Assembly: GCA_004431415.1 (NCBI GenBank)
Contig: QPMI01000494.1
Span: 496,001 to 560,000, forward strand
Direction of reading: 5' to 3'
DNA: 64,000 bases
From: Cyanophora paradoxa CCMP329
Lineage: Eukaryota > Plantae > Glaucophyta
Shown: piece by piece, positions 1-64,000 of the stretch
How the letters are laid out: the number at the start of each line of letters is the position of its first letter
Position numbering within the stretch: position 1 is the stretch's first letter
Made by a program: the position numbers and the translations under genes
Notes under the pieces: generated by a model
The model's input: only the letters and a program-made list of their open reading frames with translations
What the model was told of the DNA's origin: nothing
Database searches by the model: none

Positions 1-2871
1 ATTGTAAAGGCGTTTTTGGAGTTCGAGAGGAACAAGAACACCAAAGATTCCAGCCAGGATGGAACCCTCACGACTCACACAACCGAAATAGCCGCAATAC
101 AATCGGAGATTAATGCACTGTTTGCAGCAGATGGAGCGCTTGCAATTACCTTAGCCCATATTCTATCGAAAAGGAACATTTACCCCGCGACTGATAACAC
201 ATACCGAGTTGGTTTATCGAATCTGAGATGGTCAGAGGTGCATGGAGTTTCCATGTTTGCCTCCAATTTAATCCTTCCATTAAATCACTCACTCCGACCT
301 AATCAGATTCTTACCAATGGTAATGCACTGATCAGCTACACCGACTATAATAGTAACCTTTCCCGCTCGGTTTCGCAAACTGAGACCTACACTGTCGAGG
401 GATACCCTCAGCAGCTCGCAAATGGGGTCTATGTCGCTTATGTAGGCAAACCTACATATACATTCACTTGGGATCAGTTGGGTGTCACAGGTTTCGAGAC
501 GAATATACCCACTGTTTCATTGGTGGATCACACTACTTATTATAATCCTATCTATAACAATAATGAATCTAATAAAGCATTTATCCAAAATGTCACCTCC
601 ACAGGGTTTCAGGTCTCGTTTGTCATTAACGAGACATACAATTTACTTATCATCCGAAACAACTCATTGAGTTCCGAAGCTACTATTAGTTTCACTCTCA
701 CCATCAATTACATTAGCCCTGTATTCGATAGCAAACCCAGAGTAAAGGTTTACCGAGATTTACAAGGTAGCAATATCGTGCCCTTCTCACAGAATTTCGA
801 TCTTGGGGCGAATTCTTTAAGGTGGAACACAGTTTATACTTTGAGTGCAAACACCTGTAATATTGTGGTCGCAGGATCATCGGCTACTATTGGAGAATTG
901 ACCGCCCCTTTTAGAAAGGAGTTTCTCAAAGAACTGTATATAACAAAGTCTGATTTACCAGATGCTATTTCGTTGGTGCTCTCCCCCACTCCCAGTATAT
1001 CCTACCACAATGTGAAAGACACCAGTAATGTAGTGCAAAGGGGAAGCAAAGTAATCCAGGCATCCGAGATATCAGCAACAACATATAGATACCTTGCAGG
1101 GGTTCCAGCAAACTTCAATTTTACATTTGAGACACCATTTGTCTCCCCTCCTACTATTGAAATAACTGACACGAATTTGTATGTGATCAATAATGGGTCG
1201 ACCACCTCTATTAACAATGCACCAGCCGGCTACTCCCCATTTGTTGCAACTAACATAACAACCACCGGCTTTACACTTGTCGGAAGTGCAACAGTGACAT
1301 ATGCTCTGACAGCATATCCTGTTGGGTTGTATTTTGCGAAATTTAATCTTTCAGCGATCCCACCTGTGTCCCTTTCTCCTCCCTTTACTATCAGTTGGAA
1401 GGCAACAGGAACTATTCCACGATTCGACCCCGAAGATCGCTTGAAAATTAGGTATCCTCTCGATGTGACCGACCTCCATACTACGAGAATAAATGGGCAG
1501 AATTTCGTATTTAATGGAACCAATGCGACTCTGATCAATAACAGTGTCACAAATAATTACTTTTTCGATTCTCGATATATTAATACTTGCAACATTGTCA
1601 TACAGAACACGTTTGAAAATCGCAGTAAGACCTTAACAGTCACCTTGCCCACTCACTCGAATGTCTCAGATGGATTTCACTATTATCTTTTCAATCGTAA
1701 TTACACCTCATATATTCCATATCCTTCTGAGACTGTCAACATGAGCTATCCCAGAGTTACCCTAACATCGACCAATGCTGACTTCTTTGGATCCACGGAC
1801 TTTATGACCTTCTTTGCTTTCACATCCTCTACTGATGGGCTTTTAGTTTATTACACTTTCAGGTATGATGCTGTTTGGACTCAGCTTGACAGCCACCCAA
1901 ATACAGATGTAATCGAAGTGGGCGATAAGAAGTATATTAAAACCGCTTCCCCATGGGTGTGCACTGTCCGGCTCGATGACAGATACACTCCCAACCTAAA
2001 TAACATTGGAATGCACTCGACTTGCAATATTTATGTGCAAGGTGCAATTTCGGCTACCAAATATTTCGAGGGAGGGAACTGTGATGCAGGGCATCGATTG
2101 CTATCGCGAAATGGATTCTTTGAGTCATTCAGTGGGACGGCTCTACCTCCCTTTATTAGGGACACAGTCTATGATACCACATGCAATATTTGGGTGTGTC
2201 GATCTGTGAGCAATCCACCTGTGACACAGGAATTATACAAGTATCTCGCAGATACCTATGGTGCAATCTCAGGATCCTCCACAGGAAATCCAGCGACGGC
2301 TCCCATCGTGTTTGCAAATGCATACACAGCGCCGACATCATTAGCAGGGTCGACAGAGCCGCCACCAAACGATCCCAATCCGAACCAGCCTAACCCAGAT
2401 CCCGATTCAAAAGATCCCCCTACAACTGATCCAGATCCAAACACGACACCTAATAATCCCACAAATCCTACTAATCCAGTCGGAGCACCGGGAACTGATC
2501 CAGGAACGTTAGTGCTTATGATTCTCTTGCCTATTCTTGGTGCTCTTGGGCTTGTGCTTGCATACAAATTCCGAGCTTTGTGTTGTGCATGCATAGACAG
2601 AACCATTGCAGGAGCAGGTAATAAATACTCAACACCAGAGCTTAATGTGACCCAAACAGCCGAAGGAGATGTGGGATTAGAGGTGAGATCAGCCGAGGGG
2701 CATGGTCTTAGTGTTGTGAGAACTGATCAACCACCAGCAAGCAGGGCAGCACCCAAAAAATCACGAGCAGAACGAATGGCTGAATCAATAATGAATGAAA
2801 ATGCAGACTTTATGGCGGAAATTGCACAACGAGAAGGGAGAATATATGAACATGTTCCAAACGTTATGTAA
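1..2871 (+). CDS. Viral fibre-like protein with C-terminal Pro-rich stalk and transmembrane helix (5'-truncated; frame open from base 1)
   Basis: Fibre motifs IYPATDNTYRVGLSNLRW and IVPFSQNFDLGANSLRW; lectin/gp53-like modules (FTFETPFVSPPTI...NITTTGF...ISWKATG); PNPNQPNPDP stalk; hydrophobic LVLMILLPILGALGLVLAY followed by KFRALCCAC. Confidence 0.65.
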   Translation: MVKAFLEFERNKNTKDSSQDGTLTTHTTEIAAIQSEINALFAADGALAITLAHILSKRNIYPATDNTYRVGLSNLRWSEVHGVSMFASNLILPLNHSLRPNQILTNGNALISYTDYNSNLSRSVSQTETYTVEGYPQQLANGVYVAYVGKPTYTFTWDQLGVTGFETNIPTVSLVDHTTYYNPIYNNNESNKAFIQNVTSTGFQVSFVINETYNLLIIRNNSLSSEATISFTLTINYISPVFDSKPRVKVYRDLQGSNIVPFSQNFDLGANSLRWNTVYTLSANTCNIVVAGSSATIGELTAPFRKEFLKELYITKSDLPDAISLVLSPTPSISYHNVKDTSNVVQRGSKVIQASEISATTYRYLAGVPANFNFTFETPFVSPPTIEITDTNLYVINNGSTTSINNAPAGYSPFVATNITTTGFTLVGSATVTYALTAYPVGLYFAKFNLSAIPPVSLSPPFTISWKATGTIPRFDPEDRLKIRYPLDVTDLHTTRINGQNFVFNGTNATLINNSVTNNYFFDSRYINTCNIVIQNTFENRSKTLTVTLPTHSNVSDGFHYYLFNRNYTSYIPYPSETVNMSYPRVTLTSTNADFFGSTDFMTFFAFTSSTDGLLVYYTFRYDAVWTQLDSHPNTDVIEVGDKKYIKTASPWVCTVRLDDRYTPNLNNIGMHSTCNIYVQGAISATKYFEGGNCDAGHRLLSRNGFFESFSGTALPPFIRDTVYDTTCNIWVCRSVSNPPVTQELYKYLADTYGAISGSSTGNPATAPIVFANAYTAPTSLAGSTEPPPNDPNPNQPNPDPDSKDPPTTDPDPNTTPNNPTNPTNPVGAPGTDPGTLVLMILLPILGALGLVLAYKFRALCCACIDRTIAGAGNKYSTPELNVTQTAEGDVGLEVRSAEGHGLSVVRTDQPPASRAAPKKSRAERMAESIMNENADFMAEIAQREGRIYEHVPNVM

Positions 2872-2908
2872 CAACCTTAATTTTTGTAGTATTCCATAAT
2901 AGAGTATA

Positions 2909-5900
2909 ATGACTGAACCCATAGTAGAAACGACAGTAAAGAATGCTGTATTGGATAATAATTTTTATATAACCCATGCCAATATACCCAGTGAATCCAA
3001 TGACCTGATAGTAGATCTAAAAGGGTATGTGATGGGAGCTATGGCTTCCAATCTGTGGAATGACATTTTTGGTTACGAGTTTGGTCACATATATGACATA
3101 GCAAATGGGATTGGCTATGTGGATGCAATGGCAGGAACAGCCTTTCGAAATCTAAATTGCAACTGTGTGGGAGGGTGGATGTTTCAGATCTGTTCAAATG
3201 TCGATCCTACTATTGATCCCGCCACGATTACTTTTGATTGCAATCTGTATGCCCCCAAAACCATTTTTTCTATCACTTGCAATCTCGTTAATTCGGATGT
3301 GCCCATAGTAGCACCTGTAATAGGTGCATCAAATATGTATATCCAAAGAAACCCGGTCGTGCATACAGGCGCCGAATTTATATTGGGCGACAACACCCCG
3401 ATTTGCAGACTCGATCGCGATTTACCTAACAGCCATAATCTCATGTATTTCACCTCTGAAAATCGCCTTTCGGGTGATTTCTCACCAATTGAACTCACTA
3501 TACCAAAGCAGAAGGTGAGCTATAAAGAACTCACAGATGTCCCTTTAACGTTTCCGCCCAATTCTCACGAGCATTTGTGGGAGCATATCACCAATCGACC
3601 ATTAACCTTCCCACCTGATCCACACACTCATGATTACTTGTCTCTCAAAGGTGGTGTTATCTCATCTAATCTTACAATTTCATCAAACCTTACAGTTACA
3701 AGTAACATTTATGCCAGTAACATTTATAGCAGTAACATTTACAGCAGTAACCTATGGGCAAGTAATATTAATGGAAGTAATGTAATAGTCGATTATCTCA
3801 CTGTGAAGATTGAAGCAAACCTACCAAATCACCCGACATCGAATGTTGTTTTAGATTGGTTAGCAAAGCAAAAACACACAAAAGCAGATATTACAGATTT
3901 TGCACACACTCACACAAAAGATCAAATAACAGATTTCGCCCACACTCATTTATGGGAGCATATCACAAATCCCCCATCCACCTTCCCACCGGGAAAACAC
4001 ACACATGATTACTCAGAGATTACTAATAGTAACCACAGGCACCCATGGGATGAAATAGATGAGCAGCCAGTTTTTGCGCAATTGAATGCAATCGGAAACG
4101 TTTTTAATGGCGTCACACTTTACCAATCGATTAATACACCTGAAAGGCTATTTTTGAATGATCATTATGTTAGTCTGAATGGGTCGTTTACAGGTGAAAC
4201 AGGCACACCGATGGTGGGAACTCTTGCTGTAAGATTACCCAGGGATCCAATCGTAAACGGAGTGTATAGTGGCGATTTCAATGTAGGAGTAAATGATACT
4301 TTCCCCAGTATCTATGTTACGAATTATCACCCAGGAGAAATAGGACAAGAAGCGGATTTTTCAGCAGCAATTCAAGTAAATGTAACGGATCAAAGCGCAT
4401 ATGATGGAGCAAGACCTAAGATTGTGTTCACAAGGGAGAAAGTTGTAAACTATCTTCCTGTTGTGGGACAACCCACAGATGATCACGGAAAATGCGAGAT
4501 TGCATGGATTAAAACAACAACAGGAGGCGCCTTAGAAGTCAATCAGAGAATGGCGGCGAAAAACTTACACAATACAACCCTTTCAGGTGTGGTAACAGAT
4601 GATTACCTCGAAAGCAAAAACTATGTAGATGATACAGAACTTGCAGCAATTCTTGAAGATTATGTTACAGATACCGAATTAACGTCGGCTCTTGGGAATT
4701 ATTTACCCCTTACAGGCGGGACTCTCACAGGTGATGTGCATGCTCCGAATTTCTTTGTGGACACTCCGAATGATCAGTCATTCCCTGTTGTCCACCTTGG
4801 TGCTGAATATGTTTTAGATCCAAACACCCCATTTAGTCGTCTTGAATTACCCAATGTTCACAAGCATTTCTGGGAGCATATCGTCAATCCCCCATCGACC
4901 TATCCACCTGATTCACACGATCATGATTATTTACCACTAACAGGTGGAACAATTGCAGGTGATGTGCATGCTTCTAATTTCTTTGTTACTACTCCGAATG
5001 ATCAAACATTTCCTGTTGTCCACCTTGGTGCTGAATATGTATTAGATCCAAACACTCCAATTAGTCGCATTGAATTACCCAATGTTCACAATGTTCGACC
5101 ATTAACCTTCCCACCTGATCCACACACTCACACAAAGTCAGAGATTACAGATTTTTCACACACTCACACAAAGTCAGAAATAACAGATTTTGCCCATACC
5201 CACACAAAGTCTCAAATTACAGACTTCCCGACATTTGCGACTGTGGCAACAACTGGAAACTATGATGATCTGATAAATACACCAACATACACTTCACCAA
5301 CTGATTTTGACGCTACAAGTGGTATTTCCACAGACCGCACAGGAGATTGGAGAGATTATGTTGGGCAACCACTTGTAGGTGACACAAGCACTTGGGCAAA
5401 CACATGGATTGATGGTGATGATGATTGTAGTAGCTGTAAGATGTATTGGACTGTTCCAACAGACATGAAATCATGTTATATCTATTATACGTGTCAGTAT
5501 GACAGTAGATACTTTGATGTTGTTGGAATTGAACCATCAAACAATACTTATACTCGTTTACGAGTAAATGCCTATGCTCCTGGAATTAATCCTGTAAGAG
5601 ATTTTAAACAGTTTGTTGCAATAAATTGTGAAGGACTTGTTAAAGTTGGTGTTCATGGACAAATAGGAAGAATTTATCTTCCAGGTCCGATTACTGTTGG
5701 TTGGAGCAAAAACCCCGCTATATCGTCACACAGTGGTTTCCTCCATTGGAATAATATATACGGGAAGCCAACAGCTTCTACGACTGTCGGTCCTCACTCT
5801 CATTTTAAAGCAGATATCACAGATTTCGCACATAGTCACACAAAGGCAAATATAACAGACTTCGCCCATACTCACACAAAATCGGAAATCACGGATTTCC

Positions 5901-6445
5901 CAACCTTAGACCCATTTGTAGCAAATACAATTACAGCCAATAACACCATGTATGTGGGATCCGGTCAAATTTACCAACCGAATGCGCCACTTTATTTGGA
6001 ACAATGGTTCTTCCACAATTCCACAAATATATACGATAAAACGTTATTATGTCGGGGAAATGCTTACGCAAGAGCATATTATGCAATGGATGAAACAGAT
6101 AATACAAAGATCGCAAAACTTGTTTCAGAACAGCGTGTCAATAAAGACCAGTATATACAAACAGGGAAATTCTCAAAATCTTTGACAATCACAGGTCCGG
6201 GTCATTGGGGATTTCCACAGGTTGTCACATTCCCGAAAGCATTTGCGGAAGCCCCAGAAGTGGTTCTCAATCTGATACAAGGATATAATGGTGGTTCATA
6301 TGTATTGGTATATGGTGTCACAAGTTCCACAACAACAACATTTACTATTCATGCAACAATTTCGGCAGAACATGAATTCAATGAAAGCATTGGACTTTTC
6401 CACTATCAAATGAGTTATATAGCAACAGGGAAGATGGTAGCATAA
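2909..6445 (+). CDS. Tail-fibre-like protein (1178 aa) with HTHTKxxITDF repeats
   Basis: Multiple HTHTKSEITDF repeats, YLPLTGGT(L/I)xG twice, FATVATTGNYDDL, SNIY repeats, and a C-terminal VTFPKAFAEAPEV...YIATG lectin/gp53-like module. These motifs are typical of phage/virus fibres. Confidence 0.75.
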   Translation: MTEPIVETTVKNAVLDNNFYITHANIPSESNDLIVDLKGYVMGAMASNLWNDIFGYEFGHIYDIANGIGYVDAMAGTAFRNLNCNCVGGWMFQICSNVDPTIDPATITFDCNLYAPKTIFSITCNLVNSDVPIVAPVIGASNMYIQRNPVVHTGAEFILGDNTPICRLDRDLPNSHNLMYFTSENRLSGDFSPIELTIPKQKVSYKELTDVPLTFPPNSHEHLWEHITNRPLTFPPDPHTHDYLSLKGGVISSNLTISSNLTVTSNIYASNIYSSNIYSSNLWASNINGSNVIVDYLTVKIEANLPNHPTSNVVLDWLAKQKHTKADITDFAHTHTKDQITDFAHTHLWEHITNPPSTFPPGKHTHDYSEITNSNHRHPWDEIDEQPVFAQLNAIGNVFNGVTLYQSINTPERLFLNDHYVSLNGSFTGETGTPMVGTLAVRLPRDPIVNGVYSGDFNVGVNDTFPSIYVTNYHPGEIGQEADFSAAIQVNVTDQSAYDGARPKIVFTREKVVNYLPVVGQPTDDHGKCEIAWIKTTTGGALEVNQRMAAKNLHNTTLSGVVTDDYLESKNYVDDTELAAILEDYVTDTELTSALGNYLPLTGGTLTGDVHAPNFFVDTPNDQSFPVVHLGAEYVLDPNTPFSRLELPNVHKHFWEHIVNPPSTYPPDSHDHDYLPLTGGTIAGDVHASNFFVTTPNDQTFPVVHLGAEYVLDPNTPISRIELPNVHNVRPLTFPPDPHTHTKSEITDFSHTHTKSEITDFAHTHTKSQITDFPTFATVATTGNYDDLINTPTYTSPTDFDATSGISTDRTGDWRDYVGQPLVGDTSTWANTWIDGDDDCSSCKMYWTVPTDMKSCYIYYTCQYDSRYFDVVGIEPSNNTYTRLRVNAYAPGINPVRDFKQFVAINCEGLVKVGVHGQIGRIYLPGPITVGWSKNPAISSHSGFLHWNNIYGKPTASTTVGPHSHFKADITDFAHSHTKANITDFAHTHTKSEITDFPTLDPFVANTITANNTMYVGSGQIYQPNAPLYLEQWFFHNSTNIYDKTLLCRGNAYARAYYAMDETDNTKIAKLVSEQRVNKDQYIQTGKFSKSLTITGPGHWGFPQVVTFPKAFAEAPEVVLNLIQGYNGGSYVLVYGVTSSTTTTFTIHATISAEHEFNESIGLFHYQMSYIATGKMVA
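4698..5091 (+). repeat. Intragenic ~165-bp direct duplication (4698-4863 / 4926-5091)
   Basis: Two near-identical copies encoding YLPLTGGTxxGDVHAxNFFVxTPNDQxFPVVHLGAEYVLDPNTPxSRxELPNVH, 228 bp apart. Confidence 0.9.
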
Positions 6446-6485
6446 TATTCTCACGTAATAATAATAATATTCTCACGTAATAATA
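6442..6485 (+). promoter_or_regulatory. 22-bp tandem duplication ATAATATTCTCACGTAATAATA upstream of the C1q gene; candidate promoter
   Basis: Exact tandem repeat in the intergenic gap. Its core AATATTCTCACGTA matches 13/14 a motif upstream of the element-1 penton gene. Confidence 0.45.
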
Positions 6486-6500
6486 AAGAACAATCAAAAG

Positions 6501-7532
6501 ATGTCGACTGTGTTTACCCCTGTGTTTTCCTTATCAGCCAGTGCTGTCCATAACGTGCAACACACTGTCTATGATCTAAACGAGTCATTCCCTTCGACTG
6601 AAACAGCGAAATCCGATTCTTTCAATGAGACATCCATTCTCAGAGTCAAAGAACTCAGAGCCGACAAGGCTGGTGGACTCGTTAAAGCTACTGAACTGAT
6701 CGTATCGAATCGACCCGCAAAAACAGGGGATCTAATCACCAAAGATAATCTATATGAAGGTCAAGCGGATTATAAAACAGCTTTTAATCCGGCTGATAGG
6801 AAATCAGCGGCTTTTCAAGTAGTTAGTGGCGGGGCATGGATTGGGACTGGACTGAGTGTTAATGGGACAGTGACAGCAACCAATTATGCTGGGGCTGTGA
6901 GTGCAACCACTGGCGGGTTTACTGGAATCCTAACAGCGAGTGGCGGTGTTAAAACCACAACTATTGATTCTGGGGGCAATACAGAATTAGTCATAAAACG
7001 AAATAATGAGAATATCGCTTCCACTTTCACAGCTACTACAACTAATTCAACAACTGGGGCAGTTGCTGGAACTTACAGCTGGAAAGGTATTACTATCAAT
7101 GGGGCAAACTCCTATCTTGCAACTCCAAACCATCCATGGTTTTGTGTTGGATTGAGTGCCACCGTTTCGACTGTAGGATTTATCACAACTGGGTTTAGCC
7201 ATGTTTGGTCTAATAATCAAAATGCTTTTAGCACTTCGACAGGTAAATTCACAGCACCTATAAGCGGAAGTTACCTTTTTACATTCACAGGAGTAACAAA
7301 TAGCACAGGACCTTTTTCACTAACATTGACTGTAAATGGTGGATATCAAAATGGTAAATATACAGGAGCACAATCAAACTCTACCAACTCACAAAAAACT
7401 ATTTGTTTATCAAATATTTTAAATCTTGTAGCTGGAGACTCCGTTTACTTATATTTGGCGTTAGGTAGTTTATTAGGAGATGCAGGCGGGAGTTTCACGA
7501 CTTTTACCGGTTGTTTAATTTCTGCAGCTTAA
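6501..7532 (+). CDS. Fibre/spike protein with C-terminal C1q/TNF-like domain
   Basis: C-terminal FSTSTGKFTAPISGSYLFTF...LNLVAGDSVYL...FTGCLI fits the C1q-domain pattern; Thr/Gly-rich shaft. Confidence 0.8.
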   Translation: MSTVFTPVFSLSASAVHNVQHTVYDLNESFPSTETAKSDSFNETSILRVKELRADKAGGLVKATELIVSNRPAKTGDLITKDNLYEGQADYKTAFNPADRKSAAFQVVSGGAWIGTGLSVNGTVTATNYAGAVSATTGGFTGILTASGGVKTTTIDSGGNTELVIKRNNENIASTFTATTTNSTTGAVAGTYSWKGITINGANSYLATPNHPWFCVGLSATVSTVGFITTGFSHVWSNNQNAFSTSTGKFTAPISGSYLFTFTGVTNSTGPFSLTLTVNGGYQNGKYTGAQSNSTNSQKTICLSNILNLVAGDSVYLYLALGSLLGDAGGSFTTFTGCLISAA

Positions 7533-7540
7533 TTAAAAGA

Positions 7541-7804
7541 ATGTCGCACAACTATCAAGTTGTTTTAACTGAAACCGAGAAACTGGGAATGGAATACTGT
7601 GCCTACTCTGTTCAGGATTGGATCGATAATGTGGCTCATAATAGGGCGAGAATCGCAATTGATGAGATTGTGGACAAAGAAGTTAAATCGTGTATTGCCG
7701 CTGGAATTCCGATTCCACTCACAAAGGAAGCGATTGTAGAGCAAGCGTTTGCAAGGGGGACTGTTCAGAAGGCAAGCGAAATTACTGTGAGTGCTCCTAT
7801 GTAA
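7541..7804 (+). CDS. Small phage-like protein (87 aa), putative fibre partner/chaperone
   Basis: ATG at 7541, directly after the C1q gene. YQVVLTETEKLGMEY...VQDWIDNVAHNRARIAIDEIV resembles, from memory, small proteins that follow C1q fibre genes in marine phages. Confidence 0.6.
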   Translation: MSHNYQVVLTETEKLGMEYCAYSVQDWIDNVAHNRARIAIDEIVDKEVKSCIAAGIPIPLTKEAIVEQAFARGTVQKASEITVSAPM

Positions 7805-7978
7805 AGAGAGATGGGTTTATTGTTATTTTTCATAGATCATGCATAAGAAAGGCATGTATCTTGCATAGTGGGCGGGGCGCGAGTGGTTCCAGTGCATTAA
7901 ATGGAACATTTCGATTGAATTCGCGAGTTTGTGCAGGTGGGCATTTTCGGCAGGACAAACTTGCGCACTCATCATACT

Positions 7979-8323
7979 CTATCGGTGGGGTTCACCTTGA
8001 TTTCGTATTTTATTAACCCGAATTAAGGCTATCGGTGGGGGTCACCTTTATTTTTCAATTTGCTAACTGAAAACAGTTTGGAAACGATCGGGAACATTTC
8101 GTAAAAATAGGGGTCTTACTGTCCTTACTGAGAAATCGAGGGAGGGTTTAAGGGCTTACTGGGAATGGTAAGAGATTAGAAAAATGAAGAATGAAAGGGT
8201 TTCGCGATTGGTTTCAGTAAGGAAGGGTTAGATGTTTGAAAAATACAGTGCTAATTTATAATTTGTTACTGAGCCTTACTGAGAAATTTGAAAATGGATA
8301 ATGGGCTTACTGAGAATGGTAGT
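7979..8323. repeat. Subterminal direct repeats (CTATCGGTGGGGxTCACCTT x2; CTTACTGAGAA-type blocks x2)
   Basis: Copies at ~7979 and ~8029. The block CTTACTGxCCTTACTGAGAAAT...GGCTTACTGxGAATGGTA recurs at ~8115-8170 and ~8266-8321. Confidence 0.6.
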
Positions 8324-8419
8324 GGGGGAGGTCGCGCAATTGGTGGGGTCTACCTGCAAGCGAGCAGCTTCAGATGGAAAAAGCCCACAGGGGGGCACGC
8401 TCCCAGCAGGGTTTTGTAT

Positions 8420-8512
8420 GGGACTGAGAGAACCTCAGTCGGCCAATTTGGTGACTCAGTCGGGTCAGTCAGACCCTCTGACTTTGACTGACAGTGACTG
8501 AACCCAGCCCTA
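8420..8512. mobile_element. Right end of a hAT-family transposon/MITE
   Basis: 8497-8512 ACTGAACCCAGCCCTA matches 15/16 each TIR of the MITE at 43826-44362, and is preceded by similar CAGT/ACTG subterminal repeats. Confidence 0.7.
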
Positions 8513-11177
8513 CTGCGGCACTGCTGCCTAGTAGCCTAGCCTAGGAGCTCAGACCTAGGCCTGGGTATACGTAGCTGCAGAATCTCGTCGGCCGGGCTCA
8601 GTTCTCGCGGCTGCCAGTACTAGTAAAACCGCTCGCGCAGCTCGACATCGATCAGAAGATCGAGATCTAGTCTTCGTGATTCGAGATGGCGGCTCCGTGC
8701 GACGCCGTAGACACGAACCCGGGGGTGCTGGTCGAGAAGGTGATCGTTGATCGTTGCTCACGGCGGCTGATTGACGTCGACGTCTCTTATAATTAACTCA
8801 TTCCTGTTGCGATCGCACACAGGGCTCGTACGAGCTTCCGAAGTTCCGTTTTCGGAGGTCGGCAAGATCCGCTCGGATGGCAACGAGGTGGGCCGCCGCC
8901 GCTTTGCTGCAGCCTGCGATCGGTTGCGATCGCCTGCAAATCCAATGCCAATGCCGCACGTGCACGCCTTTCGCAGTACCAAGGCTTCGGGCAGTACACC
9001 GCCCCCGCGACCCAGACTCAGAGCTATACGTGCGCTCATACGTATACTGCATCCGCGAATGCTTGTTACACATGCGTACATTTCAATGACCTGCGGCGCT
9101 TCAGGTACAAGGACGAGTACGCCGAGAGTCGTACTATCCGGACGACCGACTCCTACACCGAGGACGGTCCGTGTTTATGAATACGATCAACTCTGCTCCG
9201 CGAATCGGACTTCCGTTGCTGAAGGCCGTTCGCAATTGCAGGCTCATACGTGTTGAAGCAAATCGTGCAACCGACAAAGCTCTACTATGGCGAGCTCACC
9301 ACGCTGAAGTGCGGAACTGAAATTAAAGCCATGTCATTCAGACATTAATATTGCGATGAACTGATCGCGATATTATTTGCAATTGATACGTCAGTACGAT
9401 CAGCGAGCTCTCGACGCCTGGTTCGCATACATATTCGAGTTCACTGATCTGATCTGAGTTCACCGTCGGCGCGCTCATCGCACCTCGCGTTTGCCCTCGC
9501 AGCCCCCGATCAGATCCAGTGGACACGGGACCCGGCTTCGGAGTCATTCCTCGGCGGCGCGGACCCGACATCGACGGCTCTCGTTCCGGATGGCCCTCGC
9601 GCGCCGGCGGTGGGCGTCGCCGGCGAGTGGACGCCGAACGGACAGCCGACTGTCGAGATCGTGAATGCTAGCATTTCCTACTCTGATCCCACTTCAGCTT
9701 GTGTCGACTCGAGCTGGTACTTTTATGTATTCATTTAAATTAAATATAATTGTTTTCTTCTTTCCCTGCATACCCATTAATTATAATATTGCTTCGCTAA
9801 TCTACGCACGCACAGCTTCCAGTCGAAGGTGGCGTCTGTGGCCGTCGAGAAAGGGACGGCGATGAAGCCCGTGGGATCGGCCGACGCTACCATCTCGGGA
9901 GCGCTCAGCGCACTCCTGCTTAATGCCCTCACGCTCGACGTGCGCAATTTTAATTTGAACGCATCCCGCGGACTCCGGGAGCCGGGTAGTATAAGTAGTG
10001 AAGACTGCACGTCCGCAGGAGTCTGTTGACCCTTCCACCACGATGGAGGTTCTTTCTGGCGGTCTCCTCGCTCAGGCAAGAAGCCTTCGCGACCATATAT
10101 ATGCATTTACGATCGCTGCCTATTTGCTGACTTTGAAGCGGGTGATCATCGGATCAGGACTTCAGCTCTATCCCGTACCACCTCTCCTATGACATCGAAA
10201 CTACTGCGAAGCAGACGCGCATCCTTGAGGAGACGGGTTCGCAACCTCTCTGGAACGTCTCCGTGTCAGATCTGTATTGACCTTCGCTACTCTGTGGGGT
10301 AGGGAGCTTCTCAAAGTCGCAGGTTCGCCCTAGCGTACGCGCCGGCGGCACTTCTAAGCTTAAGCGCGCTTTCATTTCACAATCCACGTTAACGTTGCAT
10401 ACTGATACTATCTCTTGCGACTCGTACTTAGCCTTCCGGGGCTCAAGTCTACGCTCGAGCTCATTCGTTCGCGCCTTTCAGACCGGCACCGTGACGGGCT
10501 TTGGCCAGTACAAGTATGCCCAGGGCGGCGTCTTCGATGCGCAATACGCCAAGCCGGGTCTCGAGGCGAGTGTTTCGCGTTGCATGAATTCAATGCTTGC
10601 GCTTGCTCGCATGTCGATTGCAAAGCCGAGCTGTCAAACAGGTCGGAACGTACGAAATCTACGCACGGGGGACGAAGCTCGAGAGCGCTGTCACCAAGGG
10701 TGTCCCGATCGAAGAAGTGGACCCAGTTCAGGTCCGCTTACTGTTTGGATCCGGACTTGTGCCGCTTATAATTAAGCTTCCGGTCCCGCCTCGGCGGGCC
10801 GAAGTAAATCGATTTTTGCACTCGCAGGCGGTGGTCGCTGGAGGGCACGTTAAACGTTGAGACTGCGGTCGCGGAGCCTACCGTCACCCTTGACGGCGCG
10901 CCATCCGGCGAACGGGTGCGAATGCGGAAATCCGCATTAGTTACTCGCTAGAGCTTTCCTAGAGCTAACTTCGTGAGGCGGTTGAACAGTCGCCGAATTC
11001 GGAGGTGGCGGTGACATCGAACGAGCCCAGCCTCACCCCGACGGAGACCTTCACTGGGTTCGCGGCTTCGATTTTTCAATTCTGAAGCCTGCTGCATACG
11101 CGATTCCTGTCGTTGCGACGCCTTTCTCGCGCAGCGACATTGAGTTCACTCCGGAGTACAAGGCGTCTTCAATCAGC

Positions 11178-11717
11178 AAAAAATGAGATAGTGGGGGTTC
11201 CAGCCCACCCACCTCTTTCTCACCCTCACTCCTCCAAACCACCCCAACCCACACACTCCAACGCCTTCCAACACACATTCTCTTCCATCCCTTCGTTACG
11301 TCTACCACCACAACCTCTCCAAACCAACCATCCAGCAACCGCTAGGTAGTATCTAACGTCTAGTCCGATCGATTTTGCAAAAGATATAGCAGTGATTTTA
11401 GGCGGACCCCCAAAGCGCTGGTCTCAGAATAATCTTCAGATACAGCTAGACGTTAATTTTGTGTACTTTGAATCTAACAGAGAAAACATGTTTAGCTCAA
11501 TTCTAGACGATATTAATGAGTACAATGAAGCTAACAGAGGAAACACGTTTAGCTCAATTCTAGACGTTAGTTGTGTGTATTTCGAATCTAAAAAACAAAG
11601 AGGTTTCAAGGGTTAAGCTACACGTAATTACTATATCATCGGAATCTAATTACATACTCGAGTTCAGGTTCTAGCTAGACGCTAATTATTCCCACCGATG
11701 ACGTAGTCCAAGTTTAG
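11178..11717 (+). repeat. Left TIR of element 1 (contains ~57-bp tandem repeat at ~11446-11595)
   Basis: Reverse complement of 21193-21620 with substitutions and two extra 57-bp units; starts AAAAAATGAGAT. Confidence 0.9.
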
Positions 11718-12294
11718 TGAAACCACTTAACATTGGTTTGTATTCGATCGACGGCCCGACAGGATCAGCGCTGCTAGAGGCGATGCGCAAGATCGATGTG
11801 TTTGCTACAGGTAATTCGCTAGCATTCTCATCCACCTGGGGGATTGCGACGATCGTCTTAGCAGGAACAGCAGATGATGGAGGAGAAAGCTTTTTATCAA
11901 TTTTGGTCTTAGCAATCGGTTCGTTTAAAATCTTGTTTTCCATTTTCGTCTCAACCGCTATACCAGCAATAAGATCACCAGCACGCTTCTTTGAAATTGT
12001 TTTCAACCCAGTCACTGTTTTTATGAAATATCTGCTACGATTACCAGTCTCTGATACATACAGCGGACCATCGTCAGTATCCTTCAGTTTACTAGTTTTG
12101 CTTTTCTTTGTCCGCGAATTTGGGATCTTATCTAGAATAGCGTTTTCGTCAGCAGTAAGAGCAAAATCGATAGATGCTCCCTCACCACCAGCAGTCCGAC
12201 GAACTAAAGGATAAGATTCAGTATCACCGCTCAAAAATTCAATATTATTCTTTTTATTGGGTGAGTTTGTAAGTTTTCTAGAAGCCGAAGGCAT
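11686..12294 (-). CDS. Conserved basic hypothetical protein of the capsid module
   Basis: Clear homology to 27328-28109 (GIAVETKMENKI vs GIAKETKLENQI; LPVANTSILRIA vs LPIANKHILKIA; SGFTKLGL vs SGFAKLGL); both lie downstream of the penton gene. Confidence 0.8.
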   Translation of the reverse strand: MPSASRKLTNSPNKKNNIEFLSGDTESYPLVRRTAGGEGASIDFALTADENAILDKIPNSRTKKSKTSKLKDTDDGPLYVSETGNRSRYFIKTVTGLKTISKKRAGDLIAGIAVETKMENKILNEPIAKTKIDKKLSPPSSAVPAKTIVAIPQVDENASELPVANTSILRIASSSADPVGPSIEYKPMLSGFTKLGLRHRWE

Positions 12295-12356
12295 TTGTTT
12301 TAAATAAGGAACAGAAAAAAGTCGACAGACAAGCCAAGCGCATTCGCGAAGTGAAA

Positions 12357-13232
12357 TTAAGCAAAACTGCGATCAAACGGATGAAACTCACTATCTGTGT
12401 TTCTGATTGACGAGCGAAGTGATGCCTTTGTGTATGAAGAATCTTCAATTTCGAACTCGATAACGAATGAGAATTCAGTGTTAATAGCTGCAGTAAATCC
12501 ATTAAAATAACGTATTGACACATCAAGTTGTTCTAACTCAGAATTATGATCGACGGAAACAGGAACACGTTCATCAGATGTATATTTGATTAGCTCTCCA
12601 AATTTCGCATCGATATGAATCTTTGCCAACGATGTGTTTGTCCACTTATTTATTGTGTGAATCGAACCACGAATCTGATCGATATGTAGGAAGAGATAAG
12701 TATGATAAAGAAGATCAACAGGTATATCGCCAACGATAGCAAACGCATAATCAACAGCATCAACTGTGATTGGAGTATCTAGCTGTTCTGCAGATTCTGT
12801 AACAGCCTTTGTGAAGCCGAGCAGATTTGCGAGTTCAAGAGTGGAAAACGTTAGAGTAAACTCCGATTCACACAAGATTGTGATTTTCATTGAAACATCA
12901 TCAAAAACCGTTAAGAACTTGCGTTGGTAAGTAGAACCTAAATAACTGTATTGTTGCGTTTTCAAAAGAACATTCATGTAATTCGTAAGAGATGTTGGTG
13001 TGTATGATCCAGCTCGAAATAGGTTCGATCTAGTTTTAATGACGTTACTCGGATCGAGCGTAATGGTTGTTATTGAAGCATCAGCAGCTAGATTATACAT
13101 ATTGTGAAAAAGTTCTAGCGATTCAATTCTAGCCGACTTCACGTTTGCTAACGCCCGAGGTAGATTAATTTTGAAATTCGAGGACGTGCCTTCGAACCGA
13201 TCTCTAGAATCAACATTTACGCGGAGTTTCAT
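12357..13232 (-). CDS. Minor capsid protein (penton, single jelly-roll)
   Basis: N-terminal VNVDSRDR...SNFKINLP...NVKSARI and C-terminal LEQLDVSIRYFNG...FSFVIEF match the PLV/NCLDV penton pattern; adjacent to the MCP gene. Confidence 0.8.
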   Translation of the reverse strand: MKLRVNVDSRDRFEGTSSNFKINLPRALANVKSARIESLELFHNMYNLAADASITTITLDPSNVIKTRSNLFRAGSYTPTSLTNYMNVLLKTQQYSYLGSTYQRKFLTVFDDVSMKITILCESEFTLTFSTLELANLLGFTKAVTESAEQLDTPITVDAVDYAFAIVGDIPVDLLYHTYLFLHIDQIRGSIHTINKWTNTSLAKIHIDAKFGELIKYTSDERVPVSVDHNSELEQLDVSIRYFNGFTAAINTEFSFVIEFEIEDSSYTKASLRSSIRNTDSEFHPFDRSFA

Positions 13233-13276
13233 CTTTACAACAATATACGTGAAAATATTCTGTAATATATTATCAA
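13233..13276. promoter_or_regulatory. Putative bidirectional promoter between penton and MCP
   Basis: 44-bp AT-rich gap between divergent ATGs. It contains AATATTTTCACGTA on the minus strand (13246-13259). Element 2 has the same divergent layout. Confidence 0.5.
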
Positions 13277-14506
13277 ATGGCGCAAGCAGGAACTACTCTG
13301 AAAGAGCTCCTAACAACCAAAGGATCGAACGAGCTTTATCTATCGCCAGGTCTAACTGTCGGTGTTAGCCCAAAGTTTAAGCCTTTCCTTGAGACGATCC
13401 GTCCGCGAGGCAACTCATACGGATTCGCACAGACTGCTGCTTTCGACCTTCCGCGCAAGCAACTTCTAAATGGCGTCTCCCTATATTTTAAGGTAACAGT
13501 CGCTGGTGGAGCTGCCGCTTCGGTTCTTCCTAATGGTGCTGGTGCATTTATTGAAAACGTACGCTTTGTTCATGGATCTTTCAAAATGGTAATTCCCGGT
13601 GATTGGCTTACAGTGAACGCACTGATTGATAACAGCGTCGCATCCGCCCAAGCTTTTGCTAGCAGCTACGGCTTTGGAAAAGACGCAGCTCTAGAGATTC
13701 TCGATGCTAGCCGAGAGTACGTGCTGAAGATCCCATCACAGCTTTGGGACAATTCATATTTCCCTCTGCTAGCACTTGCGGATATGCCAACCGTCGAGAT
13801 TGACTTCCGTTCGGCTGGTGTGATTGGAACTGTTGCTGATGCTATTGCGACTCTAACGGATTGTGCCCTGGTTTGTCAGTTCGTGAATATTCCTAGCGAA
13901 GAGGCAGAGTCTATGCTAAAATCTGCGAACGAGTCTGGCGGTATTAGAATTCCCTTTACTGAAATCATTTCAAAGCGCTCACGCCAGCTTAAGACGGACG
14001 ACGCAGGAAACGCTGTCGAAATATCCCTTGCTAACGTTAGCGGCCTTGTGCACGCGATCCTGATGACAGTGCGTAATGCGAATCACCTGGGCACTCGCAA
14101 TCATAATTCATTTGCCGGTAACGGTAACGCTTTGAAGATTGATTCGTTTGAGATCATGCACAATAATCGCACTCTCGATATCAGCAATAAGCCAATCTCT
14201 GGGTTCGTTTCAAGCTGCTACCACATCCCAACACAATACCGCGGCGCAACCACTGGTAATTCAGCCCTAGGTTTCGAGGATGGAAACGTCTATGGAATTG
14301 TGCTTTCGAAATCTGGAAAGGATTCGCTACATAACGCTGTTCTTGGTTATACCGATTTCTTCAATTCCAGTAGCAGCTATTGCTCCCTCACAGTTACAGG
14401 TTGTACAAACACCGCACCAGCTGTCGTTGATTTCCATGTCCTACGGCACAATGTTCTAGTCATAAATTCATATCAAATGTCTACTCTAAAAGTAAGTAAC
14501 TTCTAG
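13277..14506 (+). CDS. Major capsid protein (putative double jelly-roll)
   Basis: 409-aa beta-rich protein between penton and A32 ATPase, strongly conserved with the element-2 copy. Inferred from context and size; the fold is not verified. Confidence 0.75.
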   Translation: MAQAGTTLKELLTTKGSNELYLSPGLTVGVSPKFKPFLETIRPRGNSYGFAQTAAFDLPRKQLLNGVSLYFKVTVAGGAAASVLPNGAGAFIENVRFVHGSFKMVIPGDWLTVNALIDNSVASAQAFASSYGFGKDAALEILDASREYVLKIPSQLWDNSYFPLLALADMPTVEIDFRSAGVIGTVADAIATLTDCALVCQFVNIPSEEAESMLKSANESGGIRIPFTEIISKRSRQLKTDDAGNAVEISLANVSGLVHAILMTVRNANHLGTRNHNSFAGNGNALKIDSFEIMHNNRTLDISNKPISGFVSSCYHIPTQYRGATTGNSALGFEDGNVYGIVLSKSGKDSLHNAVLGYTDFFNSSSSYCSLTVTGCTNTAPAVVDFHVLRHNVLVINSYQMSTLKVSNF

Positions 14507-15211
14507 ATGGATATTAAATTGTTTGATCCGACGGAAATAAAACTTCCTAAACGGTTCTTGTTTGTCGGCCCCACCAACTCGGGCAAAAGCACCTACGTAA
14601 AACACGTATTAAATGCAGTATCAAATCAACTAGACGATATTTACGTCTTTAGTACAACAGCATTTACTGGACAGTGGGATGATACGACTCGCAAGAGCAA
14701 TATTTACGAAGAATGGGATCCGGTTTCGGTTGAGAGTCTTCTAGAGCGTCAAAAAGAAAGACGACGCAAGAAAGATGAGCGCAAGATTGCAATCGTTCTA
14801 GATGATTTGCTCGATAATGACCTAGTAAACGTCCACAGCGATCGATTAATGCAAAAGCTATTTACTTCTGGCCGTCATTATAACACCACCCTTTTCATAA
14901 CGACTCAACGCCTTTGTGGCATCAGTCCAACGATACGAAGGAATTGCGAATATGTGTGCTTTTCGTCGATTCTCTCGAATATCAAAGAGTTCGATTGCGT
15001 CTTTGCCGAATACAACGCCGGAGCGAATCGAGCAGTTTTAACGCGTCTTTTCCTTGAATGGGGTCACAGCTATCAGGTTTTGATATTTGAAGCCGTGAGC
15101 GCGGACCGCGTCTACTCTGTTGATAAATCTTCTGGAGATTTTTCGGCTCTATTGCGCTTTGTGCACGCAAGAAAGCGGCGCGATCAAAAGCCGGTAACCA
15201 ATCCTGTCTAA
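14507..15211 (+). CDS. A32-like (FtsK/HerA) genome-packaging ATPase
   Basis: Walker A GPTNSGKS, Walker B IVLDD, and the GRHY...TTQ...IRRN motifs of A32 ATPases. Confidence 0.93.
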   Translation: MDIKLFDPTEIKLPKRFLFVGPTNSGKSTYVKHVLNAVSNQLDDIYVFSTTAFTGQWDDTTRKSNIYEEWDPVSVESLLERQKERRRKKDERKIAIVLDDLLDNDLVNVHSDRLMQKLFTSGRHYNTTLFITTQRLCGISPTIRRNCEYVCFSSILSNIKEFDCVFAEYNAGANRAVLTRLFLEWGHSYQVLIFEAVSADRVYSVDKSSGDFSALLRFVHARKRRDQKPVTNPV

Positions 15212-15374
15212 GCAACCAAGCTGTATATTCTGGACGTGCTGATGCGATCCACAAATAGGAGGCTCCTTTGTAAATGCCAAAGCTGATGCAATGACTTGGT
15301 GAAAGCTGACTCCTGCCTGGCCAAAATTCTTCTAGATTTAACTCTTCCTCTGTCGTTTCGAGTTCGAGTTCCAT
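14982..15374 (-). CDS. Small protein with FGxYKG...PEYxxWLL motif (QSregVF_b/ExoX-C-like)
   Basis: ISFGIYKGASYLWIASARPEYTAWLL resembles the FGKYKG small-domain family. Its 3' part overlaps the ATPase gene on the opposite strand. Confidence 0.5.
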   Translation of the reverse strand: MELELETTEEELNLEEFWPGRSQLSPSHCISFGIYKGASYLWIASARPEYTAWLLRQDWLPAFDRAAFLRAQSAIEPKNLQKIYQQSRRGPRSRLQISKPDSCDPIQGKDALKLLDSLRRCIRQRRNRTL

Positions 15375-15401
15375 TAAAAAGATAAAGGGGTGTTATTCCA
15401 T

Positions 15402-16655
15402 TCAATTAAACCGTGATTTCGATGTTTGATCTTTATAAGCATCTTCGAATGAATCATAATAACCGATTATCTTCTTGCAACCATTGATTTTGGTTTCTGC
15501 TTTCCATTTATCGGTTCGTTTGTCAAGGGAAACACGGACATAGTGGTTGGTGGGTCGGTGGATTCTCCTCCGGCAATGTTTCAGTAGAAGATACTCAATG
15601 TGTTGCTGGATTGCAAAGGCAACGTATATCGGAAGGTTGATATCGGTCATCTCTGACTTTTTCGTTACATCTACAGATTGCAATATATTTATGGCATATT
15701 CACGCGCTTCTACCTTGAATTCTCTTTGCGTAATATCCAGCGGTTTGGCGCCTGCTCTGAGCAATGGTTCAGCAGCAATTTCGAGTTTTTTTAGCTCACG
15801 ATCCTTCAGGTTTTGACCCGCATACGTTTTCGTTTCAACGAGACCCTCTCTCCGAAGCTGACGATCTTGCTTCGATCTAGCAGTCGCTCTTTCAATCTTA
15901 GACTGGTCAGGTAGTTCTTGTGGCGCACGAATCTCGGATGGTTTCACACGTCTAGAAATTTCCACACCTTGCTTTGTAATTAACCTAACACGGTTCTTAT
16001 CAACGCCAGCAACAACGTAGGTCTCTTTGCTTGGTTTCGCCAGACCCTTTGCGAACACGCTTGGCTTAGGTTCAAGGATCTGCACCTCCGTACCAGGTTT
16101 AGGCATATTTGTGTTCTCTCGTTCAATATCATTCTGTCGCTGACGAACTTGATGTAGCTGTTCGGCTACCTGTGTATTTTCACGCATCCACGTTGGTGAT
16201 CGCTCTTCACCAAATGCACTGTGTGCTGTTTCATTGTACGCCTTCAAAATCGCAGGCAAGCGGGAGAGGAAATGCGGGGAGCCGCGTGCCTCTGTGTCGG
16301 CCTGGATCAATGCTCGCAATGTCCTAGCGAACCTGTCGATAATTCCAAGTTTGTTACCTTTAGAAATGTGGTCATCTTTGGCAACATCAGTATGCATTTT
16401 CAACGAGTTATCCTCGGCCATTGCCCGAATTGCTGCTGTGTTAAAACCGTTGTCACCTGAAAATCCCCATATTCCAGGTAGCTGCTCGATCATTTTTGGA
16501 AGCTGCTTAAAAGTCTCGAGCTTACGGACCACAGCAAAGCGGGTTGCAATTTCGACCGCTGCAAACAGGCGATACCTCCCAATAAACAATACATCAATTT
16601 GCCAAGCTCCAGGTGGTGCTGTTATCGTGTACATTCTTCTAATTGTCACACACAT
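15402..16655 (-). CDS. Retroviral-like (rve) integrase with C-terminal AP2-like domain
   Basis: WQIDVLF, FSGDNGF, GIIDRFARTLR and YNETAHS match the Polinton integrase core; tail VSLDKRTDKWKAETKINGCKKIIGYYDSFEDA is AP2-like. First ATG at 16655 taken as start. Confidence 0.88.
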   Translation of the reverse strand: MCVTIRRMYTITAPPGAWQIDVLFIGRYRLFAAVEIATRFAVVRKLETFKQLPKMIEQLPGIWGFSGDNGFNTAAIRAMAEDNSLKMHTDVAKDDHISKGNKLGIIDRFARTLRALIQADTEARGSPHFLSRLPAILKAYNETAHSAFGEERSPTWMRENTQVAEQLHQVRQRQNDIERENTNMPKPGTEVQILEPKPSVFAKGLAKPSKETYVVAGVDKNRVRLITKQGVEISRRVKPSEIRAPQELPDQSKIERATARSKQDRQLRREGLVETKTYAGQNLKDRELKKLEIAAEPLLRAGAKPLDITQREFKVEAREYAINILQSVDVTKKSEMTDINLPIYVAFAIQQHIEYLLLKHCRRRIHRPTNHYVRVSLDKRTDKWKAETKINGCKKIIGYYDSFEDAYKDQTSKSRFN

Positions 16656-16732
16656 AAAAGTTTTTTGGTGGATATCGCGTGAATATGCCTTAAAAAGATT
16701 GTGATTGTGATTAATAATAAAGTGATATTGTA

Positions 16733-17023
16733 ATGGAGGTTGAAAACTGTTTGGCGCGCAAGCGTGGTCGTCCTCCAAAGTCTAAGTCTCCGGAAGTAAT
16801 AGAAGAGATGAAGAAGAAACGATCAGCAGCGGTAAAAGCTCGTTATCATTCAGATGAGGAATTTCGTAAGCGCAAGCTCCAAGCGACGTATGAGTATCAG
16901 GAAAGAAATATTGACCGAAAACGGGAGCAGTGCCGTAACTATCGACGTCGGCAAAGACAGTTGCTTCTAACTCTAATGGATAAGTTTGGTGCTCAATCGG
17001 TTGAGGTAGTTTCAGCGGCCTAG
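16733..17023 (+). CDS. Small basic AT-hook protein
   Basis: KRGRPPK AT-hook followed by a basic helical region; weakly similar to 28450-28704 (RYHSDEEFRKRK vs LYQSDDCYRSMK). Confidence 0.7.
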   Translation: MEVENCLARKRGRPPKSKSPEVIEEMKKKRSAAVKARYHSDEEFRKRKLQATYEYQERNIDRKREQCRNYRRRQRQLLLTLMDKFGAQSVEVVSAA

Positions 17024-17049
17024 TGGTTGGAGGGTCGCAGCTTCTTTTT

Positions 17050-20000
17050 TCAAATACGTGTGCGCCAGTGACCCAGAGCCAAAGTTTCAACGCCATCATC
17101 ACATAGCCAACGTTTTGTGTCTAACGGGTGTAGTGCTTGCTTTGAAGTTTCTTGCACGTAAACCCGATGTTTCTTTGAGCGCATCCCTCGAATTCCATTC
17201 ACTTCGCATGATAAGTATTTTTTCTGTCCATCTACATCTTTACCAAGTACACAATCAATATATCTTTCCCGTGTAAGCTGGTCGGCAAAGCTTTTAGAAA
17301 TCCCCTTGCATCGACGCTCTTGCTTACCACTGTCGATCTGATACCAATAACTCTTAGGTCTGTTCGCGATGAATTCTACCATTTGCTTACCATTGCACTC
17401 ATCTTTGAAATTGCCAAGGGCTGTCGATTCTTTCTTCATGGTGGCAATTTCTTCGTCCGACATTCCTGCAAAGAATCGATGTGACTCCGGATATTTGCTA
17501 ACATCTAAAAGGTGACTTATATTTTTCAGCTCAGCGTACAAATCATCTGTCTCAATTCTAAGGATTAGCGAGTCAGTATCCGTTGCAAGCAATTTAACAC
17601 GCGGACCCCAGAGCGGTTTTAGTTGCTCGTAATACATTTTAAACATGTGTAGTTTTGACATTTCCAAAACACTGAATCCACTGTATATCGGTTTGTTTAA
17701 TTTGACTTGTGAACGCCGCTTAGAGATAAATACAAGATCCTCATCATATTTGACAATTTGCTTCAATAAATTTGGTTGTGCGGCAATTTTTGACAGTCTG
17801 ACACTATCAGTCACAAGCTCCGCATCGCAATGCTTTCTCACGTTTTCCATATTTTTGCCGTATAATGCATTAGTCTTGAGTTTGAATAGATCTCGCACAT
17901 GATCAAAGGTTGCGGCCTGACGCATTTCGGCATTTTTTTCCACATACGGTTTCATCCAAGCAGTCTGCTTGTACGTAATAACACGATGAATTTTACTCAC
18001 CACAAAACCTTGACTTCTGTAAAATTTGAGTAGTCTCCCATCAACAACATATTTCTTCAATGGAAGCAGACTTGGAATAAGCTTTCGCGTCTTCATCTGA
18101 ATGCAATCCTTTTTAATCATATCCTGTTGTGATCTAGATAGCATCGTTGGATCTACAATCATTGATACTGGCGCAATCGGGTAATCATTAAATTTCTCGT
18201 GAAGCTCATCTGGAATGTAAGCATCAATTTCAAGCGTTGCTCCTATATCACCGTCATAATCGAAACCATCATGGTCAAAGGTTTCTGGATCAACCCATTT
18301 AAAATCTCCAATCGGATGTTTCTCTAACATCGCATATCCATACAACGAATTTGCATCTATATAGAACAGATATACTGATGGTTTGGATGGATCATAATCA
18401 ACCATGTCCTTATTGTTCGCTTTTGCATATCGATTTGACACCATTGAAATACCACCACGAATACCTGTCTCGAAGAATCTGAACATATCCTCTTGACCCT
18501 CATGCAACATCTGTAATTGCCCACCTGTATATTTTAGAGCAGCATCCCAACTAAAGCCTGGTAGTGACATGTAATATGCAGGATCTATTCCATCTGTAGC
18601 GCGAGATGTTTCCCGATATGCTTGAAACACGTCTGCTAGTAACGTTATATCCAGCTTCATATAAGCAATCGTGTAATCTAACAATGCTTTACATTTCAGC
18701 TTTTTCCAAACCTTCTGTGCGTGCTCATAATCTTCAGGCTTGCACTTTTCGTTTTTCAAATCATTGTGAAACGCCTCTATCGACGGTAGCTTACGGTCTG
18801 CAAGCCGCTGCCAGGAATTTACGTAGCTGTAGGGATAGATTCCCTTGCGTGTCATCAGATTAAATGTTTCCGCATCGGGACATAACTCGCGAGTTTGCTT
18901 TTTCAGATGATCTGGAAGCGATGCCGCTAGCTTTTCGAGCGTTGCTGATAGATGTTGCATGCTATCGCGAAATACGTAAATGCCGTATTCGATTTGACTC
19001 ATTTTCTCTGAGTTTTGAAACATCACTTCGAATCGCTTCGACAGTGGAGCCTCAGATCTCTCGATCTTGATTTTTTCTTTTACAAGCTGGTTCTTGATAA
19101 ATCCTGGAACTCGCTTCTCATACTCCTCAGCAGTTATGCTCAGTTTGTTCATCGTCCATTCCCTCACGCTTTGAGTTTGATATGTCTTCTCAAGACGTGC
19201 TCGGGTTGCTTCAAGTTTTTCATTCAACTTTTTCTTAAATTCAATGTGTGCGGCCTGTCTACGAACACTTCCCTTTGCAATTGCGCGGATCATCAAATGC
19301 GAATCAAATCCTCGAGCATTGTGAGCAATCAAGAAAACACGTTTTGATTTGAATCTTCTACGGTTGCAGCCAGGACAAGCAGCACCTTTGAAATCACCAT
19401 TATCGTGATCGTGGTCCCAAACCTTTTTTATCTTCTCGCTGAATTCAACGTTACAGATATAGCAACTAGTAGCTGAATCAAACGTTTGCTTTGCAACATC
19501 TGTTTTTATCGCTGGTACCGATGCATTTAGCCCTTTCTTTAAAGTTGGTTCCATTGAATCTAGCCATTCAACAAACCTCTCCTCACATCTACGTCCGCTA
19601 TTTACGTGCCAATATTTTGTATCATCATTGCCTGTGATCAAACATCCAACAGCAGCTGGTATTTGACATGCAATTTCCTCTGTCTTTCCATTTTTCACAG
19701 AGTTCGTAGACATTGCAAGTGTTTCAAAATCATAGGCTCCAACATATCGTGCCGTTATCGTATTCGCATGGTTCAGGAATTTCAATGTTGAACGGTCGGG
19801 TTTTGGAAGCACATCACGGCCATGTTCGTCTCGTTCGAGGCATCTGTCTTCTTCGATGTGTTTCTGAAGAGCATCATCACCGCGAAATCCTTTTTGACAA
19901 GCGAGACAATAGCTGCGTGCGTTCTTGTCAATTCCAGGACGTGCAAACATTCGGCTCACGTTCTTGATCCAAACGAAATGGCCATAGCTACCTTCACCAG

Positions 20001-21093
20001 TCACGTATAGCAGGGGAATAGCTTCGCGGGCCGCTGAGATATAATATGGAGTGATGTCTTGCTTTTCATTATCAGCCACATACACACATAAATTCAGATT
20101 GTTTGCCTCTTCAAACCGACGGAATATCTTTGAATCAAGCGGGACAGGATAACTGAGCATTGTTGTGTCGATCGTACTTAGGTGCTGTCTGTACTTGGCA
20201 GCACGTTGAGCATGCCGATCGATTGGGAACTTTGCGGATAAAACTGAATACGTAAAACACATATTATCTGGTGCCTCCACGTTTATGACTGCGTTCTTCT
20301 TGCTAATCCATGTTGGAAGTTCAAATGATGCTCCACCAACGGCGCGGACATGTTCAAGACTTTGTATATAAAAATACGTCCACGTTTCTATCTCCCAGCT
20401 GTCATTTTCTTGTTCAACTCTTCCATCGATTTCAACACATCTGTCACGCAGCTCAACTTCAATGTTTGCACCGGGGAGGATACGGTAGAATTGATTTTCA
20501 CTGATCTCATCTGTTTTGAAGCGGTTAGTAAACCCTTCTGTGCCATTCTGCCGATGCTTAAAAATACCTTTTGCATATACCTTTATTGATAGTCCCATTC
20601 GAGATTCATTCGCTGAATTCAATCGTTCGGCTAAGAATCGCTCGAATTTTGCTTTGAATTCTGGGGTGTTCGACAGGTACGATGCTAATGATGTTACTCT
20701 TAGTCCGTTCGGCCTGATGATTGCATCGCTTTCGAGTGCGTATATACCATCTAGTGCCGTCTCGCGTGAACCATCTCCAGCAAGTTCCTCATATGGCAGG
20801 TCGGGAAGTTCGTTGAAAAGTGTTACCAATTCCGCTTGGTTCTCAGCGATAATTATCTGAACTGTTCTTTCTGAAGCACGTCTTGTTTGACCAACAACAG
20901 CAGCTAGCAATGAAAGTAAATCAGCAGTTCGTTGCAGTGTCGCAAATCTTGTTCGTGACCCTGGTGATGAGATTCTAAGTAATTTGTTTCGATATAGTCC
21001 ATGAATACGTCTACGATCATACAAATTTTGTGCTAGACCTACAATCTGTTGTTTCAGTAACGATATTTGACGGCGACGATCAATTTGATTCAT
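17050..21093 (-). CDS. Protein-primed family B DNA polymerase (Polinton type) with vOTU-like and endonuclease VII-like domains
   Basis: Exo motifs YDFE, HNARGFD and YMKLD; Pol motifs YIDANSLYG, KLKTNALYGK and TDTDS; DNMCF...GHFVWI vOTU-like domain; CYIC...DHDHDNG...ACPGCN EndoVII-like insert. Confidence 0.96.
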   Translation of the reverse strand: MNQIDRRRQISLLKQQIVGLAQNLYDRRRIHGLYRNKLLRISSPGSRTRFATLQRTADLLSLLAAVVGQTRRASERTVQIIIAENQAELVTLFNELPDLPYEELAGDGSRETALDGIYALESDAIIRPNGLRVTSLASYLSNTPEFKAKFERFLAERLNSANESRMGLSIKVYAKGIFKHRQNGTEGFTNRFKTDEISENQFYRILPGANIEVELRDRCVEIDGRVEQENDSWEIETWTYFYIQSLEHVRAVGGASFELPTWISKKNAVINVEAPDNMCFTYSVLSAKFPIDRHAQRAAKYRQHLSTIDTTMLSYPVPLDSKIFRRFEEANNLNLCVYVADNEKQDITPYYISAAREAIPLLYVTGEGSYGHFVWIKNVSRMFARPGIDKNARSYCLACQKGFRGDDALQKHIEEDRCLERDEHGRDVLPKPDRSTLKFLNHANTITARYVGAYDFETLAMSTNSVKNGKTEEIACQIPAAVGCLITGNDDTKYWHVNSGRRCEERFVEWLDSMEPTLKKGLNASVPAIKTDVAKQTFDSATSCYICNVEFSEKIKKVWDHDHDNGDFKGAACPGCNRRRFKSKRVFLIAHNARGFDSHLMIRAIAKGSVRRQAAHIEFKKKLNEKLEATRARLEKTYQTQSVREWTMNKLSITAEEYEKRVPGFIKNQLVKEKIKIERSEAPLSKRFEVMFQNSEKMSQIEYGIYVFRDSMQHLSATLEKLAASLPDHLKKQTRELCPDAETFNLMTRKGIYPYSYVNSWQRLADRKLPSIEAFHNDLKNEKCKPEDYEHAQKVWKKLKCKALLDYTIAYMKLDITLLADVFQAYRETSRATDGIDPAYYMSLPGFSWDAALKYTGGQLQMLHEGQEDMFRFFETGIRGGISMVSNRYAKANNKDMVDYDPSKPSVYLFYIDANSLYGYAMLEKHPIGDFKWVDPETFDHDGFDYDGDIGATLEIDAYIPDELHEKFNDYPIAPVSMIVDPTMLSRSQQDMIKKDCIQMKTRKLIPSLLPLKKYVVDGRLLKFYRSQGFVVSKIHRVITYKQTAWMKPYVEKNAEMRQAATFDHVRDLFKLKTNALYGKNMENVRKHCDAELVTDSVRLSKIAAQPNLLKQIVKYDEDLVFISKRRSQVKLNKPIYSGFSVLEMSKLHMFKMYYEQLKPLWGPRVKLLATDTDSLILRIETDDLYAELKNISHLLDVSKYPESHRFFAGMSDEEIATMKKESTALGNFKDECNGKQMVEFIANRPKSYWYQIDSGKQERRCKGISKSFADQLTRERYIDCVLGKDVDGQKKYLSCEVNGIRGMRSKKHRVYVQETSKQALHPLDTKRWLCDDGVETLALGHWRTRI

Positions 21094-21192
21094 TGTGAAA
21101 GTGTCGCTAGAAATAAATTTCGGTTGATCAACGCGATCTTATATCACTTTATATTGATGCTAAAACCTTTAAGACACAGATATAACCTGAAC

Positions 21193-21620
21193 CTAAACTT
21201 GGACTACGTCATCGTTGGGAATAATTAGCGTCTAGCTAGAACCTGAACTCGAGTATGTAATTAGCTTTCGATGATATAGTAATTACGTGTAGCTTAAACC
21301 TTGAAACCTCTTTGTTTTTTAGATTCAAAGTACACACAATTAACGTCTAAATGATGTTGAAGATGATTCTGAGACCGACGCTTTGGGGGTCCGTCTAAAA
21401 GCACTGCTATATCTTTTGCAAGATCGATCGGACTAGACGTTAGATACTACCTAGCGGATGCTGTTTGGTTGGCTTGGAGAGGTGGGGGTGGTAGACGTTG
21501 TGAGAGTGTGTCTGGAAGTGGTGGTTGGGAAGGCGTTGGAGTGGGTGGTTTTGGTGGAATCGGAGGAGTGGGGGTGAGAAAGAGGTGGGTGGGCTGGAAT
21601 CCCCATGATCTCATTTTTTT
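21193..21620 (-). repeat. Right TIR of element 1
   Basis: Inverted copy of 11178-11717; ends ATCTCATTTTTTT, then TSD TCAGC. Confidence 0.9.
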
Positions 21621-23655
21621 TCAGCGGCCCCAAGTCCTGCCAGACCGTGCGCTAGAAAACATTAAAGATGTCGAAACTCCGACCAAGCCTAATCATTCAT
21701 GATCATGATGCTTTGCTCTTTGCAGGGGGAGTGTCTTTCGGTGGCGGGTCCTGCTGTCCCGGATGCCGAGAGCGTCTCGACTGTCTGCAGGTCCGCACAC
21801 GTACATCCGCAAGTGAAATACATTTTATATTGAAAGGCGGTCCTGAACCGGGGGATGCGCAGCGCCGACCACAGTGCCTGCGAGACTACGGCGGGATCGG
21901 AGTGCCCGGTGGTGACTGGAGCCGACGTGCCGCGAGACCCGGCCGTACCGATCGATGTCGTGCCGACTGAGGCTGGGGTGCGAACTCCCGAGCGCCCGAA
22001 ACCTGCATGCGCATGCGCAGTCGCACGAGCGAATTCGAATTACTTATTAAATCGCAGACCAACCTTACTCCGACCGACCCGACGCCGGCGGGCCCCACCG
22101 GCCCCTCTCCGACCGACCCACCCCCGCCGGGAAAGATGTGGATCACGTGCACAGAAATGCTGACGGCTTTCGACACCAATCCCGACTTCGAGGGTGTCCC
22201 CTCCATGTAAGCATTCGGCTCGCGCGATGTGGTCCTCTATCAGTTTCCTGTCCGCGAACGACGACGGGCTTGGCGCAGGGCCAAATTAAATTCGCGATGA
22301 TTCTCGGGTCCAGCGACTACTACGCGTCCGTGGGTTTCACGTTCAGGGGCAGTGAGGCGATCTGGGATGAGGCGATGGGCGCCGGGACGACTCAAGTTTC
22401 CCCGTCGGAAATCTTGTCGAAAGCAGCAGTTACAGGCGGCGCGCCCATTGGCTCCGTAGACACAATCGCGTCATTCGTCTCGCGCTACGACTCGCTGCCC
22501 GTGGGCGACAAAGACGGTGAGGTCGCCGCGCCTGAAGTCGCTCGACTGGGAGTTGACGTCCCTCATCATTGCAGGCAACCTGGACAAGGGGGAATTCTTG
22601 CACTGTGCGCAAAAGAATTTACCCTGCATTCATCCGCGCGGGGCAAGCCCCTTGTAATCGCAGGCCTTGCGCCCATACTGGTTGATGACCCAAATAACCC
22701 CGCGAGACTCGATGAGCCGATGGCGGAAGTCGAGACCGAGGTGGGCACCCCGGCGGAGGCCAAGGCGCACGGAGGCCGCCCCTTATAATAATCGTCCCCG
22801 CAGGGCGCGTACGAGGCGGAGCTTGAGCTCTCGGAGGAGGCGGAGGCGGCGGAGGCGGCGGCCGCGATGGCCAACCTTGCCGGCGAGGAGGCCCCCGCGC
22901 TTGCCTCGGGCTTCTAGGAGCCTCTCTAGATCTGGCTTCAACTGAAGCCATATATACGTATACTCTCGTGTGAGATGCATAGCTAGTGGAAGGTTGATCA
23001 TCGGATCGTGAGTGCACGAGTGCAAGCGCGGCGAGCACTTGCATGGTTCGGGGAGGCCCTGAGGGCTTGCGCTGCAGGGAAGGAAGGAAAATGGAAGGAT
23101 TGGGGCGGGGAGAAAGGGGGGTATACGTATTGTAAGCACGTATATCATAGTATATGCCAGTATGCGTCGGACGTCGACCTGCAGCCACCTGCTCCCCGCC
23201 CCCCCCACCCTTCTGCAAGTCTTCTTTCCTCCTTGACGCGGAGTCCTCCCTTCCCGGCCCTTGGGCGGCCGGCTCCGGCCGAGCTCTAGGTCATGATCAA
23301 GATCTAGATCTAGAGCACTGAAACACGAACAGCTTCATTCGGAGATCGATAACTATATACGTATACTTATCTAACGGTATCGCGCGATTGATGATAAAGA
23401 GAATTCGAAAATGCCGGACCCGAGCTCGAGCCCAGCCGCCAAGGCTCCGGCGCCTCAAGTTCAACCCCCGCCGGGCCGCGGTCGGCCACGCGCCACGTGC
23501 ACCAGCATCGATCATATATCAGCTGCAGAAGCGGCACCCTCGTCTCAGCCTGCGGCCTGCGCCCCCGCCGCCTCAGCTGCAACCTCAGGCGGCAAATTTG
23601 ACGCAGGGACGCGGGCGGGAGCGCGCACGGGCGCGGGCGCGGGTACGGATCCAGC

Positions 23656-23992
23656 AGTGGAGTATTACGCCATGGCTACATAAACGAAAAATCCCGAAAT
23701 AATACAAATACATTCGAATTCCCCACGATATTCAGTAATACATACTTTTCATCGATAAATTCAATCGAGATATTCCCACTGACTCACTGATATCATCAAT
23801 CATTTCATTAAACCCCTGACGATATTCAGTAACAAAAACAAAAAACTCACGCCATGGCTACAATTACATCTTTATCATCTTTATCATATTTCATTTCCAT
23901 TTCCCACTTACCTCGATTGCTTTATCGTTTTACTTCTCAGATTATACTTCTTCCTTACAACATTCTTTCGATTCGGCTTGATCCCTTCTTTC
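23656..23992 (+). repeat. Left TIR of element 2
   Basis: Reverse complement of 34171-34507; internal repeats ACGCCATGGCTACA (23667, 23849) and ACGATATTCAGTAA (23725, 23819). Confidence 0.95.
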
Positions 23993-24211
23993 TTCTCGAC
24001 GTTTTTCGGTAGCTTTATGTGCTTCCTCCACTCTTTTCCAATCATCCTTACTTGCTATAACATTGCTGAATCTACAACAAGGGCAGTGATCGAAATTACT
24101 AATCTTATCAATGCAGTCAAAGCACATATGAAATTCGCATTGAGGACATGTGTTATAGTAATCATCCGCAAACGGATCCAGACAAACTTGACATTCCATT
24201 TTTGTTTCCAT
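23942..24211 (-). CDS. Small RING-finger-like protein
   Basis: CQVC...CPQCEFHMCFDC...CPCC Cys/His spacing. Confidence 0.75.
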   Translation of the reverse strand: METKMECQVCLDPFADDYYNTCPQCEFHMCFDCIDKISNFDHCPCCRFSNVIASKDDWKRVEEAHKATEKRREERRDQAESKECCKEEV

Positions 24212-24315
24212 TTTATATATTTATTTAATCCATATATCATTTTTGCACCTTCGCCAACTCATCGCCTTGCAAAAACAAAAATAGCGCCGGAATGCTCTCA
24301 AAAAGCGCTACAAGG

Positions 24316-25080
24316 CTACATCGTAACCGTAGTGCCCTCGCGCTGTATGCGAGCCAACCGTTCCTTCTTTTGCAGCGCCCGCCTCTTGCCGAACTTCCGA
24401 GTCATCTTTTTCAAGTCGTCTTCTGATAGTATCGCCCGGTCTGTGTAGAACTTGACGTCGTAGCCTTGCAGACCCACGCAGACCACCTGATAACTGTGAC
24501 CCCATAGCCTATTCAATTCCTTAAAGTCTCTCTTACTGAGACCACCATTATATTCATCAAAAGCACAGTTGAACTCTTTTTCGTTCCCTAATATATTGAA
24601 AAAGACCACGAATTCGAGGTTGCGCCTAATTGTAGTGCTAACTGAGCACATGCGTTGTGAATTCACGATGAGGGATATCATATAATGTCTTCCAGAGGTT
24701 ACCAGCTTTTTCAAGACCATATTCGTCTCCATATTTAGCGAGGATCCAATCATGTCATCTAATATCAAAACTAAGCTGTTTCTCTCTCCCTTTTCGATTC
24801 GTTTCTTTTGCATCCCGATGAGCTTAACTACAAGGTCATCGTTCCATTCCTCAAATATGTTATCGGGGTGTGTGATGTCTTGCCATTGACCAGTGAATGC
24901 GGTTGAACTAAAAACCACGACCTGATTGATTTGGTGACGAAGCTCATACAGTAAATATTTCGAGAACGTGGTCTTACCAGTGTTACTACGTCCCCAACAC
25001 CCGATTCTTGTTGGTAAAACTATGTTCCTTGCAGGATCTAACTCAGGTATTTCATCCAGATTTATGCTTTCCTTATCCAT
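24316..25080 (-). CDS. A32-like packaging ATPase
   Basis: GRSNTGKT, LILDD, SGRHY, IRRN; homologous to 14507-15211. Confidence 0.93.
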   Translation of the reverse strand: MDKESINLDEIPELDPARNIVLPTRIGCWGRSNTGKTTFSKYLLYELRHQINQVVVFSSTAFTGQWQDITHPDNIFEEWNDDLVVKLIGMQKKRIEKGERNSLVLILDDMIGSSLNMETNMVLKKLVTSGRHYMISLIVNSQRMCSVSTTIRRNLEFVVFFNILGNEKEFNCAFDEYNGGLSKRDFKELNRLWGHSYQVVCVGLQGYDVKFYTDRAILSEDDLKKMTRKFGKRRALQKKERLARIQREGTTVTM

Positions 25081-25127
25081 TACAGTAAAGATATAAAAAA
25101 ACAGACAAAAGCGGCACGCTACCTCGT

Positions 25128-26350
25128 TTAGAAGTTGCTAACTTTGAGGGTCGACAGTTGATAGCCATTGATTACGAGGACATTGTGGCGAAGTGTGAAG
25201 ATATCCACCACAACCGGGTTCGCATCAGTGCAGCCATTAACTGTGAGGTTCATGTAGCTTGATGACGAGTTGAAAAAGTCTTGATATCCGAGAACCGAGT
25301 TGTGCAGCGAATCCTTGCCGGATTTGCTCAGAACAACACCATAAACGCTTCCCTCAGCGACTCCAACAGCCGCACCACCTGTGCTCGCACCCTTGTAGTG
25401 AGAGGGGATGTGGTTCACAGCAGAAAGGAAGCCTGAGATTGGCTTGTTTGAAATATCGAGGGTGCGATTGTTGTGGTAGATCTCGAAGTTGGTGATGTTG
25501 TAGGTTTCGCCCTTGCCATAGAAGCGAGAGTGGTTAACCGTTTTCAGATCCGCATTCTTTCGGACTGTAAGCAGAACCGAGTGGACGAGCCCGCTCACAT
25601 TAGCAAGCGAGACCTCAGTCGCAGTGTCGGCATCCGCCGTTTTCAGTGGGCGGGTTTGCTTGTGGAGAACCTCAGTAATTGGGATGCGAATGCCACCCTC
25701 TTCGTTTGCCATTTTAAGCAGTCGCTCCGCCTCATCAGAGGAAATGTTAACGAACTGACAAACGAGATGGCAATCGCTCATAGCGATGGTAGCATTTAAA
25801 GCAAGAGTTACAACAGTCGAAGCCCGGAAATCGACCTCAATTTGGGGCATCTCAGCAAGTGCACAGAGGGGGAAGTAAGAGTCGTCCACATTTGCGAGGG
25901 GATCTTAACAATAAACTCGCGAGAAGTGTTATTAAGAACAATAGCGGCATCATCCATGCCATAGGAGGTGGCGAGAGCACCCAGAGTTGAGGGATCGTTG
26001 TCGACGATGGTGTTCACAGTGATCCAGTCACCGGGTAACGTAAGTTTAAAACCGCCATGGACGATTCGGACATTTTCAATGAAGCTACTCGCACAGTTTG
26101 GAAGGGTAGCGTTCGCACCACCACCACCAGTGAGTTTGAAGTAGAGGGAGAGACCGCTGAGTAGCTGTTTGCGTGGGAGGTCAAAGACCGCAGTAGAAGC
26201 AAAGCCAAAGGTGTTGCCACGAGGCTTGACTGTTTCAATGAATGGCTTATATTTCGGGTTGGCGCCAATGACCAGACCGGGGGATAGATATAGTTCGCTC
26301 GAATTGGGGGTGACGAGGAGCTCTTTAAGAGTGGTTCCAGCGAGCGCCAT
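25128..26350 (-). CDS. Major capsid protein, split by a single-base frameshift at ~25886
   Basis: ORFs 25808-26350 and 25128-25889 together align end to end with 13277-14506; adding one G restores SQMW-DDSYFPL (element 1: SQLWDNSYFPL). Confidence 0.8.
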
Positions 26351-26402
26351 TGTTTACTAATCGTGAACAAAATAATTTATACACGGATAGTAACGAACAC
26401 AA

Positions 26403-27298
26403 ATGGGAAAAATACTAATCAATATCGATTCCAGGGATCGCGAAGCTGATTCTACCAGTTCCGCGAATTTCCGCTATAAACTTCCCTATCCGGTGAAGCG
26501 AGTCAAATCTTGCAGAATCACGAATTTTGAGCTATTTAATAATCTATACAACCTCACCACAGATGGAACCATTACCACAGTCACCTACGATAACATCAAT
26601 GCCCAGAAGACCCGGACAAACACCTTCAAAGCCGGAAATTACGACCCCACGAGCCTTGTTAATTACCTTAACGTTCTGATTGGCACACAGCAGTATGCGC
26701 AGAATGGAGGTGGAACCTACACCCGCAAATTCAAAGTGTTCTACGACTCAAACACCATGAAACTAAGGATCCTTTCAAATGAGGCATTCGGTCTCCGGTT
26801 TGCCTCGCTTCCAGTGGCAAACTTTACAGGATTCCAGGTCGCTGACAAACTGTATTTAGGTGCAGTGTTGGCAGTAAACGAAACCTATGATGCACTCGTT
26901 TACACACACGAATTATATTCGGAGGTTCCCTCGACCTTCTGTATTACTCATACATGTTGCTCCACATTGAGCAGCTACGAGGCACTGTGATCAGTCGCAA
27001 CCCATCCGATTGCTATGCAATTGCAAAGATCATTCTCGACCAGCAGGTCGGAGCCCTGTTAAAATACGAGGGTTCCAATGCAACTATGGTGGCATCTGAC
27101 ATGATTGACCGCGAGCTTGAATACCTCGACATCGCACTGAAATACTATAATGGGATTCAGGTCACCTTGCACAGCGATTGGAGCATGACGCTTGAAATCG
27201 TCACTGACGATGGTGGGAACAGAAACAAGAAAGACCTCAAAGCTATATTTGCCGATTTGCAGGATCACCTCCTCCCATTCGATAGGTCATTTTCGTAA
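26403..27298 (+). CDS. Minor capsid protein (penton), split by a frameshift at ~26930
   Basis: INIDSRDRE...NFRYKLP start; adding one C gives VPLDLLYYSYMLLHIEQ, matching IPVDLLYHTYLFLHIDQ in element 1. Confidence 0.8.
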
Positions 27299-27327
27299 AT
27301 TAATATCGCACCCTAAATTAAGAATCA

Positions 27328-28109
27328 ATGCCGCGTCAAGCTACCGCCAAACCACGCAAAACCAAACCGAAAGATTACCTCAGCACGCCGGCAAGTGTGG
27401 CAGACGTGGATACCCCACTAAATTTGGAAGAGGCAAAGCAGACAAAGCCAAAGCTGTGTATCACGTTGGTGATATTGAGCGCGATGTCCACTCTTCGCGA
27501 AACGAGTTCATTCAAGGACAGATCAGTGATCGAAACGATGCGAACGCTTTGATTGATGAAGTCCCGCTGAATAAGATGCCCGGTAACAAGAGAGGACGAA
27601 AGAAGGGAACGATCATAAATTCGACAAAGGAACGAATCGCTTCAAAGAAAGTATTACTGAAAGAGCTCGATATCGGCAACGTGTATTCGGTGCAGACAGG
27701 CGATCGCTACCGCTATTATCTTGCGAAGCCAGGCAAGGGCATATCCAGTCTCACACGAGCCAGTGCGAAAGAATTGGTGGAAGGCATTGCCAAAGAGACG
27801 AAGCTCGAAAACCAAATCATGGAGCAAAAGATCACGAAGGAAAAGGTGGACGAAAAGCCAACTGTGACCGCTGAGGTCTTGACTGATCCAATCGCGCCAG
27901 CCATTAGCGCTACACCTGATCAGTTAATTGCGAAAACGATCGCACTACAAGACACCAACACCGCCACCAATCTCCCGATCGCAAACAAGCACATCCTGAA
28001 AATCGCCGCCTCGACAAGCGAGCCGCTTAACTCCATTCCCCGCGTGTCCCAGCCATTTATTAGCGGATTCGCAAAGCTCGGATTAAAGCCAGGTTACAGG
28101 AGGCTCTGA
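27328..28109 (+). CDS. Conserved basic hypothetical protein (homolog of 11686-12294), probable frameshift at ~27451
   Basis: ATG at 27328 (MPRQATAKPRKTKPK) joins the homologous downstream frame if one A is added to the AAA at 27450-27452. Confidence 0.7.
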
Positions 28110-28449
28110 GCCGACCTTAATATTTTCTCGCCCAATAGTAGCGCTACGTAACAAGAACCTATCTCGTAGTGAGTGCTCGCGCATTTTATCCTTTTTTTCG
28201 TAGGATCCATGTGCGTTTCGTTTAACACCTGTTCTACCGGGTTCATTGGTAGAAACTTGGGCGCCCCCGACAAGTCAGCCCACATCGGGCATCGGGGGCA
28301 GCAATGCAAGCTTGCCTTTGCGCAAGCGCTTATTTTTGTAGCTTCTACCGGTTGTAGGGGTCAAAAATTGATTACGTTCTGAAAAAAGGTATATCAAAGA
28401 AGAAAATCATTTAAAGATTTCTTGCTATATAGTAGCAGAGGTTGAGAGA

Positions 28450-28704
28450 ATGACGACAAGTGCGGCTCAGAAGCGTGCAAATGCTAATTACCGGGCTACC
28501 GGGAAAGGCAAAATTGCGCTCCAAAAGAACAAGGAGAAAATGCGAAAAAAGGTTTACGAGCTTTATCAATCTGATGATTGCTATCGCTCGATGAAAATCG
28601 TTCAAGCAAGTCACCGTGCGTATTCCAACAATGCGATTTGTTTCGTGAAATTCTTGTTTGGCGTTCCCTATAATAATGTCGGTCGCCCATCTAAGTATAT
28701 CTAA
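28450..28704 (+). CDS. Small basic putative DNA-binding protein
   Basis: TSAAQKRANANY start, Lys/Arg-rich; possible counterpart of 16733-17023. Confidence 0.55.
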   Translation: MTTSAAQKRANANYRATGKGKIALQKNKEKMRKKVYELYQSDDCYRSMKIVQASHRAYSNNAICFVKFLFGVPYNNVGRPSKYI

Positions 28705-28910
28705 ATCCTTTTTCTCGGCGCGATTGAAGCTGAGGAAACGAATGCGCAACCGCGCTAAATAAAAATTGCTTTCGTGTTATTTTTCGAGCTTGTTTATCGA
28801 GCCAACCCTTTTGTTATTTTTGTGAAATTTCCGTCGGGCAAAAAATGACGCAGAACTGAAAAAATGATTTAAGGATAATTTTCTTTGGATATATATAAGA
28901 ACGCAACGAG

Positions 28911-31900
28911 ATGCCTCGCCCTTCCAACCGGTTGATCAGAAAGCTTAATGAAGACACTATTGGTTACACTACTATGAGTCTTGTTCATGGATTGATGACA
29001 ACAGAGCAAGCTAACCTTATTCTCAATGCGATAGCCAGGCGAATTACGTTAAAAACGGCAAAAGATTGGAATGACACAGCAAAGGGAATTTACGAGAATA
29101 ACCTTACAAAGCGCGAGGTGGGGGATGAGTTCCAAAGATTGGGTGCTATCGACGTTCCCCAGGAACTAACAGACCAGCGCCCGCAACGCAACACCAAGAC
29201 ACATATTAGCCGGTTCCAGAAGCTGATGAAAAATCTAAAAGAGAAAATCGAGAATTTAGAGGGCGACACTGTGACTATGTATTTTCGTATGTATCGGTTG
29301 ATTGTGACAAAAGCCCCCAAAAACGTAAGGGTTGTGGAAGAATGGGGTGACAGATACTACCAAGTTCTCAAAGACAGAAAAGACGGTTCATTCCATTCGG
29401 TTAAATTGAAGAAAGACCTTTTCATAAAATCCCTCGATCTTGTGAACAGACCATTTACCAATGTCCCATGTTTCGAAAAAAAAGCAATCAAACAATTCAT
29501 TTTCGAAAACATGCAGTTTGGTAATAGAAACCCAGACTTAATCTATTTGAAAAACGTTCACACAGGCACATACAGTGATGTCCTGACAATCGAGAAGATA
29601 AGACCCGAGAACGATAATGAGTTTATCCCCAGGATCGACCAGATCTTACGAGACTATCAAGCGCCTATGATCCCATCTAAGTATCTTACTTACGAATTTG
29701 ATGTTAACTCAAAGTCATTCAGTGATTTCTTTGATAAAACGAAGAACAAGGAATTGAGAATTAAATCATGTGTGCATGATGCTATCATTGCTGTGTTTGC
29801 ACCAGCGTTTGAAAAAGCCAAAGATTATGGGCGCTACGTTTCTATCAAGCTGAATCATGCCTTCTTGTTCAAATTGGTGCATGGTCGGGATCCAGTTGAT
29901 GGGGACGATATGGGATTATCATTACGACAAATTACCGATGCATTTCTGAAGCCATACAAGCTTTCTATGATAGTAGTAGACGAGAATGATAAAGTGGACT
30001 ATGCCCTATCCTATATTCCTGTGGATGCAAACGGAAAGAGAACGAGGAACAAATTCCTCCGACCATCCACCATGTATGTAAAAGTGCAAAATGGACACAT
30101 GTATTTGCTCAATAATAATGTTGAGAGCCTCATCCAATCTTTCAATGGATCTAAGCCTACTGAAAAAGATATGCCGTTGGGTTGTAGATACAGGCTAAGA
30201 AGAAACGATAACAACAGTGGTAGTTTTTTCGCAGCCAATGAGGATCATATTGTAGGTATTCTCCAATCAGATGAGGCAACAAAAAAGAACCTTATCCGCA
30301 TCAATTACGGTGGTGCAGGTGGTCTCACTAAATTGTATGCTTCCTTCCTGACAGTGCATAATTACATAGCTGATGCCAGAATTTCGGTTCTCGGATCCAT
30401 CCAAAGCATAAGGTTCAAGTATCAGAACAAGGATGTCATCATTATACCTGTGTGCCCAGAAGTCGAAGTTGAGACAGCTTACCACTTGCAGTTCGAGAAC
30501 TCAGAGCAGCGGGATGCATTCACCAAATATAATAACATGTTCTACGAAGCATTAATTAACAGATCCTTGAAGAGTTCCTACAACGAAAACACACGAAATG
30601 CTTTCGTGGTTGGTTCTCAGAGTGCCTTAAATGGTCGCTTTGAAGATTCCGCCGAAATCATTAAGGATTTGAATGATGGGTGCCTTAAAGTGTTCGAACA
30701 CGATGGGTGCAAAGCGTATGCAGGTCATGTTAATTCATTTGAGTATTTCCCGGTATTTAGCGAATTCGATGACTTTAAGGATGTGTCCATACAATCAGTT
30801 GCCGATGTGGAACCTTACAGCTTCTACTACGTGACTTTGAAGAAAGGACAATACCTTATTAAGAAGGACTCTAGTGGAAAGGAGTGGGTGCAATATAGAT
30901 ATCCCAAAGCAAAGCGAATTCTCATAGATTCACCATGTAACCTGATCCCAGGGATCATGCTCAAAGAATACTTCGATGACCTGATAGACATAATCGATGT
31001 AAAATACATCTTAAAACCATATCGAATTGTCAAGAACGTTGTTAAATATGTTATCAAACAGATCTTAGAGAGCAACCTTAGCGAAACTGAGAAGAAGCAG
31101 ATTCTTGTAAGTATTATTGGAATGCTCGGGAAACAAAAGAATCAGAGATCGCGAACCAAACCGTTTTTCCTAAAATCGGATGCTATCGAGTTTGCCAGAA
31201 AGCATGGTGGCGACGTCAAATTACTGTGGCTCGGTGAGAAGAAGCCCAAGCAATCCACAGAAGCCAAAACCGAATCTCAAATCAAAGTCTCAAACTATGA
31301 AAAATGGATTCAAGCTTATGAAGAACGAAAACAAAAGAAAAATCAGGTTAAACCCGAAATTGAAGAAGAACATGCAATTGAAGATTACGAAAACCCCGAT
31401 CGCATTGTTGCAGCTGAGGAGATAACAGACCCACACATTTGGTATGTGGAGAAAATAGAAGAAAGGCTACTAAAAGATGGATTCCTTCCGATCCAAAATA
31501 TGGTCTATTCAAAACAACGAATGGATCTGTATAAGAAGTGCAGGGAATCAAAGGGTGTCATTATGGCTCTTAAAGTTGATGCAGTCTATGAGGCAATCGA
31601 CGAAAGCTTAGATGTAGAAGAAGTTAAATTCGATCGCACGAAGTATGAGAATATCGGACGTTTCAGCACGAAACCTATATCTTTCAATGAGTATTGCAAT
31701 AAGATCTTACAGAAGAAGCACGAGACTAAGAGGACAAATGGAATGATCCGATTTTTCAAGCCGGAGAGACTGAGGGATTTCGTTACTGTGAGAAAGAATG
31801 ATTGCACAGCATACACGGTTCCCGATGAATTTGACACGAAAGCGATATGTGATATGATGCTCTCCAAAGGGAAAGGCATAAGAATTGAGGGAAATGCCCC

Positions 31901-33191
31901 AGGAACCGGAAAGTCGTATGTGAGCAAGGCGATCGGTGCCAAATTCGACAGTTGCTTATATATCACGCCCACTAACAAGCGTGTCAAAGAAATGAAAGTC
32001 GAAGATGGTTTGGAGAATGTGATGACCATTCATGGTGCGTTCAATCTGAAAATCGATGATTCCCAAATGGACGATGTTGTGGGTGCGAATGCAAGCAAGA
32101 TTGCACCTTATCAATGCATTGTTATGGATGAAGGCTACCAGCTTAGCATACCACAGCTTGCAGCACTGAAACACATGATGAAAGTCGCCTACCCTGACAA
32201 GACCTACATTCTGAATGGTGACCCGTTGCAAAATCCACCTATTCAGTTCCTTAGTGTGGATCAGAAGGAATATTATAACGAGATCTTTGAGCAGCTCTTC
32301 CCGAGCTTGTTAGAGTTGCATGTGAATAAGCGCCACATTTTGCCAGAAGATCGCGAAAAGATTCTCGAATGGAAGCAAGATTTATTCGAAAAGAACATGG
32401 ACATATCCGCATTCCTTGCAAAGCATAACATACCTGTTATTTCGCCTGATCAGTTGCGACCTGACGATAGAGCTATTACTTACACAAACCGCAAAGCAGC
32501 ACAGGTTAATGCTATGATCCACCGCATTAAGTATGGTATAGATACGCCAACTCATTTTAAAGGGCTCGAAATTATAGCAAAGCAGCGCCTGACGAAAGGG
32601 AAGACGGCAGATGACGAGAGTGTAATCATCCATAATGGATTCTCGTATATCATCGAGGATCTGAACGAAACCACGCTTACGATTTCAGACTACGCAGATG
32701 AAAGCATTAAAATAACGCTTCCATACGATTCAATCAAGCATTTCACGCTTCCCTATGCTAATACGTGTCACGTTGTGCAAGGTGACACGGTAAAAAATAA
32801 GCGGGTGGTTGTTTTCGAGGCGCAATCGCCCCACGTCACCAAATATTGGTTGTGGGTCGCACTGACCAGGACACCATATTTGAAGGACACCGTGATTTGT
32901 GTGGATGAAAGCGAGATCTATGATATGGGCGCTTTCAAATCAAGAATGCATAGACTGATTCAAGGTTATAAACATCAAGACAAGGTTGCAGGTCGCGATT
33001 TCGTCGAATCTATGTATGTTACTTATCCATGGATAAAGCAAAGATTCGGAATTCAGAATGGGCTTTGTTGGCGATGCTACCAAATTATGGGTTACGATGA
33101 GGTCTCGGTTGACCGCGAAAACAATGCGGTCGCTCATGTTATCGGTAATATTTCCCTCTCTCATATTAAGTGTAACTGTGCGGCTCAGTGA
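28911..33191 (+). CDS. Multidomain replicase: vOTU-like + derived PolB-like palm + SF1 helicase + HNH-like domain
   Basis: SF1 motifs GNAPGTGKS, IVMDE, GDPLQNPPI, NKRH, TCHVVQGDT, WVALTR (strong). PolB-like HDGCKAY / KQILVSIIG / LKVDAV in A-B-C order (moderate). SCVHDA...NGHMY vOTU-like; C-terminal CWRC...SVDRENNAVAH...N...CN. Confidence 0.8.
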   Translation: MPRPSNRLIRKLNEDTIGYTTMSLVHGLMTTEQANLILNAIARRITLKTAKDWNDTAKGIYENNLTKREVGDEFQRLGAIDVPQELTDQRPQRNTKTHISRFQKLMKNLKEKIENLEGDTVTMYFRMYRLIVTKAPKNVRVVEEWGDRYYQVLKDRKDGSFHSVKLKKDLFIKSLDLVNRPFTNVPCFEKKAIKQFIFENMQFGNRNPDLIYLKNVHTGTYSDVLTIEKIRPENDNEFIPRIDQILRDYQAPMIPSKYLTYEFDVNSKSFSDFFDKTKNKELRIKSCVHDAIIAVFAPAFEKAKDYGRYVSIKLNHAFLFKLVHGRDPVDGDDMGLSLRQITDAFLKPYKLSMIVVDENDKVDYALSYIPVDANGKRTRNKFLRPSTMYVKVQNGHMYLLNNNVESLIQSFNGSKPTEKDMPLGCRYRLRRNDNNSGSFFAANEDHIVGILQSDEATKKNLIRINYGGAGGLTKLYASFLTVHNYIADARISVLGSIQSIRFKYQNKDVIIIPVCPEVEVETAYHLQFENSEQRDAFTKYNNMFYEALINRSLKSSYNENTRNAFVVGSQSALNGRFEDSAEIIKDLNDGCLKVFEHDGCKAYAGHVNSFEYFPVFSEFDDFKDVSIQSVADVEPYSFYYVTLKKGQYLIKKDSSGKEWVQYRYPKAKRILIDSPCNLIPGIMLKEYFDDLIDIIDVKYILKPYRIVKNVVKYVIKQILESNLSETEKKQILVSIIGMLGKQKNQRSRTKPFFLKSDAIEFARKHGGDVKLLWLGEKKPKQSTEAKTESQIKVSNYEKWIQAYEERKQKKNQVKPEIEEEHAIEDYENPDRIVAAEEITDPHIWYVEKIEERLLKDGFLPIQNMVYSKQRMDLYKKCRESKGVIMALKVDAVYEAIDESLDVEEVKFDRTKYENIGRFSTKPISFNEYCNKILQKKHETKRTNGMIRFFKPERLRDFVTVRKNDCTAYTVPDEFDTKAICDMMLSKGKGIRIEGNAPGTGKSYVSKAIGAKFDSCLYITPTNKRVKEMKVEDGLENVMTIHGAFNLKIDDSQMDDVVGANASKIAPYQCIVMDEGYQLSIPQLAALKHMMKVAYPDKTYILNGDPLQNPPIQFLSVDQKEYYNEIFEQLFPSLLELHVNKRHILPEDREKILEWKQDLFEKNMDISAFLAKHNIPVISPDQLRPDDRAITYTNRKAAQVNAMIHRIKYGIDTPTHFKGLEIIAKQRLTKGKTADDESVIIHNGFSYIIEDLNETTLTISDYADESIKITLPYDSIKHFTLPYANTCHVVQGDTVKNKRVVVFEAQSPHVTKYWLWVALTRTPYLKDTVICVDESEIYDMGAFKSRMHRLIQGYKHQDKVAGRDFVESMYVTYPWIKQRFGIQNGLCWRCYQIMGYDEVSVDRENNAVAHVIGNISLSHIKCNCAAQ

Positions 33192-34255
33192 TGGATACAG
33201 TGTTATCATACAAGAAATACAGGCAGAAACTAATTAATGAAGGTGTAAGTTTTGACGAGGCGAAACTAAAAAAACAGTTCGAGAACTCGGAACTACAACA
33301 GATTTTCAAGAAACCAAAAAGACCAAAGAGCTTTTTACGCATTGTAGCGAGACCCCGATCATTTCAAGTAGACATTATGTTTTTTAGAGGATTTCAAACA
33401 GCGAATAGAGGCATTGGTAAGGCGCTTAGTTTCATTGAGATTTTGAGCAGGAGAGCATTCGTTTATCCTTTCAAAGAGTCTTCCGAAATTCAGGGCATTT
33501 TAGATAGGTTTAAGCAGGATGCCGGGAAAGTTGTAGGATTGGCGGGAGATAATGAGTTTTCACAGAGAGTTTATCGTGAATGGTGCAGCGCAAATGGTGT
33601 GGAACTCTACACAGATGTAGCAAAAGACGACCACATTTCGGTAGGCAACAAGTTAGGTATCATAGATAGATTTACGAGGACTTTTAAGCAGTATCTGAGA
33701 AAGGCAATGATTGCAAAGGGAAGCTCGAAATGGCTCGATTTAGTAAAGGAAGTTTTAGACACATACAACAGTTCCCCACATTCCTCTTTGAAAAACGACA
33801 CACCAAACAATGTATATAATAGTGACCACAAGCAGCTATATATTTACTTGCGGGATTCAGTGCATAACGACCAAGTGAAAGATACTGAACAAGTTGATGT
33901 GAAACAAGGCGACACTGTTCGGGTGTTGGAGCCCAAAGGGATATTTGATAAAGAAGGTGCAAGGTTTAGCAAGAAAGTATATACAATTGGTGCAAAAGAT
34001 AACAATAGGTTCAAAGTATTAGAAAATATGGATGGAGAAGTAAAGGAAGTTAAGAGACGTTTTAAAAAGAACGAGTTACAGAAAGTGAGTAAGGCTGATG
34101 TTATTAAGATTCCTGATCAAAAGAGGATTATAAGAGTTGCGAAAACGAATGAAGTAAATCGCAAATTAGCGAAAGAAGGGATCAAGCCGAATCGAAAGAA
34201 TGTTGTAAGGAAGAAGTATAATCTGAGAAGTAAAACGATAAAGCAATCGAGGTAA
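33191..34255 (+). CDS. Retroviral-like (rve) integrase
   Basis: FQVDIMF, LAGDNEF, GIIDRFTRTFK and YNSSPHSSL; shares TDVAKDDHISxGNKLGIIDRF with the element-1 integrase. Confidence 0.92.
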   Translation: MDTVLSYKKYRQKLINEGVSFDEAKLKKQFENSELQQIFKKPKRPKSFLRIVARPRSFQVDIMFFRGFQTANRGIGKALSFIEILSRRAFVYPFKESSEIQGILDRFKQDAGKVVGLAGDNEFSQRVYREWCSANGVELYTDVAKDDHISVGNKLGIIDRFTRTFKQYLRKAMIAKGSSKWLDLVKEVLDTYNSSPHSSLKNDTPNNVYNSDHKQLYIYLRDSVHNDQVKDTEQVDVKQGDTVRVLEPKGIFDKEGARFSKKVYTIGAKDNNRFKVLENMDGEVKEVKRRFKKNELQKVSKADVIKIPDQKRIIRVAKTNEVNRKLAKEGIKPNRKNVVRKKYNLRSKTIKQSR

Positions 34256-34507
34256 GTGGGAAATGGAAATGAAATATGATAAAGATGATAAAGATGTAAT
34301 TGTAGCCATGGCGTGAGTTTTTTGTTTTTGTTACTGAATATCGTCAGGGGTTTAATGAAATGATTGATGATATCAGTGAGTCAGTGGGAATATCTCGATT
34401 GAATTTATCGATGAAAAGTATGTATTACTGAATATCGTGGGGAATTCGAATGTATTTGTATTATTTCGGGATTTTTCGTTTATGTAGCCATGGCGTAATA
34501 CTCCACT
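34171..34507 (-). repeat. Right TIR of element 2
   Basis: Inverted copy of 23656-23992. Confidence 0.95.
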
Positions 34508-34536
34508 TCCAGCGGCGGATACGGGGCCCGGGGCGT

Positions 34537-34729
34537 GTACGGCGGCGGATTTGGGGGCGGGTACGGCGACGAATTCGGGGGTGGGTACGGCGGCGGATTC
34601 GGGGGTGAGCACGGCGGCGGATTCGGGGGTGGGTACGGCGGCGGATTCGGGGTGGGTACGGCGGCGGATTCGGGGTGGGCACGGCGGCGGATTCGGGGTG
34701 GGTACGGCGGCGGATTCGGGGTGGGTACG
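34537..34729 (+). repeat. Host minisatellite, 8 x 23-24 bp (GTACGGCGGCGGATTCGGGGGTGG)
   Basis: Directly visible tandem copies beside the element-2 insertion site. Confidence 0.9.
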
Positions 34730-36959
34730 TAAACGGCTCCCACGAAGATGACTTCGAATTCGAATTCGGCATGAGCCGCGGTGCGCACGGCCCTCCGTGT
34801 CCCCCCGCCCCCGCCCCCCCCCTTTCCCCCCCTCCCACCCCCCCCCCCCGAGGATCTGAACGAGCTGCTGAGCCAGGGGGTAAAGCCCTGGGACGAGGAC
34901 GCCCACGCCGTCCTCGCCGTCCTCGCTGTCCTCCTCGCCGGCGACGTCAACGTCGACGTCTATATCTACTACTAGCTACCTATATATATAGCTATATTTC
35001 TAGGCGCCGGCCTCCGGATCCAGGTTTCTAGGCCTAGCTATAGCTAGTAGGTTTGCTCTCGACCTTAGGCCCCGTGGGGGTACGCGGCACTGGCAGCGCT
35101 AGCTATATAGCTATAGCGCTAGCTAGCTATATAGGGCGCGGTTCATTGCATGTGTTTCGGGCTCCCCTCAAACATTCATGATATATAATTGCTGTACAAC
35201 TGCGGAAGACCAGTACTCAAAGAGAAAGGGTGCGCTAACTAAGTAAATCAAATGCATCGTGGTTCTCGAATGCACGCATCGTGTAAACAATGCAAGTAAA
35301 TATATATCGGAAGCTGAAGAATGAAGTTTGCGCTTGGGCGGGCCATTAATATTGCTACTACAGGAGCGCGAAAGAGAGCCAGTCCTCGCCCTCGTCTGCG
35401 GAGGGGCCCGGGGCCGGGTCCCACTCGGCGGCGTCGCCGTTGAGCCCGCCGAAGGGCGCCGCTGCCGCAGCCGCCGGCAGGCGGCACGAGCCGACGGACT
35501 CGTCGAAATCGACGCCGCTCGGACCCGAACCCGGGTCGCCCCCAAGGGCAGACCCGATCGCTGAGACGGACGCCTCGTCCTCTTCGTCGTCGCTCACGCG
35601 CTGCGTCAACGCGTTGTGAGAGACCAAAGTGGAAGTGAAAGATCAAGATCAAGAGCGCACGTCCGTTTCGTCGTCGACGTAGAAAACGGGGCGCCGAGGA
35701 GCGATCTCGAAGGAGGGCGCGGAGTCCGCGGGGGCCGCCTGCGCAGCGTCCTGCCGCCCGCCCGCCCCCCCGGCACACTCAGACGGCGTTCCGGAGAGTG
35801 CTTCAGATCCCTTCTCACTGCCGCCGCCGCTGACCTCGTGCTCGGGATCGACGGCGAAGACTTCGCCATGGAAGACGCCGCCGCTGTCCCGGAGCTCCGC
35901 GTCCTGCGCAGAGGCACGAACAGCGCGCGGTCATGATCGGCGGGGCGCACGCCGCGGGCGAGCGGGTCCGCCTGGCCGGGCGGGGCTCGAGAGATCGCGC
36001 TCACCGCATCGGAAGGGTCGACGAAGACGACGTCGCGCCTGACGAGGCCGATCTCCTCGTCGCTCTCCGCGTAGTGCGCCGCGTACGCGCCGACGTCCTG
36101 CGAGGGCGAGAGCGCGCGTGCGCGTCGGGGGCCGAGAATCGGATTGCAGGCCCTGCAACTGGAATGCAGACCTCGGCGTCTGAGTCGGGTTCCACGAAGA
36201 CGACCTTGCGCCGGACGACCCCGTCGTCGTCCACAACCTGTGCGCGAGGGCCTCATGATCAAATTGGGATGTCGCGAGCTCGAGAAGCGCTGGATTTTCG
36301 CGCGAGCGTAACGCGAACCTCGAAGCTGGCTGTGCGCAGGACGGGCGGTCCCCGCAGCTGAAAGCTGCGCTCCGCGAGCAAGTCGATACCGAGGGCAATG
36401 GATCCGGAGGAGATCATATCGCCGAGGTTCGGGCTGGCCATGGGGGAAAGCTGAAAGCTAGCTAGCCAGAGAGAGTGCTGGTCCACTGCTGGAGCTGACG
36501 CGCGTGTGTCAGAGTCGACTGCGGGACAGCTGCTGCCCCGCCCGCCCGCTGGCACGGAACCAGTTTTCGAAGAAGGCTGCGCTGGCGCGTCTCTCCGATG
36601 GCAACATGTTCGTGACGGGACGCTCCCGAAATGAATCTATGGGTCCCAATGCGGAAGAACACCGTGGCACCACATTTGCCCGCCTTCGCGGAGCTCACGC
36701 GTGGCGCCGCCGCCGGTATCACAGCGCGAGCTGCAGAGCACGGGTTGTGCATGCTGCTGGGTTGCCGCGCGGCGCCTGCGGGGCCGAACACGTTTTGCGC
36801 GTGTACCCATTCGATCCCCATTCGATCGGCCTCGCCGCTGTACCCCACGGTCGAAGCGCGGCGAAGAAGGCCGACCACAGCAGGGCTCCGGGTGGTTCAG
36901 AGAGGAGCGGCACAACACGCCCGTAGTGATTTTGGCCACGCCCGGCTCTCGCTGCGCCG

Positions 36960-39627
36960 ATGGTCGGAAGTGAGCAACTTCTCGCCAAGCCAGCCGCCGC
37001 CGCTTAGCGCTTTCGGCAGGCATATACATCGTGAGGCACGGGGAGCGAGTGGACTACGTCAACGCGGTGAGCTCTCGCTCCTCGCACCTCGCGGCCGGCC
37101 GTTAGCTCACGGGGCGTTTCGTGACGCCGCAGGTCTGGAACGACGGTGAGCTTTGTAGTTGCAGGCCGAAACGTTCTATTCGCCGCCCGCCGCGCGCCAG
37201 ACGCCCCTTGCGCTGCCGAATCTCGCAATCTAACGCCACGCCCCGCCGCCGCCGCAGACGCCGATTTCCCTTACGGTAAGAGCGATCTATGGCTTTGGTG
37301 AGCTTTTGAGTCCGTGCTCACGCCGCGCCGCCGCGCCGCAGACCCGCCGCTCTCCGAGTGAGCCCTCCGCGCGAGCCGCGCACCGCGCGCCGCTCGCTGA
37401 TTCCGCCCCAGCGATGGAGTTCGGCACGCTGAGGAGCTCGGCCGAAGGCTGGCCAGGCGAGGTGCGCGCCCCGAGCGCCCCGCCCGCCCGCCCGCCCCGC
37501 GCCGCGCCGCTGCCGCCTCAGGCGCGCGCCCCGCGCAGTCTACAAGGCGGGACCCAACGGCCAGATAGATTTGATCCTTGTCAGCCCGTTCTGGCGGACG
37601 TGCGTGCCCGCCCGCCCCGAGCGCCCGGCCGCGAGAGCGCGCCGAGCAAACGTTGACGGGCCGCCCGCAGGCTGCAGACCGCGAGCGGCCTGAACATGTG
37701 GGTACACGCGCCCATGGAAGCCTTCTCCGGCGTCTGCGAGGTCCGTACCCCCATTCAGATCCTCCCTCATCCCAACTTCGTTCGCCGCGCCGCGCCGCGC
37801 CCGAGCCCCGGTTCGAATCTGCAGCACGTCTCCAAGAGCTACTTCCACGAGCAGCCGGAGCTCGAGTACAATTCTCTACCCGCCTCGGTCGTCGAGGAGA
37901 ACTTCTTCAAGGTACCGTACCCCCCCCCGTCCCTCCCGCCCGCTGCTCCCCCCCCACCCCCCCATTTACCAACCCCCGTACCCCTTCCCGGCAGGTCCGG
38001 TACAAGGGGCGCGTCGAGACGTCCAAGTACCCCGAGTCTCACGACCAGATGGTCAAGCGCGCCCGCGAGTCCGCCAAGTGCGCCGTACCCCCCCTCCGCC
38101 TCTCCCCCCGCTTTTCTCTTCCCCCTGCCGACGCCCCCCCCCCTCCCCCCCCCCCAGGTACATCACGCAGGAGTACTGCATCAAGAAGAACATGAACGTG
38201 CTCGTCGTGACCCGTGCGCCACGCGTATCGCCCTGCTGCGAGCATTCCTGTAACCCCCCGCCTCTTCTCCCCCCGGCAGACGCGGCGGTTATGCAGGAGA
38301 TGGTCCGAGCGCTCGTCGGCGAGCGCGACTACGACGCCAAGGTGCCGGGCTCGAATCCCGCCGCGTCGCCTTCTCTTTCTTCTCGTCCCCGCGCTCACCC
38401 GCCGCCGCCGCCGCCGGCAGATCGTGAGCGAGGGCGCGGTCGGGTACTGTGCGTCCGCCAAGCTCGTGATGGAGGCTCGCACCGGTTGGACCATCGACTG
38501 TGCGCCCCTTCCTCCGGCGTTCTCGCCGGCCTTCCCGCGGCGCTCTCTTAGACTCCGATGATCAATAGTATCCTGTAGCTTTAAGTCTTGCTGGAGTCTT
38601 TTGGAAGTTTAAGAGCTTAGACGCTCCGGTCTTAGGGCGTTTTCCCGCCCCTGCCCCCTGCTTTGCCTTGGATGTCGATCTCTAGATTCCGATCTCGTTC
38701 TCACCCCGCCCCCCGCAGACTACCACCGGGGGGAGAAGCGGCGCGTCCTCGCGCACGTGTACTCCTACATGCAGGACCGCGTCATGGAGGTGCGCGTACC
38801 CCCCCGGGCTTCTTCCCCCCGGAGCACAGCTGACTCGCGAACCTCCCCTCCCCCCTCCCGCGCCGGCAGATCTTCAAGGGCAACCTGGTTCAGAAGCACA
38901 AGAGCGAGGGCGAGAAGGGCCGCGAGGCGCGCACAGAGCGGCTGAGGGACCGGCTGGAGCCGACCCGACAGGGCTTCCACGTCGGCGGCGTTCCCGTACC
39001 CCCGCCCGAGATGCTCCGGGAGGGGGGGCCCCGAGGGGACGACGAGTACTTCAACCGGCAGTCCCCCCGCCCGCTCCGGCAGCGAGTGCGTACCCCCCGC
39101 CCGCTCCCTAGATGTACATGCGCGTACCCCCGCCGAGCCGCCCCCCCTGCCAACCGCAGGACGTCTACATCGACGACGGGGGCGATCCCATGCCAACTCG
39201 GAGCCCGCGGCTCGGGTCCCGGGGACCGAGCCCCGCCGCCATGCCGTACCCCGGCCCGGACCAGCCCCACCAGCCGCCGGCGTACCCCCCGAGGGGCCCC
39301 GGCCTCCGGCCGTCGCCGTACCCCGCAGCGATGGACGACGAGTACGGCCCCCCGGCAAACTTCAACCCGGAGCGGCGCCAGACGCCGATTCGCCACAAGC
39401 CCATCTACGCCTACGACCTGGACGAGGGAGAGGGAGACACGAACGGGTACAGCAACGGCAACGGCTACGGGCGCCCGCCCCCACCGCAGGACGGGTACGG
39501 CGGCTACGGAGGCCGCGGGCAGGACGGGTACGGCGGCGGCCCGCCGAACGGGTTCGCGGATGGGGACGGTTACGACCCTCCGATGGTCTCCCGGCGCTCG
39601 TTCTCGCAGCCCCAGCCGAGATATTGA
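36960..39627 (+). CDS. Host histidine phosphatase / phosphoglycerate-mutase-family gene, multi-exon, Pro-rich C-terminus (boundaries approximate)
   Basis: Exon ~37022-37066 encodes IYIVRHGERVDY (RHG motif). Later exons give GVRHAEELGRRL, LILVSPFWRT and NVLVVT(H)AAV...GYCA, separated by GT..CAG introns. Confidence 0.75.
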
Positions 39628-40799
39628 GGGGTACAATAATACGTCTCGGCTTGTTTTATACATCGGCGGCTCCACCTTTGCTTGAGCTGCTTTTCTTCTC
39701 TAAATTGGGCAGCTACAGCTGTCCTCTTTCTTCTTGTGCAATCTTTGCGTTTTGTGTGCTGCTTTAGGCCGCCGCGGTAGTGCCCAGCTGTGGATAGCTT
39801 CTCGGATTTCTTTGACGTGGGGTCGAGGGCGCTCTTAGCTTTCATGTATATGAGTTTCAATGTATACACAACGTTTTGCTGCAGCTGGCAAAGACTTCAA
39901 ATTGGTAGGACGACGTCATGTACCCGATCGGGGGGGGGGGGGGGGGGGGGGGGGCGGGATCGGGGGGCGGAGGAGGGTGGGAGGCTGGCCCCATCTATAA
40001 TTGCAACGCTCCTAATTATAAGTAGCTGAGGTGTGCATGCACGTGCACGTGCCAGCCGGGCCGCCGGGCCGGGCCAGACGACGCACATTAAATATTTGCT
40101 TTGAGCGCTTTTAATAAGACATGTACACGCGTTATAATTAATTAGACGAATGGGCTGAGGTGATATGCGCACGTGCACGTACACGCGCACGAGGAAGGTC
40201 TCAAGGGCCAGGCCTAGAGCCAGCCGCAGCTAGCACTGCAGGCCTAGCTTTAGCCACTGATCATGAGCTGCAGCTACAGGGACTTCAAAACTGTCAGTGT
40301 TCTGGAAGCCGCTTGAACTTGAAGCGTACACAACCGAGTAACTCGCAATAAATAATTAATTAAAAGATCATAGTAAAAATAAGAAACTCAGCCTGATCAT
40401 GAGTCATAATCGTTTACGTAAGCTTCAACCTATTCTAATCTGTAGATCTAGAATCGAAGTGTGCCTGTACATGATTCTACACATATGTGTATATATAGTC
40501 CTGGCTAAAGAGCTCTTCTTAAGCCCAAATATCCACACATATATAACAACATGCAAGCTGTTTAATGTAGGAAGGCGAACACACTGGAATTCATTTATCA
40601 ACTGCAAAGGCGCCGGCATGCATATATATGACCATGAAATATGAATTTCGAGAAACTGACACCGAGATATCGAGATTATGATATGCGAATTGCTGCAATG
40701 ACGTTATAATAATTAACTGGACGTTGACCTAGCTCTAGCTTTAAAAAAGCTTTAAGCTAGAGAAGCAAAGAAACCTGTTCTGCTTCTGTGTCATGTTAG

Positions 40800-42290
40800 C
40801 TATAGACGCTGGCATGCATTTGGCGGACGTCGCCAACGTCGTCTACATGCTGTGGATGCGAATGACGGGGAGGGGCTCGCAATCGCGATCGCGACCTCCG
40901 CAGCCGCAGCCGGCGCCGGCGCCGGCGATCGGCGCGCTTCAGGCCGTCTTGCCTTTGACGAGATCGGCCCCGGGCTCTGGCGCCTCATGATCAGGCTTTG
41001 GCGGTCGTGCGAGGTCCGCCGGCGCCTCTGCGCTGGCCCTCCGCGGAGCGGTCGAGGAGACGAGGCGTTCGTGACGGGATCCGGAGCCGGTGGCCATGGG
41101 CGCGTAGAGCTTGAGGTTTGCGGGGAGGGAGCGCGGCGGGCGCGGGTCGGCGGCGGGCCGACGGAGGAGGCCCCTAAGGCGGTTCTCGAGGGCGGCGCGC
41201 TGAAGTCCGCAGACGCCGTAGTGGAAGGGCGAGACGGATCCGGATCCGGAGGGCGGGGCGGCCGCGTGGGTTTCGTGATCGCCGGCGCAGTCATGGTCAG
41301 ACTCGCCATCGGAGGAGACGGGTCGCGATCGCGACCTCGACCTCGGGTGCTTGGGGTAGCCCACGCGTACGGCCGCCGGGAGCTGCCAGGCCGCTACGAG
41401 CTTCGCGGCCGCGCGCGGCGTGCAAGCGCTGACGGGGACCTCTGCCGGCGGCGAGTTACGAGAGCCGCGGCGCTGTGGAGAACGCGAGAACCGAACCGAA
41501 GACGGGGCGAAGGCGGATGGGCGCGCCGGCGTCATTCGCCTGTATATGTGCCAGGCCTAGGCCTAGGGCAGCGCCCCCGAGGGCGGCCGCGGGCCACGGC
41601 GGGGTCGCCGTCGTGATCGTCTGATCGCGACCGGCAAGGGTGGTGAGGTTAGTGAAGGAAAAGCAAAGGGAATGGACGGGAAGTCGTGGCGAATTCCAAC
41701 CGTACCTGGACGAGGCAGAAGAGGAAGAGGGCGGGGAGGTCGTCGGGGAGGCCGGCGCCGGCCGCGATGCAGCGGAGCGACAGGGCGAGGGGCGGGGAGC
41801 GGGCGGCGGAGGCTGCCCAGCCCCTGCCCAGCGCCACCATCGACGCCTCGCAGACAGCGCGGGTCATGGCGCCCGACCCGCGCGAGTCGAGGAGCCAGTT
41901 GGCTTTGGCCAGCGCGCCGGCGTCGTGGAGCGACCAGACGTCCGCGTCGCTGACGGCGCGGTGGAGCAGGTGGTGGAATACCTGCGATCCCGAGAAACCA
42001 AGTCGGTTCCATGCTGTGAGATTGCAGGTTTACATCAAAGAAATCGAACGACAAGCGGACCTCGTATTGGGGGAAACCGATGGTGCCGGCCGCGGGCGTA
42101 TTGAAGCTCGCGTTGGGGCCGCCGGCGCGGTCCGCGAGGGCAGCCCCCACGATGCGCTTGACGCCCCGGGACCCCATAGCCAGGCCCGACGGGCCCGCAC
42201 CCGAGCCCGGCCTGCTCGCCGCGACCGCCCTCCAAATCTGGCGTCGGTTACAAAATAAGTGTTGACATGACCGGACCATGGTGTTTCACA
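40800..42290 (-). CDS. Host hypothetical multi-exon gene
   Basis: GC-rich exon-like stretches (MGSRGVKRIVGAALADRAGG...; ...LPALFLFCLVQ) separated by GT..AG introns; no family recognised. Confidence 0.3.
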
Positions 42291-43825
42291 ACATGGCATC
42301 AGATTCGGATATCTAGAGATAACGGGGGGATTCTTTAATTGTATATATCAACGAAAATGGAAACGAACCATGTCGACGAGGCTGCTGTAGAGGGCGGGTA
42401 GGTCGACGTCCTTGGGGCTGTCCTGGGTCGCGGCGACGGGCCCGGCCGCGGGCCGCGGATCGCAAGAAGGGGACGGGGAGCGGCCGTGCGTGCTGCAGCC
42501 TGGCGACGCGTACGGCTCGCACTCCTCGCTGCTCGGGCTCGTAGCCTCCAGGCGGGGCGGGCTGGAACTCGCCTCCATATCACACTCGCGATCGTCGTCC
42601 GAGAGGCGGCGCGCGGGGCGCCGCGGGGCGCCGCCCGCGCTCAGGGCGCGGCGCAGCGTCTCTGCGTTCACGGCCAACTCGCGACGGGGACTTGGAACGG
42701 CGACGCTGATGGCGGCCGCCGCACGCTGCGCATGCGCATGCGGGTCGACGTCCGCGCTGGCCATGGTACCGGTGTCCGACAAAGGAGATGGGCTCAAGCT
42801 TTTCATCCGTATGGGCAGCAGCTGCGCGCGCAGGCCTAGGGACGGTGCTTCTGCCGCGGCCAGCGCGCCGTTCTCGCGAACGATCTCGTGGATGGCGCTG
42901 GGATCCATCGCAGCAGCTGGGGGCGGGAAATTCACGCAATGTGGCAGGTTTGCGCATGCGCATGTGATCTCGGCCTGACGTACGATAGTACCGGTAGCGC
43001 GCGCTGCATGCTTGGAGCCTGCTTCAAGTTATACAATAATATATGGATCTCTACATCAGCTGCAAACTCATGCAATTCGGATTCATGATTGCAACCTGCA
43101 ACTTACTGCTAGGCAGTGCTATTACAACTAGTAACAATTAAATATTAACGCGGCCGCGCGCGGGGAACAGCTAGCTATACTGTAGAACTAGTTAATTTCA
43201 AAATAATTCGTACTTCGCCATAACTGCCACTTTAGCAGCTGGTAAACTTGAACTTGAACCGTTTGAACCGTTGAACTTAATTACAATTTTAACAAGGTGC
43301 AACCGTGGCAACTTGCAAGATAAACTGTCCGGATACTAAGTACTACTAGCCTACTACTAGGCGCCTGGCACAGCCTGGCAGTCAATCATTGATGGAATGC
43401 GAAATGGGATCACGGGATTCACGTGCACGCCAATTTCTAGGGTCCGGCCGAGGCGCTGGAAACTTTTTGAAACCGCGGCGCGTGGGGAGGGGGGACCCCC
43501 TCCCTGCCTGGCCGGACCTATCCGAGCAAATTGTTTTTTTGTGCACGCCAATTTCACGGCGCGGATAATTAAGCATGCTTTTTCTCCCGGCCCAATCCGA
43601 GGCCAATCGTTTCGAGTTCCAAGTTCGCACGTGCATGCGCAGTGCGCATTGCGCACTCCGCGTTGAAAAAATAGTGTACGACTAATCATGATTCAGGATC
43701 ATAGGCTTCATCATAGCATCAATGAATAATCATCCGGGCTTAATAGCAACTGCCAACTGCATGTGCGCTCCGCGTTGAAAAACTGGGATGATTGCACCGG
43801 TACCGGCGGCCGGCCTACTAGGGCC

Positions 43826-44362
43826 TAGGGCTGAGTTCAGTGGAGCCCCCGGGTCCACTCAGTCAGTGGACGTTTTGCGCCAAACTCACTCAGTGACTAC
43901 CAGTGAGTGGGGGGTACGTGTGTTTTTACACGAAAACGACCAAAAACGACCTAAATCTCGCTGAGCTTCAAGGCACTACGTGCCTGAACTGTTTCCACGG
44001 GCTTTGGATATATATATGTTTAGAGGTCATTTGCAACGCAGGCATTGTCAGAATCGCAGTGCTTCTCGACGCTGCACGTGCACACCCTTCGCGCCGCGGC
44101 CTGCGGCACTCCGACGTTAAGTACCCCCACGACGTTCCACCTAAATTGCTAGGTGCACGTGGCGGATGGGTCCTAATTTTTGGCGCCGGATGCCCCCCCA
44201 CGCAGCGCTCGCTGAGGTCGATCCGGCTCACTGGTCCCATCATCGACTCCCATGCAATTTTCTTTGTGCGAGTGAGCCAAAATCTCCAGTGACTCAGTGA
44301 GTCAGTGCAGTGGTGCCAGTGGGACCCTCGGCGCTCCACTGGTTTCACTGGACCCAGCCCTA
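43826..44362. mobile_element. Non-autonomous hAT-family MITE (537 bp)
   Basis: TIRs TAGGGCTGAGTTCAGTG / CACTGGACCCAGCCCTA, exact 8-bp TSD CTAGGGCC (43818-43825 and 44363-44370), subterminal CAGTG/CACTG repeats, no coding capacity. Confidence 0.88.
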
Positions 44363-45407
44363 CTAGGGCCTAGTACCGTACTACGGTAGTAGTACGGCCG
44401 GGGTCGGCTATAATATATATATATAGCCTATATATACTATGGTAGCACTGCGGCAGCCTAGGCCTAGACTATGATACTACGGCCCTATACCGGGGTACTG
44501 GGCCTACCGGTATACTGAGGCAGTGAGGCTATAGGCTATAGCTCCCGCGATAGGCTGTAGCGCTCATTTCATGACTCACGCCGCTGAGGCTCATGATCAT
44601 TCATGACTCACGCCGTTTCACGGCTCTTGGATTTCGAATGGACGAACAGTTGCCCATTCAAGATGAAAGGCTCCGCATCCGATAAACGGACTCTATTCAA
44701 GATTCAATGATTGCTGTTGAGGCTATTCCGGAGTTCGAATAAATAATCGAGCCTGGGAGTTGGCGTCGACTCGGCAGGCGCCGAGTCGCCGAGCTCGAGT
44801 CGTCGCCGACTCGTCGGGGACGGTCGGGCCGCACGGGCCGCGGCACGGCGCGCAGTGGCCGCCGCGCACCGTCCGACCCGGACCGTCGGACCGGCCGTCG
44901 CGATCGGACGGTCCCGCACCGGCCGGGCCGTGACTCGGCACGACGACGATGACGCGGATCGCGATCGGACGGGGCGACGAAGAGTGTACGCATACATACG
45001 CATATGTAGTCGTCGCATACCCCCCCAGTACTCGCGCCCCGACTCCCCCGAGGCCCGGCGAATACTGGGGAATTGTTGGGGATTCCCGCGATCATCGCTG
45101 CAGCGGGGAATTGTTGGGGATTCCCGCGACCAATTAGCTAGCCTAGTAGCTATAGCTAGCTAGAACGCGGGCGCGCTTGTATACTATACTAGAAACCGTC
45201 TCGCGCGCGCTAGGCGAGGAGGGCGGGCGGGGCCAGGTCGGGGCTGTCGTGCCGGCCCCCCCGCAGCGACTCCAACAGGCGCTTCGCCGCCCCGTCCCCC
45301 GCCGGTCTCTGCCATACGTATACCCCAAAAGAATCAATTCGTACGCCGCTGAAGCCCCAAACCATCTAACTTCGCCACAGCCCATATAATATATACGTGC
45401 ATCCTGC

Positions 45408-45654
45408 TATGCTTGGTCTCTGATATAAAAGTTGCAGTGGGTATGCTTGGTCTCTGATATAAAAAGTGCAGTTACTATGCTTGGTCTCTGATTTAAAAGT
45501 TGCAGTTACTATGCTTGGTTTCTTAAATAAAAGTTGCAGTGGGTATGCTTGGTCTCTAGATCTGATATAAAAGTTGCAGTTGCTTTGCTTGGTCTCTTAT
45601 ATAAAAGTTGCAGTGGGTATTATGCTTGGTCTCATATATAAAAGTTGCAGTTGC
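45408..45654 (+). repeat. Tandem repeat, 7 x ~34 bp (TATGCTTGGTCTCTGATATAAAAGTTGCAGT...)
   Basis: Head-to-tail degenerate copies with no unique spacers. Confidence 0.9.
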
Positions 45655-48219
45655 ACCTGGGCGGCTACGCGCACGATGAGGCGCCGCTCCTCGCGGTCCG
45701 CGGTGCGCCAGCGCGCCGCGAGCTCCGAGGAGGGCGCGCCCAGCAGCGCGAGCGCCGGCCCAGCGCCGCGGCCGCGCCCCGCACCGCTGCGCGCGCGCGC
45801 GCGCGCCGCAGATTCCAATATTTGAATTCAAAAAAGTTGAGGCGGGGGGGGGCGAACCCTCGCGGGTAGGCCCTCCTCGAAGAAGTCCTCCAGGACCTTC
45901 CGGAGGGGGAGGGGGGGGGCGCATGCGATTCAGATCGGAATCAACGGAAGTCCTCTAATCGATACACGCGATTTGGAAGCCCCTCAAATGGGGCGGGAGG
46001 GGGGAGGGGGGAGGGGGGCACGGGGGTATCGGCCTGAAGGTAAGGTCGCCGCGGAGGCGGGCCTCTCGAATCGAATCGGAGCAGATTCGAAGCAGGGAGG
46101 GGGGGGGTGGGGGGGGGAGGGGGGGGAGGAAGGGGAGCAGGCCGCTCGCTCGCCTGGAGGCCGCCAGTAATTAAGCTTAGGAAGCTTAAGCCTCTTTTAT
46201 CGCACGGGATTAGAAAGGAAGGGGGTGGGGGCGGGGGAAAAGGGGGGTAGCCCGCTCGCTCGCTCGCCCGGAGGTCGCCGCCGAGGCGGGGCCCGTCCTC
46301 GGCGGCGAAGGTGCGGGCAGGGCCTCCGCAGAGCACCGTCGCCAGCCAGCGCCTGCGGGGCAGAACTTCAGAAACCACTGTAAAGCTTAGCTATAAGGGA
46401 ACGCAAGAATGAAAGAAACCAAGATACACAGGGGCGCAAAAACGAGCTAGCCATAGATACAGAGGCCCGCCATTTCGAAAACGAAACGGGGCCGGGCGCA
46501 CCGGAGGGCGGCGCGCATGACGGCCCCCGCGAGGCGCTCCCGCACCGCGGGGTCCCCGACCGCCCCGCACAGCGCCGCCAGCGGGCCGTGCAGCGCCGCC
46601 GCCAGCCCGGCCGCCCCGCCCTGCGAGATGGCGCAGGGCAACCGTGAGCCGCGCCAACTTTATATAGCTGTTGTCGCCCAGCTTGAGGTGGCATGGCTTA
46701 AGCAGCCTGAAGCCTAACATAAATATATATATATATAGCCTTAAGCCTAACATAACACGTCGTCGCCCCCGCAGTATCCGGCTGGGTAGAGGGCTTATAC
46801 GTAAGTGGCCTAAGTAGCCTTAAGCTTTAGTGGGTAGCCTGAGCCCAAGGGGGCTTGCAAGAGCTCACGTCGCTCTCGCAGAATCCGGCGGGGTAGAGGG
46901 CGTCGAATGCGTCGCCCACCTCCACGTTTACCACGAAGGCACCTGCGCGCGGGCCGGGCCGGGTGCGGGCGGCGGAGCGTCAGTCGGCAAAGGCTTCGAG
47001 GGCTTCGAAGGCTTCGAAAGGGATGGAGAAGGGGAAGGAAGGGAGCACCGGTCCAGGCGGCGAGGGCGGCGGCGGCGGAGTGGAGGGCCCGCCGCGCCTC
47101 CGCCGCGCTCGCCGCTGCCGCCGCGCCGCGTCAGAGTCAGACAGACAAACGCGACGCTCTAGATCGAATATTAGGCGCCTAGTCGGACCTACAAGCGCGA
47201 CGCTTTCTAGTCGTACCTATATATGTATCTACCTCCTCTATCTAGTATCTACCTTCCAATTAAATGTTAGGCGCCTTAGGCGACGCTCGAGATCGGATGT
47301 TAGGCGCCTCGCGATCTTAGCGCTCTCGCGCCGGCCGCGGCGCCTGTATAGACCTGTCGATAAAGGGCGGGCGGTCGTTGCACACAGCTATCTTCCTTAA
47401 ACATTCAGGCGGAGGTATCTATCTTACTTTAGGTATCCACTTGAATCAGTTTTATAATTACTTATGCTCTCTCGCGCGCGCACCTAGTCGAATCTAAGGA
47501 TCTATATATCTATCAACCTCGATCTACTTAAATACCCTGAATAGATTCAAGCCTATACATTGGATCCGGACCTTCTCTTTCTATTCGTTCGGATCGAGGT
47601 ATCAGCATTATAATTACTACATGAAACCTCGCACCGGCGGCGGCGTCGGGGGCGCCGGAGAAGATGTCGCGGGCCCCGGCAAACAGGTGCGCGACGGCGT
47701 TGGCGCGGGCCAGCAGCGCGGGCAGGCCCCCCGAGGCCCCCGCCCGCGAGCGCTGCTCGGGGGAGAGGCCCGGCCCCGCCCGCGCCTTCGGCCGCGGCTT
47801 CTGCGGCCGCGGGCGCCAGGCGGAGACGCTTAAAGCGAGGAGGAGGAAGAGGAGGAGGAGGGGTCTCCTTCTTCTTAGGCGGCGCGCGCGCAGGAGGAAA
47901 GGGAGGGGGGAGAGGGGGGGGGGGGGGGGGGGGGCACTCGCCTTCACGTCTGCTCGCGGGGGCCGGCAGGCCGGCGGGCGGGCCCGGCTCTGGTCAGGGA
48001 CCGAGGCGGGCGAGAGCTCGAGAGTGGCGTCGGGGCGGGGCGGGGCGGGACGCACGGAACGGCGACTTGCGCTCGTCGGGGGACTTGATAAGGCGCGGCA
48101 GCGGCGGCTCGATCTGGCAAAGGGCGGGCGGTCGTTACACACAGTTTACGTAAGCTAGTTTGTTTCGCGTTCCATTATCATTATCAGAAATTACTAGTTA
48201 GCTAGATAGTTAGTTAGTC

Positions 48220-49520
48220 GGCTTGCGCACGGGGTCGCCGAGGGGCGCGAGGGCGGCATCGCGCCAAGCAAACGGAGACGAAATCCATCACATATAAATC
48301 GTTCCTTTTATAAGCTAATCATTTACGTTCTATAAGCTAGTTTGTTTACGTTCCATTTTGTTTTATAAGCTATAAGGTTCTATTAGCTAGTTCGTTCACG
48401 TTTCATTATATATAATTAAATATCCAAGCATCTATAGGCTTGCTTGAGGGGCGCACGGGGCCGCCGAGGGGCGCGAGGGCGGCATCGCGCCAAGCAAACG
48501 GAGACAAAATCCATCACATATAAACCGTTCCTTTCATAAGCTAATTATATAGTCATTGGTTCTATAAGCTATCAGCATCTATAGGCTTGCTTGAGGGGCG
48601 CACGGGGTCGCCGAGGGGCGCGAGGGCGGCGCCGAGGTAGAGTGCCAGGGCCCCCGCCGCGAGGCCGGCGAGCCGCGAGGCCGGCGCGAAGCGCGGCGTC
48701 AGCACCTGCCGTCCGGGCCGGGATCAGATCTAGAGGCGCAGCAACGGACGTTGGCCGAAGCCAGATTTTAAGGCCGGCGAGCCGCCCCGCCGGCGCGAAG
48801 CGCGGCGTCAGGACCTGCCGGCCGGCCGGTCCGGGCCGGGCCGCGTCAGAGGCGGCGGTTGCGGCGTCAAGCGTTGGCGGCGCCGCAAATCGTGCGAAGC
48901 GTTGTATTAGGCGGTGGCGGCGCCGCTCTTTATTCCTTCTAGGTGCCCGGCGCGAAGCGCGGCGTCAGCACCTGCCGGCCGGGGCGGGATCAGATCTAGA
49001 GGCGCTGCAACGGACGTTGGCCGAAGCCAGATTTCAAAAAGAAAAAGGCGGGGGGTAGGAGGGTAGAAGCAAGGGATGGGGGAGGGGGCGGGGGGGGCGG
49101 GGCGGGGGGCGGGGGGAGCGGGGAAGAGGATGGAGACTAACTGGCCCGCACCTCGGCGGCGGCGGCGCGGCCCTGGGCTTAAGATCCTAATCATTACTCA
49201 TAGATCCTAGATTTAATAATAACTAACGAGCCTAATTCCAGGAGCCAAGAGCCTAATTATACTCATAACTCATAAGATCTGGCACTTATTAAAGCTTATT
49301 AGGCGGGGCGGGGGCCGGCACGCGCCTCGGCGGCGGCGGCGCGGCGCTGGGCGAGGAGCTGCAGCAGCGCGTCCGCAGCAGGTCCTAAGATCCTAATTAT
49401 AACTCATAGATCCTAGATTTAATTATAACTAACGAGCCTAATAAGATCTGGCACTTATTGAAGCCCGCACCTCGGCGGCGGCGGCGCGGCGCTGGGCGAG
49501 GAGCTGCAGCAGGTCCGTCG
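48220..49520. repeat. Cluster of local direct duplications
   Basis: ~100-bp unit at ~48226 and ~48452 (partial at ~48598); ~85-bp unit at ~48683 and ~48948; further duplicated blocks in 49145-49515. Confidence 0.7.
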
Positions 49521-52500
49521 CGGAGGGCGGCGGGAGGGCGCCCCCGGCCCCCCCTCCCCCGCCCCCCAGCGCCTCCTCGTCCAGGGCCCAGTCCTACGAA
49601 CGCGCACGTCAGCTTTATAAATAAATAAATATGGAACCAAGGCGCTTAAATACAACGAAATATAGAAGCATCTTATATCAGGCGTTCCTATATCAGGGCC
49701 AAGCCCTACAAACGCGCACGTCAGCGCGCGGCCCGCGTCAGCACCCCTAGGCCTCCCTTAGTGAGCTTGGCGCCCTTGGCTGGCTTCTGGGCCTAAAAGC
49801 TCGAGCTTTGGCACGCGCAGGGAGCGCTGGCTAGCGGCCGGCGGCCTTCCTCGCTTAGAAGGCTTACAAGACCCAAAAGCTTGAGCTCCGGCGCGGTCTC
49901 GCGCCGCCGCAGCCGCGCCGCCTCCCGCCTAAAAGGCTTAGAAGGCCTAAAAGGCTCAAAAGAAGAAAGGCCTAGAAAGGCCTCGCTTGAAAGGCTTGAG
50001 ACCCAAAAGCGTACCTCGGCGGCGACAATGCGGGCCACGCGGCGCCGCAGCCGCGCCGCCTCCCGCCCCACCTGCCGCCCCCCGCTCAGCAAGGCGAGCG
50101 GCGCCCCAGCCTCTTAGGCGGCGGCCGCGGCGGCGATATCGATAGCCAGCCTTGATTAAGGCTTGAATCAAGGCTAGACTCGCCTAGGCCGGCGGGGGCC
50201 GAGGGGCCAGGGGGCGCACCCAGGCCTCCACGATGGCGTCGACGCGCCCGCGCGCCCCCAGCAGGTCCTCCTCCTGCCGCCAGCTCAGCGGGCGGCGCCC
50301 CGAGCTCACGGCGCGGCCCCAGATCCAAGGGGGCCGGCCGCAGGGCGCTGGGCCGCGCGAGCGCTTCTTCTATCTCACGCTTCCATATTAAGCTTTAAGC
50401 TTCGGTGCGATAGAAGCTTTAAGCTTTAAGTGGAAGCCCAGCTATTAAGCTTTAAGCTTCGGTGCGCTGGGCCCCGCGCGCGCGCGCGAGGTACGTCTAT
50501 CTAGATCTTAAGCTTCTATCCTCCCCTTCTATCCTCCACGCACCGGGGGGCCGTCGGGGCCCTCGAGGGCCTCGAGGAGGGACCCCAGCGCCCGCAGGAA
50601 CGGCGCCCCCAGCGCCCGCCTGCGACGCCCGCGGCGGCGGCGCCTCAGAGCGGGCGGGGCGGAGGCGGCCAGGGGGGGAGGGCTAGGGCGGGGGTCTATG
50701 GGCCAGCGCCCGCCTGCGACGGCCACGAGCGCTCTCAGTCGCCGAGTCGAGCGGTGAGGTCGCTTAAGCTTGGCGCTGGCACTGTGGGGCCGGAGCTAGA
50801 TCGGGCTGAAGATCGTTCAGTCTAGACGTATAATTAGGATTTGAGCGGGAGCTAGTTCGGGTGCGGCGGGGCGGGGCGGGGCGGGGCGGGGGCGGGGCGG
50901 GGCGGAGGGGGGGTAGGCGCACGCCGCCGAGGGGAGGCGGGGCAGATCCTCCTCCCCACTCCCCCCGCTCTCCTCCCCGCTCCCCTCCTCCAGCTCCGGC
51001 GGCGCTGCGGGTAGAAGAAGGTCAGGCGGGGCGGGCGGAGGAGGGAGAGAGGGGAGAAGGGGTAGAAGATCAAGCGGGGCGGGCGGAGGAGGGGGGGGGG
51101 GGTTACAGAGTTAGAAGATCAGGCGGGCGGGCGGAGGAGGGAGAGGGGGAAGAGAAAGTGAAAGATGGGAAGGGGGGGGGGGGGAAGCGGGCGCACCGTC
51201 GAGCGCGGCAACGACGTCGGCGCGCAGTGCTGCGGACGGACGCGCTTAGAACGAGGAGGAGGAGCGGCGAGATCCTAATAACAGGCGCGTTTCTCTTCGA
51301 GACGTTTCTTATATCGTCTTTGTGAGAGGCATTTGTTTTGTTAGACGCGGGCGGGGAACCGGGACCGCCGCACCGTCTGCGGCGCGGGCGCGCCAGGCGG
51401 CGAGGGGCCACTCGAGGCCGGCGGCGCCCAGTACCCCCGCGTACGACTCCTGCGGGCGAGCGAAGCGCAAGCTTAGGGGGCGGGGCTCGGCATGGGGGGT
51501 AGGGGGAGGAGGGGGCGTAGGGGAAGGCGGACCTCCGCGGTGCGGCCCTCGGCGACAGCGCGAGCGACCTGGAAGAGGCGGGGGGGGGGAGCGCTGTCAG
51601 GTGAGAGGGGGGGGAAGAGGCGGGGGGGGGTGGGGGGGGTGGGGGGGTGGGGGGGGGGGGGGGGGTGGGGGGGGGGGGGGGGGGGGCCTTGCGCCCCGCG
51701 CCTCGGCTTCCCCGAAGGAGGGGGCGCCCCGGGCCCGGAGGCCCTGGCCTTTTACCCCCTTTCTTAACCCCCCAAGCCCACCTCCCCCTACCCCCTACCC
51801 CTCCCCCCCCAAGCCCTCCCCTCCACCCCCCCTCCCCCGCCTCACCTGGGAGAGGGAAGCCGCCGAGAGGGGCCGCCGCAGGCCCGACGTGGCCCGCAGG
51901 TACCTGGGCGGGGCGAGGCGCAAAGCGTCAGCTGGAGCCCAAGTGAAGGCGAAGGCAAGAATGCTTAAGATAAGCCTAAAGAAAGGAAAGCTAAAAGATA
52001 AGCTTAATGGATACTGGGCAGGGCGGGGCGGGTCGGGGACGGGCGGGGCGGGGCGGGGCGGGGCCCTGGGGGCGTCAGCTGCAGGTCGCTGCAGGTGGTA
52101 CCGGTTTCCAGCAGGAGCGGCGGCGGCGAAAGGGGGATGGCGAGGCGGGGCGGACCACTCGGAAGTGGATAGGCGGACGAGGGTCCCCAGCTCCTTGCGC
52201 CACGCCGCGTCCGAGAGGCACGCGTCCCCGCCGTTCTGAGGGGGGAGCGTCAGCGATTCCAGTGATGATCACGACTCGGTGAGCTCAACAGGAGACTCCG
52301 ACAGCCTCCAAGACTCTCTCTAAGACTCCGAGGGGGAAAAGGCGGGCCTGGAGCGCGGGCTCTAAGCGAGATCCGCCCCAAATGTTCTTCGGGGCGCCTC
52401 CAGAAAGAACAGAGCAAAAGGCACCGAGGCGAGGGGGAGGAGGGCGCGGTAGGCGCGGAGGGCGGCGCGGAGGCGGCGGAGGCCGGCCGGCGTCGGCGCG

Positions 52501-54821
52501 AAGTGGAGGCGGTAGTCCGCCAGCCGCCGCCCGCACGACGCCGCCATCCTGCGCCGCTTAGCAGGGAGAGTATAGAAAGTAGGAGCAGCGCGCTGCGGGC
52601 TTGGGAGGAGCGAGGAGCGCGGAAGTGCGGAAATGCTAGCAGTCTAGCAAGCTCAGCCTAGACCTAGACGCTTTGGCCACGGGCGGCCGGCCGAGCGCGG
52701 AGGGAGCGCACTCGCTGGCGGAGCAAGCACAGCCTAGAAGCTTTAGCTGCGGGGGGTCTAGGCTGTGCTTGCTAGACTGCTAGTATTTCCTAGACCTAGA
52801 CTTGCTGCACAACCTAGACCTAGACAAGGCGGGGGGGAGGGGGGGGAAGGCGGGAGGGGGGTAGCGCACTCGCGGGCGGCGTCGCGCTCGATCGCGTCGA
52901 AGGGCGGCGGGCACGGGCCGCAGAGCAGCCGGGCCTCCAGGGCCCCGGGGAGGGCCGCCCCGGGGCCCCGCGGGTCCACCCGCCCGTCCGCCAGCCTCCC
53001 CAGCAGCGCCCGGGCGAGCCTGGGGGGAGGGGTTAGGGTGTGGGGGGGGGGAGGGGTAGGGGGGTAGGGGAGCTTACGCGAGGTGGCGGAGGCGGGGGGG
53101 TATGCCCCACGCGGCGGCGGCGGCCTCCACCGCCTCCTTGGCCCCCCGGGGGAGGGCGAGCGGGCCGTACCCCCCCTGCCCCTCCCCCTCCCCCTCGGGC
53201 GGCTCTTCCCCCCCCTCCTCGTCGGTCTCGGCCCCCCCGGAGGGGGAGGGCGGCTCCGGGGCGGGGAGGCAGGCCGCGAGGAGGGTACCGAATTGCCTCC
53301 AGCGCGTGCGGGGCCCATGGGGCGCCCCGAGCGGATCCTGCGAACGAAGTGGTCGGAGGAGGGGGGCAGGGGGGTACATGCTGGAAGGGAGGGGGGGCGT
53401 ACCCGGACCGGGCCGAGGGCGGCGAGGAGGGGTAGGAGGGGGAACCGAAGGGCGCGGTCGAGGGCGCGGCGGTACCCCTCCGGCCTCATCTCTGCCCGGG
53501 CCGTCAGCGAGAGCAGAGCCGGGGGGCGGATCGCGGGGCCGGGGTACCCTCTGGCCGACGAAGAGAAAAGACCTGCGTAAGAAGTGGAAAGAGGATTAGA
53601 GCGAATCATAGATAGCGTTGGCCTCGCCCCGCATTAGCTTGGTCCGACCCGGCGCGGCCGCCCTCGGCCCGCGGCGAGGCCTAGCCACCGTCGGCCCGCG
53701 GCCCGCGGCTCGGTCATTAAGCACGGGGGTACCGCGCACGCACGTGCTCTAGTCCAAGGTCCAGGAGCCGCTCCCGCGCCGCCGCAAGCGCCGCCTCCCG
53801 GCCCATCTGGCCCGGCCCGGGAGAACATAAGGAAGAAAACAAAAAGGAAACGAAAGGAGGCAAAGGCGCGAGCCTGGGCGCCGTCGACGTCCAGCGGCTC
53901 GGGCGAGTCCCGCAGCAGCTCCGCGAGGCTCGCGAGGGCGGCGCCGGCGCGCCGCCGGTAGAACGCCTGGAGCTCCGCTATGTCGCCCCCGAAGAATTGA
54001 TCCGCCCGCAGGCCGGCCGCACGCAGGGCCGCCAGCTCGTACCTGCGATCGAATCTGAGCTCGAGCGGAGTTGGAATTGATCCGCGCCGCGGCGGGGCGC
54101 ACGCGATGGAGCCCGGGCGGGCGGTCTCCGGGGCCCGGCGCTGCGGGGGATCCTCGGCCAGGGCGGTCGTGCTGTAGCGCGCGGCTCCGAGATCGTGGTC
54201 CGTGCCCAGCCGCGCCGCCGCCGCCAGGTGCCGGAAGCGGCGGCCGGAGATGCCGAGCGCGACGCGGAGCGAGGCCACGGGGCCTGCGTCCTTGTTCACC
54301 TCGGCGCTCTCCTGCATGCTCAGCAGCATCTCGAAGGCAGCTATCTGCGGCGCGACAAGCAGTCAGCGGCGCTCATCCGGTTGGTGGTCCACGTATGCGA
54401 ACATGGGCCGACCTGCCAGTCCTCGTCGCTGAGCGCCAGCTCGTCTGCTTCCTGGGCGCGTGCCTCTGCGCAGGCGTATCGTACGCGGACGTGCAAGCGC
54501 GGAGCAAGCGACCGGGGAAGCGCTAGGAACAAATGTGGGTCTCGGGCGCGCGCCGGTGTCCATCGGCGCACCAGGTGGCGGGGCCGCCGAATACGCGCCC
54601 CGCGCCATCGTTGGAGAGCTTGCGGGGCGCAAAACCAGCAAATTTGGGGGAGGGACAAATCACGCCTGGGTACCGTAACGCAAGCCAACAGCTGGTCCGA
54701 TGGCGGGCCCCGGCGACTACTGGAGCGTGGAGAACCATGCAAACATCGCGCACGCAGCGCTTAGCTAGCCTGCAAGTTGTAGAACCGACGGGCTAGGCGG
54801 GGAAGTTGCCCGCCCGTAAAG

Positions 54822-57800
54822 ATGGCGCCGGCGGACTCAGCGCAAGCGCTCGGCCCTACTTACAAGCTGGTGCTCGGCTCGATGATCTTCGTGCTGACAT
54901 GGTGCGGCGATGATGACGTGCCATGTCCGCGCTGTCGTGCCGTCACGTCGGCTCGCGAGCCTCGCTCACTCGCGCTCACCTCCCCCGCGCAAGGCTCCTC
55001 ATCACGGCGAATAGAGTGCCCTTCCTGCCCATCGGGAGGCCTGCCGGAGCTCTGCTGGGTAAGCGAGCGAGGTTCGCGCGGTTCCGGTTCGAGCTTCGAC
55101 CTGAGCGAAGCGCAGGCGCGTTACTGATGGTCGTATGTGCGATAATTTCAGTCGAAGAGGCATACTCCGCCGTCGACGGGTCCGCGCGCCGCCTTTCGGT
55201 GTCGTTCTCCGCGCCACCGCCGGCGCCGACGCCGACGACGACGACTCCCGTGCGGCGCAGGAACACAATTGCTCTGCTCTTCGGCATGATGGCGCGTATC
55301 GGCAGACTGCTTAGCTTCAGACTGCTTCTTTCCGTACCAGCCCGCCCGCCCGCTCGAATCGAATTCGATCGCAGGTGATAACGGCGCGGCTGGAGAAGGA
55401 GGGCCTCTTCGAGTACCTCGCGCACCACATGCTGCGCGGCTGCTTGAACGGCTGGACCCTGCTCTGGCGCATCTCCCTCGCCGCCGCCTTCCTCGGTACC
55501 CCCCGCCCCGCAGCTGCCCCCCGCCCTGGTCGCGCCTGTACCCCCTCACCGTGGCACGCCCCCCCGCAGCTGCCTTCCTTACGAACGACACCGTGAGTGC
55601 CCGTACGCACCCCCGCGTTGCGCGCCGCCGACCCGGCGCCACAGACATGCGTCTTTATGACTCCGATGGTCGTTGCGGGTACGCGCGCGTACGCCCTCCG
55701 CTCGCCCGGCCTGCACCTGATTGCACCCCCCACAGCCTGCAAAATGGCCAAGGTCCGGTGGCCTGCACACCCCCCGCTCCTGCCTGAGCTTACTGTAGTA
55801 CCCCTCTAGGTCCCTATGGGCCCCTTCCTCATTTGCCTCGCTACGTCTGCCAACATCGGATCCGCCTGCACGGTCCGCGCGCTGCGTACCCCTCATGTCC
55901 TTCTCTTTCGAGTTCTGACTGGCCCGCCCCCAGCCCACTGGAAACCCGCAGAACATGTCCGCCCGCGCACCCGGCCCGAATCTGCGTACCCCCGGCGGCC
56001 TTGACCGCCCTTCCAGGATCATCCACTCGTTCTCTGGGCTTCCTTTCCTCGGATTTGTGTCCCGGATCGGCCTCGCCACCCTCCTCGGCCTCTCCGTTCG
56101 CGTACCCCCACCCCGCGGCGGATTCGATCCGGCCTGCGACGATTCCGCCCCCGCCCCCCCCCCCCCCCTCCTTCGCCAGGTCAACCTCGCGGTCCTTTTC
56201 CTTACTTACCGGTACCCCCTACCGATTCTCTCTCTCTCTCCCCCCCCCCCCTTAGGTCTTTTTCTCACCTTCGGGGCCCACAGGGAGGTGCTCTTGAGGC
56301 CCTTCGCCGCCGGGGTACGTTCCGCGTCGCTTCCTACGGGGGTACACGCCTTTTCGCCCTTGGTCCCGCCTCATCGCCGGGCGGCAGAGGGGCGGACCCG
56401 CAGAGCCGCTGCGCGGGCGACGCGGAAAGCTCCTCGACGAGGCGCGTACTGCGTACCCCTCCCCGCCCTTCCTCCTGTACCCTCCTTCCCCCGTTCCCCC
56501 GACGCGATGGCGCAGAACGGAATGTTCGAGTATCAGACGCACGGACCGGCGGCTGCGGCTGCGGCGGCGGCTGCGGCAGCGGCGGGCGGGGCGGCGGGCG
56601 GGGCGGCGGGGGTCCCGCGCATCGATATTGACGTCGAAGCGCTGGAGGGCGGCGCCGGGCCGCAGGAGCCCACCAAGGAAAGCGGGGCTGAGCTTGGGGA
56701 GAGGGGCGGTGTGGGCCTCGCCCCGCCGGCCTCCCCCGCCCCCCCCACATCGCCGGCGGTACCCCCCGTGCTCTCGACCATCGAGCTCCTGCGCGCCACG
56801 CCGCGGCCCGTCCTCCTGCGCCGCTGCGCCATCACTCTCGTGCGCCATACCCCCCCCCGCCCCGGCCCCCCCCCCCCCCAGACCAACCCGGACGCGGGGT
56901 AGATCATCCTCGGGGTAGTGGTTGCGTTCCTGGCGGGTGCGCATCTCTCCTGGACTGCCATCGCGGGGGGTACGCTGTCATCCGTCCCCGTCCTGTACCC
57001 CCCATTTGCTTCGGGCTCATTCCCGTACCCCCCAGCCTGGGCCCTCATCGTTTTGGATTTTCGGGACCCCGCACCCCTCTTCGAGCTCGTGGACTGGCCC
57101 GTACCCCCCTCCCTCCCCCCCTCCCGGCGCCCATCCCCGGTCCAGTTACTCCCCGATCTGACGACAGGTCTCTCCTCATGTTCTTCTGCGGACTCTTTAT
57201 CGTGGTGCGCGCCGCTTTTCTGTACCCTTCTCCCCCGCCTCCAGCCCCTCTAAGCCCAAGCCGGGTACAGGTGCGCGGCTTCAGCGCGACGGGCATCCCA
57301 GTCGCCGTGTGGGACTACCTTCTACCCCTCGTCTCCCTCAGGCCCGTCTTCCCCCCCCCCCTCCCCTCCCCGGTCCGTCTTCCTTATCCCTCACACTTCT
57401 ATTCATGTACCCCTGCAGCACTGCTCGGGGCCTCTTTTTCTACACTCTCATCCTTCTCGTGGTCTGCTGCTTTTGTACCCCCCTCGCGCCCCTATCCTTC
57501 GCACCGTACCCCCTGGCCTGACCTCAGCCTTCCTTTTTTCGCCGCAGGCGTCAAACGTCGTCTCGAACGTGCCGACCGTCCTCATTGTCGCTCCTCTCAT
57601 GTCCTCCTTCCAGGCGACCCCGTACCCCCCTGTTCCGATGTACCCCCCTCGTGCTCACGCACTCGTCCCCTCCCTGCAGGAGTATGCCGCGCGCGGGTGG
57701 TACCAGATGGCGTTTATCACGGTACCCTGCTGCGCCCTCTGCGGGCTGGCATCGATCCAACCCTACCCCCCCCCCCCCACAGACAGTCGCTGGGAACTTC

Positions 57801-58108
57801 ACTTTAATCGGTGAGCGCGAAACCGAACGGCCATCTCCTGTACCCCCCGCCCTCTCTCCCCCCACGCCCCCTTCTGCCCCAGCTCCTGTACCCCCGCCTT
57901 ACCCCCAACAGGCTCCGTGGCGAACATCATCGTCGCACAGCGCGCGAAGGACGACTACGTCCTCGGGTTCTGGTACCCCCTCCCCTCCCCCCTCCCCCCT
58001 CCCCCCCCCCCCTAACGCGCGCCCGGAAGGGAGTACCTGCGGGTGGGGCTCCCCTCGACGGCCCTGGCGCTACTCCTTGGCGTCATGGCTATCTCTCTGG
58101 TCACGTAG
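54822..58108 (+). CDS. Host Lsi2/ArsB-CitMHS (ion-transporter superfamily) membrane transporter, multi-exon
   Basis: Exons encode KLVLGSMIFVLTW, VPFLPIGRPAGALLG, IISVEEAYSAVD, AFLTNDT, LATSANIGSA, NPQNM, SNVVSNVPTVL and TVAGNFTLIG...SVANIIVA, as in the plant silicon-efflux transporter Lsi2 family. Confidence 0.85.
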
Positions 58109-58779
58109 CGGCCGGGGGCCGGCCTGGCCGGGGGGGCCGACACCGACCCACTGGCGCGGCCGAGCCGCTGGGCCGCTGACCATGACCGAGATTGGAAGAG
58201 GGAAGTCAAGTTAGATGTATGTTTTCTCGCAACAAGATTGTTTTAAGTATAGATATACGCAAACAAAGTCGCTCGTACAGAGTGGTGAAGTGTGTTTCAA
58301 TCAGATGTGTTACCATTGCAATTGGCAAGGTTTAATTCACCTCGACTTTCTCACGTGCACTTCGGAAGCTCTTCAGTTTCGAAGTGCTCTTCGAAGTGCT
58401 GAGGCCGGGCCCCCGAACCCTGGCAGGCTGCAACTGCAGCTGACCCCGCCTCAAGATAAGCCACTTCCCCCCCCCCCCCCCCCCCCCCCCTCCCTCCCTC
58501 TCGCGCGCCCGGCCCGGCTGGCCGGCGCGCGCAGCTCTGTGCTAGCCTCGCCCACCTCCGCCTCCGGTCCACCTCCGCCTCCGCCCCCGACCCCGGCCCC
58601 AGCCTGGCTTCACAGCCCGCCGCGCCTCTAGATCTGTAGCTAGATCTAGACGTAGGGACCCGGCGGCTCCCGGAGTCCGTCGACGTCTAGGTATCAAGAT
58701 CGAGGAATTCGAAGCTGACTTTAATCTGTAACCAACAAACATATATATGATTACATACATGATCAAACTCATGAACTAC

Positions 58780-61700
58780 CGCTTCAAATCGCGAGCTACG
58801 GATCCTCCAAAAACAGTGCGGAGGGAATACACGATTCCAAAGGAGTCACCGATGGCCACACGGTCTCCGTACGTGTCCAGCGCGCCCACGCCCGCTCGCG
58901 CCTCGAACGCGCCGATTCTGGTCCCTTTGTCGTTGTCATCGTGCGTCTGGGGGGAGGACGCGCGCCACGCACGGCTGTTAGCCAGAAATGGCCAGGACCG
59001 ATGCGGATATATTGAGAGCTCAGATTTGATCTCCAAAAATGCGCACAGAAACCAGCTTTCCGACGGCGACGACGATGCGTGGTACGGAAGACGGGGAGCC
59101 TGCTGCAGCCGCCGCACTTTGCTGATACCATACACATGCTTTAACCTTGACAGCTGGCCCACCGGTACCGGGCCTTTCTTCCTGCAATCCGAGCTCCAGA
59201 ACCTGCACATGCACACCAACAGAATAAAGATCTTGAGCCAAACGCAAGAATTGATCTAGAGGTAGACGCCGCAGCTAAAGCGGATGCAGCAACTAAATTT
59301 CATCGGGCGCATGGATAACATATACCTTGAACTCTTGGATTTTCGCGAGGGTCGCAAGGTTAAAGATGGAGACGAAGGGCGAATCCTCGAAACAGGCCAG
59401 CAAGCGGCCGGTATCGGGCTGGCCGGGAGTCTCGCTGACGCTAACCGATCGAATTTTGTGGATTCCGAGCTCTTTAGATATCAATGGAGTTTCGTAGGAT
59501 TTTCTTCCAATATCGAAGATCTGAATTTCGTGTGTAAGTCCTGCTGCAGCATCCGGATCCACCTAGGCCTGACAGGTCTAGATGATAGGTCTAGATCTAG
59601 ATGTTTAAATAAGCGAAAATGCATGGCTCGAACGAACCTTGACTGTGGAGCCGCAGACGGCAAGGAGGCGAGCTCCATCGCATGTGTAGGCGAGCGCAGT
59701 GACATTGGGGGCGAGGTTTCTGATCACCTGCACTTGCCGCGGGGCGAGCGGCAGACTTTTCGCGGATCTCTTCGAATTCGGGTTCGGATTCTGGCTCGCG
59801 GTGCCTGTGCGTACTGCCTCGATCGCCCAGACTCGCACCGTCTTGTCCTCGCTTCCGGTGGCTAGGTGGCGGCCGCCGGGAGCCCAGCAGACAGCGTGGA
59901 TGATCCCGTCGTGCCCCTCGACGGTGCCGAGGTGCTCGAAGTCGCCCCCTGCTCGCCAGAGGCGGACAGTGCGGTCCCACGAGCCCGACGCGATGACGCT
60001 GCAGTCCGGCGATATCGCAACCTTCGCGTGGACGTGTGAATTCGAAGTCGTCAGACACTGATTTTGCAATCGCGCCGAGCTCAAGGCTGCAGAACGTGTG
60101 CACGCACAGCGCGAACGATGCCGCCGTGCCCTCGTAGGGTGGCCAGCCAACGGCCCTCCGCGCTCCACACCCGCACGGAGCAGTCGCGGGATCCCGTCGC
60201 GAACCACTCTCCGCTGCTTGCCCACTTGACGCACATCACGCTCGCCTTGTGTGCATGCGACGCGTTTCGGTCGCTGCGCTGCCGCGCCGGCGCCACCAGC
60301 TGCAGCGAGCCTGGTGCAGCGCGTACGTAGTATATATGAGCGTCATGTTCTTTAGGTCGATATTAATATTGGCTTCGGAAACGCACGACTGCGAGGCGCT
60401 TCAGACTCAAATTCCTGCAACTCCGAAAGGAGCGAGCCTGCCGACGATCCGCTATCTGATCGCCTGTGCCGCGTCGACGTCGATATCGATTCCAAGGCTT
60501 GCGCGCCCGCTTTGGGGTTCTTCGATTCCCGCGCCATGCGCTCCACAGCGTGATCGATGGCTCGCCCCACATCCCAAATCTGGTCGCGAGTTTCAGTTAG
60601 ACGTGCGAATTGAATCTGAATTAATTTGATTTCGGCACCTTAACTGTGCGGTCGTCGGAGACGGTGACGAGGAGGCGCTGTCCCGCGAAGCGAACCTGCC
60701 GCACGTCCCGCGCGTGCCCGCGCAGCGTCTCGACCAGCTCGTACGATCTGCCGCCCGGCCCGGTGATGATGAGCGAAGCCCAAGCAAAGCAATCGCATCT
60801 GTTAATCAATTTGTAGCAAACGAGTGCAGCGCACTCAGCGTTCCAGAGTTTGACGTCGTTATCGGCAGAACCCGACGCGATCCAACGCCCGTCCGGAGAC
60901 AAGTCAACCGCATTGACGGCCTTCCGGTGCCCCCGCAAGGTCGCAACGGAGCGACCAGATTTGATGTTCCACACGCGCAGAGTCTTGTCCGTCGAAGCTG
61001 ACACGAGGTACGTGGGGGGCGTGCCTGGTTGAAAGGCAGCGGCGCGGAGTGCCCCCTCGTGGCCCTGCAGAGTAGCCACCTCCGACTGGCTCTGGTGATC
61101 CCAGAGCTGAGTTTGTGTTAGCCGCGGCCTCGTCAAGAGCCTGGATCGGAGAGATCTTGAAATATATATATTTACCTTCAAGGTCTCGTCGTCCGAGCCG
61201 CTGCATATGGTTGTCCCATCAGAGCTATATGCCACATTCCGGCACCAGTCGAGATGGCCTTGCAGTGTCGCCTGCTTCTCCCACGTCTTTGTGGACCACA
61301 AGATGACCGTCCGATCCTGCGCCATACGCGTTCGTGATCGTGATCATGAGCCTCATTTGACCATTCTATCAGTCATGATCATATATACCTCGCTAGCCGA
61401 AGCGAGCTGCTGGGCGTCGGGGCTAAACTGAACGCCCCACACGACGTCCTTGTGCAACTCGAGCCGTGCCAGCAGCTTCAGCGTCGACGCATCCCATACC
61501 TTCACCGTCTTGTCCTGCGAGCCCGTGCAGAAGAACCGACCTCCCGGAATCTTCGGAACAGCCGGTGCCCACGCGGCACAGCGAACGCTGCGCTCGTGGG
61601 AAATTTCGCATGGAATTTCCTGTCCGGTTGCCACGGTCCATAGCTTGGCAGAGCCATCCCACGACGTTGAAACAAGCCGGGATCCATCAGGAGAAACGGC

Positions 61701-64000
61701 CAGGCCCCATATTTCCGCCGAGTGCCCGGTGAGCGTCCGTAAGCAATAATCCTGTTCGCTCTCCTCGGACCCGAGGGGCGGCTTCCGGCTGGCGGAGGAG
61801 CTTGCGGCCAATGCATCAGCCACGTCCCAGATTCTTGCTGTGAAGTCGTCGCCTCCAGAGGCCACCAGAGTGTGGGAGGGGCCGAGAAAGGTGCACGACC
61901 GGATGTTGCCAACGTGGCCCCGGAGCACAGCGACGCAGCGACGCGACGCGAGCTCCCACAATCGTACGGTCTCGTCGAGCGAAGACGAGATGACCAGCTT
62001 TCCGTCAGCGCTAACGCGCACGCAGTGGATAATCCCTACGGCGCGATCTAACGACGTGAATATCTCGGGGAATTCAACCGTTCAGCTAGACTTTGCACGC
62101 GTGCATGCACCTTGATGTCCACGTAGAACGCTCTTGCAGGCCCACCGGCCGGTGTCCCAGATTCGTATAGTTCGATCGGCCGAACTGGAAATGATCGCGC
62201 TCCTGTTTGAAATTGAGGATGAATACGAACGGACAGTTTTGGATTCTCTTGCAATGCAAGCAAGCAAGCGAACCCGTCGGGCGTAAAGGCGACGCTGCGG
62301 ACGGGTCCAGAGTGTCCGACAAGCGTGGTAACCACGACTGGCCGCGCGCTCGCGCAGTCCCACACGATGACCAACTCATCGTCTCCGGCGGATGCAAGGA
62401 GCCGACCGTCCGCCGAGAAGGCGCATGCCCGGACCCAGTCCTTGTGTCCCTTGAGCGGGTGCGAGCGCATGAAGCTCATTTTACCAAGCTCCTTCGTCCA
62501 GAGTGCCAACGTCCGATCCTCCGAAGCGGTGCAGACGGTGTCGGAGCCGCGCCACGCTAGAGCCCAGATCACGTCTTTGTGCGCATCCTTTGCCTCAAAC
62601 TCCAGCTCCCCAGTCGCCGTGCTCCAAACCCGAAGCGAACAGTCGCCGCCCCCCGTCGCCACGGAGCGCCCGTCGGCTGAGAAGGCACACGCTCGAACAT
62701 TTGCCTCGTGCCCCTTCAACGAGTGGCGCGGAGAGTCGGAAGGTGGGTTCGTATCCCAGAGGAAGACGCGCTTGTCCCAGCCGGCGGTGCAGAGCATGGA
62801 TCCATCGGGGGATGCGGAGATCGACCAGACATGTGACTTGTGGCTGCTGCCGGTATCAGGGTGGACGCCGCGGTGCGATTTTCCGGCAGACATCGCTTCT
62901 TTCGCCTTTTCCGCATCCTCCTTCTCCTTTTCTTTGCTCATGTCTTCGATGGTCCTCTGCTCGCCGAAAATCGCAATCTGCTTCCCCAAAGGTGCGTCGT
63001 GATCATGCTGTTTGGAGAGCAGAACGTCCTCTAGCGTTCGGCGTTGCAGAGGCGGGCGGGCAGTGCCGGCCAGCAGCTGATTCCGGCGCTCCTCAATCAC
63101 CGACATGTCCCATTTTCGAATAGAGTGGTCATCAGAACTGCTCGTGATTAACACGCACGTTGCCGCGGCAATTCACAGCCCTGACCAATCCAGCGCACCA
63201 AGAGAGCAGCAGTTTCGAGCCGGTCGAGTATGCAAAGCGTGCCTGGCGGACCTCGGCAACATGGCCGCGGAGCGAGGCAATAAGGAAGCCCTTTTCGTAA
63301 TCGTACACCCTGACCTCGCCGTCCTGCATGCAGTTGATACGAGAATTCAACAAAAATCACAAAGCTGGCGCACTGCAGATGCCGTGGCAAGGAGGAGCTT
63401 GTCGGGCGATTGCTCGACGAAGTTGACTGTCTTGGTGGAGTCCGATAGAGTGGCAAGCGTGCTCCCGGACGCGACGCTCCAAATCTAGCACGGCAAACGC
63501 ATTTAAGCTGTGCATCGGGTCCCGGTAACGCAATTTTTGTACTGGCTCCGCTACCTTCACGCTCTTGTCGACGGAAGCACTGATAATGTTCTTTCCGTCC
63601 GCGGAATACACAGCACTGTATGCACTCGCCTGAGATGTTTCGGAATCGGGAGTCGAAAAATACAAAGAACAGACCAACGAAGTGCGCCACCGTGGCCTCG
63701 GAAGCTTTTCACTTCCTTTTCAAGATACGCGTCCCATATTTTCACCTGAAGCACGAATGAAGCGCGATCGCAAACTGAATTTAGAGTCGAGTTCGAGGGC
63801 ACCTGCTCGTCGTCGCCGCCAGAAACGATGTGATCCCCGTCGGGCGAGACAGCGACCGATCGCACCTGCCCGAGTTCGATTCGTATGCTTTAATTTGCTC
63901 GGCGGTGCCTGATCTTGGGGCGCGCAGGCGCAGGCGCACCCAGTCAAAATGCCCTTTAAGCGATGTAATCACGCTCCAGCTCGTCGTGTCCCAGATGGCG
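58780..64000 (-). CDS. Host large WD40-repeat protein, multi-exon, 5' end outside window (3' end approximate)
   Basis: Many GH...WD repeats (e.g. [66 protein letters not shown]) split by short introns. Confidence 0.9.

What the first reader, a model, noticed from the sequence alone, without database searches (positions are those of the whole stretch)
11178..34507. Two sibling miniature Polinton-like viruses: shared capsid and integrase chassis, swapped replication engine
Seen: two complete TIR- and TSD-bounded elements of ~10.4 and ~10.9 kb, 2 kb apart. They share a syntenic four-gene module (basic protein, penton, divergent MCP, ATPase) and closely related integrases. Their TIRs are unrelated, the module sits in opposite orientation relative to the replicase, and the replicases differ (canonical pPolB vs PolB-like/SF1/HNH fusion). 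Known: Polintons and PLVs are usually ~15-25 kb and are modular. Inference: a compact, possibly undescribed family of integrating viruses in which replicase and termini exchange as a unit under one capsid type.
Basis: partly seen in the sequence, partly recalled or inferred. Interest (0 to 1): 0.88.

Follow-up and report, generated by a model that had tools for sequence, protein, structure and literature searches.

The report
Two compact algal Polinton-like proviruses
Two unusually small (about 10.5 kb) integrated DNA viruses with related capsid genes but different DNA-copying enzymes sit side by side in what is likely the alga Cyanophora paradoxa; the capsid type and this kind of gene swapping are already in print, but the small size and the likely loss or swap of the copying gene alone were not found described.

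Summary
Real, and a variant of a known kind. Both elements are confirmed: 10,442 and 10,852 bp, unrelated TIRs, target-site duplications, low GC, and the inner junctions are bridged by independent short-read contigs. The 409-aa protein folds as a double jelly-roll, nearest to NCLDV capsids (Z 27.7). E1 has a full pPolB; E2 has the motifs of the known Tlr1-type pPolB-SF1-HNH fusion. Corrections: the integrases are only 29-32% identical; the capsid block is permuted, not inverted, relative to the replicase; E2's broken capsid genes are probably assembly errors. A near-identical MCP (about 98.6%) is already listed as a Cyanophora paradoxa viral MCP in Bellas 2023's supplement. Replicase swapping under one capsid type, including tandem pairs, is described in two 2026 preprints. 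Contig depth suggests that within each family the replicase has only about 45-65% of the copies of the capsid and integrase genes. So the replicase alone, not replicase plus termini, seems to be the variable unit. What stays new: an unnamed, deeply divergent capsid lineage (3 relatives among 1.84 billion proteins) in genomes below the reported 14-40 kb range.

The parts
11178..21619 (.). Element E1, 10,442 bp, TIR- and TSD-bounded
   Evidence: left flank and first TIR bases on one single-copy contig in 4 of 4 runs
11178..11717 (.). E1 left TIR (540 bp, with an internal duplication); partner 21193-21619 (427 bp), 84-96% identical
11686..12294 (-). E1 basic protein, 202 aa, no known family; 36% to E2 counterpart; core or DNA-binding role is a guess
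12357..13232 (-). E1 putative minor capsid (penton), 291 aa; fold not verified
   Evidence: model failed, pLDDT 32.8; top PDB profile hit PBCV-1 P1 at E 0.32
13277..14506 (+). [quoted passage not shown]
   Evidence: model pLDDT 64.9, pTM 0.71; Foldseek E 6.6e-17; VIA Z 27.7; near-identical MCP in Bellas 2023 Table S2
14507..15211 (+). E1 A32-like packaging ATPase, 234 aa
   Evidence: Pox_A32 E 4.3e-9, above the curated cutoff
14982..15374 (-). E1 orf130, unassigned
   Evidence: only a weak NCBIfam ExoX C-terminal hit, E 0.049
15402..16655 (-). E1 RVE/DDE-type integrase, 417 aa; N-terminus about 45 aa shorter than E2's; C-terminal tail matches HNH-endonuclease PHROGs
16733..17023 (+). E1 orf96, small basic protein
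   Evidence: weak likeness to E2 orf84, E 0.034
17050..21093 (-). E1 full protein-primed PolB, 1347 aa: vOTU-like Cys/His motifs, exonuclease I-III with an EndoVII insert, Pol A/B/C
   Evidence: motif scan; Endonuclease_7 E 2e-6; 36% to a metagenomic pPolB
21620..23655 (.). Single-copy high-GC host spacer, 2,036 bp
23656..34507 (.). Element E2, 10,852 bp; TIRs 23656-23992 and 34171-34507 (337 bp, 100%); exact 6-bp TSD
23942..24211 (-). E2 RING-finger protein, 89 aa
   Evidence: zf-RING_2 E 0.0017, below the curated cutoff
24316..25080 (-). E2 A32-like ATPase, 254 aa
   Evidence: Pox_A32 E 2e-10
25128..26350 (-). E2 major capsid gene, in two frames in the window; probably an assembly error
26403..27298 (+). 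E2 putative penton gene, in two frames in the window; probably an assembly error
27210..28109 (+). E2 basic protein; 5' part uncertain
28450..28704 (+). E2 orf84, small basic protein
28911..33191 (+). E2 Tlr1-type pPolB-S1H replicase, 1426 aa: vOTU-like motifs, palm-like A and C motifs, SF1B helicase, C-terminal HNH-like; no exonuclease motifs
   Evidence: motif scan; AAA_19 E 1.8e-8; RecD2 E 1.8e-6
33191..34255 (+). E2 RVE/DDE-type integrase, 354 aa
   Evidence: rve_3 E 1.5e-4; IS481 E 7e-6

Best explanation
These are two TIR- and TSD-bounded, about 10.5-kb elements with a related double jelly-roll capsid module and different replicases, likely integrated Polinton-like proviruses of the glaucophyte Cyanophora paradoxa whose replicase gene is likely swapped or lost independently of the capsid-integrase chassis. 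Shown: boundaries, gene content, double jelly-roll fold, motifs of both replicases, multi-copy status in the host's runs. Inferred from the known families: the RVE integrase inserts the linear genome and makes the 5-6 bp TSD; a terminal-protein domain, released by the vOTU, primes replication at the TIR; E1 copies with a proofreading pPolB and E2 with an exonuclease-less palm plus SF1 helicase; ATPase, MCP and penton package the DNA with no maturation protease. Inferred history: an old common capsid ancestor (MCP about 61% identical); the Rep-then-INT cassette moved to the other side of the capsid block, as expected from tandem integration and capture by new ends; replicase replacement or deletion continues within each family.
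For: Fold. Host and prior catalogue: 5 differences in about 370 residues, compared by eye, to gene_58741 in Bellas 2023 Table S2; the window's left-hand PTR plus H_lectin protein fits a C. paradoxa PLV protein noted by Bulzu 2025. Replicases: against the architecture. Depth relative to a single-copy contig: E1 capsid about 11-14x, integrase bins 11-18x, PolB 5-7x, TIR site about 19x in 3 of 4 runs; E2 penton/Rep 1.5-1.7 and INT/Rep 1.5-1.6 in 4 of 4 runs. Loose ends at 28811, just upstream of E2 Rep, in 4 of 4 runs. The same integrase subfamily sits directly behind a full pPolB in two metagenomic contigs. The published table of 156 glaucophyte PLVs shows 0 proteases, 0 tyrosine recombinases, 85 rve, and mixed replicases (49 PF03175, 34 SF1, 40 PF08706; columns counted by me).
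Against: Contig depth is not a copy number (the tool's own warning), bins sum overlapping contigs, and most joints and loose ends were hidden. The replicase deficit could be deletion derivatives or same-class alleles under 85-90% identity. The penton fold failed. The Rep palm rests on loose motif patterns: my patterns for motif B and the Walker A did not match, and these were seen by eye only; no fold or profile hit for the palm. E1 vs E2 differ in everything (INT 29-32%, TIRs unrelated), so this pair alone cannot say which part moved. No evidence of virions or activity.
Confidence: 0.72

Rival explanations
1. One reading: replicase and termini (with or without the integrase) form one transpoviron-like cassette that is exchanged as a unit under one capsid type.
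For: TIRs are unrelated and replicases differ between E1 and E2; the integrases are the most diverged shared genes (29%); the replicase is followed by the integrase in both; Barth 2026 argues that pPolB, DDE integrase and ends act together; Haro 2026 links end type to replicase type.
Against: Within each family TIR (E1) and integrase (E1, E2) depth follow the capsid genes, not the replicase. It may still describe the old E1/E2 split.
Confidence: 0.2
2. No ongoing swap: two anciently diverged families with fixed replicases, and the depth gap comes from non-autonomous copies that deleted the replicase and use a helper.
For: Elements lacking detectable replication genes are known (VC40). Depth cannot tell deletion from replacement. 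E1's TIRs are decayed and this copy differs from the majority contig by about 3% in part of PolB.
Against: No joint skipping a whole replicase was among the rows shown (9 and 19 joints hidden). The loose end upstream of E2 Rep runs into other sequence. Glaucophyte PLVs carry at least three replicase classes.
Confidence: 0.3
3. They are reduced or decaying remnants of larger (15-25 kb) PLVs rather than a naturally 10-kb lineage.
For: E1's TIRs are imperfect; E2 has split genes in the window; no fibre, lipase or methyltransferase gene, which many glaucophyte PLVs have (left-hand element).
Against: Both are 88% coding, have TSDs, nearly the same size despite deep divergence, and E2's TIR is perfect. 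Run contigs do not support E2's breaks. Depth is continuous across both.
Confidence: 0.12

Closest known systems
Cyanophora paradoxa endogenous viruses in Bellas et al. 2023 (PMC10120064; 366 MCP hits in two unnamed 'new' clusters, 21 and 29 as I count the columns) and the 156 glaucophyte PLVs tabulated by Bulzu et al. 2025 (PMC12220804)
   Same: Near-identical MCP (about 98.6%, by eye) already called an MCP by HHpred (96.9%, ascovirus MCP); a sibling MCP type is listed too; no protease, rve integrase, mixed replicases.
   Different: Neither main text describes the lineage (0 and 1 mentions of Cyanophora); no size or gene plan was seen. Table S5 was cut and Dataset S1 maps are images, so they may already show such elements.
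Tlr1-like pPolB-S1H replicases of PLVs and transpovirons (Krupovic et al. 2024, PMC11161782)
   Same: TP-vOTU-palm-S1H order, no exonuclease, C-terminal HNH, paired with RVE integrase as in Tlr1.
   Different: No sequence homologue found for E2 Rep; here in a 10.9-kb element with a capsid module.
Polintons/Mavericks (Polintoviricetes)
   Same: E1 has pPolB plus RVE integrase, TIRs and a 5-6 bp TSD.
   Different: No Ulp1-type protease, smaller, MCP cluster not labelled Mavpol.
Mosaic polisuviruses (Barth et al. bioRxiv 10.64898/2026.10.13.758929; Haro et al. bioRxiv 10.64898/2026.07.28.741278)
   Same: Tandem homologous capsid modules with different replicases; mobile replication and integration genes within one host; a tandem C. 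paradoxa locus (EVE_QPMI01_83) is cited.
   Different: Their quoted tandem pair is PolA vs AEP; here full pPolB vs pPolB-S1H. Whether EVE_QPMI01_83's 'transpoviron-like' elements are this family could not be seen.
NCLDV-like PLVs (Zora, Zephyr, VC40, Alpensee) and mriyaviruses (Bellas and Sommaruga, bioRxiv 10.64898/2026.06.19.733378)
   Same: NCLDV-like capsid; pPolB or PolB-SF1 replicases occur in the Zephyr group.
   Different: Those are 15-45 kb; no glaucophyte member is mentioned; no HUH or VLTF hit here; their HMMs were not available.

Membership tests
Polinton-like viruses (broad sense) | Double jelly-roll MCP | tested here: met
   VIA Z 27.7, rmsd 3.1, 333 aligned to PBCV-1 capsid; Foldseek E 6.6e-17
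Polinton-like viruses (broad sense) | A32-like packaging ATPase | tested here: met
   Pox_A32 above the curated cutoff in both
Polinton-like viruses (broad sense) | [quoted passage not shown] | tested here: inconclusive
   model pLDDT 32.8; weak top hit PBCV-1 P1, E 0.32 (that P1 is the penton is recalled)
Polinton-like viruses (broad sense) | TIRs, integrase and 5-6 bp TSD | tested here: met
Polinton-like viruses (broad sense) | Reported size 14-40 kb (descriptive, not diagnostic) | tested here: not met
   10.4 and 10.9 kb vs ranges
Polintoviricetes | pPolB plus RVE integrase | tested here: met
   E1 only; E2 has pPolB-S1H motifs
Polintoviricetes | Ulp1/adenain maturation protease | tested here: not met
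   no protease hit among the 18 element proteins scanned; unassigned ORFs are at most 130 aa apart from the basic and penton-like proteins
Polintoviricetes | Maverick-Polinton-type MCP by profile or tree | not testable with these tools
   no Polinton/PLV MCP set held; the C. paradoxa clusters carry no group name in Table S4 as I count the columns
Virophaviricetes | Virophage-type MCP and cysteine protease | tested here: not met
   Sputnik Z 15.4 and mavirus Z 14.9 vs 27.7 for PBCV-1; no protease
Tlr1-like pPolB-S1H replicase (E2) | SF1 helicase, C-terminal HNH, no exonuclease | tested here: met
   (HNH and absence of exonuclease by motif pattern only)
Tlr1-like pPolB-S1H replicase (E2) | vOTU and pPolB palm with TPR1/TPR2 by structure | tested here: inconclusive
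   motif-like Cys/His and palm A and C only; not folded
Mriyaviricetes and Mriya-like groups | HUH endonuclease, VLTF2/3, Mriya48, 20-45 kb | tested here: inconclusive
   no HUH or VLTF Pfam hit and size far smaller; Mriya48 profile not held, basic protein unassigned

The most novel reading that the evidence does not exclude
An unnamed glaucophyte lineage of minimal (about 10.5 kb, 8 genes) integrating double jelly-roll viruses with an NCLDV-like capsid, smaller than any reported PLV group that keeps capsid, replicase and integrase, in which a single replicase slot is being refilled (full pPolB, pPolB-S1H, perhaps others) while termini, integrase and capsid stay together; some published 'transpoviron-like' Cyanophora elements may be members whose capsid module was missed.
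Probability: 0.4. Interest if true: 0.65.

Novelty: new variant of a known kind. Interest (0 to 1): 0.45.

Why it matters
It extends the size floor of self-contained integrating capsid-encoding DNA viruses of eukaryotes to about 10.5 kb and gives two well-bounded reference genomes for a capsid lineage that so far is only a number in a supplement. In a cultured alga it makes an open question testable: what moves when small DNA viruses swap replicases (the gene alone, or gene plus integrase plus ends), since several related copies sit in one genome. The swapping principle itself is already published, which caps the surprise.

Tried and rejected
No whole genome is held, so the copy survey and TIR-vs-replicase test could not be run directly; contig depth stood in. 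Word-seeded homologue searches: MCP none, E2 Rep none, MCP alignment only P0003. IMG/VR scans with MCP, PolB part, ATPase pair, integrase pair and P0001: no relative in 5 of 5. Metagenome scans: ATPase none, integrase 2 loci. These scans need exact 7-8-residue words and show no absence. PDB sequence searches were uninformative. The penton model failed. The Atlas gave no answer for the MCP or E2 Rep; on the homologue P0002 it gave Capsid_N/Capsid_NCLDV clusters at 0.98 with low recognition (a lead only). No RNA holder listed. No tRNA or Rfam match. No terminal hairpin of note in E1 or E2 ends. The four-taxon integrase tree is unrooted with two near-identical tips and decides nothing. Trees against Polinton/PLV/virophage sets were not built for lack of reference sets. 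Earlier scan notes: nothing in 3 of 3 look-ups. Rejected: misassembly of the pair (bridging contigs); 'inverted module'; 'novel fusion'; identity with the Oxyrrhis fusion, which has helicase plus a complete pPolB.

Full report
OBSERVATION. Both elements are in the sequence. E1 (11178-21619, 10,442 bp) and E2 (23656-34507, 10,852 bp) are about 42.6% GC in a host of 61-64% GC and lie 2,036 bp apart. E2 has perfect 337-bp TIRs and an exact 6-bp TSD. E1 has imperfect TIRs (540 and 427 bp, 84-96%) and a 5-bp exact TSD, or a 6-bp one with a mismatch. Such matches arise by chance at 5.7e-4 and 1.8e-3. A sensitive blastn between the elements hits only the MCP, integrase and ATPase genes, not the TIRs. 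The arrangement is not an assembly artefact: single contigs bridge E1's right end, the spacer and E2's left end in 3 of 4 runs laid, and E1's left flank runs to the TIR on one single-copy contig in 4 of 4. E1 is held by 20 listed runs (17 studies) of one organism.

GENE CONTENT AND CORRECTIONS. The shared block is basic protein (36% identical), penton-like (32-45%), MCP (59-65%) and A32 ATPase (39%). The integrases are only 29% identical over 283 aa, though they share a 20-of-21-residue block. Two metagenomic integrases are closer to E2's (39-40%) than E1's is (32%), and sit directly behind a full pPolB that is 36% identical to E1's. 'Closely related' is therefore too strong. The capsid block is not inverted relative to the replicase: the MCP is antiparallel to the replicase in both. 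Read in the replicase's direction, E1 is PolB, INT, [ATPase, MCP, penton, basic] and E2 is [ATPase, MCP, penton, basic], Rep, INT, a permutation. E2's MCP and penton genes are split in the window; contigs of 4 of 4 runs differ from the window by one-letter indels at those places, at full depth for the penton gene, so these are probably assembly errors.

CAPSID. The E1 MCP has no Pfam, NCBIfam or PHROG hit and only 3 relatives at E<=0.001 among 1.84 billion representatives (27-30% identity), one from Cyanophora paradoxa. Its model (6-row alignment, pLDDT 64.9, pTM 0.71) matches iridovirus and PBCV-1 capsids (E 6.6e-17), with VIA Z 27.7 to PBCV-1 against 15.4 Sputnik and 14.9 mavirus. No Polinton or PLV MCP appeared among the PDB rows listed, so 'nearest to NCLDV' does not place the lineage; the best BFVD hit is an unnamed 413-aa protein (TM 0.70). 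The penton model failed.

REPLICASES. E1 PolB has vOTU-like Cys/His, exonuclease I-III with an EndoVII insert, and Pol A, B, C motifs. E2 Rep has vOTU-like motifs, palm-like A and C, SF1 motifs (Walker B, III-VI), a C-terminal HNH-like motif and no exonuclease motif (the patterns were mine, from recalled family motifs, and two failed to match). This is the TP-vOTU-PALM-S1H(-HNH) protein of Tlr1, PLVs and transpovirons (Krupovic 2024, section read), not a new fusion.

WHAT MOVES. Contig depth, normalised to single-copy flanks, is a rough guide only (the tool says it is no copy number, and most rows were hidden). For E1: capsid genes about 11-14x, integrase bins 11-18x, PolB 5-7x, a TIR site about 19x in 3 of 4 runs (35x in the fourth); capsid/PolB 2.2-2.9 and INT/PolB 1.6-2.2 by bins. 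For E2: penton/Rep 1.5-1.7 and INT/Rep 1.5-1.6. All four runs show a loose end at 28811, just upstream of E2 Rep. So in both families a share of copies keeps capsid and integrase but lacks this replicase at 85-90% identity. That fits the title (capsid-integrase chassis, variable engine) and argues against 'replicase and termini as a unit'. Replacement and deletion cannot be told apart here.

HOST AND PRIOR WORK. Bellas 2023 (passages, section 9 and supplement rows seen) lists a C. paradoxa MCP that differs from E1's at 5 of about 370 residues (by eye), confirmed by HHpred, plus a sibling type, and counts 366 MCP hits in two unnamed clusters; its main text does not mention Cyanophora. Bulzu 2025 (passages and supplement rows) tabulates 156 glaucophyte PLVs with no protease, 85 rve integrases and several replicase classes, and notes a PTR-H_lectin protein like the one at window 2903-6445. 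The host is therefore very likely C. paradoxa. Barth 2026 (parts 1-4 of 5) reports widespread replicase-capsid reassortment, tandem homologous capsid modules with different replicases, and a tandem C. paradoxa locus. Haro 2026 (passages, section 7) shows the same within one host. Bellas and Sommaruga 2026 (parts 1-3 of 5) describe NCLDV-like PLV groups of 15 kb and more without glaucophytes. Starrett 2021 (passages) mentions adintovirus-like C. paradoxa contigs. Also seen: PMC12721341 part 1 of 7, passages of PMC13215967, PMC12695648 and 10.1101/2022.05.02.489867, none describing these elements. Searches found no account of 10-11-kb members. Figures, Table S5 (cut) and bioRxiv supplements could not be seen and may bear on this.

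MECHANISM. Shown: boundaries, genes, fold, motifs, several copies. Inferred from the families: RVE integration with a short TSD; protein-primed replication from the TIR after vOTU release of the terminal protein; packaging by the A32 ATPase into a protease-independent capsid; permutation by tandem integration and capture by new ends, as proposed by Barth. Autonomy versus dependence on a giant virus is untested.

VERDICT. A real pair of compact Polinton-like proviruses from an unnamed, already catalogued capsid cluster; new variant of a known kind; interest 0.45.

Noticed in passing
window 1-8514: End of a third, much higher-copy low-GC element (summed depth about 25-190x single copy). It encodes fibre-like proteins (956 aa H_lectin; 1180 aa PTR plus H_lectin; 354 aa C1q) and seems to end at 8514 in ...ACT. 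Probably a larger C. paradoxa PLV, making three viral insertions within 35 kb.
   Followed up: partly
window 11173-11177, 21620-21625, 23650-23655, 34508-34513: Both TSDs end in CAGC (host frequency about 0.6% per site); possible target preference of this integrase subfamily, n=2.
   Followed up: partly
window 16318-16391 and 33611-33684: The integrases share a 20-of-21-residue block with Asp at the position that I recall as the Glu of the DDE triad; the metagenomic relatives share it.
   Followed up: partly
window 34508-34740: E2's right flank is a 23-24-bp G-rich minisatellite (D11) of very high depth, with similar words on the left flank; E2 inserted at the edge of a host repeat.
   Followed up: no
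window 17809-17850: Loose ends show another, more diverged pPolB-like sequence in the same runs.
   Followed up: no
L001:1-1443, L002:71-1948: Two 30% GC metagenomic contigs with a pPolB-then-integrase cassette related to E1 PolB and E2 integrase; too short to show a capsid.
   Followed up: partly
window 45373-45650: 34-bp AT-rich tandem repeat (7 copies) in the GC-rich flank (D12); not examined.
   Followed up: no

What the first reader, a model, noticed from the sequence alone, without database searches (positions are those of the whole stretch)
28911..33191. 1426-aa replicase fusing vOTU-like protease, non-canonical PolB palm, SF1 helicase and HNH-like domain
Seen in order: Cys (29769) and His (30096) in a context like the vOTU domain of the element-1 pPolB; DGCKAY (30702), KQILVSIIG (~31095) and LKVDAV (~31572) in PolB motif A/B/C order; a full SF1 helicase motif set from 31889; and a C-terminal CxxC..SVDR..N..H..N..CN. 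No exonuclease motifs are recognisable, and NSxYG and DTD are altered. Inference: a proofreading-less protein-primed polymerase with its own helicase and nuclease. PolB-helicase fusions may already be known in some PLVs, so the novelty of this four-part architecture needs checking.
Basis: partly seen in the sequence, partly recalled or inferred. Interest (0 to 1): 0.82.

Follow-up and report, generated by a model that had tools for sequence, protein, structure and literature searches.

The report
Known polinton-like virus polymerase-helicase fusion
This 1426-residue gene is the all-in-one replication protein of a small virus-like jumping element (protease, proofreading-less DNA polymerase, helicase and nuclease folds in one chain); the design was already described in 2016 and 2024, so it is a new member of a known family and would likely copy the element's DNA as those papers predict.

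Summary
C287, H396, D598, K729 and D890 are invariant, or 59 of 60 for the Cys, across 60 aligned relatives that share only about 23% identity.

Structure prediction and fold searches support all four parts:
- an OTU-type cysteine protease fold, aa ~252-405;
- a phi29-type protein-primed PolB palm and fingers, aa ~530-935, with no exonuclease motifs and the first Asp of DTD lost;
- a Pif1/RecD-like SF1B helicase, aa ~975-1325;
- a C-terminal HNH (His-Me finger) fold.

The architecture is not new, though. It is the published "Tlr1-like helicase", or pPolB-S1H fusion, of polinton-like viruses, Tlr1 elements and transpovirons (PMC5499653, 2016; PMC11161782, 2024).

The gene sits in a 10,852-bp element with perfect 337-bp terminal inverted repeats, a 6-bp target duplication, an rve-type integrase and an A32 ATPase. 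The element's capsid genes are each split into two frames.

Its capsid module is 59-65% identical to that of a neighbouring element that carries a canonical pPolB instead.

Verdict: a new member of a known kind, of low interest.

The parts
28911..33191 (+). Whole ORF, 1426 aa (P0001): pPolB-S1H ('Tlr1-like helicase') replication protein
28911..29660 (+). N-terminal ~250 aa with no detectable relatives. It occupies the position of the variable and terminal-protein-like domains of the published family. Its fold was not tested.
   Evidence: Most matches begin at query aa 200 or later. Pfam gave nothing. The Atlas score of 0.75 is chance level.
29664..30140 (+). vOTU-like cysteine protease fold, aa ~252-410. 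The catalytic candidates are C287 (29769-29771) and H396 (30096-30098).
   Evidence: VIA Z is 4.3-5.9 to 25 or more OTU entries over model residues 13..166. C287 opens helix 48-66 of the model and H396 opens strand 157-160. Cys is present in 59/60 rows and His in 60/60.
30210..30500 (+). Small alpha/beta domain, aa ~434-530, between the protease and the palm, in the position of the exonuclease domain. It has no conserved acidic residues.
   Evidence: The phi29 alignments start at model residue 195-197 and chain residue 4-6. No invariant D/E was found. Homology to the exonuclease domain is not shown.
30501..31715 (+). Protein-primed PolB palm, fingers and TPR-like region, aa ~531-935
   Evidence: Foldseek PDB: all 9 of 9 hits at E<=0.001 are phi29 DNAP, best 3.5e-8. 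VIA gives Z 14.9 with 360-377 residues aligned. In BFVD, 27 hits at E<=0.001 are almost all pPolBs.
30702..30725 (+). Motif A, D598-GCKAYAG. The family consensus is DxxKAYTS; compare the PolB motif DxxSLYPS, which I recalled.
   Evidence: D598 in 60/60 rows, Y603 in 58/60
31095..31133 (+). Motif B, K729-QILVSIIGMLGK741. The family consensus is KKxIxNxxIGxxGK. This copy has Val where 52/60 rows have Asn.
   Evidence: The hhalign register is K729-K, V733-N and G737-G of the pPolB motif KxxxNxxYG.
31251..31424 (+). Lys/Glu-rich insertion predicted to be disordered, aa ~781-838, between motifs B and C
   Evidence: pLDDT is below 50 at model residues 542-554 and 573-599
31569..31583 (+). Motif C, L887-KVDA. 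D890 aligns with the second Asp of DTD. The first Asp is K here and non-Asp in 59/60 rows.
31833..32885 (+). SF1B (Pif1/Dda/RecD-like) helicase, aa ~975-1325, with Walker A G998-x-G1000-K1001, D1073-E1074, Q1107, R1141, Q1290-G1291 and R1320
   Evidence: Pfam AAA_19, E 1.8e-8. The family profile against PDB gives Pif1 at 7.7e-18, Dda at 6.9e-15 and RecD2 at 2.6e-13.
32925..33188 (+). C-terminal HNH / His-Me finger fold, aa ~1339-1426. The zinc ligands would be C1386, C1389, H1418 and C1421. Arg1402 stands where the canonical general-base His would be.
   Evidence: AF2 pLDDT 91.0. Foldseek top hits are the Gme HNH nickase (prob 1.00, E 0.011) and T4 endonuclease VII (prob 0.97). VIA wide gives PacI at Z 6.5.
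33188..34255 (+). rve-type integrase. Its start overlaps the stop codon of the replicase.
   Evidence: Pfam rve_3 at E 1.5e-4, which is below the curated cut-off. It is 29% identical to the element-1 ORF 15402-16778.
23656..23992 (.). Left terminal inverted repeat, 337 nt. The 6-bp target duplication lies at 23650-23655.
34171..34507 (.). Right terminal inverted repeat, 100% complementary to the left one. The 6-bp target duplication lies at 34508-34513.
24316..25080 (-). A32-type packaging ATPase of the same element
   Evidence: Pfam Pox_A32, E 2e-10
25128..26350 (-). Putative major capsid gene, split into two frames (25808-26350 and 25128-25889)
   Evidence: The two halves are 59% and 65% identical to one 409-aa ORF of element 1. 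There is no Pfam or PHROG hit.
26403..27298 (+). Putative minor capsid (penton) gene, split into two frames
   Evidence: The two halves are 45% and 32% identical to one 291-aa ORF of element 1.

Best explanation
The ORF is the replication protein of a 10,852-bp integrated polinton-like element and shows the domain layout of the published pPolB-S1H ('Tlr1-like helicase') family; it is predicted, not shown, to copy the element's linear DNA by protein-primed, proofreading-less synthesis helped by its own helicase.

**Shown here:**
- four folds in the order OTU protease, phi29-type PolB palm/fingers, SF1B helicase, HNH;
- invariant Cys/His, motif A Asp, motif B Lys/Gly and motif C Asp across 60 distant relatives;
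- no exonuclease motifs;
- an element with perfect inverted ends, a 6-bp target duplication, an integrase and a packaging ATPase.

**Inferred, following PMC11161782:**
- The N-terminal ~250 aa would act as the priming (terminal) protein.
- The OTU protease would cut it from the polymerase.
- D598 and D890 would bind the catalytic metals.
- The 5'-3' helicase would open the duplex in place of the lost exonuclease domain.
- The HNH domain would nick or cut DNA, using a loop His (H1409) instead of the usual His.
- The integrase would insert the copy, making the 6-bp duplication.
For: **Family.**
- 96 relatives at E<=1e-3, best 3.2e-31, mostly 1200-1400 aa.
- 34 of the 38 scanned carry SF1-helicase Pfam families in the C-terminal half. 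None has a credible Pfam family for the first ~800 aa.

**Polymerase.**
- The AF2 model of aa 240-960 has pLDDT 85.5 and pTM 0.81.
- All 9 PDB matches at E<=0.001 are phi29 DNA polymerase.
- VIA gives Z 14.9 with 360-377 residues aligned. RNA-primed archaeal PolBs reach only Z 8.2-8.3 with 165-179 aligned.
- BFVD matches: an unnamed 999-aa protein (1e-16), the mavirus pPolB (1.3e-8), then bidnavirus, phi29-like, tectivirus, adenovirus and adintovirus PolBs.
- Motifs are in PolB register. The spacing from motif A to motif B is 131 aa.

**Protease.** 25 or more OTU structures match at Z 4.3-5.9 over aa 252-405, among them 7mic, the same vOTU used in the 2024 paper.

**Helicase.**

**Nuclease.**

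**Element.** Terminal repeats, target duplication, ATPase and integrase.

**Literature.**
- PMC5499653, sections 6, 8 and 9 read.
- PMC11161782, abstract and passages read.
- PMC12721341, abstract and section 15 read.
Against: **Sequence-level links to polymerases are weak.**
- The family profile found no polymerase or OTU chain in PDB at E<=10.
- hhalign against a pPolB profile gave only E 0.09, probability 0.6.
- Pfam and PHROGs see neither the polymerase nor the protease nor the HNH.

**Fold scores have limits.**
- OTU Z-scores (<=5.9) and HNH Z-scores (<=6.5, tied with two non-nuclease chains) are in the range the tool calls middling.
- TM-scores to phi29 are low (0.27-0.38).

**The active site departs from canonical PolB.**
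- The first Asp of motif C is Lys.
- The motif B Asn is Val in this copy.
- The motif B Tyr is Ile.
- No KxY motif was identified.

The 2016 paper read such changes as inactivation.

**Other gaps.**
- No named family member was recovered by sequence.
- I could not superpose coordinates to measure the distance between the two Asp residues.
- The capsid genes of this copy are frame-split.
- No run on record as RNA holds the gene.
Confidence: 0.9

Rival explanations
1. The polymerase-like domain is catalytically dead and only structural. The protein would then work as a helicase-nuclease, and another polymerase, from the host or a helper virus, would copy the element. This is the reading of the 2016 paper.
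For: - The first Asp of DTD is lost in 59/60 rows.
- This copy has Val for the motif B Asn.
- The motif B Tyr is Ile or Val in most rows.
- There are no exonuclease motifs.
- PMC5499653 section 8 reports that motif 4 is missing and argues for inactivation.
Against: - D598, K729, G737 and D890 are invariant in 60/60 rows at ~23% overall identity, which fits selection on an active site.
- PMC11161782 (passage read) states that mavirus, pipolin and other PolBs lacking the same Asp are active, and withdraws the 2016 inference.
Confidence: 0.22
2. This particular copy is a decaying relic. The replicase ORF is open only because the insertion is recent, and it does nothing in the present genome.
For: - The major and minor capsid genes are each split into two frames.
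- Most of the 20 runs that hold the stretch are listed as likely DNA.
- The two runs guessed to be RNA cover the replicase only thinly, at depth 1-17.
Against: - The 337-nt terminal repeats are 100% identical and the 6-bp duplication is intact.
- The 1426-aa and 354-aa ORFs are open.
- Contigs of two public runs differ from the window by one base in length near both capsid break points. They agree without gaps over three long replicase pieces. So the breaks may be assembly errors or private to this copy.
Confidence: 0.3
3. The central region is not a PolB at all but another palm-type enzyme, such as a reverse transcriptase, an RdRp or a primase-polymerase, that mimics the motifs by chance.
For: Sequence profiles alone do not reach significance against PolB.
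Against: - Every significant structural match in two libraries is a family B polymerase, and almost all are protein-primed.
- RT and RdRp entries appear only at E>0.05.
- Three motifs fall in the PolB order and register.
Confidence: 0.02

Closest known systems
pPolB-S1H fusion proteins ('Tlr1-like helicases') of polinton-like viruses, Tetrahymena Tlr1 elements and transpovirons (Krupovic, Yutin, Koonin 2016, PMC5499653; PNAS 2024, PMC11161782)
   Same: - Same order of parts: variable N-terminus, vOTU with Cys and His, exonuclease-less pPolB palm with motifs A and B kept and the first Asp of motif C lost, SF1 helicase, C-terminal HNH.
- Length is just above the 1000-1400 aa range given for the family.
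- Carried with an A32 ATPase and capsid genes.
- As in Tlr1, an RVE integrase accompanies it.
   Different: - No sequence match to a named member was obtained here; the relatives found are unnamed metagenome proteins at 22-40% identity.
- This copy has Val at the motif B Asn and His at one zinc-ligand Cys of the HNH.
- The element is small, at 10.85 kb.
Mavirus-type pPolB (TP-vOTU-palm, most of the exonuclease lost, helicase encoded separately)
   Same: - Second-best viral structural match, E 1.3e-8.
- According to PMC11161782 it also lacks the first Asp of DTD and most of the exonuclease domain.
   Different: Mavirus has no fused helicase or HNH. Its helicase is a separate SF3 gene, as stated in PMC11161782.
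phi29 DNA polymerase (PDB 2pyj, 2py5, 2ex3)
   Same: - Best solved-structure match, Z 14.9, over palm, fingers and the TPR-bearing regions.
- The motif A-to-B spacing here is 131 aa; I recall about 134 in phi29.
   Different: - phi29 has an active exonuclease domain, DTD and KxY motifs and a separate terminal protein.
- It has no protease, helicase or HNH.
OmPLV Helicase SF1-pPolB of Oxyrrhis marina (PMC12721341)
   Same: One chain joining an SF1 helicase and a pPolB in an endogenous polinton-like virus.
   Different: - Opposite order, with the helicase N-terminal.
- A full exonuclease domain is kept.
- Its authors infer an independent origin (section 15 read).
PacI-like His-Me finger nucleases (group 20 of PMC5714182)
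   Same: - Top VIA match of the C-terminal domain: Z 6.5, 82 residues aligned.
- The only nuclease touched by the sequence profile, at E 2.8.
- Both lack the canonical general-base His, and both have two zinc-binding pairs.
   Different: - PacI uses a loop Tyr (passage read). This family keeps a loop His (H1409, 47 of 50 rows that have the column) and an Arg at the His position.
- Membership is not established.

Membership tests
pPolB-S1H / Tlr1-like helicase | SF1 helicase domain in the C-terminal half of a 1000-1400-aa protein | tested here: met
   - Pfam AAA_19, E 1.8e-8, at aa 996-1110.
- The family profile hits Pif1, Dda and RecD at E 7.7e-18 to 9.6e-12.
- At 1426 aa the protein is just above the stated range.
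pPolB-S1H / Tlr1-like helicase | pPolB-type palm upstream of the helicase, with motifs A and B kept and the first Asp of motif C replaced | tested here: met
   - Fold.
- Motifs and counts: (D598, K729, G737 and D890 in 60/60 rows; first motif C position non-Asp in 59/60).
pPolB-S1H / Tlr1-like helicase | TPR1 and TPR2 subdomains, the mark of the protein-primed kind | tested here: inconclusive
   - phi29 aligns over 360-377 residues at Z 14.9. RNA-primed PolBs align over 165-179 residues at Z about 8.
- The motif spacing fits.
- No residue-level superposition was available to me.
pPolB-S1H / Tlr1-like helicase | Exonuclease domain or motifs absent | tested here: met
   - No position in aa 405-595 is D/E in more than 78% of 60 rows.
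- Only a ~100-aa alpha/beta domain occupies the place.
pPolB-S1H / Tlr1-like helicase | vOTU domain with conserved Cys and His next to the palm | tested here: met
   - OTU structures match at Z 4.3-5.9 over aa 252-405. These Z values are middling, but 25 or more entries cover the same range.
- Cys in 59/60 rows and His in 60/60.
- The Cys sits at a helix start and the His at a strand start.
pPolB-S1H / Tlr1-like helicase | Terminal-protein-like middle domain and variable N-terminal domain | not tested
- Only the lack of conservation of aa 1-200 was seen.
- Pfam and the Atlas gave nothing.
pPolB-S1H / Tlr1-like helicase | C-terminal homing-type nuclease (HNH or GIY-YIG) | tested here: met
   - HNH fold.
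- 51 of 60 rows carry the first CxxC.
- One relative, P0039, has GIY-YIG instead.
pPolB-S1H / Tlr1-like helicase | Sequence relationship to a named member (Tlr1, transpoviron or a named PLV) | not testable with these tools
   - No named member appeared among the hits.
- The best BFVD match, H6WBE3, has no name in the tables at hand.
pPolB-S1H / Tlr1-like helicase | Carried by an element with a DJR capsid module and an A32 ATPase | tested here: inconclusive
   - The A32 ATPase is met.
- The capsid genes are inferred only from position and from 32-65% identity to single ORFs of the neighbouring element. No capsid family hit or fold test was made.
Canonical protein-primed PolB (Pfam DNA_pol_B_2; phi29 or Polinton type) | Exo I-III motifs, DTD in motif C, and the Pfam model matched | tested here: not met
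   - No exonuclease motifs.
- KVD stands in place of DTD.
- No PF03175 hit.
- BLASTP against the neighbouring canonical pPolB gives E 8.6.
HNH / His-Me finger nucleases | beta-beta-alpha fold with zinc-binding pairs | tested here: met
   - Strands at aa 1398-1402 and 1414-1418 and a helix at 1419-1425.
- HNH nucleases dominate both searches.
- CxxC...(C/H)xxC is present.
HNH / His-Me finger nucleases | General-base His at the end of the first strand | tested here: not met
   - The position is Arg1402: R in 47 of the 51 rows that have the column, and His in none.
- So this is an HNH fold with a non-canonical active site, as in PacI (PMC5714182, passage read).

The most novel reading that the evidence does not exclude
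The C-terminal HNH-fold domain may be an anciently fixed working part of the replicase, not a passenger homing endonuclease added by invasion as the literature suggests. It would have a family-specific active site: Arg in place of the usual His, plus a conserved loop His. It could, for instance, nick at the inverted ends to free or prime integrated copies.

The side-by-side sibling elements in this window share a capsid module at 59-65% identity, yet one has a canonical pPolB and the other pPolB-S1H. They give a natural pair in which a replicase swap, and the activity of the exonuclease-less polymerase, can be tested directly.
Probability: 0.3. Interest if true: 0.45.

Novelty: new member of a known kind. 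Interest (0 to 1): 0.2.

Why it matters
It matters little as a discovery, because the fusion was described in 2016 and its protease and likely activity were worked out in 2024. Three modest points remain:
- This is a complete, compact member (10.85 kb) that still has an RVE integrase, perfect ends and a 6-bp target duplication. That combination was noted as exceptional for Tlr1.
- It lies about 2 kb from a sibling element with a canonical pPolB and a closely related capsid module. That makes a convenient natural pair for asking how replication modules are exchanged, and whether the exonuclease-less polymerase works.
- The HNH domain of the whole family lacks the canonical catalytic His. The papers I read do not mention this.

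Tried and rejected
**Searches that found nothing useful**
- phmmer of P0001 against PDB: one hit, E 0.45, a kinase, discarded.
- PHROGs: none.
- Word-seeded search at near length: none.
- The same search with the family profile: 4 unnamed hits.
- Viral contigs with P0001 and with P0003: no relative. With alignment A1 the tool found no stretch conserved enough to search with.
- No whole genome is held for this window.
- No earlier notes near this place or by sequence.
- Cluster look-up of 10 relatives: one name only, 'AAA family ATPase' of a bacterial MAG, probably a mis-binned contig.
- Atlas search of aa 1-250: score 0.75, chance level.
- Pfam on the last 106 aa and the first 250 aa at E<=10: nothing, apart from one hit at E 0.061.

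**Weak comparisons**
- BLASTP of P0001 against the neighbouring pPolB: best E 8.6.
- hhalign of the family against that pPolB alone and against its 25-row profile: E 0.09 in both. I used these only for motif register.

**Expression**
- No RNA holder is listed.
- Two runs guessed to be RNA cover parts of the replicase and integrase at low depth. I take this as no evidence either way.

**Rejected idea**
- I first considered a PolA-like 'TV-Pol' or an AEP primase for the N-terminal part. I dropped both after the fold searches.

**Limits**
- Supplementary figures of both key papers (motif alignments, vOTU alignments) were not opened. They may list residues that bear on the HNH and motif 4 points.

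Full report
**The observation**

The window holds one uninterrupted ORF at 28911..33191 on the + strand, 1426 aa.
- C287 at 29769 and H396 at 30096;
- D598 of DGCKAY at 30702;
- K729 of KQILVSIIG at 31095;
- D890 of LKVDAV at 31578;
- the C-terminal CxxC..SVDR..N..H..N..CN.

**Setting**

The G+C content is 41-47% from about 24 to 34 kb and 57-72% beyond 34 kb. The ORF lies inside an element bounded by 337-nt inverted repeats that are 100% complementary: 23656-23992 and 34171-34507. The same six bases flank the element on both sides. The element is therefore 10,852 bp long and carries the target duplication expected of an integrase-made insertion.

It also encodes:
- an A32-type packaging ATPase at 24316-25080 (-) (Pfam E 2e-10);
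- an rve-type integrase whose start overlaps the replicase stop, at 33188-34255 (rve_3, E 1.5e-4, below Pfam's cut-off).

The flank carries pieces of a WD40 gene at 60.6-63.2 kb, which fits a eukaryotic host. No tRNA gene is present.

**Relatives**

Direct library searches see only the helicase:
- Pfam AAA_19, E 1.8e-8, at aa 996-1110;
- nothing in PHROGs;
- nothing usable in PDB by phmmer;
- nothing by the word-seeded search.

An exhaustive HMMER search with aa 1-960 found 96 cluster representatives at E<=1e-3. Of these, 35 are at <=1e-10, and the best is 3.2e-31. They share 22-40% identity over the matched parts and most are 1200-1400 aa long. The shared core is query aa ~245-775.

I scanned 38 of the 96 against Pfam. 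Thirty-four carry SF1-helicase families in their C-terminal half, one (P0039) also has a C-terminal GIY-YIG, and none has a credible family over the first ~800 aa.

I aligned P0001 with 59 of the 96 (alignment A1). Before any counting I dropped 37 hits:
- the ten fragments or short forms among the first 69 hits (P0028, P0032, P0035, P0036, P0043, P0057, P0058, P0061, P0065, P0069);
- all hits from P0071 on.

**Conservation**

Counts in A1:

| Residue or site | Rows |
|---|---|
| H396, D598, D620, K729, G737, D890, G916 | 60 of 60 |
| C287 | 59 of 60 (the other row lacks the stretch) |
| Y603 | 58 of 60 |
| K741 | 56 of 60 |

Mean identity to P0001 is 19-25%.

The family consensus reads as follows (the PolB motif forms given for comparison are recalled, not from a call):
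- motif A, DxxKAYTS, with some rows reading DFNKFYPSLL; compare PolB DxxSLYPS;
- motif B, KKxIxNxxIGxxGK; compare PolB KxxxNSxYG;
- motif C, (K/N/R)TD(C/A/S); compare PolB DTDS.

The first Asp of motif C is absent in 59 of 60 rows. This copy has two private departures: Val for the motif B Asn (Asn in 52 of 60 rows) and Val for the motif C Thr. No position between aa 405 and 595 is acidic in more than 78% of rows, so exonuclease motifs are absent.

**Folds**

*Model.* AlphaFold2 on aa 240-960 with a 60-row alignment gave pLDDT 85.5 and pTM 0.81. The last ~35 residues of that alignment were misplaced against the helicase, and they came out disordered.

*Polymerase.*
- Foldseek against PDB gave 9 matches at E<=0.001, all phi29 DNA polymerase (3.5e-8 to 8.7e-6, TM 0.27-0.38).
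- VIA-align gave phi29 at Z 14.4-14.9 with 358-377 residues aligned (model 195..721 against chain 4..556). Archaeal RNA-primed PolBs reach Z 8.2-8.3 with 165-179 aligned, and Pol epsilon about Z 6.
- Against predicted viral structures there are 27 matches at E<=0.001. The best is an unnamed 999-aa protein, H6WBE3 (1e-16). Next come the mavirus polymerase (1.3e-8) and bidnavirus, phi29-like, tectivirus, adenovirus and adintovirus PolBs.

*Motif geometry.* In the model, D598 ends a strand, K729 lies in a long helix, and D890 sits at the turn between two strands. This is the usual arrangement of motifs A, B and C.

*Profile comparison.* Profile-profile comparison with the neighbouring canonical pPolB and 24 of its relatives is weak (E 0.09). 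It does put K729, V733 and G737 on K, N and G of KxxxNxxYG, and D890 on the second Asp of DTD.

*Protease.* Model residues 13-166 (aa 252-405) match 25 or more OTU structures at Z 4.3-5.9. Among them are Otu2, OTUD3, Ceg23, and the maize rayado fino virus, turnip yellow mosaic virus and nairovirus proteases. C287 is the first residue of a helix and H396 the first of a strand, as in papain-like enzymes. These Z values alone are middling. The weight comes from the number of OTU entries over one range and from the two invariant residues.

*Helicase.* The family profile hits Bacteroides Pif1 (7.7e-18), Dda (6.9e-15), RecD2 (2.6e-13) and RecD (9.6e-12). This is the SF1B group, so the helicase probably moves 5'-3' (inference).

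*Nuclease.*
- AlphaFold2 on aa 1325-1426 gave pLDDT 91.0.
- Foldseek found no match at E<=0.001. Its list is led by the Gme HNH nickase (E 0.011, prob 1.00) and T4 endonuclease VII (prob 0.97), followed by Cas9 HNH domains, PacI, McrA and Cap5.
- The wide VIA search put PacI first (Z 6.5, 82 aligned, rmsd 3.2). It is tied with two non-nuclease chains (Z 6.5 and 6.3). HNH domains fill more than half of the next 25 rows.

The position of the canonical general-base His is Arg1402: Arg in 47 of the 51 rows that have the column, and His in none. H1409 in the loop, N1413 and N1422 are conserved. PacI-like nucleases also lack that His and use a loop residue instead (PMC5714182, passages read).

**What it is**

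The layout is the one published for 'Tlr1-like helicases'.
- The 2016 paper found the pDNAP motifs, the lack of the exonuclease domain and the C-terminal HNH or GIY-YIG. It read the polymerase as inactivated and left the N-terminal ~450 aa unexplained (PMC5499653, sections 6, 8 and 9 read).
- The 2024 paper modelled the proteins, found the vOTU with conserved Cys and His and a TP-like middle domain, and noted that active polymerases such as that of mavirus lack the same Asp. It renamed the proteins pPolB-S1H fusions and predicted them to be active (PMC11161782, abstract and passages read).
- A 2025 paper on Oxyrrhis describes the reverse order, with a full exonuclease, as the novel case. It cites the polymerase-then-helicase, exonuclease-less form as the known one (PMC12721341, abstract and section 15 read).

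Earlier notes of this scan on other genomes reached the same family. They are not independent evidence.

**How it most likely works**

The folds, the invariant residues and the element's ends are shown. The following steps are inferred, after the 2024 paper:
- The N-terminal part primes synthesis and stays bound to the 5' end.
- The OTU protease releases it.
- The palm copies the linear genome without proofreading.
- The helicase opens the duplex.
- The integrase inserts the copy.

The role of the HNH domain is open. Pairwise identities of the HNH block correlate with those of the helicase block among the 49 rows that carry it (Spearman 0.29; 0 of 999 permutations reach this). The correlation is weaker than between the other domains (0.56-0.60). 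That suggests largely vertical inheritance with the rest of the protein, not repeated invasion. The test is noisy, though, for an 80-residue block.

**State of this copy**

The neighbouring element, at about 11178-21619, has imperfect inverted repeats. It carries a canonical 1347-aa pPolB with an endonuclease VII insert and shares its other genes with this element.

| Gene in this element | Identity to the neighbouring element |
|---|---|
| Putative major capsid gene, two halves | 59% and 65%, to one 409-aa ORF |
| Putative minor capsid gene, two halves | 45% and 32%, to one 291-aa ORF |
| ATPase | 39% |
| Integrase | 29% |
| ORF 27192-28109 | 38%, to ORF 11686-12294 |

The two replicases do not align (best E 8.6). 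So two related elements with different replication genes sit about 2 kb apart, and in this one both capsid genes are split between two frames.

Eighteen public runs of one organism, most likely DNA, hold about 0.88 of the sampled words. Contigs of two of them differ from the window by one base in length near both break points. They agree without gaps over three long pieces of the replicase. The breaks may therefore be assembly errors or private to this copy. No run on record as RNA holds the gene.

**Verdict**

The novelty is low: this is a new, compact, integrase-bearing member of a described family.

Noticed in passing
window 11178-21619: A second ~10.4-kb element with imperfect inverted repeats (85-96%). 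It carries a canonical 1347-aa pPolB with an endonuclease VII insert, an A32 ATPase, an integrase-like ORF, and capsid ORFs 32-65% identical to those of the element studied. The two sibling elements have different replicases and lie about 2 kb apart.
   Followed up: partly
window 25128-27298: The putative major and minor capsid genes of the studied element are each split into two overlapping frames. Contigs from two public runs differ from the window by one base in length near both breaks, so the breaks may be assembly errors or private to this copy.
   Followed up: partly
window 32925-33188 (aa 1339-1426): Across the family, the HNH-fold domain has Arg where the general-base His should be (47 of 51 rows) and a conserved His in the loop. 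Its best structural match is PacI, a nuclease that also lacks that His.
   Followed up: partly
window 1-7532: A third low-G+C block holds three large ORFs (956 aa open at the window edge, 1178 aa, 343 aa). They have a weak H-type lectin hit, a C1q domain (E 7e-14) and many 36-nt (12-aa) repeats. These may be fibre-like proteins of another viral element.
   Followed up: no
window 34530-34740 and 23391-23702: The element is inserted in a G+C-rich 23-24-nt tandem repeat. Repeat-derived Pro/Arg-rich ORFs run into both ends of the element.
   Followed up: no
window 23942-24211 (-): An 89-aa Cys-rich ORF with several CxxC pairs, RING- or zinc-finger-like by eye, lies partly inside the left terminal repeat. 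It has no Pfam hit.
   Followed up: no
window 31251-31424 (aa 781-838): A Lys/Glu-rich, low-confidence insertion of about 58 aa lies between polymerase motifs B and C. Most relatives lack it.
   Followed up: no
protein P0008: A 1575-aa relative is labelled 'AAA family ATPase' of a bacterial MAG (Castellaniella sp.). More likely it comes from a polinton-like virus contig binned with a bacterium.
   Followed up: no
window 60621-63154 (-): Three adjacent ORFs with strong WD40 hits (E 1e-36 to 1e-40) look like exons of one host gene.
   Followed up: no
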